Shown here: piece after piece, positions 1 to 64,000 of the stretch
How positions within the stretch are numbered: the first letter of the stretch is position 1
How the letters are laid out: each line of letters opens with the position of its first letter
Source: Macrostomum hystrix
Lineage: Eukaryota; Animalia; Platyhelminthes
Length of the DNA stretch: 64,000 nt
Assembly (NCBI GenBank): GCA_950097015.1
Contig: CATNEN010000001.1
Span: forward strand, 5,642,001-5,706,000
Direction of reading: 5' to 3'
Position numbers and translations under genes: made by a program
The notes under the pieces: generated by a model
The model's database searches: none
What the model was told of the DNA's origin: nothing
What the model saw: only the letters and a program-made list of their open reading frames with translations

Positions 1-775
1 GTGATAAAATTATTATATAAAGATGACTTAATGTTTATGTTAAAGCAGTTATGATAGAATGTAATCAAAAATTTTGGTTTAATATGATTAAACAAAGTGT
101 CCAGTAAAAAAAAATTAAGGGTATATGAAGATATTATGAATTAGGCCTAACAAATATTTTATTTTCAGTTTTAAGGTTTGTCAATTGCACAAGGACCCAG
201 TAAAAATGTATCTATGAAAGACAATCCCCAAGCTAACCAACCTAAAAATATGTGTAACAGGGCTTATCACCCTATCTTTGTTTCATTTGGTAGTGTATCA
301 CTCTGGCCAATCTTACTCTTTCTTTTCCCACAACTCTGCATGTTTTTCCCAATGCTTTAAAATTGTGGTCCTGAAAAGGGCCGTTTTAACATTTAATACT
401 ACTCGATTTTTATCTCTCTGGGCTTAACACTTTAATGATAGTGTCTCATATAGGCAAGTGCTGTTTTCTTTTAAGGCTTTCACTGGTATCTTCTGCCCAA
501 TCTTCAGGGTCAACCTAAATCACGATTCAGTTTTCATGAATTCTCATTTATGAAAGTTACATTATGCACAAAAAATTTTCAAGCCCTTTCTTCTTTTCAC
601 AATAAGACTTGATATGTTTCTATATTCTGGTGAATTTTTATTTTTTAGTCTATAAAAATGTGAGAAAAGCATTTCTAAAATGAACCCACTAGTTTGCCTG
701 CCAAATTTCTCATTGCTAAATTGTCATCTAATTCAATTGCAGCTCTACTAAGCGATAACATTTTCTAAAGTTACA

Positions 776-1105
776 ATGGCAGCAGCGGCAGCTCAGGTAG
801 CTACAAAGGCAGCAAAAAAGTTTCTGCCTCTGTTTGATCGCGTCCTAGTGCGCCGATTCGAACCCGAGCTCAAGACTAAAGGCGGCGTTCTCCTACCAGA
901 GAAGTCCATGGGCAAAGTGCTGGAGGCCACGGTGGTTGCTGCCGGACCTGGCCGATTCACCGACTCTGGCAAGCTGCAGCCCGTTAGCGTCAAAGCCGGT
1001 GATCGAGTCCTCCTGCCGGAGTTTGGCGGCACCAAAGTTGTGCTAGATGATGTCGAGTATTTTCTGTTTCGCGATGGCGACATTCTTGGCAAGTTGGAGG
1101 CCTAA
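776..1105 (+). CDS. HSPE1: 10 kDa chaperonin (HSP10/Cpn10), intronless, 109 aa
   Basis: Motifs PLFDRVLV, TKGGVLLPE, VVAAGPG, GDRVLLPEFGG, LFRDGDILG. ATTAAA near 1193. Confidence 0.97.
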   Translation: MAAAAAQVATKAAKKFLPLFDRVLVRRFEPELKTKGGVLLPEKSMGKVLEATVVAAGPGRFTDSGKLQPVSVKAGDRVLLPEFGGTKVVLDDVEYFLFRDGDILGKLEA

Positions 1106-1544
1106 TTGAATCGGATCAGCTGTTTATAGTTGACCGTCAGTAAGACAAACAAAACTGTGCCCCAACTATTGCATCACTATTGACGTTCGCCTATTAAATA
1201 ACATCTTTTTGTACTGTTTACAGCTAGCAAGTTTTGCAATCCACTTCATAATATTTCAACTAGCCACGAGTAATAATATACAGTTCTGCGGTAACTAGAG
1301 GCAACTGAACATTTTGTTGCAGTTGGCATTTTCATCAAGTAGAATTTTACATTTATAAATATTTGCTGAGAAATTGTCTGTTTGTGTTGTTTTTTAGGAG
1401 CTTCGGGCGGCTGATTGAGAGGTCTGGATTTCGAATTTGATCACAAAGTAAACCATTTGTGTCCTTTTGCAATATGCTTGACTTTAACTAGTGCTTTAGC
1501 CAGCCATGAAATAGGAACTTGCGTAATTAGCGCCTGTGATCAAG

Positions 1545-1720
1545 AGGTGAGTGACAGAATGGTTAATGCTTGAGCTCGATTCCGCTGCGAGGCCACATTT
1601 ATTTAGTGCGATGCCGTGGAGATAAGGCTTGGGGGCTTGTCGTGAAATTTACGGCTCCAAGCCACAGTGAAAGTGCACACTGCCTGACAATGAGAAAGTC
1701 CGGGCAGATGAATACCTGCT
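1545..1720 (+). mobile_element. SINE family 2, partial copy
   Basis: B-box-like gagctcgattcc. Shares gggggcttgtcgtg...cactgcctgac.atgagaaagtc with 5620-5985(-) and 12990-13266(+). Ends approximate. Confidence 0.7.
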
Positions 1721-2495
1721 CGCCCCTCTCCTGTATAGCCTCGGATTTTTGATGCCCGGGCATTTCGCAGTGTTTATACGAGGGTAGACAGAGGTCAAGG
1801 ATAAAAATAGTCAATTCAATCGATACTTCGCGGTAGGAAAAACGCGCTTGTAATAAAAAATGTTAGTCTCGATCGAGATGTCTGATAAATCATATATTAA
1901 ATATAAATATCTGTATTAGGGGGCATAAGACAGAATAATAACTGACGAAAATACGAGAATAATACTGGGTTGCAGTACATTAAATACCAAAATAAGCATC
2001 TCAGTTCATATATTGTGTATGCAGAATTGCTTCATTCCATATAGCACATCTTCTTACCTTCAACATCCCTTTACATTTCACCATTGTAGCTAAAGGGATG
2101 CATTGCAGGCTTGTAGAAAAGCACTGTACAGGATTACTAATTAAATCACGGAAAAGCATGCAACAGTTGGAAACAATATACTTCCCTATCAGAAGTATCT
2201 ATGCTTTTAGTAATGCACTTGCACCGGACAATCAATTCCAGCATTACCAACGTCGAAACAATAGGAAGAGGCAAGAGTTTTTAACAGCAGCTAAACTACT
2301 ATAGTGGTTGCACTAAAGTTAACGAAAATAGTCCATCTGAAAATTATGCAAAATGTTGGTATACTGAATAGCATAGGCACCGATCGCGTAAAATAACACA
2401 ATCACATTTTATCTTGAATGGAGGTCGCTTGTGTCCGGTTTTTGCTAAAAAACGAATTTATGATTGTTAGTTCGGATATCTTCAGTGTCCTGGAA

Positions 2496-5400
2496 TCAAC
2501 TAAGTTGTGCCGCGATACCTTCATCATTTACTGAATAAACAATATGAAATAGTTTGTTAGTTGTCTCATCGGTGTCTATTTCAGCACTCGTGTAGCCATT
2601 TTTTTTCTGCTTGTACTTATTGTACGATATGGTCGCGAAAACTAGTGCAATTAGGAAACAGATGCCAATCACAATGCAAACAGAAATGACAACTAGGTCA
2701 GGTGAGGTAGGTCCCGAAGATCCGCCAGATGGTTCAACGGTTTCCATCTGACAATCCATCTCCTTCGGCAGAAGATTGTCTCGCTGACAGTGGTTAGCCA
2801 GCTTGTTGGCCATTTTTGAGTCATGATTAGTTAACAGCGAGGACCCGTTGGCTGCGTGCGGCGATATTGGAAAAGTCAAATAAACTTGTATTTTCGATAT
2901 AAACATTATGAAATTATTCAAATCATTGGTCTGAGAGTGGAGAAAGAAAAATAATATTAAGGTTTTAACCGTGTATAAATCTGAAAACAAATTTCAGATT
3001 TATACGAGCTACATGTTTTTCTAGTTCATGTCGATAAACTACTCACGGAAGTAAATGCAACCAGGAATTGTCTCGCTTCGCTTGCACAATGAGCAGTGCA
3101 GTGTGTTGGTGTAGGAGAGAACTCGCACCTGCATATACGCGTTTGCAGTACAAGATCGGAATTTATAAAACCTGTTAATAAAAAATAAATCGTATACTAT
3201 AACAGAACATTGTGGCCCAGTTTTTATAGCCTCGGATTTCTAAACAAGAGGTCGGTAGTTCGCATCTCAGACAGTGAGAATGAATTGTGTCCGCGAGCAA
3301 GACACTTGATAATTTGTACTAAATCAGTTCAACCAGCTGTAAAAGTGTACTTGAAGAGTCCCCCAGTCCATGGACCATGAAGAGCTGTCTGTGGCACTGT
3401 TTGTGCATGTGGCCAATGAGGTGTCATTATATTTCTCTTTATATCTATCTGGCAGCAGGGGTCGGAAAACTCCGGCGCGTGGGCCAGTTGCGGCCCTCGA
3501 AGCTCCGAAATTCAGCCCGTTGCTCCTTCCAACACCTATATAGTAACCTGTCTCTCCTTTTCCCTGTTTTATCTCTCTCGTATCTGGAGATGTAAAGTCT
3601 CATCTCTCCTCAATCTCATCTCTCCCGGGTCTCATCTATTCTCTGTCTCGCCCATCTCCTGTCTCGTCTATCTCGTGTCTCGTCTCTCATGTGTCTCATC
3701 CATCCTCCATCCCCTATCTCAATGGGGGCGAGTGGGTCAGCGGCTAGCGTCGCTGCCTCGCACTCCAATGGACGCTAGTTCGATTCTCCCCTTAAGTCAC
3801 GATTAATTTCGGGACTTGTTCGAGTGTTTGGACAGTAGCGACCGGCGGAGGTGCACCATATTTCGTGCAATCAAAGCTTGAAATAATAGCTTCGCTCCTA
3901 CCTTTCTGTGTGCCTGTTCTGCGTTGCGTGAGTTGTGTGCGTTGGCGCTGTGGCGTGAGGCATTGCGGGGGGTGGCTGGGGGGCGGGTTTACACTGCGAC
4001 CGTCAGCGTGATTGGATAAGTGTGCACTCATCACCCGACCCCCCTGAGGACTGATTTCATATCAGCCTTCCGCCCCGGCTTGGTCTGCTCTGTGCGTGTG
4101 GGGCTGGGGTGGGTGCACTGCTGCCTATTCTGGGTGCCTCCTGCCCTCCCCGGCTGGTCTGTGCTGCTGTGTGTGGTGCCTGCTCAGGGGAGGCGGCGCG
4201 ATGGGCGCTAAGCGCCTAGTTCGCCGGTCTGGGGGCGTGCCGCTCCGTCGCTTGTGCGACAAGTGCCCCGGGCCCCCTGCAAATAGATAGAGAGATAGAG
4301 CGATCCCCTATCTCATCTCTTCCCTGTCTCATGTCTCTCCTTTCTCATATTCCTACAGTTAATGCGGCCGGCTGTCGTCTTTAAGGTTCTCTCTGTGGGC
4401 CGCACGATAATAAGCTAGCCGACCCCTGAAGCAAAATACTAGCTACCGGATGTTGTATAGGCTTACGTCGGCCTTAAATCCTTCGCAATCCAGCGAGCAG
4501 TGGTATCTGATGCCGGAGAAATTGACACAAGCAAAACCAGTTGCAACATCGACCAGTTTCTGTAGCTGTAAAAAAGCAGGGATTTGCAAACTTATTAGCA
4601 AACGGGCTAAAGAGCGAACCTAAAAGACGTTAGCGGGCCGCATTGACTGTAGAAAAATGAGATGGGGAGAGATAAGACACGAGAGAGACGAAGCACAGGA
4701 GAGATGAGACACGAGAGAGATACGACACGAGAGATATAAGACACGGGAGAGACGAGACGGAGAGATGAGACACGGGAGAGAAGAGACAGGGGGTCGGATG
4801 AAACAGGATACTATAGGTGTCGGAAGGGGCAACTTCCGAAGCGTACCGGGGTTGGCCGGTGCCTGATCTAGAGTTTAAGAGAATCAATTCAAGATACACC
4901 TTTTACTGAATGCAATGGGTAAAACGTGGAGACTTGACAGAATTTTCTAATGTCGTTCATAAAATATAACTTTATTGCAGTTACATATATATAAGACCCA
5001 AATTGACAGAAAAATTAAAAAACCCTAAATATATTTCGGAAAATATTTATCGACTTTTATCCGATTGAAGTCCTGTAAAGGGACGTTGAGATTGATGTGT
5101 ACACGACCTGTAAATACACTATGACAGCACAACACGCTCACCTGGTGGAAATTAAAATTAGACGAGTCTTTAAGGTTGTTGCTACTTTTCGGCAGCACTC
5201 GGACCTGCAATTCATGCCACGGCACCAGCGGTGGATGGAAGCAGACTCTAGCCTCACCGTGGCAGAACTTCAGAGACACGCTGGTATTCCAGGAATGAAG
5301 AACTTTATCCTCTGTGTAAGGCACATTGATTTAATTATAATAGATAATAGATAGAAAGAACACCAACCCCTTGATGTACACATATGGAACTATAAACGCT

Positions 5401-6378
5401 ATAAAATACTGTCCATGGACTATAAACGCTATAAACTACTGTCCATGGACTATAAACGCTATAAACTACTGTCCATGGACTATAAACGCTATAAACTACT
5501 GTCCATGGACTATAAACGCTATAAACTACTGTCCATGGACTATAAACGCTATAAACTACTGTTCATGGACTATAAACGCTATAAACTACTGTCCATGGAC
5601 TATAAACGCTGCCCATAATAATGCAAATAACTGCAGGAGGACTGCGAGCAATGGCACATCATTTGGTGACACTAGACCCGCCAGCCATCGGGGAGACGAT
5701 TCTGCCCATTCCGCTGACTCCTGAGCACACACGCAAAGAGATCCTGTATGTAGGCTCACGCTCACACAGGTGTGTACATCTACCATGACTTTCTCATCGT
5801 CATTCGTGTACATCGTGTGCACTCTCACTGCGCCTTGGAGGTTGGCCCTCAAGGGCATAAATTGCACGACAAGCCCCCAAGCCTTCTCCCCACAGCTGCA
5901 CCCCAAATGAATGTGGCCTCGCCCCGGAATCGAGCTCAGGAACCTTGGTACGAGAGTCAAACGCGCGCTCTGTCACTCACCCCTCTGGAAGGCTGCCTAA
6001 CCGACACGAAAAACTACTCTGATGTTTAAATTAGAAAATTAAATTTGTCCTGCTCAAAGACGCAATTGTTCACATTATGGGCTGCAAGCTATTCTCATGC
6101 ATTATTACAAACTAATTATTTTTGAAATTTGAATAATTTAGTGAACTAACTCTCATAACTGTTTTCTTGTTCTTGTTCGATCAACAGAAAAAACTAATCG
6201 ATGAAATATGACTTCGTTATTATTTAAAATAAATTAGGCTTACCTTCTGAGTAAACGAGTCCAGAATTTTCTGGCAGGAAGTCAACCTTCCGTTGCCCCA
6301 TGACTGTCAGGTTGAGTAGGAGTACTACTGCCAGAAACTGGATTACGGCTACATCGACGAATGACATTGCTATGCGCA
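2496..6378 (-). CDS. Orphan multi-exon single-pass type I membrane protein; internal exons unresolved
   Basis: Exon 1 (~6378-6244) encodes a signal peptide (MRIAMSFVDVAVIQFLAVVLLLNLTVMG) with G|gtaag donor, in phase with the acceptor at 5311 (EDKVLHSW...). Candidate exons 4560-4468 and 3171-3047. Last exon from 2930 or 2980 to 2496 has TM segment LVVISVCIVIGICFLIALVFATISY plus basic KYKQKK. Confidence 0.55.
3247..3410 (+). mobile_element. CORE-SINE family 1, partial copy
   Basis: gcaagacactt...cagttcaaccagctgtaaaa and ccccagtccatggac shared with the copy at 7420-7670. Confidence 0.65.
3456..4428. mobile_element. Non-autonomous hAT-like MITE with CT-rich interior; contains a nested SINE
   Basis: TIRs CAGGGGTCGG (3456-3465) and CCGACCCCTG (4419-4428). 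Subterminal GCGGCCC/GGGCCGC motifs. No clear 8-bp TSD. Confidence 0.7.
3722..4302 (+). mobile_element. tRNA-headed SINE family 3, young insertion with 13-bp TSD
   Basis: Perfect direct repeat ATCCCCTATCTCA at 3709-3721 and 4303-4315. A-box-like tgggtcagcgg, B-box-like agttcgattct, GC-rich body, (GATA/GA) tail. Confidence 0.85.
4577..4865 (-). mobile_element. Second, inverted and degenerate copy of the hAT-like MITE
   Basis: Reverse complement of 3520-3700 and 4316-4420 segments (tataggtgtcggaagggg vs tccttccaacacctata; gccgcattgactgtag vs ctacagttaatgcggc). CAGG...CCTG ends. Confidence 0.65.
5389..5610. repeat. 30-bp minisatellite, ~7 copies (TATAAACGCTATAAACTACTGTCCATGGAC)
   Basis: Near-perfect tandem units seen directly. 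Confidence 0.97.
5620..5985 (-). mobile_element. SINE family 2, near full length
   Basis: Reverse complement aligns with 12990-13266. Head has gagctcgattcc; tail is TTA-rich. Confidence 0.8.
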
Positions 6379-7419
6379 TTTACGCGTATGTCTGGCTCGC
6401 CATTAGTTCATCTATTAGATGTCGAACTAAAGTTAGCCTCTGTTTTAATAGACTTTCCAATGTTCTGTTAACAGAGCAGTGGAGACGTATTTTCAGTAGC
6501 CAGATTTCATTTAATAGGCATGCATAACTATACACATGTGCAGATCCTTGTAAGCAAAATTTTGTTACCAAAGACTGAATTGTTGCGCTGCAGAATATAT
6601 ATTTTTTCACGGGCTTGTTTTAGCTGTCAAAGAACTGAGCTGAAAATTAAAAACAACACTGCATAATACTTCCATTCGCTTTCGCGCTTAGCTTTTCAGC
6701 TGTTTATGCAAAGAAAAATTTTGAGTCCCGTACAAAACTTCTCACACTCAGCCTCTTATTGTACATATGAGCTGAGTCTAAACTTCCAATAAAAATTCTT
6801 GCCAAGCTCAAGGCAATTTACTCACTGTTCAAGCTACACCCAAGTGTCAAAATGATCACAAGCGCAATGCTTCATAAAATACCAGACCCTTCGCTGCTTA
6901 AGACAGAGAACAGAAAGAGCTGAAAAGAGCTGGACTATAGCACAACTAAGAATAATGAAAGCTCATAAATCATTTTTTATGCTTCTGCTGTTGAAATGGC
7001 TGTAATTATATTGACATCTTCTCCATTAGTCCTTGGTCCAACCTTGGTTAAGTAGCAAAACCAAAATTCGACAAGTAAATTCACAAGATGCCAGAAATAT
7101 TACGAATAATTATAGTGTATTGTGTCTCGTATTATAAAAGCATGGACAGACCAGTCAGTTGTCCTGCTATGAATTTGTTATGTAGGAAAGTAAATTATTC
7201 ATAAAACAATTGAGCCGCAACAGAATATTTGGTAGCTGGACATTGAATCAAAAATATCTGAAAAAAGGTTGCCTTTTAAGACTGTCTGATATGAGATTAG
7301 ATGTTTTAAGATGAGATTGATAAACGTCCGATGTATTGAGAGGAGATGGATTGAGATTAAATGTTGTAATAACGTATATGAGTTAGTTTAAGATGAGATC
7401 AGACGAGCCTCGTATATGA

Positions 7420-7670
7420 GGTGGTAGCCTTGTGGTTAGAGCGTCGGACTGACGACTTGAAGGTCGGAGGTTCGATTCCGACTCCACTGGAACAATTCGT
7501 GCCATTTAGCAAGACACTTGAATCTGCATTTCTTCAGTTCACCCAGCTGTTACATGGGTTCCAGCATTTAACAGTACTGGGGTAATTGAGGGTGGGTGTG
7601 GCGTCCCCCCAGTCCATGGACTGAACAGCCGTCCAATAGCTGCGGCTGTGCTGTCGGCTGGGCATCTGAC
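7420..7670 (+). mobile_element. tRNA-derived CORE-SINE family 1
   Basis: A box tagccttgtgg, B box ggttcgattcc, then gcaagacactt...cagttcacccagctgttacatggg resembling the MIR/CORE domain. Several copies in window. Confidence 0.85.
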
Positions 7671-8370
7671 CCAATTGTTTAGTTTTACAAATTATATTGA
7701 GATGATAGGATTAATTAAATGTCTGGAAATTAATAAAAAGTCAAGTTGTTCCGAAGTGTCAAATTGTCTATTGAAGATTAGGCACAACAATATTATAATT
7801 GAAATGGGAAAGTCCGACCAATAGGCAGAAGGCGAAGTGGAAGCTTCAAGCGGAGATACATAGATATGACAAAAGTTACAAATTATTTATAACTATAACA
7901 AACGATGATTTACATATACACAGAACCTGTTCAACCAATGGGACCAGAAGACAATATTTGAAAGAAAAAAGAGGTTCCATGACCAGCGTTTAGAAACGGG
8001 GATGGCCGTTAAACATTTACGTGATCACCTCAATACGAAATAAACACTTAATACTCGTACCTTAATTGTTGTTTATAGAAGCCACAAATACGATAAACAA
8101 AAATAAACGGTCATAAAAATCACACTGAGATTTTTAGTTAATTTACTTAGCGCTTTTCATGTCATTCCAACTAGTAAACATCTTATTTTAGTTGACATTA
8201 TTATCGATTAGGTCAACTAATGTTGCTTAATGCTATCCCAAGCTCCGATAAAACATCCCGAGAGTATCATGCTATGCTCATTATTCATCACATACAAAGA
8301 AGTAAGTATTGCAGCAGCATCAACCATTCATTGTGGAGATTTCAATATGAATAAAATAAGAAAACACTTT

Positions 8371-10363
8371 CTAAGACTTCATATCTCTCAGCTTCGACAT
8401 GGCGTCACGAAATAAGTCTTTGTACTTGGGCCGGTAGTCTTGGTTCACAAGGCGCTTTCTCTCCGACCTAGTTTCCTCAGCAAATATGCCCGTCAGCTTC
8501 TGCTCGAATGCGGCTTTACTTAATTCGCCGAATCCTTCATCGCTAATGCTGGGAGTCTGGGACTGAGCCTGGGCCATTGACACTCTAGCCTGCTTGCCCG
8601 CTAGCAACTGCTCGTACTCAACAACTAGCTTGTTGTATTGGTCGTTCAACTCCGTCAGCAGGGATATCTCAGCCAGAGCGGTGTCGGCCAGCTTCTTGGT
8701 GGCACCGAGGCGGGACAGATTCTCTCTGGACGAGAACACGGTGCCGCCAGACTGCAGCAGGGCACAGTCGGCGTCGCCGCGTATCTGCTGCACATCCGAT
8801 TCAATTGGCGATGCCAAGTCGTCGCCGCCGCCACAACCGCCGGAGAAATGGTCCACCCCGACCTGCAGGAATTCTTCGAATTCGTCAGCATCCTTCAATG
8901 GGCGATATGTGGGAGGCGGTGGATGGCGTTGCAGCCGCTGCTGATGAGTCAGCTGGACCTGCTGCTGCTGCTGACGCAGTAGTGCGCACTCCTGGCGCGC
9001 CAGTTCTGCCTCCTGCTCTGCTGCGGCCAGCTCGGCTAGAAGGCGTCGATTTTTTGCTTCACTGCGAGCCAGAGCAATGGAGCTCGCGACAGTTTGCGAA
9101 TCTGCGTCGTCAATCGGAGGCAGATGCGGATAGCTGGAGGTTCGAGACACTGTTGGTCTGGTCAAACGGCCCAATCGTCGTAATTCGTCACCCCGATCGA
9201 TTCGATCGATACCGATTCGCTCCATGACAGAGGTCTTGCTCGCTGCGGCTGAGGCGGCAGCGGTAACGGCGGCTGAGGCGGCATCTCGCTGCTCTAATTG
9301 CTGAGTGAGCTCCTCAACTCGAGCCTCCAAGCCGGAGCACTGCTTTGCTAGTGCCGCTGCCCGCTCGCGAGCCGCAACCCTCTCAGCTATCAACTCCCGA
9401 TTGCGAGCTTCAAGATCAAGGCACTGTCTATCCACTTCTTCCACCATGCGCGCTTTGCCATCGTTTAGGCCGCGCAGTGTCTGCACCTGGCGAGCCAGAA
9501 GCTCAATCTCCTGGGCCTGATGCTCGCAGAGTCCACGCAAGCCGGACAGTTGAAGCTCTAGGTCTCGATTGCGTTCTAACAGTGCCTTGCCTGTAAGTTG
9601 TTGTAGTTTTGTGAGATACCAGAATTTAAAAGTTTGCCCAGCACTTTGACATATAACAAAATAAAAAAAAACGAGTTAAAGAAACTCGTTGTTACTAGGG
9701 ACTGTTTGCACTGTAGCATCTATCGGCGACAGTCTAACCCAGCTCTTACACACACACAGGGGTGTATCTCCGCATTGACTTTATTATCGTCGTAGCTACT
9801 GCACCCTAAATTTATTTGGCTTCGCCGTAGATTCGAGCTCAGGACTTTGTTAAGATGTTTGCCGCTCTGCCACCGTTATAGTCAAACAAGGTACGACTTA
9901 ACTGTGGTTTTTTAACTTATTACATTCGCACTTGCTCGTTGCACATGAAAACCAATGTGCGTAGAGACCAAACTGAGTGCCGCCATAACTTACCTAACTC
10001 GGCAGCCAAAATGAGATCATTCTCGTGCCAGGTAGCACTGTCCACCAATGAGCAGGCCTCAGCCTCGGCCTCGACTTCGTCAATTGAAGCGTCTCCAAAG
10101 TCTGCCGGCATTGGCAGCGGTGACGTCGGAGTCTCGGCTGCACCCAACTGCGCCAAGTCGTGCTCACCCGAGGCGGTGGCAAGGCCAAAAACGCAAGTCG
10201 GACCTTCGACGCCGCTTTGTTGACGCTGATATTGACGCTGCTGCTGCTGCTGCTGTCTTCCATAGAGTCCAACGGAAGCCGCTGTGTCTAATGTCCACTG
10301 GAGTGTCATTGCGTGCCTAGGAGGGACTGGCGACTGGGGCGGAACGTAATTTGTTCCCGACAT
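8371..10363 (-). CDS. CDR2: CDR2/CDR2L (centrocortin)-like coiled-coil dynein adaptor; exons 10363-9994 and 9590-8371; 529 aa
   Basis: Splicing joins DLILAAELG|KALLERNRDLE (CC1-box AAxxG). HQAQEIELL coiled coil. C-terminal PKYKDLFRDAM matches the family PEYKALFKEI motif. Exon lengths sum to a multiple of 3. Confidence 0.9.
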
Positions 10364-11184
10364 GTTGGCATTTACTAATTGAAAGCTAAAACAACTAATT
10401 TACTGTTACCCAACACAAAAATGGGTTGAGAGGGAGCAGTTCAAAAAGTTGTTCTTTTTCTCTAAATGAAACAAATAATTATCTGTCTTGCCTTCTGCCT
10501 GTTTTTTAACAGTCTTCTGCTTTCGCTTTACTGATAGCAATTAATTTTATTCTGGCCTTGCCAGACAGAAAATACCAAGAAATTCTAAAAGCGGCGGAGA
10601 GAGGAAAGCGTGCCAGACTTACACGTTTAGTTTAATTCTTTCAGCTAACGTGTGTTTAAACTCCTGACCCGCTCCTCCGCAAGCCAACGACCGCCTCTCA
10701 CTGTAGTATTAACTGATTTTGCATGGGTATATGTGCGTGTTTCGGTTCCACCCCACACATGCGCAAGCGTTTTGACGGCAGTGGGGAGACCACTGGCGAG
10801 ACATGATGGGTGGGGTGGGTGAGCCGCTTAATGTACATAATGATCCATATGTACATGAGTTTTTCTTCCATTTACTCACACACACAGTTCTTGTTGGGCC
10901 CCTTGAGAAAGGCAGGAAATCATATTTGCGGGGTGGATGTGGGTCCAGGGTGGGGAGACAAGCGCACAAACTAAACCTTATTGGCTTAGCAAACCTCCCT
11001 GCATGGCATTTTAACCCTTGGATCAAAGATTGGTAATTTGTCGGAGATTATAGTGAATCATTATAATTACGAGCATAAATGCCACGTCGTGTAAATACAG
11101 GTCTCTAACAACTGCCACATCTGGAATTATTTCCATGCAAATTCAATAACAAAACGGATGTCTGCATCAATCAATTAAAGCTAC

Positions 11185-11825
11185 AACTCATCTCTCCTTT
11201 CTCGATAATCTTAACCGTGTCTTATCTCATCTTGACTCATCTCTTTCCTGTCTAATGTTTTCCTGTATCATCTCTCCATTGTCTCATCTCTCCTCTGTCA
11301 CATCTCTCCCCCGTCTTATCTCTCCCTTGTCTCATCTCTCCCCTGTCTTATCTCTCCCATGTCTCATCTCTCCCCTGTCACATCTCTCCCCCGTCTCATC
11401 TCTCCCCTTTCACTTCTCTCCTCTGTCTCATCTCTCCTCTGTATCATCTCTCCCCTGTCTTATCTCTCTTCTGTCTGATCTCTCCTCTGTCGCATCTCTG
11501 CTCTGTCTCATCTCTCCCCTGTCTTATCTCTTCTCTGTCTCATCTCTCCCCTGTATTATCTCTCCCTTGTCTCATCTCTCCACTGTCTCATCTCTCCTCT
11601 GTCGCATCTCTCCCCTTTCTCATCTCTCCCCTTTCTCATCTCTCCCCTTTCTTATCTCTCCATTGTCTCATCTCTCCACTGTCGCATCTTTCCTCTGTCA
11701 CATCTCTCCCCGCCTTATCTCTCCCTTGTCTCATCTCTCCCCTGTCTTATCTCTGCTCTGTCTAATCTCTCCCGTGTCTCATCTCTTCTCTCATATCTCA
11801 TCTCTCATCTGTCTAATCTCTCAAG
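11185..11825. repeat. CT-rich degenerate minisatellite (~17-bp TCTCATCTCTCCCCTG-type unit)
   Basis: Seen directly. Same unit as the interior of the hAT-like MITE. Confidence 0.93.
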
Positions 11826-12437
11826 TCGTGAGTCCGACGCTATAACCACGAGACTACGACCCCCAACACTCAACTCCCAATGAGTATACTTAAAGTAGTA
11901 TATTATCTTAGCTAAATAACAGACATTTTAATTTCAACTTTAAATTTCAGGTGATAACTTGAATATATTTTAGGGAAACATGAAAAAGTACTTATATTTT
12001 AATGGATCATTGAGTAAGAAATTGTACAGATAAGAAAGGCTGGTTATTTTACCCAGCAGATGTTGAAAACTAAGCTTACGGAGACGCCCATGCAAAGTAC
12101 GATTTAATGATCGAATAGATAAATTCCCAAATTTGATGTAAAGTGCATGCGACACATTTAGCGATTGTTTTAGAAAGTGAAATCATACGAGTACTAAGCA
12201 AAAATGTGCAGTGAAATACGTCAAGTAAATGTAAATATCTAGACACTGCGAATCCTTGCTGGTTAATCCGATCGACTAAGATTGGTGGCAGTGACCCAGC
12301 CAATAGCAGCTTTAGCAGCTCAGTAATAAACAGCTTACCTCTTACAAACAACTATGATACTTCAGTGGTTTCATCACATAGCAGATGCAAATAAATTTGA
12401 ATCATCCAAGACAAGCGGAAATAGCCTGTTCTTCAGA

Positions 12438-15400
12438 ATGAAAGTTTTCCTGCTACTGTGTCTGGTGCACATTGCGTTGAGTGTGGACTTCAAGCTGGCA
12501 GTTGTGGTTGAGCAGAACGCTCTGGACATTTCCCTCATCGACCTGGCTGTGAGCAGACGAGTGAATTCGAACTGGCGACTGCTGTCAGGCCACTCAATGT
12601 CACACGTGACTGTACAGGTGTCTGCTGACGGGGGTCAGCTGGCTGCGAGAGAGGGTGAGACTATTGAGACGCGTCATATATCGGCCCCAGATGGTCACAG
12701 TTGTCGATAGCATTGACCGAGCGTTTATTATCAATAGAAATGCCATTGGACATGAAATTATACAGATGCGATTCCAGCTACTTCGTAAGAAACCTTAAGT
12801 TTTATGATATTTATTCAGAATAGTGTAAAAAAATATTTCTGGCTTCGGCAACCAAAAATAATATGGAATTATCTCTACCCGATGTCATAATTATACTAAT
12901 CAATATATTCTCATCGGAAAGAGCTACTGCAAAAAAATTGTAGGGCGAGTATATTTTCCTGCAACATATACTAGTCCAGAAGCAAACTGCTTCTCCGCGG
13001 AGAGAAGGCTTGGGGGCTTGTCGTGCAATTTACGCCCTTGAGGGCCAACCTCCAAGGCACAGTGAAATGTACACTGCCTGACGATGAGAAAGTCAGGGCA
13101 GATGTACACACCTGTGTGAGCGTATGCCTGCGTACGGTATCTGTGTGCGTGTGTGCTCAGGAGTCAGCGAAATGGGCAGAATTGCCTCCTCGCTGGCTGC
13201 GGGTCTAGTATCACCAAACTATGTGTCATTGCCCGCAGCCCTCCTGCAATTATTATTATTATTATTAAGAATAACTGATTAGCGAGCAGAAGAAAAAAGT
13301 TCTTACATAAACAATTGATATTACTGCCAACTATGAATAGAATGCTCGAGGACGCGTTGATTTCGGTTAGAAACTTTTTAGTAAAATTTATAACTCGAAA
13401 TCAAAATTTATATTTCTATAACTTAAAAGCAGAGCTAACAGAGAATTGTCTGGACCAATTGTCTCCAGACAACTGTTTGTGCTGCATGCACCCGAACGGA
13501 ACAACGCAAAAAAATGAAACTCAAGAACACGGGCCAACTTTTTGTTGCGCATCTTCTGAAACAAGAATCAAGTCTCCAGTTCTTCAGACCGTCAAACCAA
13601 TATAGCGCCAGTGTATCTCATACACCCCTCTACACGAACTAGCACTGTGCCTCAGTGAGGCCTTGCCAGGCCTTCAAAACTTGTCAGCATGTCACCAGAA
13701 TGTGCCTGCATCATCTCCGACTTTGACGGTCACCTACCTTTATCTAGAGCTGCTGGACCTTCAAGTGCTACAAGATGTAGAACTCGGCGACTATGGACAC
13801 CCTGATGAGAATTTCTCCAATTTCACTGATCCAGCCTAAGTATTAGACGCAGCTCAACAACAGTACACCATCGTCAGTCACTACCCATGGCATTCAGGCG
13901 CTGCCATAATTTTCAGGGTGGGGGCTTGGTATAAAAAAGTGCGGCAAAATGGCTTGGTAGTCCTCCTTTTAACATGCACAATCAAAAAACTTTTCACTGA
14001 GGCCAGCCAAATGTGCAGCCAGTGGAGCATCGAAATGCTTCAACTGATTCTGCTACCAATTTTACTCGTACAACCGAGCAATGAAATACCCCATTGCAGT
14101 GTGCTCACGTCCGGGTCTGTCAGCCCTGCTGGTAATCGGCAGCTGCGGTCTCATCTCAGAGCTGAGCACTCTGGCCAAGTCACTGCAGCTGCCGTTCATC
14201 GGCCTGCCAAATGCTCTGTGCCGTCAAGCCGATAACAGTAAGCTGATTATCAACGCCCTGGAAACTCGATTTAGAAGTGAAATCCCAATAATAATACGAG
14301 CTCGTAGGATTATGTCACATATAGCCACTTTCATTCCTAGTTTATTGTTCTTAAAACTCTGCACACAGCTTTCCAGCTTCCAAGTTCCAAGTTCCAAGTT
14401 CCAAGCTTCTGAGTTCCCCAGCTTCCAAGTGGAGACCGCTAATGAATGCTAAGTCGTATCTTGATCAAGATTAAAAGCATGCATCTCATCGATAAAAGCT
14501 CAAATACCAACACAGTTTGATCTAAGGCACCAGCTCAGATTTATTAGCATTATATGCATGACTTACTAAAAATATTGCCAACAGTTTTCTCTTCAATCGC
14601 ACCTAAGGATATGGGGCGATCGGCACTCATTCCGCCACTGATATGCTGCACACAGCTGCGAAAACCATGGCGAAACAAGATAAAAAAATAGCAGCCATCT
14701 TATGCGACTCACTTCATGGTATGCGAAACATGAAGCGAATTGGTACTTCGCAAGACTGCAGCGAGAATCAAAAGCCTCACAAAATTCTTTTTTAGACGGT
14801 TCGCTGCTGCAAACTCTGCAGACAGAGCTTTCTAATGCAGGAATCAGCTCCATAGCACTGAACGTCGAAGCTGCCGGCCGCTTTACTCTCGACGGAGGAC
14901 TCTCAGAGCAGCTCAGGCATGTCATGAAGAAGCGAGTGTTCAACGCCGTTGTCATGGCGACTCCTCAAAACGCACTCAACATTCTGGCTGCAGCTGCGAA
15001 CGCCAGCGTCATGCAGCAGAACTACTTCTGGCTCGTGATTGACAGTGGACTGAGCAAGTCCCAGCTCATGTCAGCTTGTCCAACGAACTGCAACTTGGCT
15101 CTGCTGCGAGGAGGCACGACAGGCGTCAATGAGGCATCAGGCTGTGCGGCTGCAGTGAGAGACGTCTTCCCCAGCTGTGACACTGACGCCATTCGGGTGA
15201 GCTTTGTCACTCCCGAATCCGCTAGCTGTATCGCATGCTCTCCAGTGTGACTTGTCACATCCAGAGTGCATGCAGTGAGTCAACTCTCACCCACTCACCG
15301 ACCGCATGCTCACAGACACTGGACGTGCGTCTCGTGGATGCGATCGAGGCTCTGGCAAAGGCTCTCACGGACTCTCTCGCGCAGCCGACATTCCAAGCAG

Positions 15401-18176
15401 TGAGCAACGCATCGTGCTTTCCTCTGCAGCCATGGTCGTCTGGCACTCATGTGCTCAGCAAGCTCATCTCAGTGAGTCCCGACTGCATGGCTGACTGCAT
15501 GTGCTTGTGCGTTTCACCACTGCTCTCCTGTGCACTCTGCGCTTGCTTGATTTCAGCTGACGAACTTTGACTCGGAGCGCGGTGTGATTTCATACAACTC
15601 GACAACAGGATTCTTCAACTCTCAGGGCATCGAGATTGTCGCGTCATTCACCGAGCAGGTGGGAGCGTCGGTCCGATTCGTGCTGAGCGGTCGGTTCAGC
15701 AGCGGCTCGCTGACGAAGCTGTTCCGCAAGAAGGGAGCCGATTTCGTCTTTCCCAACACCTTCACCGGCTTCAACAATGTGTCGATTGTTGTTTGCTCGC
15801 CATTGGTACGTACAAATTAAGGCTAAAATTGATAGCTTTATCTATCTGATGTAGCACAGAGATTCAATTACCTTAAGCAAATTGTCAAATTGTACATCAT
15901 TTTAATTCAGTCCCCACCTGTAGTGGTCTATGAAAAGTTGTACGACAACGATACTGTGGCAGCTAGTGGAATGGCAATGGACGTAATGGACTATCTTGCC
16001 CAAAAGTTGGAATTTCGGTACTTAAGCCTTGAAACTGTGAAAGCGCTTACTGTATAGATGTTTCATATAATGCTAATTGAATATCCACTTTAAATGGTTT
16101 GCAGCTACAACGCAAAGCGTCCGAGGGATGGTCAGTGGGGTGCTCCAAGAAGCTCAACACCCTTCTACACCGGCTGTGTCGGTGAAGTTCAGCAAGGAGT
16201 AAGCTTTGAAGTCTTAGGCTTGTTAGTAATGTATTGTTGAAAAATTTTATCGCTTGGTTTTCATTAAGGTGACAGAATTAAATTGAATAGCGTCTTCATT
16301 TACTACTGTGAAGCAGTGTGTGCTCATTGTTCAACATAAAGATTGCAATACGTTTTTCTGGTCAACTGAAGCATCAGTTTCAGCCGACGGGCCGATTGTA
16401 CTCGTACAGCTGTGCTACAACCCTCTAACTCACTTATCCCCACAGATTGCTCAACTAGGCGCCGGGCCCTTCACAAAGACCACTATTCGTGACGCCGTTA
16501 TTGATTACACAGCCGACCTGTACCCCGAGAATAGCGGAATCCTAGTGCCCAGAGCAAGTTCTGGTACAAGCATGTGGAATGTGTTCCTGCCTCTACATTG
16601 GCACGTTTGGTTGTCTCTGGTTGCCTCCTTCTTTGCGGCCGCTTTTACTGTCTGGTTCCTGGCGTACTTTTCGCCGTTCTCAGGCATCAACCTTAACCTG
16701 GACAGCGCAATCACCGATGAGAATAGTTATCCTCAGTATATGTGGACCATTGTTGGCAGTTTTCTTCAACAGGGACAGGACTTCTATCCGTGCGCAATGT
16801 CACCAAGAACAACACTTGCCTTCTGGTGGTTTTTCAACGTTATAATCTATTCTGCTTACACAGGTAGCAAGCTTACAGTATCATGGTATTCCCGTATTGA
16901 AAACTACACAGCAATTCACTATGACATTTTTATGAACCAACTTTAACAAATGAATCCTCACAGCGTTTCTCACTTCAACACTGACTGTATCGGTAACCAG
17001 TTTGCCAATTAAGACTCTGCAAGATTTGGTCAATCAGAAGGACATTAAACCCGCCGTATCTAACGGCAGCAGTGTGTACACTCTGCTCCGTGCTGCGCAA
17101 TCTGGAGTGTATCAAGAACTGGCCAATGCGTTAGTTTCAGTTCCTAGCTGCTCTGTGGAGGTAAGATTTTGCATTTAGGAGAGCGCGCATGCTAACAAGC
17201 AATACGTGGGACCACTCCCAAATCTCGTATTCATGTTCATCGAATGATGCTTAGATCAAAAGTTCTCAAAACGTCTGGCTAGTTCTTAGGGATCACATGC
17301 GATCAAACGACAAAGGAGTATTGGATGAATTGTTCAAAATGTACGCTATTAATTGGAATCGTTTTAGTAGGGCCGGGGAATTGGAATTCTCAGAATCTGT
17401 GGCAGCACAAATTTAAGAAGCAAAAGCTTATAGAATTGTCAGTCAAAGTGCGCTCGTTAGCTTTACGATCTAAAATGATCCTTCATACTATAGTTTTTAA
17501 CATTTGAGCAAGTTTTTAACATACTATGTTAAAAACATTTATTGATTCGTATCACAATCGTCAGCCATCGATAAATGACAACTTAAGATGTTGAATAATT
17601 ATAACTATACCTTCCTTTCATTCGGCACAAAAGATGCAAGTCAATAACAAGATCGCCTGCTTGGGTGACCTGTCCCTGATAGCCTATATGGCCCAGCTAA
17701 ACTGCAGTCGATGGTACGTTGCAGAAGAAGTTTTCAATTCAGCCACTGTGGCCTTCATAATGCCAGAGGACGCTGTGTATGGACCAGCTGTTAGTTACTA
17801 GTGAGTCACAATCTGAAAAAATATTCTTAGCAAGGCCATTTTTAAATGACGTAATTGAGGACGACGCTTGTGAAAGTTTTATTGCTTGTCTTTAGGATCT
17901 TCTTCCATAATATTTTTGTGTCTGGATTTCCACCAACATTTTAATAACAATTGCAGCATGCAAAAGCTTCACGAAAGCGGGCAAATGCAACTACTGAAAC
18001 ACAAGTACTTTGTTCCGGAAACTGAAAATCAGTGCGTCAAGACCTCTAACGCCGACGCTGCCTCCGCAGACCCGATCGGCATTGGCACCGTGCTGGGCAC
18101 TTTTGTCGTCACCGGCAGCTTCTATGCTCTAGGTCTCATTTTGCTGGTTGGCGAGCTCGTCATTGCAAAGTTGTAG
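12438..18176 (+). CDS. iGluR/IR-like receptor, copy A, intact, 12 exons, 824 aa
   Basis: Exons 12438-12654, 14100-14237, 14608-14718, 14796-15196, 15316-15471, 15557-15805, 15911-16017, 16105-16198, 16446-16863, 16964-17160, 17634-17800, 17957-18176, all in phase. Signal peptide, ATD, S1 (DGQWG, GCVGEV, GPFTKTTIR, IDYT), M1, pore SFLQQG, M3 SAYTAFLTS, PIKTLQDL, KLHESG, M4. Confidence 0.93.
12990..13266 (+). mobile_element. SINE family 2, 5'-truncated, in intron 1 of iGluR A
   Basis: Aligns with 5620-5985(-). Ends in (TTA)n. Confidence 0.8.
13638..13972 (+). mobile_element. Partial copy of the MITE at 45855-46258
   Basis: Colinear similarity (ggccttgccaggccttcaaa...gaatttctccaatttcac...ttggtagtcct). 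Confidence 0.8.
14829..15779 (+). repeat. Homogenised ATD cassette, copy A (exons 4-6 with two introns)
   Basis: Almost identical to 22210-23161(-), 28443-29378(-) and partly 31846-32381(+). Confidence 0.95.
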
Positions 18177-20231
18177 CTTCACGGCTATTACTGAGGCGAT
18201 TAAATAAGTCGCGCGATTATTGTATAAAAAACCTTCGCGAGGAGTCACCTGGAACATATCGTTTGTAATATAATTAAGTACTTTCAGATTTTCCGAGTTA
18301 CACTCATTTAATAGGGGGCTATTTAAAAAAGCAAAGTTTATAATTAACTATAAAATAAAAAACCATCTATAAACTATTGTGTATAATAAATACTATAATA
18401 GGTAGTATAAAAATACTGAGAAAGGCCTAATGTAAAACGTGATAAAACGCATTATACGAGTAGAATAGACGACTATTATGGGTCATACAGATAATTGAAT
18501 AAACTACACTTAAAATCTCTTTAATGTTAAACTTCTCAGAATACGCACCAAATGTATAAATACGTCAGTTTAAATAATTAGCAGAACAGATCTGGTACAG
18601 CATGTTAACATCGACGCAGTATTCGCGTGTGACAGCTTGCTAGTAGCTTAACTGTAGAATTTCTGTGATTAATTATTACACCTGTTACATCTGTATGAGC
18701 GGTTAAGATAAAATAGAGAAAGATGTAAACGTCTGTAATATGGTAGCAGACGTGGAATGTGGTAGGACGTCTGCGATGTGGTAGCAGACGGTGGATTACG
18801 CAGAGTACAGACCCCCCACCTGTGCTACTGCCATATCAGACTGCCCTGCATCATCTTACGCATTGTTTCTGTACTTAAAGTAGTGTAACTCGTGCTCATA
18901 TGAGCTTGGAGCCATTTGAACTATTTTTCTTCCACTCAAGGGAAGCACCTGTCTACTTCGCTTGAAATTAGAATAATCCTCTTTTTTTCTTGAGAAGAAA
19001 CCTCGTTGCAATATACTTTTTACAACGAAAATGTTTATTTACAGAATTTTTTTTTTTAAAAAGAAATATTAAAAAATCGTCTTTAACTGTGCGAGAATGG
19101 TAAAAAACTTTTGAGAAACTGTTGTAACAAGAGGCAGCTTTAAAAAAAATTTGATGACATTAAAAGAAGAAAAAAATAAAAAAAGTAAAAATACATCAAT
19201 TTCGATAAATCATGTTGATTACGCTTTTCCTTCTTTTTTCGATCTGAAGTACCACTCAAGAGAAAAGAGAAAAGGCAACTTTATGCATAATGTCGACCAT
19301 GACAGACGACTGATCGAAAAAAGCACAAAGAATCATGTTAGAATCATGTAGACAAATGTTAATCACGTCAGCTTGAAGCAAGCTGACGTTATTAAATTAA
19401 ACTAAATTTGGCTATCAGCTTAAGCAAAACGGAGCCATCGCTTATACCATTGTGCTCGTTTTATCTACCGGATTTCACTATACTGGATGGCCTATAATAA
19501 AATAATCGAATACCCCATCTCTCTACCGTGTCTGCTGTCCCCAGTGATATCGCACGGCATCATTAAATGTGGTTCCATGTCAATTCTTAAATCTCTAGCT
19601 TCGTTGAAATTCAGCAGGATAATCTGTGCAATAATGAAATCCTATAGCCAAACAAATCACTGTAGTAATATCCAGATTCGCCAGTTAAGTCGTTTCATAT
19701 GTACGGGACTTTAAAAAATAAATCTAAATTCGTGTCTCAGTGAAAACTGCAGTCAGCCAGGTCCTGAATAGGGTCACTGACTAAACCCTGAATTCAGAGC
19801 GCCGAAGTCAAAAACTTTCGAAGGCTGTGAAACAGTTTAGAAAAATTACGATGAAACAATTTCATTTTCTTGAGTATTTTGTCTGCAATTCACAGCCCTC
19901 TACAACAAGAAGCGACGCAACTTGACAATAAGATTGAGAGAAAAATTTTTTGCTTATCAATTCGTGAACGCTAGGAGATATGATTGAGCGATACGATAAG
20001 CATAAAGAAAATGTAGATGTCGTAACTTATGTTCCTGGCATATTCGAGGTGTGAAGCGAGTGTGAAGCGAGTCAAAGGAACGGAGCTCTGCCGCCAGCAC
20101 GTAACGGCGGTGATGGGCAGTCTTTCGTTGAAAATAGTTTAAGTTTATAAAATAAGTTGTGAGTTCAGTGGGAGTTCTAATTAAAACAGTTCATTGTGGT
20201 ATAAAACCAAAGCATGCTCATGAAAACTCAC

Positions 20232-23200
20232 TAACAATCCATCAGCTCGCCAAAGAATGCGTCCTCTGGATACATGAAGGCTACGGTAGCGGCGTTAAAT
20301 TTTTCGTCTGCAGTATAGACCTTGGAACAATTCTGCTTCGCCAAGTACCTCGAGGAGGTCAAATCTCCGAGACAAGAGATGTTGCTGCTCAGCGACTAAA
20401 TATAGTAATATACTTTTACAGAGTTAGAAAAAATCTAAAAAATGTAACCGCTTCTAAGAGTGTACGTGTGGTATGGCATCAGAAGGCGTAAGGCGTGCTT
20501 ACCTTCAACGGGCAGTTCACTTCAGGAACCATAATGTCTGCAATCTGCTTGTAAATTCCTGAAGGAGTGTTTTTCAGCAGCCTGTCTAAATTAGTTCCGC
20601 GAATGTAGCCCGGAATAATTTCTGACTGAGAAGCCAAATCCTGGAGGGTCTTGATGGGCAAATCAGTTGTCCTAACCGTCAGAAAGGACGCAAGAAATGC
20701 TGAAAAAATGATAACTCAACTCGAGATTAGAAGGTATATAAATTGCGCGACATTTCTTAAGCCTATTTCAACAAACCTGTGTAAGCCGCGTACACAACAA
20801 CGTTAAAAAACCACCAAAACGCGAGCGAGGTTCTCGGCGACGGTGCGTAGGGATAAAAGTCCTGGCCCTGCTGAAGGAAGCTGCCAATGATAGTCCACAT
20901 GTACTCCAGGTAGCTGGCCTCGTCATCAATGGCGCCCTCGAGACCCAGGTTGATGGCTGAGAACGGTGAGAAGTAGGCCAGTAGCCACATGAGAGAGCAG
21001 CCAAGAAGAAGGAGGCCACAAGGCAGGCTCACACATGCCAGTGCAGCGGTAGGAACACGTTCCACATCTTAGTGGCCAGTTGGGGTCTGGGAACCAGGAT
21101 ACCGTTGTACTCCGCCGAGAAGTCAATGACTTCGTCTCGAACTGATGTCTTAGTATATGTCCCGGCTGCAAAGTCAGCAACCTGGAGTTTGAAATTTGGT
21201 AAACAGAAAGAATTTTTGCAATTTTTTAATACACAGAGCTAGTAAGTGCTAATAGGAGGCCAAATCGATTACATGATTTAACGAATCGTTACGAATAAGT
21301 AAAAGTATTTGATTGCAGCCTTCGCAAACTTTGTAAGTGAGTTGGGTAAAGTGGTTTAACCCCACCCGGCTCTGTCCATTTAGCTGCTCACCTGCTCTGC
21401 TCTCTGCGCGCGCTTGATAATTTTTTTTTGTTGTGATTGAATAAAAAACCTATGTTCTCACTTGCTTTTAATCTTCATTGTCGCTTCGGCATCTATTTAA
21501 GCACTGCATTTTATAGAAAAAAGCTATCGTTATCCAAATTTACATGCCATTGTGAGGGGATCACCTTTCCTTTCTCGCTCGCACCTTCACTGCCTCTTCC
21601 ACCTTCAATCTGCTACCTTTGCTTTGCATCTGTGTGGGGCTGTTAGATAATGGACAAAAAAAATCTGAAGAAACTGCGCATCATGCACTTAAGTACTCAA
21701 GAAAGATTGGAACGTTGGGCAAGCAACATTCTGCAGGCTATTCACAGTGGTAGAAAAAGTAAGGAAACGTATTAAATTCTAGATTCTGACCCCACGTTGA
21801 AGCTCTCCAACGCAGCCAGTGAAGATCTTAGTTCCAGCCTTAGATCGACCCCATTCTCCGTCGTCAGGAGCTTTTAGAATGTAGCTAAAATAATAAGCAG
21901 GTAAGTGCATTCGTATTCAGCTCGAACAATTTTTATGGCTTATATCTAACATCCCCACAAAATGTAATCTTAGTGTTAAAAAATAACATTAAAAAACACT
22001 AACCGAAAATTAAGTCTCGAAGCAAGAAACTGCAGTACATCAGGAGCAATAGCATAGCCGATGTAAGCATTACGAGCGTATTTGCCAAGTATTCAATTAC
22101 GCCCGACGATGGATAGTCCTGAAAATGCGTTTAAATCCAGAACACGAAAAAGAAATTTCGTCAACCAGAAAATGAGCTCGTACTATTGGGCAACAAACAA
22201 CCAAAGTAGCATTGTTGAAGCCGGTGAAGGTGTTGGGAAAGACGAAATCGGCTCGCTTCTTGCGGAACAGCTTCGTCAGCGAGCCGCTGCTGAACCGACC
22301 GCTCAGCACGAATCGGACCGACGCTCCCACCTGCTCGGTGAATGACGCGACAATCTCGATGCCCTGAGAGTTGAAGAATCCTGTTGTCGAGTTGTATGAA
22401 ATCACACAGCGCTCCGAGTCAAAGTTCGTCAGCTGAAATCAAGCAAGCGCAGAGTGCACAGGAGAGCAGTGGTGAAACGCACAAGCACATGCAGTCAGCC
22501 ATGCAGTCGGGACTCACTGAGATGAGCTTGCTGAGCACATGAGTGCCAGACGACCATGGCTGCAGAGGAAAGCACGATGCGTTGCTCACTGCTTGGAATG
22601 TCGGCTGCGTGAGAGAGTCCGTGAGAGCCTTTGCCAGAGCCTCGATCGCATCCACGAGACGCACGTCCAGTGTCTGTGAGCATGCGGTCGGTGAGTGGGT
22701 TGAGAGTTGACTCACTGCATGCACTCTGGATGTGACAAGTCACACTGGAGAGTATGCGATACAGCTAGCGGATTCGGGAGTGACAAAGCTCACCCGAATG
22801 GCGTCAGTGTCACAGCTGGGGAAGACGTCTCTCACTGCAGCCGCACAGCCTGATGCCTCATTGACGCCTGTCGTGCCTCCTCGCAGCAGAGCCAAGTTGC
22901 AGTTCGTTGGACAAGCTGACATGAGCTGGGACTTGCTCAGTCCACTGTCAATCACGAGCCAGAAGTAGTTCTGCTGCATGACGCTGGCGTTCGCAGCTGC
23001 AGCCAGAATGTTGAGTGCGTTTTGAGGAGTCGCCATGACAATGGCATTGAACACTTGCTTCTTCATGACGTGCCTGAGCTGCTCTGAGAGTCCTCCGTCG
23101 AGAGTTAAGCGACCGGCAGCTTCGACGTTCAGTGCTATGGAGCTGATTCCCGCATTAGAAAACTTGCTTTGCATAATCTGTGGAATGGATCCTCCTGCAG

Positions 23201-24599
23201 TGTTGTCGGATCGTGGAAGCTCATAAGCTAGTTTGTTTGTTTGCTTGAAGATTTTTTATATCTGGAATTATTACCGTTGGCTTCGTCATACAGAATGACA
23301 ATCTTCAAAGCTTGTTTTGACTGAAAGGCTGCAACGGCCGCGTCGAAAATTTGTTCGGCCGCGTGGCTTCCAACGACACCGTAGGCTGTGGGATGTTTTA
23401 CAAACATCCACAAGTAATATGGTACGAGTATGTCGCAGGTCGGTATTGAATTAGCTGGTTTAATGTCAATGCTTTCGTAAAACAAGGTCAAATGAGGAAT
23501 ATTCATTTAAGACAATAGAATTTCCTGACGAATTTACTTCACCTCACTTATCTCAATTATTAGCAAGTGCGAGTACCTATGCAGTGTTTTAGCGGACTAT
23601 TGAGCCCCAATTCTCGTAAAAAAGGCTGCTGTCAGTACTTACTATTGTTTCGTTTGAAGAAAAACAAAAAGGTGCTCTTCGCCGAACCCTGATTTCGTGA
23701 ACTCTAATTAACAAGTATTAAGTATAGCGAGTTACTAATACACATTGTACCCAAAAGACTAACGCCTGAGTATAATCTTACTGCCAGCAACCGTTGAAAT
23801 ACGCATTAGTTCAAGCAAGAAAAGCATTAGATTAACTTAGTATACTAATTGACGTCTAAACTGCATTTGGCAGTGAGACTATGCCCTAAGGTACAGCGTG
23901 TATGTGCATGGCTTGAAATGTGCATAGGCCAAACAAAAAGTAAGTTATTAACGAGCTGCATAGAGCATCATAATTTTGAGTTGCATAAAATTCTGAACCA
24001 TGCTGAAATGGTTCAGCTCAACGCGTTCTTTGTCTGCCCACTCTAAAGATGCTGAGAAGAAATGTCAGGGTGATTGTCCATTCAGACGTTAAAAACTCAC
24101 AATAAAAATACTGTCGAGATATTTCTATGATTCTTAAAGAAGTTATATTTCACGACTTCTAAATACACCTTAGCTGTGTACTAATCCATTTATCAAGCAA
24201 ACAATTTACCAACTGGGTTTCCGCTGCACAGAGCTGTTGGCAGGCCAATGTACGGCAGCTGCACCGACTTGGCTAGGGAGCTCAGCTCTGAGACGCACCG
24301 CGATGAAAAGCGCATCGCAAACCCTGAGAGCAAGTTGAGACCATCCAAAATCACTCACACTCCTTCGCAGCCAGCTGAGCCCCTTCAGCAGACACCTGCA
24401 CAGTCTTGTGTGACATTGAGTGGCCTGACATCAATCGCCAGTTCGAATTCACTCGTCTACTCACAGCCAGGTCGATGAGGGAAATGTCCAGAGCGTTCTG
24501 CTCAACCACAACTGCCAGCTTGAAGTCCAGAGTCAGTGCGATGGGCAATAGACACAAAAATATCGATATTTCTTCGAAGAAAATCAAAATGTTTTTCAT
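20232..24599 (-). pseudogene. iGluR/IR-like copy B, pseudogene
   Basis: Exons 1-11 recognisable. Exon 7 is 115 nt vs 107 in A and C (frameshift). In-frame TGA at 21029-21031 (HWHV*), a 4-codon deletion in S1 (FSAEYNG vs FSADLFAEYNG), a frameshift in M1. No M4 exon found downstream. Confidence 0.88.
22210..23161 (-). repeat. Homogenised ATD cassette, copy B
   Basis: Inverted near-identical copy of 14829-15779. Identity with copy C extends to ~23404. Confidence 0.95.
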
Positions 24600-24732
24600 T
24601 CTAGAACCAATAATTAAAAATTAGGACTGCTAGCTCTTTGCAATTCCATAAGCCAATTTTGTTTTCTGTTGATGCGGCTGTTCCAGTCGTGTTCTTATAT
24701 TAATAACTCGCAGTAGTTATGAGTGGCTGGCA

Positions 24733-24750
24733 GGAAGCTGGTAATTGGTT
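24733..24750 (-). promoter_or_regulatory. Conserved upstream motif AACCAATTACC(A/C)GCTTCC containing a CCAAT box
   Basis: 17/18 match to 36761-36778, upstream of copy E. Flanks otherwise diverged. Confidence 0.45.
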
Positions 24751-25751
24751 TGTCCGCTTCTTTGATTATTGATTCCGCTTTTTCTCCGTGCGAAATTGCT
24801 TTCTCCTAATATTCCATTCTGCAATGCTATATTTTGATGAGCTGGATAAAACTGGGTTTGCGAAAGAGTTGACTAATCTACATGAATGCTGCTGCATGGA
24901 GAAAAGTCTGCAGACAAACTCTTTAATTTGTCCTTGTTGCCATTCGATACATAAACTAGTTGTTTTCTTTTTTGAATTGACAAGAAATAATAAGAGAAAG
25001 TAAATATAGATTTTTCTTTTCCAGAGATTATTATTTTTTTCGCATGCATGTGCAGCCAGAGACAAAATTATATCTATCTCGCGTGTACAGCAGTTCAGTC
25101 CATGCACTGGTGGATCGACACATGTTCCATAGTTTCTAACCCAGCTGACGAAGAATGGTGCCCATTCTATGATGAGCAAGTTGATCTTCGATTGCACAAT
25201 AAAATACGAGCTACATCTAAATTTAGTGCGTCACAACAACTGTTCGCTCGTAAACATTTTTTAAAATGCCACGATATTGTTAAAACAAAAAAATTTGGTG
25301 AATCGGCTCGGTTGCGAATAAAAAAGAAGTTTGTTTAAAATTAGACCTCCGAAGCTATTCAAAAACAAGAGCGAACAAAAATTTAAATTCAGTGAGAAGA
25401 AAATAAATAAAGGTAATCACCACGAAACGGCAAAACACTTTAACAAAAAAGCGACCACAAAAGAATCGTATTCGAGGTTTTTGGTAGCTGCAAGTGCATC
25501 TAAAAAGTTTATCATGCAATTGGAATGTGATTAAGTGCAATAACTACACTAAAAATAAGCATTATAAATCACACTAATTATTATCGAATATATGCACGTA
25601 GATAAAAAATTATCCATTAGTATAGTGATACGTCGTAGCATTTTATCCACTTTTATTATTTTTTAGTCACTACGATCAAAGCCTATAAATAAAATAGTGA
25701 CAGCAACTTAAATCCATTATAAAAAATAATTGTCACATTGCGACCTAATTG

Positions 25752-28700
25752 TCACTCCATCGGAGTCGAACCAACTCGTCCGAGCAGACACCAGCCCCGA
25801 GTTTTAAGCCAAGTGACGGCCATCTCAACAGCCAGTAGGAGCAAGCCCAGACAGAACAAGCCGCCAGTAACAATGAAGGCGCCAGCCACCGTGTCCATAC
25901 CAATTGCCTCAGCCCCAGTGTAGCTGCTGCCTTCGCTGCCGCACTGCACATCGGTTTCTGGTTCATAGTACTTGTCGATGAGCAGCTGCATTTGGCCGCT
26001 TTCTCGGAACTTGGTTAGACTGCGGGTTGGATTCAGACATTTTGAAAGCCGCCAGAAAAATTTTTGGTAATCAAGGAAGAATATAGATCGCTTCACGCAC
26101 AAAAAATTCAACTGGCGAAAAGAGAATTGAGTACAAGGTAATATATCTATCAAAGAAGTTCGATCCCTCTCCTAAAAACCAGAAAGTTTTTTGCTGCGTC
26201 GAAACGTAGCCACGCAACACCGGATATCAACGGGCAACGAAGTATTCGAAGTACATTTAGTGTGCTGGTGCCACCCGTTGAAATATCCGAAGCTTAACCG
26301 ACTATAAAAGCCCGTCAACATCGAAAACTGCTATCACTGTCACATGCTCGATAAAAGATGATGAATTTTAAAGTTAAAGCAAAGAAAAGAAACAGGTGAA
26401 CTGAATGCATTTGTGCTTAAATGGATTACGTGCACCTTTGTCAGAATCGCTGTGTATTACGATGCTCCTGAGAGGTAGTGGCTTGATTTTATTTCATAAT
26501 GTGTGTAACCAAAAGTGCTAGATGTGGTAATTTTAGGCAGAAAATTTCGTGCAAAATTATGGGTAAGTTGCAGGATATTACAAGCTGTGTTGAAACACTA
26601 AGTATCCTTGGCTACAGGAAGAACTCAGTATCTAATCATGGCGCCGCTTACTAGAAGTCGATAGCCTCAGCGTAGATGGCATCCTCCGGGTAGATCAGGG
26701 CCACGGTGGCAGCGTTGAACAGATCGCTCGCCACGTAGGCTTTGTCGCAGTTCAGTCGAGCGACATAGCGAAGACGCGAAACATCACCAAGGCAGGCAGT
26801 GTCACTGCTTTGTATGGCCTGAAGAATATGAGAATTTGTACGACCCATTGCTTAAACTTTTCGATTGTAAGAGCAACTTTTTTATATTTAAGAGGGCTCA
26901 GAACATAAGCCCTTCGGAACTATCAAGACATTTTTAGAAGTTCCATATTGCTGAATGTCTATATTTTCATCACTTTGGCATGATCCATACCATACCTGGA
27001 AGGGACAATTGGGAGCATCCACAAGCAGCTTTCCTATCTGACCGTAGATGCCGGTTCTCGAAGACTTCAACAGCTGGTACAGGTTGGTACCCGGAATGGA
27101 GCCGGGTCTTATCGCAGTCTGAGTGGTGAAATCTTCAAGCGATTTAATTGGCATCTGGGTCACCGACACCGTTAACATTGACGTCAGGAAGGCTGTTGTG
27201 GAGCAGATAATGTTATTCACTTAACGACATTTTCACAATACTAAAGATCCCATCTAGAACCACCAAACAATTTAGATAAAATATTTGTCTAATCATAAAC
27301 CGAATCTGAGTTAGAAAATTCACAGGTTCAGGTCTGGCATATTTCTGAGCAGTCTAGGTAAATGAGCGTGTCTAAATCTAAAAAGACACTCATACAGTTA
27401 CCCAGTCTAGTAATGAATGAACTAAACATAAACTATTTCCTTCATCTCACCTGTATACGCCGAGTAAACAATAACCTGAAAGAAGAACCAAAAGACCAAT
27501 GAAATCCTGGGCGAATTCGCAAACGGATAGAAGTCTTGGCCTTGCTGCAAGAAGCAACCAGTGACTGTCCATAGATACTCAAGGTAGTTCGCCTCGTCAT
27601 TGATGGCGAACTCCAACTGCAGATTAATGGCTGAGAACGGTGAGTAGTAGGCCAGAATCCACACACAGAACGCAGCAACGAAAAGGGACAAAGCAAGACA
27701 AAGCCAGAGCTGCCATGTCAGAGGATAAAAGATGTTCCACATCTTGGAATGCGGTACGGGACGAGGAACTAAGATTCCGTTGTACTCCGCGAAAAGGTCG
27801 GCAGAGAAGTCGATGACGGCATCGCGAACTGTGGTCTTTGTAAATGCACCAGCGCCAAATTGGGCATTCTTAAATGACAGGTCAATCAGGGCTATGCAAA
27901 GTTAATCAAATCGTTCCGCATATCAAAGAAAGACAAAGAAAAAGCTGATTTTACTCCTCGCTGCATTTCCCCGACGCAGCCGCTGAAAATTGATGAGTTG
28001 GCAACTGGACCACCCCACTGTCCGTCTGAAGGCCGCTGCAGTATGTACCTAAAATAAGTAAGGTTTAGTGCCTATTTGTTTACGAAAATACAATCAACAA
28101 ACGGTTCTACACAACTAAACTTGTATAGACATGTTCTATTCAAGTTCTATTCATAGTAAAAAACAAAAGAATCAAAAAAAAACTGGAAACGCACTGAAAA
28201 TTAAGCTTTTGCGACAGATACTCGACAAGTTCAGGGTAAAATCCTGTGCCAATGAAAACATTATTTCCGAGGTTGGTGACAACGACAGCATGGGGATGAC
28301 CCTGAAAGTAAAAGGTTAAACACATCCACAAAAGTTAAATGTTATATTAAAAATGTGAGTCGAGTGTTTAAAAGTTCGATTTGAATTAAAAAAACATGCC
28401 GTAGGCGTGCAAGCCACAATAGAATCGTTGTTGAAGTCTGTAAAGGTGTTGGGAAAGACGAAATCGGCTCCCTTCTTGCGGAACAGCTTCGTCAGCGAGC
28501 CGCTGCTGAACCGACCGCTCAGCACGAATCGGACCGACGCTCCCACCTGCTCGGTGAATGACGCGACAATCTCGATGCCCTGAGAGTTGAAGAATCCTGT
28601 TGTCGAGTTGTATGAAATCACACCGCGCTCCGAGTCAAAGTTCGTCAGCTGAAATCAAGCAAGCGCAGAGTGCACAGGAGAGCAGTGGTGAAACGCACAA

Positions 28701-30629
28701 GCACATGCAGTCAGCCATGCAGTCGGGACTCACTGAGATGAGCTTGCTGAACACATGAGTGCCAGACGACCATGGCTGCAGAGGAAAGCACGATGCGTTG
28801 CTCACTGCTTGGAATGTCGGCTGCGTGAGTGAGTCCGTGAGAGCCTTTGCCAGAGCCTCGATCGCATCCACGAGACGCACGTCCAGTGTCTGTGAGCATG
28901 CGGTCGGTGAGTGGGTGAGAGTTGACTCACTGCATGCACTCTGGATGTGACTTAAGTCATACTGGAGAGCATGCGATACAGCTAGCGGATTCGGGAGTGA
29001 CAAAGCTCACCCGAATGGCGTCAGTGTCACAGCTGGGGAAGACGTCTCTCACTGCAGCCGCACAGCCTGATGCCTCATTGACGCCTGTCGTGCCTCCTCG
29101 CAGCAGAGCCAAGTTGCAGTTCGTTGGACAAGCTGACATGAGCTGGGACTTGCTCAGTCCACTGTCAATCACGAGCCAGAAGTAGTTCTGCTGCATGACG
29201 CTGGCGTTCGCAGCTGCAGCCAGAATGTTGAGCGCGTTTTGAGGAGTCGCCATGACAACAGCGTTGAACACTTGCTTCTTCATGATGTGCCTGAGCTGCT
29301 CTGAGAGTCCTCCGTCGAGAGTAAAGCGACCGGCAGCTTCGACGTTCAGTGCTATGGAGCTGATTCCCGCATTAGAAAACTTGCTTTGCATAATCTGTGG
29401 AATGGATCCTCCTGCAGTGTTGACGGATCGTGGAAGCTCATAAGCTAGTTTGTTTGTTTGCGTGAAGATTTTTTATAGCTGGAACTATTACCGTTGGCTT
29501 CGTCATACAGAATGACTATCTTCAAAGCCTGTTTTGACTGAAAGGCTGCAACAGCCGCGTCGAAAATTTGTTCGGCCGCGTGGCTTCCAACGACACCGTA
29601 GGCTGTGGGATGTTTTACAAACATAACTTAAGTAATATGCTACGAGTATTGAAAATCTATAGACATTGAAATCGAATGTTGATACTTAATAGCATAGGCT
29701 TCATAAGGTGTACTTTTGTATTTATAGTGTGCATTGTGCATAATCTTTACGGCTGCAAAACACTGATACAGCGCTGGTAATCTTTCGTCGTTGATAAGCT
29801 AAATATTATCTGTGATTGTAATAATCGTGTGATTATTCGCTCTTAGGCGCATGTGCTATCTACGAGTTAAAAAAAAATAAATGCATCTTTCCAAAACTAT
29901 TGGCTTTAAAAGCAGAACAGAATGCAGTGTATATACCATGCGAGCATTTTGTTTCTTACATGTTGGTCTTTGGCTGCACAGAGCTGTTGGCAGGCCGATG
30001 AACGGCAGCTGTAGCGACTTGGCCAGAGAGCTCAGCTCTGAGACGAGACCGCAGCTGCCGACTGCCAGCAGAGCTGACAGACCCGGGTGTGAGCACACTG
30101 CAATGGCAGGTGAAATTTAAGTACAGTTGTGCATTGCTCCTTACTGTAAATTATTATAGGGCATATCTTAAGAAATATTCGTTGAAGAAGAAGAAGAAGA
30201 ATTCTTAAGAAGAATTGGGCACTATTTTGCTCATGACAGAGCAAATCGTATACGGAGGTTTATTAAATCCATCATAAGCTTATTGTAACTAGTTTCTTTA
30301 ACGTCACGGAGCTTTTCTCTGCTGGAATCAAAATGGTTATCAGTGACGTTTTTTCGTCTAAATTTATATTCCTCATCGCCTCTTGAGTTGCTTTACAGCT
30401 CACCATCCCTAGCAGCCAGTTGAGCCCCGTCCGCAGACACCTGCACAGTCACGTGCGACATTGAGTGGCCTGGCAGCAGTCGCCAGTTCGAATTCACTCG
30501 TCTGCTCACGGTCAAGTCGATGAGGGAGATGTCTAATACATTCTGCTCAACCGCAGCTGCTATTTTGAAGTCAAAGCAGGAAGCGACTGACGCTGCAATG
30601 TGCAGCAGCGTTGCTGCTAGCAAAAGCAT
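25752..30629 (-). CDS. iGluR/IR-like receptor, copy C, apparently intact, 12 exons, 843 aa
   Basis: Exons 30629-30404, 30097-29960, 29602-29492, 29411-29011, 28889-28734, 28648-28400, 28301-28195, 28048-27955, 27868-27451, 27192-26996, 26818-26652, 26019-25752. All internal exon sizes equal those of copy A. Intron 6 needs a GC donor. Confidence 0.9.
28443..29378 (-). repeat. Homogenised ATD cassette, copy C
   Basis: Near-identical to copies A and B, including introns. Confidence 0.95.
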
Positions 30630-31269
30630 TTTCAATCAGCTGGCTTAAGAAAGTAGCCCTAAAGATGTCATTCCCGATTTTTCCGCTTTCTCGACTTAAA
30701 TAATCAACACTTCCCTGCCAATCGGGAGTTCGATCCAATGAGGCGGCGTCCTTGCCAAAGTGACCTGCACAATGTAAAACTCGAGTTAAAAAACTGATAT
30801 TCTTTTTTCAGAGACGAAGCCATGACACAGCCAGTCTGTGCAACCTGTTATGCAAGTCATCAACTGCTGCGCTTACTAATATTAGAAAGAAGCGTCATTT
30901 GGTATTAAAAAACTCGCTCCCTTCCGCTGCAAGTTTCCATTTTCGAGTTATTTTATATTAGCAAATTTCGCTCTCTGAAGTGATGACGATGCGTCCGGGT
31001 TCAAGCGAGCCTCTTGGTCTATTGCTTAGAGTAAAACTTCAAGCAAAATTTCCTGAATGTCAGCAGCCTTTCTGGTCGGCTACGGCGTGTTTTCGCTGAT
31101 GCTGTGGCTGATGCCATTCCAGGATCGCCCAGCCTTGCCAACATTTACAAATGACATCACAAATGACATACTGGTAGCCAAATGACAATGGCCACTAAAG
31201 AACGACAATGCGAATAATGTTCAAAGAACGAACTATTCGCAAAGGTTTTCATTGCTTTCTACGCAAATC

Positions 31270-34200
31270 GGCAGTGTGCTCCAGTCCGGGTCTGTCAGCC
31301 CTGCTGGCAGTTGGCAGCTGCGGTCTCTTCTGAGAGCTGAGCACTCTGGCAAGTCGCTGCAGCTGCCGTTCATCGGCCTGCCAACAGCTCTGTGCAGCAG
31401 AAAACCAATACGTAGGCAAAAAGCTTTCATAGAATTGATTAAAAATGCCCATTTACGCATTATCTTATCTTATCGATATTGTAAAGACAGCAAGATCGTC
31501 TTTCGTCTTGAAACTCGCAAATCAATGCTAGTGTCGTTGAGGCTGCGACTTAACAAAAAGTAAAAAATTGTGAGCTTCAGAAAAATGCTTATCTTTAGTC
31601 TCGAGATCGATACCGTATTTTGTTTTTAGCCAGCCATGGAAATTTAATAATACTGTTTCATTAATAGACGCTGCTGTAGCGGCATTTCGATCCAGATGGA
31701 CCACTGGAGTTGCTATCAATCCAATGGTACAAACACGCAGTTTCTTGTGAAAAATGCTTATCATTTCATCTACATAAAACTCCAGAACTTCCACGATACG
31801 ACAACACTGCAGGAGGATCCATTCCACAGATTATGCAAAGCAAGTTTTCTAATGCGGGAATCAGCTCCATATAGCACAGAACGTCGAAGCTGCTCGCCGC
31901 TTTACTCTCGACCGAGGATTCTCAGAGCAGCTCCTCAAAACTCTCCTCAAAACGCACTCAACATTCTGGCTGCAGCTGCGAACGCCAGCGTCATGCAGCA
32001 GAACTACTTCTGGCTCGTGATTGACAGTGGACTGAGCAAGTCCCAGCTCATGTCAGCTTGTCCAACGAACTGCAACTTGGCTCTGCTGCGAGGAGGCACG
32101 ACAGGCGTCAATGAGGCATCAGGCTGTCCGGCTGCAGTGAGAGACGTCTTCCCCAGCTGTGACACTGACGCCATTCGGGTGAGCTTTGTCACTCCCGAAT
32201 CCGCTAGCTGTATCGCATACTCTCCAGTGTGACTTGTCACATCCAGAGTGCATGCAGTGAGTCAACTCTCACCCACTCACCGACCGCATGCTCACAGACA
32301 CTGGACGTGCGTCTCGTGGATGCGATCGAGGCTCTGGCAAAGGCTCTCACGGACTCACTCACGCAGCCGACATTCCAAGCAATGTTAACGGCGTCGGTGA
32401 CCCAGATGCCAATCAAATCGCTTGAAAATTTCACTATTCAGACTGCGATAAGACCCGGCTCCATTCCGGGTACCAACCTGTACCAGCTGTTGAAGTCTTC
32501 GAGAACTGGCATCTACGGTCAGATAGGAAAGCTGCTTGTGGATGCTCCCAATGTCCCTTCCAGGTATGGTATGGATGATTATTTAACCGTAGAAAGACCA
32601 TATGGTATTTTAAATTCCTAACATTGTTCTTTTTTTATCTCCTAAAAGTTTTTGTCAGAAGCCATCATAATCTAGAACACGGGCTTGAGTTTTCGGCTCT
32701 ATCCTATTAAGCACTTTCAGTAACTCAAATCATCGGCATCGTTGAGATTGCCTATCATTTTTGTCGGATGTCTGGTGGCAAAAACACCAATATAGCCATA
32801 TTTTTTGTTACTATGTCGGCTATTATTTTTAGTTATATCCATATTTTTTTTTGTTGACCGATGGACTGACCAATATGGATTCACCATATTCAATTTACGG
32901 AGCAACGTTATCTGTCCTTGTCGCCAGGGTCTTCGTTAATAATTGTTGAATATCTCGAAGAAGATCTGACGGCCTTGAAAGCTAGATCGTGGTCAAGGGT
33001 TGGATAACTTTGATCCATATTGTGGACTTTCTCAAAAATCGGTCTCACGGTTTGTGTGATTTTGTGAAGTAGGCAGTCGGTATTCGATATCCCAATATCC
33101 CAATATTCAGATAAGTGGTCTTTATATAGGTGGGGGAATAGTGATCTTTTTACTGTTAGGTGAAGGTGAATGTGAATGTAAAACTTCCACCCCATACCTG
33201 TTGAGTTTTTTAAGTTTATTTTTTAGGCCAATTCATACACATTTTTTATTAGGAATTGCAGACTATTTTTATGAGTTTCAATGAGTTACAATTGAAAATA
33301 TTTGTGTTAGGCCCTACAAAGCAGTGACACTGCCTGCCTTGGTGATGCTTCGCGACTTCGCTATGTCGCCCGACTAAACTGGCAAGTGATCTGTTTAACG
33401 CTGTCACCGTGGTCTACCCAGAGGATCCAATTTGCGCCGAGGCTATCGACTTCTAGTAAGTAGCACTATGTTATCATCCGCTCTGACCAATTTTTTTATA
33501 AAATTTTCCTAATAAAATTAGTAAAAATATTTTTTTGTTGTCAAAATTGCTGCACGCAGCTTTACAAAGTATAAGTGCCTCCACACCACTCTAGAATATG
33601 TCGTATGGCAGCATTACATTTATGCGTCAATCACAGGGTCAGCCAGGTGAGCTTCGCAAACATTGTCAAACAGAAACAAATATTACCTGTCTACTCAAAC
33701 CTGGTGCCATAATGCACGTTCGTATGCCGCTTAAGATTACGAGCCACATAGTGATTCGCTTTTAGCTTCATACCATGCCGAGTTTGACATGTGTTTCTCA
33801 CGAATGAAGTCGAACGGATCGTGCGACAGCGTACGTTAAGACGTGCTTCACAGTCAACCGCCATCATAAGTTTATGAGGCGAAAGAAACCTAACCTTGAC
33901 ACTATATTCTAATTTTTTTTCGCCCCTTATGCACAATATTCTTTTTTCTGTTTCAGATTACCGCTCAAAATAAAAAAGCAATTTGCATTTTCGAGTCTTT
34001 ACAGTCCATGAGAAAAAAGTATTTAAACTTCTGAAATGTCTAATATGATATCCAACCCGCAGTCTAACCAAGTTCCGAGAAAGCGGCCAAATGCAGCTGC
34101 TCATCGACAAGTACTATGAACCAGAAACCGATGTGCAGTGCGGCAGCGAAGGCAGCAGCTACAGTGGGGCTGAGGCAATTGGTATGGACACGGTGGCTGG

Positions 34201-34333
34201 CGCCTTCATTGTTACTGGGGGCTTGTTCTGTCTGGGCTTGCTCCTACTGGCTGTTGAGATGGCCGTCACTTGGCTTAAAACTCGGGGCTGGTGTCTGCTC
34301 GGACGAGTTGGCTCGACTCCGATGGACTCATAG
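31270..34333 (+). pseudogene. iGluR/IR-like copy D, internally deleted pseudogene closest to copy C
   Basis: Frameshifted exon 2, damaged exon 4, exon 5 fused to exon 10 at ~32381 (QPTFQA|MLTASVTQMPIK), deletions in exon 11 (33311-33456). Exon 12 (34062-34333) nearly identical to copy C. Confidence 0.9.
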
Positions 34334-34591
34334 ATGCTAAATTTCACTTTCGGCATTTTTATTCAATCCTTTTTCATGATTTGACAGATTGAATTCATGA
34401 CTAACAAATATTTCGCCTAATTTATTTCAGTTTTAAGCAAATATGTTTCAACTAAATTGCATAATGTGGGATGAAATAGTGAAAAAATTAGTCTGAATTG
34501 CTTTTTAAGACGATTGTACCCCGAAATAACTAAACAGCCGTCAAAATGACTGATCACGCTGGGCTAGACCTGTGTGAAATACTCACTCAGG

Positions 34592-34873
34592 AGTTGTAGC
34601 CTAGTGTTTAGAGCGTCGTACTCATGATTTGAAGGTCGGGGGTTCGTTTTCCGACTCCACTTAAACAATTTGCGTCCTTTGTGGTTCCTGGTATTACATA
34701 AGCCAATTACCTCAGCATTGCTTCAGTTCAACCAGCTGCTAAATGGGTACCAAGCGTTGGCTTGGGTAATTAAGGGTGCGTGTGGCGTGTTCTCCAGTCT
34801 ATGGATTGAGCAGCCCCAAGCCCTTCAGATGCTACGCGCAATGGCTGCGGCTGTGCTGTCGGCTGCACGTCTG
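34592..34873 (+). mobile_element. CORE-SINE family 1
   Basis: Colinear with 7420-7670 (A and B boxes, CORE-like segment, gctgcggctgtgctgtcggctg). Confidence 0.85.
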
Positions 34874-36137
34874 GTGCAAGTAGCGATCATCTGCTTCTCA
34901 TGGTTGTATTCTACGCAATGGGGCTGCTTACTCCCAGTTGCAGAACCAAACTTGGGGTGACCTTTTGCCACTCGATGGAATCTGGGATTCACTGGTCAAG
35001 GCCGGACACGACCCTAGGAGGATCAAGCAGTTTGATGATTACTTAAAAAGAGGGCAGCAAACGGGCATCCATGATGGTGCATTCATGATAATGCCAAATT
35101 CTCGCTTGTGGCGCTTCACCTCACTTCTTCAAAAGAGCACGTTGGCCCACGGCAATGCCATCTTGACATACTTCACTTAGCTGCTGCGGGCATCCTTCGG
35201 AGGCAGCGGGGAGGCGTTGCCGCCCATTCCGCAACTAAAGCTGCGGTGTCGCGCAGGGGTTGCTTAGGAGTCACTGGCAATCGCAGGATTGTCTCTCACT
35301 GGCTTCTGATCTATTGTTACCAAATGAGTTGTCAGTGCCCACCAGCCCACCTGCAAATATCCTCGTTATTATTAATTTTTTTGAGAATTCAGTAAATGTA
35401 GGGGAGTCTCTAGAACGGTGGTTAGAGCTCAATGGGAAAACTCGCTTTGACCTAAACACTTTGTCCTCGAGGGTGACAAAGCTGGGTTAAAAATAAGTGC
35501 AGGTGTGTCGTGTCGGCCTCTACAGTCTATGGACTGAGCAGCTGTACGCATCCTTTAGAGCGGCCTTTGAATAGCTGCGCCTTACTTCGCTTTACATCAG
35601 GCCCAAAACTTTTTATTAACAGTACAAAGACTACGCTATTTTTCTGTACAAGCCTTTATGGCAAATACATATAGGTTAAAAGATGAAAAAAAAATAATTA
35701 GTCAATCATATATATTAAAAAATGATAGCCGTCATGATTAAATCATGAAATTTAGTCATGTTGGTGGTTTTTGCCACCAGACACCCCGACGTTTTGTCCA
35801 GTCTGTCCAGAATCACAAATCATAAAGTTGTTGTATCAGATAGAAGGGAAAAGTTAAGCCCTTGTTCTGGATTTTCATGGCAATTGGTTGAATGTTTTGG
35901 TAGATACAGAAAAAAATATGTGAGTATTCAAAGAACTACTATTTAAGATTGTCAATTGTCTATTGTATTTAAGCCATTCAGATATGCGGCTGCAAATTGT
36001 CAAAGCAGTCTTCAACACCACCCAATCTATTTATAGGAACAGAAACGACATTGCCGAGACCTTAATTGCGATCCCCTTTTGGAATATTGGAAGATTTAGA
36101 AGTGCACTGCAGCCATTTATCAAGCAAACAATTTACC

Positions 36138-36570
36138 AAATGTGTTAGCGCTGCACAGAGCAGTTGGTAGGCCGATGTACGGAAGCTGCAGCGACTTAGC
36201 CAGAGAGCTCAGCTCTGAGACGAGACCGCAGCTGCCGACTGCCAGCACGGCTGACCCGGGTGGGAGCACACTGCAATTGGCAATTTTCTCGCTGTCAGAA
36301 AGTACAGGCAGTTGCAGCCATCTCAGGTCACTCACCTTCCTTAGCAGCCAGCTGAGCCCCGTCCGCGGACCCTGCACAGTCATGTGCGACATCGAGTGGC
36401 CTGAAAGCAGCCGCCAGTTAGAATTCACTCGTCTTCTCACAGCCAGGTCGATGATTAAAATGTCCAGAGCGTTCTGCTCAACCACAACTGCCAGTTTGAA
36501 GTCGACACCCATTGCGATGGACAGAAGACACAAAAATACTGATATTGCTTAAAAAACATCGCCATACCAA
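36138..36570 (-). pseudogene. iGluR/IR-like copy E, 5' fragment (exons 1-2) with frameshifts
   Basis: VDFKLAVVVEQNALDI...RRVNSNWRLLSGHSMSH and GSCGLVSELSSLAKSLQLPYIGLPTALC. Intron-2 start ggtaaattgtttgcttgataaatgg identical to copy B. No further exons found. Confidence 0.85.
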
Positions 36571-37358
36571 TCATCGTTTTTGAGTTTCTGGTTCGCTAAT
36601 TGCCCCTATCGTCGAAAGACGCAAAGCAATAAGTTTCTAAGACTTTGCTACAAACAATGCTGCTTGCGCGACATTGTAGCTCGTAAATTTTGGCAGGTTG
36701 TGTGTGTCGCGTGCTGGAGTGATGTACGCTTATAAGTATACCTAGAAAATGCTGCTGACTGGAAGCGGGTAATTGGTTCGCACTGCAGGGTTCCTTAATA
36801 ATTGGTTACGCTTCTTTCTGAATTATTGATGAAAGTTAGCTAAGCTAAGCCAGGAAGTTCTGTCACGATGAAAAATATTTTCAACTCCTCAGCTTGTCTT
36901 AGTTACACTTATGAGTATGGTTTTAGTAAAGTTAATTTGAAAAGTTATTTTTGTCTTGGCCGTTGTTGAAGGCGGTTTGAAGGTGAAACTCAAACGCCAT
37001 AATCAAACAGTCTTGTGGCTAGCTAGACTCACGCTTCTTTTAGTAGAACCAGCCAGTAATTACAAATCCATAATGCTCGCCAATTTACGGAAAATAGAGT
37101 CAACCAATAAGCCAATTTAATGGATTCGCAGCCAACGAATAGGCTGTTGCTTCGGAATCGCTGTAATTTCAACAGCTGTTAAATGCTCCATAAAAAATGG
37201 AGTCCTGCTTTGCCTTTCTACGCTTAGCCTTATCTTTCCGCCTAAACTAATCTTCTTTAAGCATGGTATAAAACGACCGTATCATTCCACACGCGCCTCG
37301 TTCTATTTTGCAGGAAAAGCTGCAATTTCTCTGGCTTTACACGATCAACCTGGCAAAC

Positions 37359-39877
37359 ATGCAGCTGCTTGAGCAAAGTCTAATAGTAGCCACCTTGGCT
37401 ATGCTAGCTGCGCCATCCTATTCGCTTGAGGCGCACGAATACTGCGTGGTAGGCGCTGGACCTGCGGGCCTCCAGTTGGGCTACTTCCTGCGCGCAGCAG
37501 AGCACGACTACGTAATCATCGATCGGGCCCAGCGACCAGGGGCATTCTTTGAGACCTATCCTAGACACGACACTCTGATTAGCATTAACAAAAGGTGGAC
37601 GGATTCCAGGAACACCGAATATTCGCTGCGGCATGACTGGAACAGTTTGCTGTCGAACGACGCCCAGATGCAGATGCGTTACTATTCTGTGAAAATGTTC
37701 CCAAAACGGCGTGATATTTTGCTCTACTTAAAAGACTTCAAAGAAAGGTTTAATTTAAATGTACACTTTAATACGGAAGTGAAAGCAATGCAAAAGCTTC
37801 CGGATTCATTGGGATATAGATTCGCGCTGGAGACTAGCAAAGAGCGATACCACTGCCAGGTAGTGATCGTAGCTACAGGCCTATTCAAGATGAAGCCGCT
37901 CAACATCACAGGGCTGGAGCACACCACCTCGTATGATCAGATGTCGCTGAATCCGGCCGACTATGAGAACAAGCGAGTCCTCATCATCGGCAAGGGCAAT
38001 GCCGGCTTTGAAACCGCGGCGCATATCTATGGCCACACCCGGCTAATTCACATGCTGTCCAGACGCAGGGTGCGCCTAGCCTGGAGCACGCACTATGTTG
38101 GCGACCTTCGCGCGGTCAATAACGAACTGCTGGACACCTACCAGCTCAAGTCGATCGACGCACTACTAGAGCATGACGCAAATGACATGGTCATTCGCCG
38201 TAGACCTGATGGTCTGCTGTCCATTAATTCCAGGGCTTCGGAGCGGTTTGATCATGGAGTTTCCTCGGACGCCAATGAGCAATACGAGAAACTCTTGCCG
38301 AAAGTTTTGGACAAGCTGGGCGGGGATAACCAATCAGCGGTGGATCTGGATCTAGGCGGCGCATTCGATTTCAAATATGACATAATCATTCGCGCCAATG
38401 GCTTTGAATTTGATCGCTCCTGGCTGCCGAACATTACCACCACGGTCAGCGGAAAGTATCCAAAGATCTCTGCCAACTACGAGTCTGTCGACATGCCAGG
38501 CCTTTATTTCGCGGGCACCCTAGCGCACAGCTTGGACTATCGCAAGGCCGCCGGTGGCTTCATACACGGCTTTCGTTATACCGCGAGAGCGCTGCAGCGA
38601 CTGCTGGATGTCAAACGGCATGGTCGAGCCTGGCCCTCGCTGAGGCTGTCCTTGGACGGGCTACTCGATACCATGGTGCGCAAGATCAACGAAGGCTCTG
38701 GAACCTATCAGATGTTCCAGAATCTGGGCGATGTGTTCATTATCGATAGGCAAGTGATCAACGTGTTTTTACTGTTTTGCATGCTCAATTCTGGCCTGAG
38801 AAGTCGCATAACTAACATACTTTCTGAGCAGGCAGGCGTCCAACTTCACTTTACTCGAAGAGTTCCCACTGCGACTCCTGACTAGCCTGTCCGCAGCCAC
38901 CGGCCACAGAGTGCCAGCCGGCAGTCCCGTGTTCGTATTCGTCTTTGAGTACGGTAGAAACTTCTCCGGCCCAGCTCTTGACGTGTTCAGCGAGCAGCGC
39001 ACTGGTTGCGAAACAGCCAATGGGTACGAGTGCAACTTTCTACACCCGGTCATCTACAGGTACGACACGCTGCCAACTGCTAAAGAAGGTGAGTTAAGTG
39101 GAAAGATTATGAACTGTCTACTTAAAAACGGGTCACTAGAATTTTGCTCGGTAGTTCTAAAAATAGGTCCAGTTCACGCGAACACTTTAATAAACTTTTG
39201 GTAGCCTAAAAGACCTCAACTCGATGGTTCAAGAACAGACAGACGTACCTCACAAATTACATAGCACAGGTGACAGAGGCTAGGGAAACAGCTGCGGTGT
39301 AGCCAAAATACGGTTCCTTAGCAACATGCTTTGTTTTTTATAACTACAATAATTTTTACCCGAAGTGCCTTCAACCGTTTAAAGGTAAAATATTATTTGA
39401 AAAGCGATCTTTACAAAACGTTCCAAAGTAGTCTCCTGATGTCATCAACTGACCAGCTTTTCCCGGCCATTAAGTAGTCCAAATAGCTTCCCTATCCAGA
39501 CACACAAAATGTTTAGTGTGTGAGTTTGGATCACTCCAATACAGTTGTACCATCAATCCACAGCATCTGACAGCTCAACTAAAGCTAGTCCGTCGCGTCT
39601 GCCAAAGCCGACATCGCTAATTCACCTAGACGAAGATGTGCATACAAACTTCCGTGCCCAGATGAATCACATCAGACCGTTGGCCGCTTTCCTGGAAAAC
39701 GCGCTGAACCAGCCTCTCTATCCGGTGTCCCTGGAACGATGCGCTCTGCTTGCCCTGCTGCACGGTTCTAGTCAGGCCGTTGAGAACTGGTGCGGCGGCG
39801 ATGTCGGAACCGGTTCGGTGCCGAGAGGCTGGTCGATTGCCGACATGATGCAGAACGGCTGGACGCTGCAAGACTGA
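37359..39877 (+). CDS. FOXRED2: FAD-dependent oxidoreductase domain-containing protein 2 (ERFAD); exons 37359-38749, 38832-39088, 39564-39877; 653 aa
   Basis: Signal peptide, YCVVGAGPAGLQLGYFL, YPRHDTLISINK, LRHDWNSLLS, GKGNAGFE, WSTHYVGDLRAVNN, GGFIHGFRYTARA, EYGRNFSGP, NFLHPVIY. Intron 1 is GC-AG. Confidence 0.95.
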
Positions 39878-40149
39878 GTGTTTAAGCTTTCGACGGCGGC
39901 TGAACTTATATTAGATTACGAGTATATCTTACAACACGGACAGTTCAAGCTGATGTATAGCCTGGCTTCAGTAGATCATGTTAACAAGAATGTCTATTAG
40001 TGCACTGGTTACACTCAGTGCTTGAGGTAAATCACCTAGCATCTGCTGGGAAGAGATACATTTATTAACATTTAAAATAACTTCTATGATACCTGTAAAG
40101 ATACCTGTAGCAAGTAGACTGGCACCAATAACACTTGTTGAAGTTTTTG

Positions 40150-40590
40150 TACTCGTACCTGAAGATGCCTGTCAGACTGGCTCTTAAGATACCTGTCGGA
40201 CTGGCTCTTAAAATACCTGTCAGACTGGCACTTGAGATACCTTCAGACCGGCTCTTAAGATACCTGTCAGACTGGCTCTTTAGATACCTGTCAGACTGGC
40301 TCTTTAGATACCTGTCAGACTGGCTATTAAGATACCTGTCAGACTGGCTATTAAGATACCTGTCAGACTGGCTCTTAAGATACCTGTCAGACTGGTTCTT
40401 TAGATACCTGTCAGACTGGCTATTAAGATACCTGTCAGACTGGCTCTTTAGATACCTGTCAGACTGGCTATTAAGATACCTGTCAGACTGGCACTTAAGA
40501 TACCTGTCAGACTGGCACTTAAGGTACCTGTCAGACTGGCACTTAAGGTACCTGTCAGACTGGCACTTAAGGTACCTGTCAGACTGGCAT
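40150..40590. repeat. 21-bp tandem repeat (core GATACCTGTCAGACTGG), ~20 copies
   Basis: Seen directly. Confidence 0.97.
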
Positions 40591-41299
40591 GAAATAAAAG
40601 TTTCAAGAAAAGAAACCAACTTGTCGTACCTGAACTAATATTTCCAGAAGGTGCGAAAACCGCGGCTAACAGAAAACTGATCATTCCTTATCAAACGCCA
40701 AAAACTCACATCTATTTAGGCGCATAGCAACTATAAAGCCATCAAGTCATCAAATCACACACATCCATATGCAGCGTAAAATTTAAATTATGAAGAAAAT
40801 AAAGAACAAGATATTCTACTTTGTCAAGCACCGTAGAAAAAAGCAGAAAGAAAAATATAATTTTTATAATTTAATACGATTAAATGTCCTGTATTCAACA
40901 GCTGTTAGAAGGTTATGACAAAAACAGCAGACTTTACATTAGAAATGCTGCATTTTAAACCAAAATTTAAATAATCAATACACACGGTTAAAGCAAATCT
41001 ATTTAAAGTTAAGTGAATTAAAAAAAAATAGTTAGCACCAAATTACTGTTTAAGCCCTGCAACATGTTCCTTTGGAAAGTTGAAACTATAAGAAAATAAT
41101 AAAATATTTTGTTTTTAATATTGTCATTTTATTAATAGTTTAAATTAACTACGGAATTATAAAATAGACACATAGGAGTAAGAAGTACTTTACTTCAAGC
41201 TAGGTTGCTGTAATGCGTTGCTTAAATATTTATATGCAGGCAGATATGGGATACCTATGAGTAGAAATAGGATATCTTCGAATAGAGATTGGAATTTCA

Positions 41300-43520
41300 T
41301 GGCTAGAGATGGGAGATACAAGTGTAGAGATGGGAAATCTGATTGTAGAGATGGGAAATCTGATTGTAGAGATGGGATATCGAAGTGTAGAGATGGGAAA
41401 TCTGATTGTAGAGATGGGATATCTAAGTGCAGAGATGGGAAATCTGATTGTAGAGATAGGATATCTAAGTGTAGAGATGGGAAATCTGATTGTAGAGATG
41501 GGATATCTAAGTGTAGAGATGGGATATCCAATTGTAGAGATGGGATATCCAAGTGTAGAGATGGGATATCTGATTGTAGAGATGGGATATCCAATTGTAG
41601 AGATGGGATATCTAATTTTAGAGATGGGATATCTAAGTGTAGAGATGGGATATCTGATTGTAGAGATGGGATATCTAAGTGCAGAGATGGGAAATCTGAT
41701 TGTAGAGATGGGATATCTAAGTGTAGAGATGGGAAATCTGATTGTAGAGATGGGATATCTAAGTGTAGAGATGGGATATCCAATTGTAGAGATGGGATAT
41801 CCAAGTGTAGAGATGGGATATCTGATTGTAGAGATGGGATATCCAATTGTAGAGATGGGATATCCAAGTGTAGAGATGGGATATCTGATTGTAGAGATGG
41901 GATATCCAATTGTAGAGATGGGATATCTAATTTTAGAGATGGGATATCTAATTGTAGAGATGGGATATCTAATTGTAGAGATGTGATATCTAATTGTAGA
42001 GATGGGATATCTGATTGTAGAGATGGGATATCTAATTGCAGAGATGGGATATCTAAGTGTAGAGATGGGATATCTAATTGTAAAGATGGGATATCCAATT
42101 GTAGAGATGGGATATCTAATTGTAGAGATGGGATTTCTAATTGTAGAGATGGGATATCTAATTGTAGAGATGGGATATCTAATTGTAGAGATGGGATATC
42201 TAATTGTAGAGATGTGATATCTAATTGTAGAGATGGGATATCTGATTGTAGAGATGGGATATCTAATTGTAGAGATGGGATATCTAAGTGTAGAGATGGG
42301 ATATCTAATTGTAAAGATGGGATATCCAATTGTAGAGATGGGATATCTAATTGTAGAGATGGGATATCTAATTGTAGAGATGGGATATCTAATTGTAGAG
42401 ATGTGATATCTAATTGTAGAGATGTGATATCTAATTGTAGAGATGGGATATCTAATTGTAGAGATGGGATATCTAATTGTAGAGATGGGATATCTAATTG
42501 TAGAGATGGGATATCTGATTGTAGAGATGGGATATCTGATTGTAGAGATGGGATATCTAATTGTAGAGATGGGATATCTAATTGTAGAGATGGGATATCC
42601 AATTGTAGAGATGGGATATCTAATTGTAGAGATGGGATATCTGATTGTAGAGATGGGATATCCAATTGTAGAGATGGGATATCCAAGTGTAGAGATGGGA
42701 TATCTGATTGTAGAGATGGGATATCCAATTGTAGAGATGGGATATCTAATTTTAGAGATTGGATATCTAATTGTAGAGATGGGATATCTAATTGTAGAGA
42801 TGTGATATCTAATTGTAGAGATGGGATATCTGATTGTAGAGATGGGATATCTAATTGCAGAGATGGGATATCTAAGTGTAGAGATGGGATATCTAATTGT
42901 AAAGATGGGATATCCAATTGTAGAGATGGGATATCTAATTGTAGAGATGGGATTTCTAATTGTAGAGATGGGATATCTAATTGTAGAGATGGGATATCTA
43001 ATTGTAGAGATGGGATATCTAATTGTAGAGATGTGATATCTAATTGTAGAGATGGGATATCTGATTGTAGAGATGGGATATCTAATTGTAGAGATGGGAT
43101 ATCTAAGTGTAGAGATGGGATATCTAATTGTAAAGATGGGATATCCAATTGTAGAGATGGGATATCTAATTGTAGAGATGGGATATCTAATTGTAGAGAT
43201 GGGATATCTAATTGTAGAGATGTGATATCTAATTGTAGAGATGTGATATCTAATTGTAGAGATGGGATATCTAATTGTAGAGATGGGATATCTAATTGTA
43301 GAGATGGGATATCTAATTGTAGAGATGGGATATCTGATTGTAGAGATGGGATATCTGATTGTAGAGATGGGATATCTAATTGTAGAGATGGGATATCTAA
43401 TTGTAGAGATGGGATATCTGATTGTAGAGATGGGATATCTAATTGTACAGAAAGAATACTTGAATGTAGAGATAGGATATCTAATTGTAGAGATAGGATA
43501 TCTACGTGTAGAAATAGGAC
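41300..43520. repeat. 21-bp satellite (TGTAGAGATGGGATATCTAAT), ~105 copies, with 819-bp higher-order duplication
   Basis: Identical variant patterns start at 42002 and 42821; matching ORF starts at 42443 and 43262. Offset 819 = 39 units. Confidence 0.97.
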
Positions 43521-43582
43521 ATTTCAATAATTAGAGAACTGGTTCTTAAAAACGAACACTAAACAATGACCACGAAATAGAA

Positions 43583-45249
43583 TTAAGCGATAACTTGTAC
43601 ATCCTCAACACCGGAATTCTCGCGCACACTCAGGTGCTTAGCTGATGTCATTGGACTGTGCCGCGGGTTCAGCTGCTCTGTATCGGCGTGATACCTCATG
43701 TGCAGCTTGAGACTCAGCCGGTGAGTGAAGCACTTGCTGCAGATTGAGCAACAGTGAGGCCTCTCGCCGGTGTGCAGCCGCATGTGGTCCTCCAGGGTGT
43801 TAGCCTGCCGGAAGCGCTGACCGCACAGGTCGCACTTGTGAGGTTTGTCACCGGTGTGGGTGAGCAGGTGATGGTTGAGATGGGCCAGCTGACGAAATGC
43901 CCGACCGCAGAGTTCGCAATCGAATGGCTTTTCGTCCCGATGGATGCGCATGTGCACCTGGGGGTGCGATTGGTTAAGTTGCAGGCGATAATCCGAAGTT
44001 CTAGCCAATCAGATAACAGTAGCAACCCTCCGATATAACCTAGCCAATCAGATAACAGTAGCAACCCTGCGATATAACCTAGCCAATCAGATAACAGTAG
44101 CAGTAGATCAGATTATCTGTTATCAGGTAACAGATAACAGTAGCAACCCTCCGATATAACCTAGCCAATCAGATAACAGTAGCAACCCTCCGATATAACC
44201 TAGCCAATCAGATAGCAGTAGCAACCCTCCGATATAACCTAGCCAATCAGATAGCAGTAGCAACCCTCCGATATAACCTATCCAATCAGATAACAGTAGC
44301 AACCCTCCGATCCCACCTAGCCAATCAGAGAATAGTAGTGGAATATTAGGGATCTACTGATCTAACCTAGCCAATCAGAGAATAGTTGAAACTACTAATC
44401 ACATGAACCCTCTGTCTCAACCAATCAGAGAAATGTATCACTATTTCGTCTAGGACTGATCGCTGAGCTAATCACCTTCAGATATCCCTGGCTTGCGTAG
44501 GCTTTGTCGCAGATACTACAGTGGTGCTTTTTATCCAGATGATGAATCGGCACGTGCCTTTTTAGGCTAGTGGAAGTGGCGAAACACTTTCCGCACTGAT
44601 TGCACTCGTGTGGCTTTTCGCCAGTGTGAGTCTCCAGGTGGTTGCGTAGGTGAGCAAACAGGTGAAAACGTCGCTGACAAATGTAACAAGAGAACTGTTT
44701 GTCTCTATCGATGCTCATTAGGCGAGCTTTCACAGCTGCCACAGAAACTTGACGCTCATCTGTTAACTGTCTGAGCTGCTCTGAGAACTGATTCTTCTTC
44801 TCAACTGGGCCCAGTTTCACCAGCTCAGAATGGCTATCAAAATGTTTGCCGTGCTTATCAGACAGATAGTTGGCCAGCCTACTTATAGTAGAGTTTAACG
44901 ATGGCAGCGTTGCTGAAGCTTCGATTTCAACTATGGCCGCGACTGCTTCGCTCTCTAGCCATCCGTAGCAATTGTCCTCCTGTTCGCCATTGGCTTCAGA
45001 ACCTGTTAGATAATGATGACCTTCATCGTTTGTTACCGACGGTACAGCTCCCGGTTCTTGCTTTACCTGAAGAAACGACGGTTTTGGCGCAAATTTGTTC
45101 TTTAATCTAGCCAGTAACTGGTTGAGCTCGTCGTCTTGATGAATCTGCAGACGCTGTTCTCGACTGTAACAGGGCTCCACATTCTCAAGCGCATGCTCAA
45201 CAGTCTCAACTGGCACGGAAGGCCGAAATGACATTTGATCGCTGCTCAT
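43583..45249 (-). CDS. C2H2 zinc-finger protein, 6 fingers; exons 45249-44476 and 43957-43583; 382 aa
   Basis: CxxC...HxxxH repeats with TGEKP/TGDKP/TGERP linkers. Splice joins finger 3 (GYLK|VHMRIH). Confidence 0.92.
44000..44390. repeat. 39-bp intronic tandem repeat containing CCAAT (CTAGCCAATCAGATAACAGTAGCAACCCTCCGATATAAC)
   Basis: About 9 units seen directly in the ZNF intron. Confidence 0.95.
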
Positions 45250-45310
45250 TACTCACTTTTGCCTACCGATTCAAGCAACAGGCGCTGAAAATTTAAGACA
45301 ACGTTCTAGC

Positions 45311-45655
45311 AGTGAACAGTCTGAGCTGGTCATGATGGGAGTGTGAACAGTCTGAGCTGGTCATGATGGGAGTGTGAACAGTCTGAGCTGGTCATGATGG
45401 GAGTGTGAACAGTCTGAGCTGGTCATGATGGGAGTGTGTACAGTCTGAGCTGGTCATGATGGGAGTGTGTACAGTCTGAGCTGGTCATGATGGGAGTGTG
45501 TACAGTCTGAGCTGGTCATGATGGGAGTGTAAACAGTCTGAACTGGTCATGATGGGAGTGTAAACAGTCTGAACTGGTCATGATGGGAGTGTAAACAGTC
45601 TGAACTGGTCATGATGGGAGTGTGAACAGTCTGAACTGGTCATGATGGGAGTATT
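45311..45655. repeat. 31-bp tandem repeat (GTGAACAGTCTGAGCTGGTCATGATGGGAGT), ~11 copies, just upstream of the ZNF start
   Basis: Seen directly. Confidence 0.96.
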
Positions 45656-45854
45656 AACAATCTAATTTGATCATCTTTGGATTTGAACTAGATGAAATAA
45701 AGTAAAACTACAACTAAAAGGTGAATTTTAGAAAACTAGCGGTAAGTTGCAAAAGTAAAAGTGTATGTCTGGTGTTAAAAATAGGATAACTGTATGTCCA
45801 GGACAGCAAAGCGATTAAAATACAATCAAAATGTGTCTGGCAAAGCCGTGCCTC

Positions 45855-46258
45855 AACAGTAGAACTACCAACGGGGGGTTTCCGCAATTTAGGCGCAATT
45901 TAGCACTGCGACTCAGTGCGGCCTTGCCAGGCCTTCAAAGTTTATCAGCATGTCACCCGAATGTGCCTGCATCATCTCCGTCTTCGGTGATCACCTACCT
46001 TTATCCAGATGGATTTGCTGGACCTTCAAGGGCTACAACAGGTGGAAATAGGCCACTATTGACACCCTGACGTGAATTTCTCCAATTTCACAGATCAAGC
46101 CAAAATACTAGTAGCTCAACCACATTACACCATCGTCTAGTCTGTCAACCAATCAGTCACCACCCGACGTTGTTAGCATTCAGACGCTGCCAAAAAAGTT
46201 TCCAAGGCCCAGGGTGGTATCGAAACGGGTGTCAAAATGATTTGGTAGTCCTACTGTT
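45855..46258. mobile_element. MITE with ~17-bp TIRs AACAGTAG(A/G)ACTACCAA
   Basis: TIRs at 45855-45871 and 46242-46258. Second copy at 13638-13972. Confidence 0.8.
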
Positions 46259-46531
46259 AATAAACATGGGTATTTTTCTATTGATTGACTTTAAAGTATG
46301 CGTAATAAAACCAACACATGACTAGGATATTTGATTTGAAATATATATAAAATCTATGACAGCATACAATTATTTACGGCTTAACAAAAAATAAGAGTAA
46401 ACGAGAAAGATGTGGGTTGGATGAATAAACGTTAAGAATTGACTAGAATCGCGTCATCAATAAATCGTCACATTTTAATGAGCCGCTAGATAACGTTTAA
46501 AATGATAAATATTTACTGTTACTTATGAATT

Positions 46532-47772
46532 TCAATCAGCTACAAATAGTATGGCTTGGAACAACGATAACAGCAGAATTGAGATCGATAGAAACGGTGC
46601 TACACGAATCGCGCCAACAGTCATAAAGTCACTCTCGTGTTGATGCCCCGAACAGTTGATCTCGTCCGATGGCAATTTCCTAACAGTTTCGTTGCCAGAA
46701 ATGGCAGCACTAGTTGTGTCCAGACAGTCGTCATAGCCATTGCAGACGTGATTGCCGTAGATGCAATGACCTCCGCTACTGTTGGCCTTTTTAGAACCGC
46801 ACCAGAAACCATTCTGAAACAGGCAAGCCCTGATCTGTCGTCTTCTAGTTAACGAAGCTCGATTCCGATACCGGGCATACACCAATACCGAGACTGTCAT
46901 TGACGATGGCAGAGATTGGTTAGCTCGAAGCCATGACAACCGGCTGTATCTGCGAATATGCATGGGTTTTTATAACAATAAGTGAACATTTTAAAACAGT
47001 AAATTTCCTTGAATTTTTTATTCTACGCCAGTTTCTATTTTTAGAAACTGAAGATAAAGATGACGTCAGATTCTTTTATTAGAACCAGGATGAAAATGAA
47101 TACGGATTCTATTTTTAGAATCGGGATGAAAATGACGTCAGATTCTATTTTTATAACAAGGATTAAGATGACAAATCATTAAGTTAAACGTATATTATAC
47201 TGTGTAAAAATCAATAAAAACAAATACGAAAAAGCATACCTATACTTTGCCTTATGCAAATAAGGATAGACACGATTAGTACAATTGAACTCTTTCGATT
47301 CGCTAGCTATTTTATTATGCCAGTGCTGATGCTGCGCCAGCTCACTATAATCGGAAGAGTTTAGAAAGAGTCTGTCTCCACAGTCTGGCGCAGAATTGAT
47401 GCGAAAGGCGATTCGCCAAGCGATTGCGCCGCCAAGATCGTCAGAGTTGCTGCTAACAGCGGCCCAGGTGACTGAACTGTCGCATAGAACGAAATTATCT
47501 AGAATAGAATCGTCCGGTTGCTGTGTACTAATCAATAGACTGTGATCAATATAGCTCAGCCCATTGTCCAATATACCGCATCTTCTGTTACTCTGTGGCA
47601 ATAAAAAGTTGGTTATTTGAGCTTGCTGCTGCTTTAACGGCTGCGATGTAGTCTGCGGATAATTATCTAGCAATTGATCGGGCTTTTGAATAATAACACC
47701 TGCCGAATCGTCTGATGAGCTAGCAAGAACGGCCCAAACTAGAGTCGTCAATGTTGCGACAATTAACAGCAT
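46532..47772 (-). CDS. Secreted or GPI-anchored protein with LDL-receptor class A module and a probable divergent CUB-like domain; exons 47772-47240 and 46949-46532; 316 aa
   Basis: Signal peptide MLLIVATLTTLVWAVLA. LDLa pattern C...FWC...CIYGNHVCNGYDDCLD...SDEINC. Terminal hydrophobic stretch with no cytoplasmic tail. CUB call rests only on Cys spacing (DCGDRLFL). Confidence 0.8.
47035..47170. repeat. Degenerate ~38-bp intronic tandem repeat (GATGAAAATGACGTCAGATTCTATTTTTAGAA core)
   Basis: 3-4 imperfect units. Confidence 0.75.
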
Positions 47773-48430
47773 TGAAGTGAAGTTCAACCCGTCCGCTTCT
47801 GCACAAAAGCTCTGAATGTTCTAGTTTTATGAAAGCTGCAATTTTTGTAGAAATGTGATCAAACAATAATTAATTTGTTGTAAGTACTGTTGATTTTTGC
47901 TTATCCTAAGAAACTCATTAGGACTACCAAATGTAAAAATGGCCTGAGCCTATAAAAAACTAAAATCAGAGCAAAAGAGCTTTTCTCAATTCAACAAATG
48001 AAAACGTATGAAATCAGTGTAGTTCCTTTTGCGGGAGTGTATCTTGTTGTAAAAATTGTAGTAATATAAGAACATCTAAATCAAAGAATTTTAAGACACG
48101 AATAAAGATAAAAATTGACATCTAGTAAAGGCAGAAAATTTTTGCGACTTTGCCACCCCAAAGTGCGAGCGCATGGACCAAGTCAAGACTGCTGGTTCCA
48201 CAATATGTAAACATAGTTGTAGAATTTCCCAGATATCAGTCTGTCATAAATAAACATGGCTGCACAGTTGGATTGAAATGCCGCTGATTGCTAACCAATC
48301 AAATGGACGGAGATTCAAATTGAAATGTTCTTGTCTTCGACAAAAATCGCTGAATAGTTTGACGATGCTGACTCGGACGGGTTTGAAAATTAGTTTGGGA
48401 GCTTAGTTTAGTTTAGTTTAATTAGTTTAG

Positions 48431-48688
48431 TTCGGTTTGGGAGCTTAGCAAAGTAGGCAGTGGGTATTCGGTTTGGGAGCTTAGCAAAGTAGGCAGTGGG
48501 TATTCGGTTTGGGAGCCATAGCAAAGTAGGCAGTGGGTATTCGGTTTGGGAGCTTAGCAAAGTAGGCAGTGGGTATTCGGTTTGGGAGCCATAGCAAAGT
48601 AGGCAGTGGGTTTTCGGTTTGGGAGCTTAGCAAAGTAGGCAGTGGGTATTCGGTTTGGGAGCCATAGCAAAGTAGGCAGTGGGTTTTC
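48431..48688. repeat. 36-bp tandem repeat (TTCGGTTTGGGAGCTTAGCAAAGTAGGCAGTGGGTA), 7 copies
   Basis: Seen directly. No spacers. Confidence 0.97.
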
Positions 48689-48923
48689 GAAATACCCTGT
48701 GGTGTTTCTCCAGGGGGCGGAAATAGGATGGTAATTCTTAGCTCTTTCTACTGTACTGTAAAGGTAAAATAAGTGCACTCTGTCTGAATAGAATGAAAAC
48801 TGATTCAAAATTCAAATTCAAAATTGATTTTGAACACATGGCTCGGGAAATACAGTGCATGCCATATAGACATTCCTGCATTAAAACACTAACAAGTTCC
48901 AAGCTGTTACAGTGTATCTATTT

Positions 48924-49145
48924 TTAAACTTGATTACTTAGCTCAGATAAAGGCACTGGTTGAGCGTCTATAACCTTTACTGTATTAGCAGTATCTGTAT
49001 TAGAATTATCTGGATCATTGTATACATGCGATTGACTTTGCCCAGCAGCACATAGATCAGGCACACTGCTAGCAGGACTAGAGCCAGCAGAAGATGATGT
49101 ACCCATTGTGGTCTGACAGCAGGCGCACTGACAGCAGTTGCACAT
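48924..49145 (-). CDS. Small protein with Cys-rich N-terminus (MCNCCQCACCQ), 73 aa; upstream exon ~49304-49243
   Basis: Acceptor tttgccacag at 49151, donor C|gtaagt at 49243. GC-richer island in AT-rich DNA. Confidence 0.5.
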   Translation of the reverse strand: MCNCCQCACCQTTMGTSSSAGSSPASSVPDLCAAGQSQSHVYNDPDNSNTDTANTVKVIDAQPVPLSELSNQV

Positions 49146-51039
49146 CCGCTCTGTGGCAAATGGTGAAACAGAAACTAGTAAGTACAAGATTGTTACAAAT
49201 ACAACTGTACTTAACTTAATACTAAAAAATAAGTATACTTACGCAGACATGGAAACACTCAGCACATGGTTTAGTATCAATTAGAGGATTTTTATTTGAT
49301 TCACTGAAAAATATAAAAGAGCTAGAAGCAATAAATTTTATAGATTAAATAATAGGTTAGAAAACTAAAATATTAAAATTATTTGTACTTTGTACTCTGA
49401 AAGCCTATACCAATAGTATTGCCCCTAAGATCAAGATAGTATTAACCTTATTATTACTCCATTACTCATAATTTCTTTAGTCTAGTATCAAGTCTATATG
49501 TTTCCCAACAGAAATTAAAAACTATTGCTCTCAACTTTTACAAAAGCAACAAATAAAACAGCATTTTTCTATAGTGATATGCAATTAGTAATAATACTAA
49601 AAATACTTATTTTAATGCTGCCAATGCTGATTTATATTTTTAAGGTAACAACAAACAAATATGTGCCATATCAAAGCCATATTTGAGCTTAAAATTGCTT
49701 CTATTCTTGAAACTATGTTAAACAGCTGATTAAATAAACTTTTGACCTGATTCTTTTGCAAAACCATAGCCTTTAAAGTATGTCTTTTATATCCCAGAAG
49801 ATTTTTTTGGCCATTGGTTAGGCACTATTAATTGTGCAAGTGTTCAGAAAGTCAGTTTTATATGTTGCCTTTGCTAATTGAGAGCAATAGTTTTAAATGT
49901 GTCTGAATATCTGTTTGGAAACTGATAGATTAAAAAAGAAAACCTCTGCCCTATCAAGCCCTAAATTGACAGTCAAGCTAATCCTTAGCATAATATCAGC
50001 CTACCTGAAAACAATAACAATTGTTACTTAAAATAGTATCTTGCATTTTTACATTTTACCATAAATCTGCTATTTTTGCATAAATATGTGTAGTATTGAC
50101 TATTGGTTGTTGCTCATATCATAAGCTATAATTTCCTGAATTGTCCATGATTTATTACTGATTATCATTATCACTCTAACTGATCTTGCCCATTTCAGGC
50201 TTGGATTTAGTAGAAGCCATGAGATCAAATAAAGATTGTCAAATAAAGATTGAAAAAAACTTTAGACATGATTGATGATAATATACTAGTGTCTATAGAG
50301 TAAAGTAACAGAAACCATACATACGTAACACCAAGCTGACCCGGCCAAATGAAATGATGGCCAAGCAAGGTAAGTCGCAAAAACCAATTGACCAAGTGCA
50401 AAAAAATCAGAGGGGGGACCAAGGGACAAAAAAGGAAGGAAAAAAAGGAAAAATGGGAGAGAGAAAGAGAGCAAATGAGAGCAAACTAAGTCATAAATAG
50501 AGCAATGAAATGAACTAAGTTGCAAATGAGAGCAAACTAAGTTGTAAATAGAGCAAAAACTAAGTCGCACAGCCAGCTAAGATTTGGGAGGTTGCACATG
50601 TATGACAGAAACAGACTATAGTCAGTCTAAAGATTGAACAAAAATTATATTGCAAATCTATAGCCCATAACAAAAACAAAAACCTTAAGTCAAAATTCAT
50701 GCTACATGTTTATATAACTAATTTAAAACAAAGAAATCAAAAAGATATTGTTGCAAATTATATAAATGTGACTTGCTTTTAAAGTATTAGGTTTAAAGAC
50801 AAAGTGTATAAAAATCTTTATTATTAGGCCCCTAATTAAAGCAAAAAAATGACAGTGCTGCTAAAAAATTTCAATTGACCTATTTTTTTTTATTTAATGT
50901 TTATTCAACTTTCTCCCATAATTGGTGATGAAAAATAGTCAGGTACATTGTTGTACATTGTTGATAACAACTCATCACTATCACTTATGTTACTAGCCTG
51001 TCGTAATGTGAAAAATAAACTATTATTACTATAAAAGTA

Positions 51040-51861
51040 GGAAGTGCTTATTCCCACGATCCTGTGCCAATATTTTCAATTTTATCCACACAGATCCGTG
51101 CTGATAATTTCTGCTTATCCATATGGCAGCTTGTATGAATATAGGTCTACAACTCATATATGCCGTGCTGTTAATTTCAATTTTATCCACACAGATCTGT
51201 GCCGATAATTCTCTGCCTGTCCACATGGCAGCTTGTTTTGCCGATAACTTTAAGAACTTAAAGCACATATTTTACAGGAACTGTGTAGCAATTTTCATGT
51301 ACTATATACAACTGGTCATACATGTTTTCCAGAACCTGCAGTTATTTGTAGTAGGGCGTCTTTTAATTACGAGCAATGCAGACCTTAAATTTTGAATAAT
51401 CGTTAATTTCGAATAATCGTTAATTTCGAATAATCGTTAATTTCGAATAATATGTAACGTTGCTAACAATTGCATATGAAGAATCGCGCTGACATTTTTA
51501 TTGCACACGCGCTTGAAATATGATATGATGCACATGCGCAAATGATAACTACTGACTTGTTACCGTACGAAAATAAGGTTTCAGAAACTCGACGAAAGCA
51601 TGTTAACAAGTGCGAATTCCTCTGCGAATTCCTCTGCTTTCCTCTGCGAATCTTTACAATTGTGTGTCCTTCGGACTTAGGCATTAGATTCTTGAGAGTT
51701 AAAACAGTCTCCCAATGCTTTTGCTGGACAATTTTCTTAGTTGTAGACCTATTCATACAAGCTGGGCCCAATGCCATGAGGATAAGCAGAAAATTATCGG
51801 CACGGATCCGTGTGGATAAAATTGAAATTATCTGCACGGGACCGTGGGAATAAGCTCTGCC
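51040..51861. mobile_element. Non-autonomous Mutator-like (MULE) element, 822 bp
   Basis: ~110-bp imperfect TIRs (51040-51153 and 51739-51861) with GG...CC ends. Perfect 9-bp TSD ATAAAAGTA at 51031-51039 and 51862-51870. Confidence 0.9.
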
Positions 51862-53262
51862 ATAAAAGTAACACAACACTGACTAATTGCTTGAATGTGT
51901 AAATGTTTCAATGAGTTGTTTTGACACACCCCATTAACAGTTTATTTAAAAAACTAAACAAATAAAACTACAGTTATGCAAATATTGAATAGGCCCTAGC
52001 ACCTAATAGTTTACAGTTTCTTAACTCTCTAGACACTCTTGTCTGAATGTCTTGCACACAGATTAACTAGTTACACCTACACTACAGCCAATATAATAGG
52101 CATATGGCCATTGGCCAGGCATGAAATAAATTATAAATTAATAAATTAATATATTAGACCTATTCACAAATTTATACAATACAAGTCTGCACTTGCTTTG
52201 CAGCCTGCAGAGGTAAAATGATCACGTGTTATTAACCACTTCGTCATATTTAGCTGACAAAAACATTTTACTAGGCCTGCCTACCTAGGCAGATGTTTTA
52301 AAATAAAAGGGCGCATTACGATAGCAAAATTTCACGGTGTGCACAAGTGTAACATTGATTCTTTGGTTCAAAAATTTATTACATAATAAATTAAAAAAAA
52401 ATTTTGTTGCTATCCATGTAGGCCTAGTGTAAGTCGCCATTGACATACTCGATTACATGCCCATTCGGGGAAACTACGAGTTTTCTTGCAGTTCAAAATC
52501 GCAAAACGATTTTTACGTCTCACAATATATAAATGAAGATATTGGTGCAGGGTGCAGCAGAAAGGCACAAAACTATACTTGTTTCATTTTAATACGTTAT
52601 CCACTTCCTTTTTTGATTTACTTAGCTTGCAGCGATAATTTTATTCCAATATTCATTTTACGTTAACTGTATTCGGATTCATACTATTTAAATAAGCGCA
52701 TGTACACATTTGGGACTAAGGCATGGAGCTCAGATTATTTATTTCTATAATTGCAATGGTTCTATGATGCACTTTTTTACAGCTTCTGTGATTTCCTCGT
52801 CAATATTTAATGTTTAATAATGAATAATGTTTGAACACACCAAAGCTTACCTGTGCATAAATCAAAACTAAAAAAACGAAATCACGAAATAACTTAACTC
52901 TCTTTTTAATTTTGCAGATGAGTTTTTGTTAAAAGTCTGCGCAAAAAATATACGAATTCCAGAAAATGAAGATCCTTTAAAACCAATATATTTAGTGAAA
53001 CTTCTTCATCGCTGTTAATAAAAGATAAACTTAAAACACAATTAAATTAAGATTCTTTTTTAATAGTCAGGTCCCCAGTTAGCGCTTAATTTTAATTGCT
53101 GATTGCGGCATGGTTAAAAGGAATTATAAAGTTATAGAGTTTTCATTTCTTAAATCAATTTTTAAACTGGTAATGAATGAAAAATCAGCAACGTTTTAAA
53201 AAGTCGGACAAATCCTCCACTAAACTTAACTTGTTTGACCCAAAATCTTACAAAAAATCAGT

Positions 53263-53740
53263 TCAAGCTAGAAGCCTGAAGAACTCCTCGATTTTTTCAA
53301 AGTTCAGTGGCGATAGAGCCACTGCAATAGCACTGATGGTCCCAAGCAGGTGAAACTCATCCCCGTTGTTTTTTTCCAATTCTGCGGCCCAGCTGCAGGG
53401 CTGTGCAGTTAAAAACAGGCTCCCAAACGACCGGGTAGGTGGATATTAAGACCTCATTGTCCAAGAAACCATTAGTATAAAGCTGCAATGTGCCATTATC
53501 GATCGATGCGGCAACGTTCTGCCAAGACTTACTACTGTTCAACCAATTTCTCCTGGATTTGCCATAGAATTTTGGCTCCATGACGGCCGAGTAATAGTAC
53601 CATCGGTTCGCCTCGCCATATATTTCCACAGGTGGGGTCCAGTCAAAAGCGGATAGCGGCAGGTCACGATTCCATGAAAGGCTGGACCCGCGGCTGCCTT
53701 CTCAACCTCATCAGCCAGGTCAACCTAAACCGGTGCCACC
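53263..53740 (-). pseudogene. LamG/concanavalin-A-like domain exon, frameshifted
   Basis: WQNVAASIDNGTLQLYTNG...LQLGRR continues after an A7 run in another frame as NGDEFHLLGTISAIAVALSPLNFEKIEEFF, a LamG-type C-terminus. Could be a homopolymer error. Confidence 0.6.
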
Positions 53741-54736
53741 TGTAATCTGACTGTCGTTGAGCAGAGCAAATGATGAGTGGCAGACATTAATGAAACATTC
53801 TGGCTTGTGTTTCGGCTTTTTATTTAATTAGTTCTACAACAAAAATGATTTGACAAAAACTTCAGTTGTTATTCTGCAAATTAAAACAAAAATAAAAAAC
53901 AAAGGAGAGCACTAACGGGAATTAGAAAGGCAGATGAGTATTTGTTAAATAGGTGCTAGCAAAAAGTACGCGATCGAACAAAAATGCTTCAAGAAAAAGC
54001 AAATAATTATAAGACTTTCTGTCAAAAAACAGATGGTTGATAGAATAATTTTTGACAGATAAAAACTGCGTTCACGGTCCGTCAGATGCCGGAGCATTCA
54101 GCTTGGTAAGCGGTGTGTAACGGCAGGAGGGTGAGAACTTATTAGCGGAAGCTTTTTATATCCTTTGGAAAGAACAGCCCAGGAATGAAGGTTCAATGAA
54201 CCCCATAAAGGTAGAATCTAACTGGAAATTTAAGCTTTGAGATGCGATTCCCACCAGTTTCTACTCTTTTGCTAGTTCGCACTCTTGGTAAGTAAACATT
54301 TAGTCCTAAAGAGGGATTTTGTCCATCTCTCTATATAGACAAACTCTGTTGCTTAGTTGCCTCTCAACTGAAATTTGCAATTACGGAACTATAACATAGC
54401 TCAGAGCCGCTACACTTCAACCTAAACCTTGCGCTTGTCGGGTTTTCCACCGTCTCATTCTCATTTCCACCGACGGCAGTGACTGCCCCTGAGAGGTCGA
54501 CGGTCTCATTGGCCGTAATACTGCTTGTAAGAAACGTGACCGTCGTCGAAACGAGGGTAGCGACAGACGCAGCGAGGTCGATAGATCGAGTGATCGAGTC
54601 AGAACATCTGATATCGCTCCCATATCGGATGCGCGCCTCTTGCCGTTAGTCAAATACCTTATTCGAATACAAAAACGAAGATAAAATTGGAAATTAGTAG
54701 ACCTATGTGGGCTCTATCTTTTCCAGGAAATTACAG

Positions 54737-55815
54737 ATGACCTTTCCAGGACTTGGACGGCTCGTGATGTCGCTACTATTACTGCTGCTGATGGCAATGT
54801 CTCTATCATGCGGCCTGAAAGTTCAATTTCAGTACATCGGCTGCTTTACTGACTTCGTTGGAGGGGTTCGAGATATGGATGGCCTGCTTGACGTCACGCA
54901 GTACGGCAAGTTCGTCAAGGTCGCAAGCAACCCTAACATCATGGACATTCTTCTGACCTGGGAGTCGTGCAGCAGTATCTGCTCCATCGGCGGCTTCGCC
55001 TTCATGGGACTGCAGGCTGGAGTCGGCTGCTACTGCGATAACAAGTACGGAACCCAGGGCCCGTCTGCCGGCTGCTTTTCTCTATGCGCCGGTGATTCGA
55101 CAAAGTACTGCGGCAGCAGCTGCAGAAACTCCGTGTTCGACCTGACCTACCTGGGTGAGGGAGCCCCTATACCTTTCTCACATTCCACATATACGAGTAT
55201 TTCACATTTTTAGGACAATAGTATATTTTCATAGTGTATGATTTGTGTCTGAAATGATCATATTAATGCTTTACACCAGCTCAAATTAGGCTATATTTCA
55301 CAGTCGCAGCTATCGTGCAGTACATATGAAAGCTTGATATGGGCTCAGTCCATGGACTTGGGGGAAGAACACCCACCCCTAATTAACCTAGCTGATGTTG
55401 TTACCGATTTAGCAGGTGGGTAAACTAAAGCAATGCAGAGTTAAGTGTCTTGCTAACGGGCTCTGATTGTTCCAGTGGAGTCGAGAATCGAATCCCTGAC
55501 CTTTACGTTGCAAGTCCGAGTCGTGAGTCTGTGACAAACTGAACATTTTTCCCTGTAGATGACTTGAAACCGACCAGCCGGTTCGTGCAGTCGAGCCGCA
55601 GCGTGATCGAGCCGGCCAGTGCGGCAGTGAGGCTGGCCGGTCCGCTCTACCGAACAGTCGCCGCCCGCAGCCGAATCGTGTGCAGCAGCCTGTGCAGAGC
55701 TGGCTGCCAGGCTGTGCTGTTCAATTCGCAGCAGCGGCTGTGTCACCTGCTGCGTCTGACGGTCATCGCTGGAGACCTCCTCGCTGAACAGGGCCTGTTT
55801 TTCGTTCGCTCGTAG
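54737..55815 (+). CDS. Secreted WSC-domain plus PAN/apple-like protein; exons 54737-55154 and 55559-55815; 224 aa
   Basis: Signal peptide. WSC YIGCFTD...CSSIC...GLQAGVGCYC...CFSLCAGD...CG. Second exon SRIVCSSLCRAGCQAVLFNSQQRLCHL. Confidence 0.88.
55345..55525 (-). mobile_element. CORE-SINE family 1 in the WSC intron
   Basis: Reverse complement contains gattcgattctcgactccactggaacaat...agcaagacacttaac...ccccaagtccatggac. Confidence 0.8.
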
Positions 55816-56389
55816 ATGCTTCACGCAATCTAAGAGACATGACATTTTAAACTACTTACCTGAGATAAAGAAATGAGCATCAGAATATTTTTGCCCTTTT
55901 AAATCTTTAAGCGACTGCTTCAGCTATAGCTCACAACTATTCCCGATGGCTTGGCCCAAAATCGAGGCAAGCTCGGACAAAAAATAATTTTCTGTGCAAA
56001 TCTCACACCCTCTCACGCCGAGAAGCTGCAGAAAAGAACTGACTTTGGTACAAGTTTTTTAGACAAGAGACTTTCTCGAAAAATCCGATTGCTTATGAAT
56101 TGGACGTTAATTGGGCTTCTTTTTTCAAGTGTGGAATCTATTGTCTATGGTTCAAACTGTCTGCGTTCGTTGGACAATGGAACATAAACTCCATTTATAC
56201 GAATGCTTACCCACTGTTTTGTTTACACTCGAGTGCCCTATTGCTATACTTTCTACTCTCTCCCTCTATCTGTTAAACTGATTACTAACATTACTTATCT
56301 CTTCTCTCCCTCGACTCTGATTGGCTTATCAAGAGGTACGAGTGGGCTGAAGGGTGGCTGAAGGGTAAAATGAGTAAAGACGGGCCAGA

Positions 56390-56628
56390 GGGTAAGAGCG
56401 CAGAACTGCATAAAGGACAGTTTTAATCGGTTTTATATAGTGTGCTGTACTAAGGCATTTTCCGCACATGCGATGTCCATTTACACATATACATGGGGGT
56501 GGGGCTGTTAGTTTGTCTTCCAAACAAATGGGACATTCATAGTACTCCGGGATTTGTGTCGCAGTATCGTCTTTTGTCGCCATTTGTTTGCTTGCTGAGT
56601 GTGCTTGATTTTGCTCGAGAGAGTTCAT
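56390..56628 (-). pseudogene. C3HC4 (Sina-like) RING-finger ORF directly downstream of Gypsy pol, with one frameshift
   Basis: CPIC...CVNGHRMCGKC in frame. Final CPLC lies in the adjacent frame at 56419-56408. Confidence 0.75.
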
Positions 56629-56712
56629 GAATAGACGCCTTTTACGACAAGCTTTGAATGGCTGTAGTGCTATTTTTATCCGGGTCACAACACATGAATT
56701 GGTTTTCCGAAT

Positions 56713-58880
56713 TTAACGTGGGCGTATGTTGTGGCCGTGTGTTGTCGGTGGCTTTTCTGTCGTTTGCGTGTCGACATGCTTTGTTGCAAAATGATGGTTT
56801 GTCGACTTCGTATGATCCTTGTTTGTCAGTTCTGGTAGGAAAGTGGTTGCCGTTTGTACTCGCTTAAGTCGGTGCATGTGGACGAAGAATGTGGGTGTCG
56901 GTCCTGTATGTCTGCTAGTCGAACTGTGGTCGGCGACACGATTGTGACCACTCGAAATGGACCCTTGTACTTGTAGGCGTGCTTGTGCGTTCGTTGTGGA
57001 GAGTAGTGTAGATAAACTGCATCTCCAGCATGGACTGGAGCTGTCGGCGACTTTGCCGATGCATTTTGCAATGCTGTCTGATTGTTTAAATTGTGCTTTG
57101 CGATTTTCCACGCTAGGTGCAACCGAGTGACGAATTTTTGTACTGTCGACGGCGTGTCGACGAATGGTGATGGGAGTAGTTGTTGTACTCGGAGGTTAGG
57201 CGGTTGGAAGACACGTCCGAACATGAGGAAGAAGGGTGTGTTGTCCGTTGATATGTGCATTGGACTATTGGATGCGATTGTGACTGCTTGTAAGTAGAGT
57301 GTAAGTAGATTTCTATGAAATCTCTTAACTAAGTTGGCTTTAGGATTGTATTTTGATGTGAAGATTTGTTGGATGTTGAGGATTTTCGCAACCTGTTGGA
57401 ATAGTTGTGCCGTGAATTGTGATTCGTTGTCCGATGTGAGTGTTGTAGGCGTGCCGTACTTACAGATTATCTCGTTGAAGAAGGTCAGAGTGACGGTTTG
57501 CGCCGTGATGTAGGGTATTGGCACGGCAATTCCAATTTCGAGAAGACATCTAGCGCTGTTAGGATGTACGTATACGTGATGCCGTACATTACACTAGGCG
57601 GCAATGGTCCTGTGATATCAAGGCTGAGTGTCTCCATGGTGCTTGACTTGGGTATGGACATGAGGTTCGGCTTGATTCGTCTTCCTGTTTTGGCTGCTGC
57701 GCATGAGTGACAGGTGTTGCAGTAGTTGCTGACATCCGTGAGTATTGTCAGCCAGAAGTAATACTGTTCGATCCTTGCGATTGTCTTCTTGGTCGACAGA
57801 TGTCCTGCTAATGGGTTGTTTTGAAGCTCAATCAGGATTGCTGCTCGGAATGAGAAGGGTATATATTATAGATCTTGGGTTTGCCTGGCATCCAGTAGAG
57901 AGTCTCATTGCGGATGTGCATCTCGTGTTGGTGTCTGTGTCTGAACTTATTTTCCTGTTTTGATAGTTCCTCGATCGAGGTCGTTGTTTGCTCCCTAACT
58001 GCTTGGTAGAACTTGTTCTTTTTTATTTCGTCCACTAGTTCTTGCATTATTGGGATAGGGTGAATGATGTTGACCTCGAACTTTCTAGACAGCTCGTCTG
58101 CTGCTTTGTCGCTGGCACCGGGTTTGTATACCAGGCAGAAGTTGTAATCCTGTATTTCGAGTGTCATTCGAATGAGCCTGTTGTTCGTTTGACCCTTTGT
58201 CGTGACAACATATGTCGGCGGTGCGTGATCTGTTCGCACGATGGTTTGTAGTGGCGATCCGTAGATGTAGTAGCTGTGGAATTGATGGAGTGCGAAGAGT
58301 ACTCCGAGTAGCTCGCGCTCCGTTGCTGACCACTTGGTTTCGTTTGGGCGTAGCGCGTGGCTTATGTATGAAATAGGCTGTTCACTGCCGTGTTTGTTGA
58401 CTTGTAGTAGCACTGCTCCGAGACCTGTTCCGGAGGCGTTGGTCTCAATGATGAATGGTTTGTCAAAATCGGGGTGGTGGAGTAGTGCGTTTGTCGTCAA
58501 TTGTTGTTTAATCGTGTCGAAACTGACCTGTTGTTCCGTTTTCCAGTCTTCGTCCTTCCACTTTGGTTGTTTGAGTAGTTCATTGCGAAGTTCATTGGTT
58601 GAGCAGTATTTGCGAAGTTTGGAAGGAACTTCCTGAAGTATTGTGCTAGTCCTAGGAAGGATTGTAGTTTTGTAGTCGATGTTGGCTTGGGGAACTTTTT
58701 AACTTTCTCCACGTTGTCTGGATCTGGTAAAATGCCTTGTGCTGAGACATGATGTCCTATGTATCGGACTGAGTCCCTGAAGAACTTGCCCTTTGTTGGC
58801 TGTAGTTTGAGTCGTTGTCGCTGTAGAAGGTAGAGTGCCTGTTCCATGGTGTCGTACAACTGCTGAAAGTTCTCTCCGAA
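56713..58880 (-). mobile_element. Degenerate Ty3/Gypsy pol (RT C-terminus, RNase H, integrase)
   Basis: YIGHHVSAQGI, LQSFLGLAQYFRKF, HPDFDKPFIIETNASGTGLGAVLLQ, ERELLGV, VRTDH, integrase Zn finger CNTCHSC, YGTPTTLTSDN, PFFLMFGR, YKGPFRV. Multiple frameshifts. Confidence 0.95.
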
Positions 58881-59294
58881 TGCTCATATTTCTCAAATGC
58901 TCATTAACTGAAAGTGACTCGCACTCATATGGTTGCCAGTCAGAACTTTCTCTTCTTATCTTTGGTTGCTTATCTTTCAGAAAGTTTTTGGTACTCTTGA
59001 TAGGGTCATAGCCTCCCCAGCTGATGCTAAAATAATTTTCGACACGTGTTCTTTATCTGTACAAAATCTGTGACAGTGTACTTCATTTTCTGCTTCTTAA
59101 CTTGTATAGTAGAGACATGATTATGGCACGAACTTTGATCTGTTTATTGTATTATTTACCGACTCAGATTTTATAGGAATCGCCTCTGAAAATTTATAGG
59201 AAATTATTCTTTGTGCAGAGCAGGTATATAAACCAATCTGAACTTGACAATTTGGAATTTGAAATTTGAAACAAAAAATTCTGGAAAAAATGAA

Positions 59295-62200
59295 ACTGAT
59301 AAATGGGAATCTGATCATTGGGAATCGGATAAATGGGAATCTGACAAATGGGAATCTGACAAATTGGGAATCTGATAAATGGGAATCTGATAAATGGGAA
59401 TCTGATCATTGGGAATCTGATAAATGGGAATCTGACAAATTGGGAATCTGATAAATGGAAATCTGATCATTGGGAATCTGATAAATGGGAACCTGATAAA
59501 TGGGAATCTGATAAATGGGAATCTGACAAATGGGAATCTGATAAATGGGAATCTGATCATTGGGAATCTGATAAATGGGAATCTGACAAATTGGGAATCT
59601 GATAAATGGAAATCTGATCATTGGGAATCTGATAAATGGGAACCTGATAAATGGGAATCTGATTATTGGGAATCTGATAAATGGGAACCTGATTATTGGG
59701 AATCTGATAAATGGGAACCTGATTATTGGGAATCTGATAAATGGGAACCTGATTATTGGGAATCTGATAAATGGGAATCTGATAAATGGGAATCTGACAA
59801 ATGGGAATCTGATAAATGGGAATCTGATAAATGTGAATCTGATAAATGGGAATCTGATCATTGGGAATCTGATCATTGGGAATCGGATAAATTGGAATCT
59901 GACAAATGGGAATCTGACAAATTGGGAATCTGATAAATGGAAATCTGATCATTGGGAATCTGATCATTGGGAATCTGATAATTGGGAATATGACAAATTG
60001 GGAATCAGATAAATGGAAATCTGATAAATGGAAATCTGATCATTGGGAATCTGATCATTGGGAATCTGATAAATGGGAATATGACAAATTGGGAATCAGA
60101 TAAATGGGAAAATGACAAATTGGGAACCTGATAAATGGGAATCTGATAAATGGGAATCTGATAAATGGGAATCTGACAAATGGGAATCTGATAAATGGGA
60201 ATCTGATAAATGGGAATCTGATAAATGGGAATCTGATAAATGGAAATCTGATCATTGGGAATCTGATCATTGGGAATCTGATAATTGGGAATCTGATAAA
60301 TGGGAATCTGATAATTGGGAATCTGATAAATGGAAATCTGATCATTGGGAATCTGATAAATGGGAACCTGATAAATGGGAATCTGATAAATGGGAATCTG
60401 ACAAATGGGAATCTGATAAATGGGAATCTGATCATTGGGAATCTGATAAATGGGAATCTGATAAATGGGAATCTGATAAATGGGAATCTGATAAATGGGA
60501 ATCTGATCATTGGGAATCTGATCATTGGGAATCGGATAAATTGGAACCTGACAAATGGGAATCTGACAAATTGGGAATCTGATAAATGGAAATCTGATCA
60601 TTGGGAATCTGATCATTGGGAATCTGATAATTGGGAATATGACAAATTGGGAATCAGATAAATGGAAATCTGATAAATGGAAATCTGATCATTGGGAATC
60701 TGATCATTGGGAATCTGATAAATGGGAATATGACAAATTGGGAATCAGATAAATGGGAATATGACAAATTGGGAACCTGATAAATGGGAATCTGATAAAT
60801 GGGAATCTGATAAATGGGAATCTGACAAATGGGAATCTGATAAATGGGAATCTGATAAATGGGAATCTGATAAATGGGAATCTGATAAATGGAAATCTGA
60901 TCATTGGGAATCTGATCATTGGGAATCTGATAATTGGGAATCTGATAAATGGGAATCTGATAATTGGGAATCTGATAAATGGAAATCTGATCATTGGGAA
61001 TCTGATAAATGGGAATCTGATCATTGGGAATCTGATAAATGGAAACCTGATTATTGGGAATCTGATAAATGGGAACCTGATAAATGGGAATCTGACAAAT
61101 GGGAATCTGATAAATGGGAATCTGATAAATGTGAATCTGATAAATGGGAATCTGATCATTGGGAATCTGATCATTGGGAATCGGATAAATTGGAATCTGA
61201 CAAATGGGAATCTGACAAATTGGGAATCTGATAAATGGAAATCTGATCATTGGGAATCTGATCATTGGGAATCTGATAATTGGGAATATGACAAATTGGG
61301 AATCAGATAAATGGAAATCTGATAAATGGGAATCTGATCATTGGGAATCTGATCATTGGGAATCTGATAAATGGGAATATGACAAATTGGGAATCAGATA
61401 AATGGGAATATGACAAATTGGGAATCAGATAAATGGGAATCTGATCATTGGGAATCTGATAAATGGGAATCTGATAAATGGGAACCTGATAAATGGGAAT
61501 CTGATAAATGGGAATCTGATAAATGGGAATCTGACAAATGGGAATTTGATAAATGGGAATCTGATAAATGGGAATCTGATAAATGGGAATCTGATAAATG
61601 GAAATCTGATCATTGGGAATCTGATCATTGGGAATCTGATAATTGGGAATCTGATAAATGGGAATCTGATAAATGGGAATCTGATCATTGGGAATCAGAT
61701 AAATGGGAATCTGATCATTGGGAATCTGATAAATGGGAATCTGATCATTGGGAATCTGATAAATGGAAATCTGATCATTGGGAATCTGATAAATGGGAAT
61801 CTGATAAATGGGAATCTGATCATTGGGAATCAGATAAATGGGAATCTGATCATTGGGAATCTGATAAATGGGAATCTGATCATTGGGAATCTGATAAATG
61901 GAAATCTGATCATTGGGAATCTGATAAATGGGAATCTGATCATTGGGAATCTGATAAATGGGAATCTGACAAATTGGGAATCAGATAAATGGGAATCTGA
62001 TCATTGGGAATCTGATAAATGGGAATCTGATCATTGGGAATCTGACAAATTGGGAACCTGATAAATGGGAATCTGATAAATGGGAACCTGATCATTGGGA
62101 ATCTGACAAATTGGGAACCTGATAAATGGGAATCTGATCATTGGGAATCTGATAAATGGGAATCTGATCATTGGGAATCTGACAAATTGGGAACCTGATA

Positions 62201-62310
62201 AATGGGAATCTGATCATTGGGAATCTGACAAATTGGGAACCTGATAAATGGGAATCTGATCATTGGGAATCTGACAAATTGGGAACCTGATAAGTGGGAA
62301 TCTGATAAAT
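59295..62310. repeat. 15-bp satellite (GGGAATCTGATAAAT), ~200 copies, with 649-bp higher-order repeat
   Basis: Seen directly. Matching variant blocks start at 60112, 60761 and 61410. Confidence 0.97.
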
Positions 62311-63349
62311 CGATCGGCCTGATAAATGGAATCAACAGGAATCTGATGTGAGCATGGTGGGAATCATAGTAGCTGGAATAACAGATCAGAAATAATAATA
62401 ATAAAAGTAACAGGAGGCATTGTAGTCTGAGATTGTGAGTGACAAGTAAAAAAAATTCAGAAATTTTTAGTGTCAAAAATTGCAATGTCTATAAGAGATT
62501 ATTTCGCCGTCTTATTTTCTAATAGTTTCAATTTGTTAAAAAGGCCGATCGCTTTAATTTGATTCGAGGAAGCGTGACATGGCAGATGGATATATTTTGA
62601 AATTTGATTTTAATGCTCATTTAACAAGCTCAATGTAAAGAAAATCAATTTTCTATTCTTCAGCTTACGACACTTAATCAGAGGAATTTTCAACGGGGGA
62701 ATTTTCAGCCTGCTATGGTATGGCCCTGCGAAATCAACTCCGTGCCGAGATAGTGGCAGTAAAACAAAATGCGCGTTTTCGCATCTCCAATTTTCTCGCT
62801 ATCTAAGTCTCAAGCTGCGTCACTTGCTCACTGTTGGAATTTTAATGCAGCGTTCAACAGAGAAAGAGAGAGTAGGTGAATGCAGATGCGAAATTAAGAT
62901 AGGATTTGACGATTTTTCAATCAGTTTTTTACCCTCGCCTTTTCTCTTTGTTGTCCCTATTGTTGTAGCTAGGCTGCCTAACTGCCTCCTCAAAAATTCC
63001 CAACGACACACTAGCAGCAGCTGCGCCTTGCCCTTGGCAACCGGACTGAGCGCAGAATCGCAGCGTTTTGTTGCTGGTGACAACAAACAGAAGGCGATAA
63101 TGGTGGGGGGTTGGAGGTGGGGCGTTGGGGTAGCCATCGCGAATCTGAGATTTAATAGAAAAACGGCGTCGTGCGCTAAACGCCTTCGAGGGACAGACAG
63201 TTAAGAACATCGACAGTTCTTTTTCGGATTCCAGTAAGTGTCTCAATTCATTGTTGCGTTTTATTAACCGACACACACATGGTCTCTGGTTAAACAATTA
63301 GTTAGTTAATTAGTGCTAGTGTAGTCAATGCAACACTGGGTTGTTATTG

Positions 63350-63500
63350 GAGCATTGTGGGTAGAGCGTTGGACTCACAACTTGAAGGTCGGGGGTTCCA
63401 TTCCCGACTCCACTCGAACAATTTGTGTCCTTTAGCATGACACTTAAACTCTGCATTGCTCAGTTCACCCAGCTGTTAAATGGGTACCAGCATTAGCTGG
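63350..63500 (+). mobile_element. CORE-SINE family 1
   Basis: Colinear with 7420-7570. Confidence 0.82.
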
Positions 63501-63527
63501 GAAGTGTCCGACCGACAATTGCATTCG

Positions 63528-63998
63528 TTATTTCTTGTCCGTGAAGAGTTGTGTCAATAGATGCCTTTGAGCAATGAAGGCTTGCAGAAAGTCGTTGATA
63601 GTCCATCCTGGCTTGATCTCGTCTAATTTGATGTCGCCAAAGGGTCGAAGGTTTTTTCTGTTGAATTTGACTCTGAGATCTTCCACATCGTACAGTTCGT
63701 CTAGGATAACTTGCGTTGTCGTGACATTGCTGAGCTTGCCTGCATTGTCTACTCTGTAGAGTTCATCATTTAAGGTGACGTAACTCGCTGCATCGGTGCA
63801 CGGTCTCGGAATTGCCGTTGACACAACGACATTGTTGACGATGTCTAGGAATCCTGTTATCTTCGTTCCTGCGAAATATGCTTCAATTCTGGGTTTATCG
63901 AAGCACGTTTCCGAATGGTTGGACGCTGACAGTGTGTAGTGCTCAATTGGGATGCACTTGTATATCAGCAGGTGTCCGTAGCCTGGGACTGCCAGAAC
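63528..63998 (-). CDS. Fragment of a class III viral-type fusion glycoprotein (herpesvirus gB/chuvirus G-like); runs off the window edge and lacks a TM anchor
   Basis: Open frame from 63998: GHLLIYKCIPI...TCFDKPRIEAYFAGTKITGFLDIVNNVVVSTAIPRPC...YVTLNDELY, which parallels gB domain IV (GDVMAVSTCVPV...CYSRPLVSF...GQLGENNEL...EPC...YF). Alignment by eye. Confidence 0.7.
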   Translation of the reverse strand, partial: VLAVPGYGHLLIYKCIPIEHYTLSASNHSETCFDKPRIEAYFAGTKITGFLDIVNNVVVSTAIPRPCTDAASYVTLNDELYRVDNAGKLSNVTTTQVILDELYDVEDLRVKFNRKNLRPFGDIKLDEIKPGWTINDFLQAFIAQRHLLTQLFTDKK

Positions 63999-64000
63999 AT

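What the first reader, a model, noticed from the sequence alone, without database searches (positions are those of the whole stretch)
12438..36570. Constant-ATD / variable-LBD mosaic array of five iGluR/IR-like genes
Seen: copies A-D share a ~0.95 kb near-identical cassette (partial in D) that includes two introns. Exons 1-2 are also very similar among copies. Exon 3 of A versus B/C, and exons 7-12 among A, B and C, are strongly diverged with unalignable introns. The cassette ends at the ATD/S1 boundary (FPNTFTGFNN). Known: iGluR ATDs direct subunit assembly and S1S2 binds ligand. Inference: domain-restricted gene conversion keeps one assembly interface while ligand pockets diversify, giving a combinatorial and possibly chemosensory receptor repertoire.
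Basis: partly seen in the sequence, partly recalled or inferred. Interest (0 to 1): 0.9.

Follow-up and report, generated by a model that had tools for sequence, protein, structure and literature searches.

The report
Glutamate-receptor genes sharing copy-pasted front domain
Neighbouring flatworm glutamate-receptor channel genes keep an almost identical front (amino-terminal) domain, introns included, because that block is repeatedly copied between them, while their ligand-binding and pore halves are old and very different; the process is well known, but I found no report of it for this channel family.

Summary
Copies A, B and C share a 947-bp core (exons 4-6 plus two introns) with only 11-15 mismatches. 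Copy D carries part of it. Identity collapses within about 30 nt on both sides, inside exon 4 and 28 nt before the end of exon 6 (after FPNTFTGFNN). Synonymous difference is 0.05-0.09 in the block and 0.6-0.85 (saturated) in exons 7-12.

It is not an assembly artefact. Read depth fits 4 and 3 copies. An RNA contig from another sample joins the block to A's own ligand-binding exons.

Only A (824 aa) and C (843 aa, odd GC splice donor) are intact. B, D and E are decayed copies.

The same mosaic recurs in three other loci of this genome: nine genes at two sites on contig C3 and three genes on C34. The 3' breakpoint falls at the same codon in all of them. For C3, the trees of the two gene halves disagree (AU p = 0.005).

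Best reading: recurrent non-allelic gene conversion confined to the amino-terminal-domain block, as in fish protocadherin clusters. The idea of a shared assembly interface with diversifying ligand pockets is untested. Pseudogene carriers and conserved ligand-contact residues weaken it somewhat.

The scan had already noted this pattern on other DNA of this genome.

The parts
12438..18176 (+). Gene A: intact 12-exon iGluR gene (824 aa). Exons 12438-12654, 14100-14237, 14608-14718, 14796-15196, 15316-15471, 15557-15805, 15911-16017, 16105-16198, 16446-16863, 16964-17160, 17634-17800, 17957-18176.
   Evidence: Models built from three-frame reading and GT-AG sites. The junctions 15196/15316, 15471/15557 and 17160/17634, the start of exon 9 (16446) and the end of exon 11 (17800) match a spliced RNA contig of run X2; the same contig runs unspliced through intron 9 (16446-17158 in one piece). 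Pfam Lig_chan 1.1e-14 on exon 9. Exon 9 aligns to GluA2 residues 468-607.
14831..15777 (+). Cassette core in A. It covers most of exon 4, intron 4, exon 5, intron 5 and exon 6 up to the codons for FPNTFTGFNN.
   Evidence: 11-15 mismatches in 947 bp among A, B and C, with sharp flanks. Unitig depth of run X1 is 324 and 238 over the cassette against about 76-87 in single-copy flanks, which fits 4 and 3 copies.
12991..13975 (.). Very high-copy repeat inside intron 1 of A. It accounts for the length of that intron (1445 nt).
   Evidence: Summed contig depth is 10^5-10^6 there in all four runs, with many partial contigs and loose ends. Parts match 5615-5891 and 45901-46260 of the window.
20237..24599 (-). 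Copy B: degenerate paralog. Its exons 3-6 are open (exon 3 by eye, not checked for stops) and exon 8 is also open; exons 10 and 11 align along their length but were not checked for stops.
- Intron 1 is nearly deleted, and exon 2 is 24 nt short.
- Exon 7 is 8 nt too long and has an in-frame TGA.
- Exon 9 is 13 nt short, with a TGA at 21031-21029 and a 1-nt frameshift.
- No convincing exon 12 (M4).
   Evidence: Three-frame reading. tblastn of A and C models. A relaxed search of 18177-20240 for exon 12 gave only chance-level hits.
22212..23159 (-). Cassette core in B.
25752..30629 (-). Gene C: open 12-exon model (843 aa). Exons 30629-30404, 30097-29960, 29602-29492, 29411-29011, 28889-28734, 28648-28400, 28301-28195, 28048-27955, 27868-27451, 27192-26996, 26818-26652, 26019-25752. 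Exons 2-11 have the same lengths as in A. The intron 6 donor is GC (GCATGT) instead of GT.
   Evidence: Pfam Lig_chan 8.9e-15 on exon 9.
28428..29376 (-). Cassette core in C. The B-C tract extends upstream to 29649 through intron 3, exon 3 and part of intron 2.
31271..34327 (+). Copy D: pseudogene, a partial inverted copy related to C.
- It has exon 2, an exon 3-like piece and exon 4 (37-39 nt deletion).
- Exon 5 runs to about 32381 and is then fused directly to a C-like exon 10 (32379-32579, 96% to C 27180-26980).
- Exon 11 is at 33311-33453 and has a frameshift.
- Exon 12 is at 34050-34327 (98.9% to C 26032-25756).
- It lacks exon 1 and exons 6-9.
36113..36550 (-). Copy E: a 5' fragment holding exons 1-2 only.
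   Evidence: blastn 75-90% to exons 1-2 of A, B and C. tblastn of A residues 7-123 only.

Best explanation
**What it is.** The window holds a small cluster of AMPA/kainate-like ionotropic glutamate receptor paralogs. The genome is flatworm-like: its nearest database proteins are from Macrostomum lignano.

**Old halves.** The ligand-binding and pore halves (exons 7-12) are ancient paralogs. Their synonymous sites are saturated and their introns do not align.

**Recently copied block.** The segment that encodes the amino-terminal domain has been overwritten between copies by non-allelic (interlocus) gene conversion.
- The latest tracts cover about 0.95 kb in A/B/C/D and 1.24 kb between B and C. 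They left 1.2-1.6% divergence.
- Their ends lie inside exon 4 and inside exon 6, not at splice sites.
- Exons 1-2 carry an older tract, with 13-21% difference.

**Recurrent and family-wide.** Nine genes in two arrays on contig C3 and three genes on C34 show the same design. Each gene has its own 5' flank and its own LBD-TMD half, and the nine C3 genes also have their own signal peptides (the three C34 genes share theirs). The mature ATD block, introns included, is 95-99% identical within a cluster and about 50% identical in protein between clusters.

**Shown:** the identity pattern, the breakpoints, the copy number, expression and splicing of A, and the tree conflict in C3.

**Inferred:** conversion as the molecular mechanism. 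Also inferred is what holds the boundary in place: either loss of homology beyond it, or selection against importing a foreign first strand of S1, or both.
For: - **Neutral sites are homogenised.** Introns 4 and 5 and synonymous sites are as identical as replacement sites: 0-2 mismatches in 204 intron nt. pS is 0.05-0.09 in exons 4-6 and 0.6-0.85 in exons 7-12.
- **Sharp breakpoints inside exons**.
- **Run test.** The longest identical run is 281 nt, against at most 48 in 10,000 permutations.
- **The ATD is not intrinsically slow.** Between clusters it is 48-54% identical in protein, like the LBD/TMD at 36-65%.
- **C3 cluster.** ATD pS has a median of 0.052 over 36 pairs, while LBD/TMD pS is 0.74-0.79. 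The ATD tree puts the nine genes in one clade (100/99). The LBD+TMD tree does not, and holding them together is rejected (AU p = 0.005).
- **Branch lengths in the window.** The A-C path is 0.059 in the ATD tree and 1.67 in the LBD+TMD tree.
- **Same 3' breakpoint.** It falls at the same codon, within about 3 codons, in all three clusters. In C3 the 5' breakpoint lies at the signal-peptide/mature-ATD junction.
- **GC content.** Cassette introns are GC-rich (0.53-0.61 against 0.24-0.46 for other short introns) in the window and in C3. This is expected from long-term GC-biased conversion.
- **Not an artefact.** Depth fits 4 and 3 copies. An RNA contig from another sample links the cassette to A-specific exons. 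The copies differ at 11-15 sites.
- **A known process.** Regional conversion of exactly this kind is documented in fish protocadherin clusters (PMC1852091).
Against: - In the window itself the ATD and LBD+TMD trees have the same topology, (A,(B,C)). The conflict there is only in branch length and dS.
- Intron GC is not raised in the C34 cluster. GC3 of ATD exons is not higher than in non-clustered relatives.
- No long reads were available to span each cassette with its unique flanks.
- No sister-species comparison was possible, so ongoing concerted evolution is inferred from one genome.
- The one tandem pair available from M. lignano (the two halves of P0151) is 47% identical throughout. It shows no homogenised front half.
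Confidence: 0.85

Rival explanations
1. Adaptive constant/variable design. Selection favours one identical ATD per cluster, so that subunits with different LBDs can co-assemble. Selection against converted LBDs then fixes the tract boundary at the domain border. The result is a combinatorial, possibly chemosensory repertoire. This builds on conversion rather than replacing it.
For: - The homogenised unit matches a protein domain rather than exon structure. It runs from the signal-peptide junction to the ATD/S1 linker and ends about 25 nt inside exon 6, at the same codon in three clusters.
- Each gene keeps its own 5' flank.
- ATDs differ by about 50% between clusters. This would separate assembly groups.
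- All 12 genes of the C3 and C34 clusters show no stops in their matched exons.
- From established knowledge: iGluR ATDs contribute to subfamily-specific assembly.
Against: - In this window two of the four carriers (B, D) are pseudogenes, so conversion acts without regard to function.
- A boundary can maintain itself simply because homology ends there. Its shared position could be inherited from one ancestral array.
- Exon 3 escapes homogenisation in A and in two C3 genes.
- The S1 Arg is conserved. The candidate S2 acidic residue was read by eye only. Divergence is even across LBD and TMD, with no focus on the pocket.
- No co-expression, assembly or ligand data exist.
Confidence: 0.3
2. Young whole-gene duplicates whose LBD/TMD halves diverged extremely fast, while the ATD stayed as it was.
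For: Within the window the two trees have the same topology.
Against: - Introns of the 3' halves do not align, and synonymous sites there are saturated. Introns and synonymous sites of the cassette are about 99% identical in the same genes. Neutral sites cannot differ this much under a single age.
- LBD divergence within C3 equals that between clusters. The C3 genes are not monophyletic for the LBD.
Confidence: 0.02
3. Assembly collapse or polishing artefact that made the cassette copies look alike.
For: Near-identical 1-kb repeats are a classic place for polishing errors. No long reads could be laid.
Against: - Short-read unitig depth is about 4x and 3x single-copy depth over the two parts of the cassette. 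This matches the copy numbers in the assembly.
- A spliced RNA contig from a different sample joins the cassette exons to A-specific exons 9-11.
- The copies retain 11-15 private differences.
- The same pattern occurs at three other loci with 12 more genes.
Confidence: 0.02
4. The inverted cassettes of A (+) and B/C (-) act as a recombination switch. It would invert the intervening DNA and swap ligand-binding halves between promoters. This idea comes from another first-stage note, s1-847287.
For: A and B carry 986-bp inverted repeats of 97.6% identity, 6.4 kb apart. In principle these are a substrate for inversion by homologous recombination.
Against: - No read or contig shows the inverted junction. 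The only RNA contig that spans the junction has the reference arrangement.
- B is a pseudogene, so a swap would give a dead product.
- No recombinase gene or site was seen.
- In other clusters the same cassettes sit in direct orientation.
Confidence: 0.03

Closest known systems
Regional gene conversion in clustered protocadherin genes of teleosts (fugu Pcdh2; zebrafish and human clusters). Source: PMC1852091, which cites Noonan et al. 2004.
   Same: - Tandem neuronal-receptor paralogs in which one part of the coding sequence is more than 95-99% identical at the nucleotide level, synonymous sites included. The other part stays diverged.
- Homogenisation is specific to each subcluster. Converted blocks differ strongly between subclusters.
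- A raised-GC signature is used there as evidence.
   Different: - Here the family is an ion channel (iGluR). The converted block holds introns. Each gene is a complete multi-exon unit rather than a variable first exon spliced to shared constant exons.
- The converted part is the N-terminal domain.
- The GC signal is seen in introns of two of the three clusters only.
AMPA/kainate-type ionotropic glutamate receptors (GluA1-4, GluK2)
   Same: - Exon 9 aligns to GluA2 468-607. This covers the S1 Arg that binds the ligand carboxylate, M1, the pore loop with QQG, and M3.
- There is an N-terminal ATD-like region of about 420 aa, an S2 segment and an M4.
   Different: - Only about 30% identity to solved receptors.
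- The gate motif reads AYTAFLTST instead of SYTANLAAF.
- The tail after M4 is very short (A ends 'IAKL').
- The subfamily is lineage-specific and expanded. The closest database proteins are uncharacterised Macrostomum lignano sequences at 33-65% identity.
Insect-type chemosensory ionotropic receptors (IRs)
   Different: From established knowledge, odour-tuning IRs mostly lack the ATD and have lost the glutamate-contacting residues. These genes keep an ATD and the S1 Arg. By eye they also keep a candidate S2 acidic residue. No expression data place them in sensory cells.

Membership tests
Ionotropic glutamate receptor (iGluR) superfamily | Pore module M1, re-entrant M2 loop and M3 (Pfam Lig_chan) | tested here: met
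   Lig_chan E = 1.1e-14 (54.9 bits, cut-off 30.8) on exon 9 of A, and 8.9e-15 on exon 9 of C. Exon 9 aligns to GluA2 468-607, including QQG and the start of M3.
Ionotropic glutamate receptor (iGluR) superfamily | Bilobed S1/S2 ligand-binding domain with the conserved Arg that binds the ligand carboxylate | tested here: met
   The S1 motif PFTKTTIRDAVIDY aligns to GluA2 PLTITLVREEVIDF. The Arg is present in A, B and C. Pfam Lig_chan-Glu_bd on the single exon 7 scores only E = 0.012, below its cut-off. S2 alone gave no PDB match. Its CLGD motif was read by eye.
Ionotropic glutamate receptor (iGluR) superfamily | Amino-terminal domain of the LIVBP/ANF_receptor fold ahead of S1 | tested here: inconclusive
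   Exon 4 of A and of C gives ANF_receptor E = 8.7e-4 and 2.3e-3, below the cut-off. A profile of ten exon-4 peptides finds only the GABA-B2 Venus flytrap domain at E = 0.86. The M. lignano relative P0151 is 43% identical to A over residues 7-293 and passes ANF_receptor at 2.6e-12. The joined ATD was not folded or searched.
Ionotropic glutamate receptor (iGluR) superfamily | Fourth membrane segment (M4) after S2 | tested here: met
   Exon 12 of A and C encodes a hydrophobic stretch (A: GTVLGTFVVTGSFYALGLILLVGELVIA), read directly. It is absent from B.
Insect-type chemosensory IRs | Loss of the ATD and of glutamate-contacting residues in tuning receptors | tested here: not met
   An ATD-like region of about 420 aa is present, and the S1 Arg is retained.
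Concerted evolution by regional gene conversion | Near-identity at synonymous and intronic sites in one segment, with old divergence in the adjoining segment of the same genes | tested here: met
   0-2 mismatches in 204 intron nt. pS is 0.05-0.09 in the block and 0.6-0.85 beyond it.
Concerted evolution by regional gene conversion | Abrupt tract boundaries, and runs of identity longer than chance allows | tested here: met
   a 281-nt identical run against at most 48 in 10,000 permutations.
Concerted evolution by regional gene conversion | Different phylogenies for the converted and unconverted parts | tested here: met
   In the C3 cluster the ATD clade has 100/99 support, and monophyly of the same genes for LBD+TMD is rejected (AU p = 0.005). 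In the window cluster the topology is the same and only branch lengths differ, 28-fold.
Concerted evolution by regional gene conversion | Raised GC in the converted tract (GC-biased conversion) | tested here: inconclusive
   Cassette introns have GC 0.53-0.61 against 0.24-0.46 in the window and in C3, but not in C34. GC3 of ATD exons exceeds that of LBD exons in clustered genes, but not that of singleton relatives.
Concerted evolution by regional gene conversion | Paralogs group by species for the converted part and by ortholog for the rest | not testable with these tools
   No genome of a close relative was reachable. Run X4, labelled as another organism, holds a spliced contig with cassette exons 2.6% off A, but it could not be retrieved.

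The most novel reading that the evidence does not exclude
The clusters form a built-in constant/variable receptor system. One homogenised ATD per cluster acts as an assembly tag. Any subunits of that cluster, each with its own promoter and its own ligand-binding and pore module, could then form heteromers, while subunits of other clusters are kept out. Selection at the ATD/S1 junction keeps conversion from erasing ligand specificity. This would be a way of making combinatorial ion-channel diversity not described before.
Probability: 0.2. Interest if true: 0.8.

Novelty: new member of a known kind. Interest (0 to 1): 0.55.

Why it matters
Regional gene conversion is a textbook process. Here, however, its tract coincides with a protein-domain border in at least 14 apparently intact channel genes at four loci. 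It stops at the same codon in each cluster.

This gives a natural experiment on what the iGluR amino-terminal domain does. Within a cluster, subunits share one ATD but differ by about 40% in everything else. Between clusters, the ATDs differ by about 50%.

If the ATD sets assembly partners, these clusters define assembly groups. That can be tested directly by co-expression and domain swaps.

There is also a practical warning. Phylogenies and orthology calls for this family are misleading unless the ATD block is left out. Short-read assemblies will tend to collapse these blocks.

Tried and rejected
- **PDB searches.** S2 exon 11 alone gave nothing meaningful. A profile of ten exon-4 peptides gave only a GABA-B2 Venus flytrap match at E = 0.86.
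- **Literature.** Searches for gene conversion combined with iGluR, ATD or ionotropic receptors gave no report of this pattern. This covers the open-access library only, so absence is weak evidence.
- **M. lignano tandem pair.** The two halves of fused model P0151 are 47% identical throughout, with no homogenised front half. That gene model is messy, so this is not a clean test.
- **More arrays.** I tried to fetch further arrays (C15, C24, C7) to see how far the pattern extends.
- **Exon 12 of B.** A relaxed tblastn search found only chance-level hits.
- **GC3 test.** Used as in the protocadherin paper, it is ambiguous. ATD GC3 exceeds LBD GC3 in clustered genes, but singleton relatives have equally high GC3 in both halves.
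- **Joined models.** I joined exons only inside local scripts, reading window coordinates, for translation, local alignment, dS and trees. Those were run exon by exon, by reference. There is therefore no full-length homology search and no ATD fold or dimer model.
Full report
**1. What is in the window**

Self-comparison of the window shows five related units between 12.4 and 36.6 kb. They are A on the + strand, B and C on the - strand, D on +, and E on -.

Stop-free stretches carry Pfam Lig_chan (E = 1.1e-14). They also give weak hits to ANF_receptor and Lig_chan-Glu_bd.

The window is C1:5642001-5706000 of a 220-Mb assembly in 42 contigs. The nearest database proteins are uncharacterised Macrostomum lignano sequences. 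They are about 50% identical over exon 9 and 33-65% over longer matches.

**2. Gene models**

I read exon borders from three-frame translations and splice sites.

- **Gene A** has 12 exons with GT-AG introns and an open frame of 824 aa.
- **Gene C** has 12 exons and 843 aa. Exons 2-11 have the same lengths as in A. The donor of intron 6 is GC (GCATGT) instead of GT.
- **Copy B** is degenerate.
  - Intron 1 is almost deleted, and exon 2 lacks 24 nt.
  - Exon 7 is 8 nt too long and carries an in-frame TGA.
  - Exon 9 is 13 nt short, with a TGA and a 1-nt frameshift in M1.
  - No exon 12 (M4) can be found.
- **Copy D** is a partial inverted copy related to C. Exon 5 is fused directly to a C-like exon 10. 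There is a 37-39 nt deletion in exon 4 and a frameshift in exon 11.
- **Copy E** holds only exons 1-2.

So the 'five genes' are two intact genes and three wrecks.

**3. The observation**

- In the core (A 14831-15777, 947 bp), A-B differ at 11 sites, A-C at 14 and B-C at 15.
- Intron 4 has 1-2 mismatches, and intron 5 has none.
- Identity collapses within a few bases on each side. There are 16 mismatches in the first 35 nt of exon 4 (A against B/C/D). There are 10-14 in the last 28 nt of exon 6, directly after the codons for FPNTFTGFNN. Both ends are thus inside exons, not at splice sites.
- B and C share a longer tract of 1241 bp that also covers exon 3 and intron 3.
- Exons 1-2 are 84-92% identical.
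- Exon 3 of A is only 27-38% identical in protein to that of B/C.
- Downstream, exon 9 aligns as DNA (66-71%), as does a 67-nt piece of exon 12 between A and C/D (75%).
- The longest identical run in the A-C coding alignment is 281 nt, against at most 48 in 10,000 permutations.
- The cassette occurs nowhere else in the genome.

**4. Not an artefact**

I laid four public runs on 12400-18300.

- In run X1 (DNA unitigs) the single-copy flanks have depth of about 76-87. The unitig over 14961-15399 has depth 324, and the one over 15370-15762 has 238. These are about four and three copies, as in the assembly (A, B, C, D, then A, B, C).
- Run X2 comes from another sample. It holds a 1942-nt spliced contig that joins 14814-15195, 15315-15471 and 15557-15804 to 16446-17158 and 17632-17800. 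So the cassette is physically linked to A's own LBD/TMD exons in RNA. Gene A is expressed and spliced.
- That contig retains intron 9, with a 4-nt indel.
- These are contigs, not long reads, so a direct long-read check is still missing.

**5. Age of the two halves**

I computed Nei-Gojobori proportions on exon-wise codon alignments.

| Region | Pair(s) | Synonymous difference (pS) |
|---|---|---|
| Exons 4-6 | A, B, C | 0.05-0.09 |
| Exons 1-2 | A, B, C | 0.22-0.37 |
| Exons 7-12 | A-C | 0.6-0.85 (saturated) |

Neutral sites in the same genes therefore have very different ages. Purifying selection on the ATD cannot explain this, because the introns are equally identical. Rapid divergence of the LBD cannot explain it either.

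**6. The pattern is family-wide**

Searching the genome with exon 4 and exon 9 peptides showed arrays in which exon 4 scores are nearly equal while exon 9 scores vary. I fetched three arrays and compared them.

- **C3 arrays.** Six genes lie at C3:5.827-5.869 Mb and three at C3:6.26-6.28 Mb, in both orientations.
  - They share a block of about 1.65 kb, from just after the signal peptide to the end of the ATD, at 95.4-98.9% DNA identity.
  - Median pS is 0.052 in exons 4-6 over 36 pairs.
  - Their exons 7-12 have pS 0.74-0.79 and 56-64% protein identity.
- **C34 array.** The three genes at C34:2.36-2.38 Mb share 1.73 kb at 97.5-98.8%.
  - Exons 1-2 are identical, and pS is 0.005-0.016 in exons 4-6.
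  - Exons 7-11 are older, with pS 0.10-0.87.
  - Exon 12 is also homogenised.
- **Between clusters.** The ATD is 48-54% identical in protein. It is no more conserved than the LBD/TMD (36-65%). The ATD is therefore not an intrinsically slow domain.
- **Intactness.** No stops occur in any matched exon of these 12 genes.

**7. Trees**

With five non-clustered relatives added, I built two trees.

- The ATD tree puts the nine C3 genes in one clade (100/99) with terminal branches of 0-0.03.
- In the LBD+TMD tree they are not one clade. A singleton from contig C38 sits among them.
- The AU test rejects holding the nine together (lnL difference 29.1, p = 0.005).
- In the window cluster the topology is the same in both trees, (A,(B,C)). 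But the A-C path is 0.059 for the ATD and 1.67 for the LBD+TMD.
It is not met.

**8. Breakpoints and domain borders**

I aligned the twelve C3 and C34 genes around the end of exon 6.

- In C3, identity stops right after the codons for FPNTFMGFKN.
- In C34, it stops three codons after FPNTFIGFKN.
- This is the same place as FPNTFTGFNN in the window, about 25 nt upstream of the exon 6 donor.
- The next eight codons differ between genes. By comparison with GluA2 they begin the first strand of S1 (my reading, from established knowledge).
- At the 5' side in C3, identity begins where the signal peptide ends. The signal peptides and upstream DNA do not align at all.
- In the window, similarity begins 19-48 nt after the ATG.

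The homogenised unit is therefore the mature ATD, not a set of exons.

There is an exception. A divergent island around exon 3 occurs in A and in two C3 genes.

**9. Mechanism**

The simplest account is recurrent non-allelic gene conversion. A break in the block is repaired from a paralog, and the tract can extend only as far as homology lasts.

- Repeated events keep the block homogeneous and leave the rest untouched.
- Cassette introns are GC-rich (0.53-0.61, against 0.24-0.46 for other short introns) in the window and in C3. This fits long-term GC-biased conversion. C34 does not show it, and the GC3 test is ambiguous.
- Conversion is recent on a population scale. Paralog divergence in the block is 1.2-1.6%. 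That is only about twice the roughly 0.7% difference between the X2 transcript and the reference A. At 15379 the X2 allele of A carries the state of B/C/D.
- Two of the carriers (B, D) are pseudogenes. So the process is mechanical and does not depend on the recipient being functional.

I cannot decide what holds the boundary at the domain border. It could be a self-maintaining homology limit inherited from one ancestral array. It could be selection against importing a foreign start of S1.

**10. Function**

Exon 9 aligns to GluA2 468-607. The S1 Arg, the QQG pore loop and the start of M3 are conserved, and the best solved relatives are AMPA and kainate receptors. The gate motif reads AYTAFLTST across exons 9-10 (read directly).

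The Arg, and by eye the CLGD motif of S2, are kept in A, B and C. An amino-acid-like ligand is therefore plausible, and an insect-IR-like loss of the pocket is not seen.

The ATD assignment rests on several lines:
- its position in the protein;
- sub-threshold ANF_receptor hits on exon 4;
- a weak GABA-B2 Venus flytrap match;
- a significant ANF_receptor hit (2.6e-12) in the M. lignano relative P0151, which is 43% identical to A over residues 7-293.

Co-assembly through the shared ATD and a chemosensory role remain hypotheses.

**11. Comparison with what is known**

The closest described phenomenon is regional gene conversion in teleost protocadherin clusters. There, one part of the variable exons is over 99% identical among paralogs of a subcluster, and the other part is diverged (PMC1852091).

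I found no report of this for iGluRs in the searchable library.

Other notes of this scan describe the same pattern on other DNA of this genome: s1-355510, s1-840550 and s1-344295. My analyses of C34 and C3 agree with them.

**12. Limits**

- Joined exon models were used only in local scripts. No joined protein was folded or searched.
- Exon segments for the other clusters are tblastn matches, not full gene models.
- pS above about 0.7 is saturated.
- More arrays could not be fetched.

**13. Verdict**

- The conversion reading is strongly supported and holds across the family.
- The functional reading is open.
- It is a new example, in a new protein family, of a known evolutionary process, with unusually domain-precise boundaries.

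Noticed in passing
window 28395-28400 (- strand): The intron 6 donor of gene C is GC (GCATGT), where A and B have GT. It may be a rare GC-AG intron or a splicing defect in an otherwise open gene.
   Followed up: partly
window 16864-16963: The RNA contig of run X2 runs unspliced through the 100-nt intron 9 of gene A and lacks 4 nt at 16935. The other introns of the same contig are removed.
   Followed up: partly
window 14608-14718; also loci L024 and L025/L026 (genes c3a_1, c3a_3): The segment around exon 3 (intron 2 to intron 3) is a divergent island inside the otherwise homogenised ATD block. This is so in gene A and in two of the nine C3 genes, so the block is converted as two separate tracts there.
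   Followed up: partly
window 37272-38882 (+): A long stop-free stretch of 537 codons. It encodes a flavin-dependent oxidoreductase or monooxygenase (Pfam Pyr_redox_3, 1.5e-39), apparently without introns, just downstream of the receptor cluster.
   Followed up: partly
window 11150-11842: An array of about 40 copies of a 16-bp unit with strong C-over-G skew, immediately upstream of gene A.
   Followed up: no
window 41240-43522 and 59240-62347: Two long minisatellite arrays (2.3 and 3.1 kb) of short units with very strong G-over-C skew (up to 0.49).
   Followed up: no
window 12991-13975: A repeat inside intron 1 of gene A with summed contig depth of 10^5-10^6 in all four runs laid, so it is among the most abundant sequences of this genome. 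Related pieces lie at 5615-5891 and 45901-46260.
   Followed up: no
window 7421-7668, 34593-34873, 55345-55519, 63351-63494: A short dispersed repeat (about 150-280 bp, 68-87% identical) present four times in the window. One copy lies between D and E.
   Followed up: no
L021-L023 (C34:2358001-2386000): In the C34 three-gene array the last exon (M4) is also homogenised (95-97% identical, pS 0.02-0.08), while exons 7-11 between it and the ATD block are older. An extra copy of exons 1-2 lies about 2 kb upstream of the first gene.
   Followed up: partly
run X4 (labelled as a different organism, same study as X1), laid on window 14829-15801: A spliced 1210-nt contig carries the three cassette exons at 2.6% difference from A, with flanks unlike A. 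It is either a transcript of a B/C-type copy or the ortholog in a sibling species. The contig could not be retrieved.
   Followed up: no
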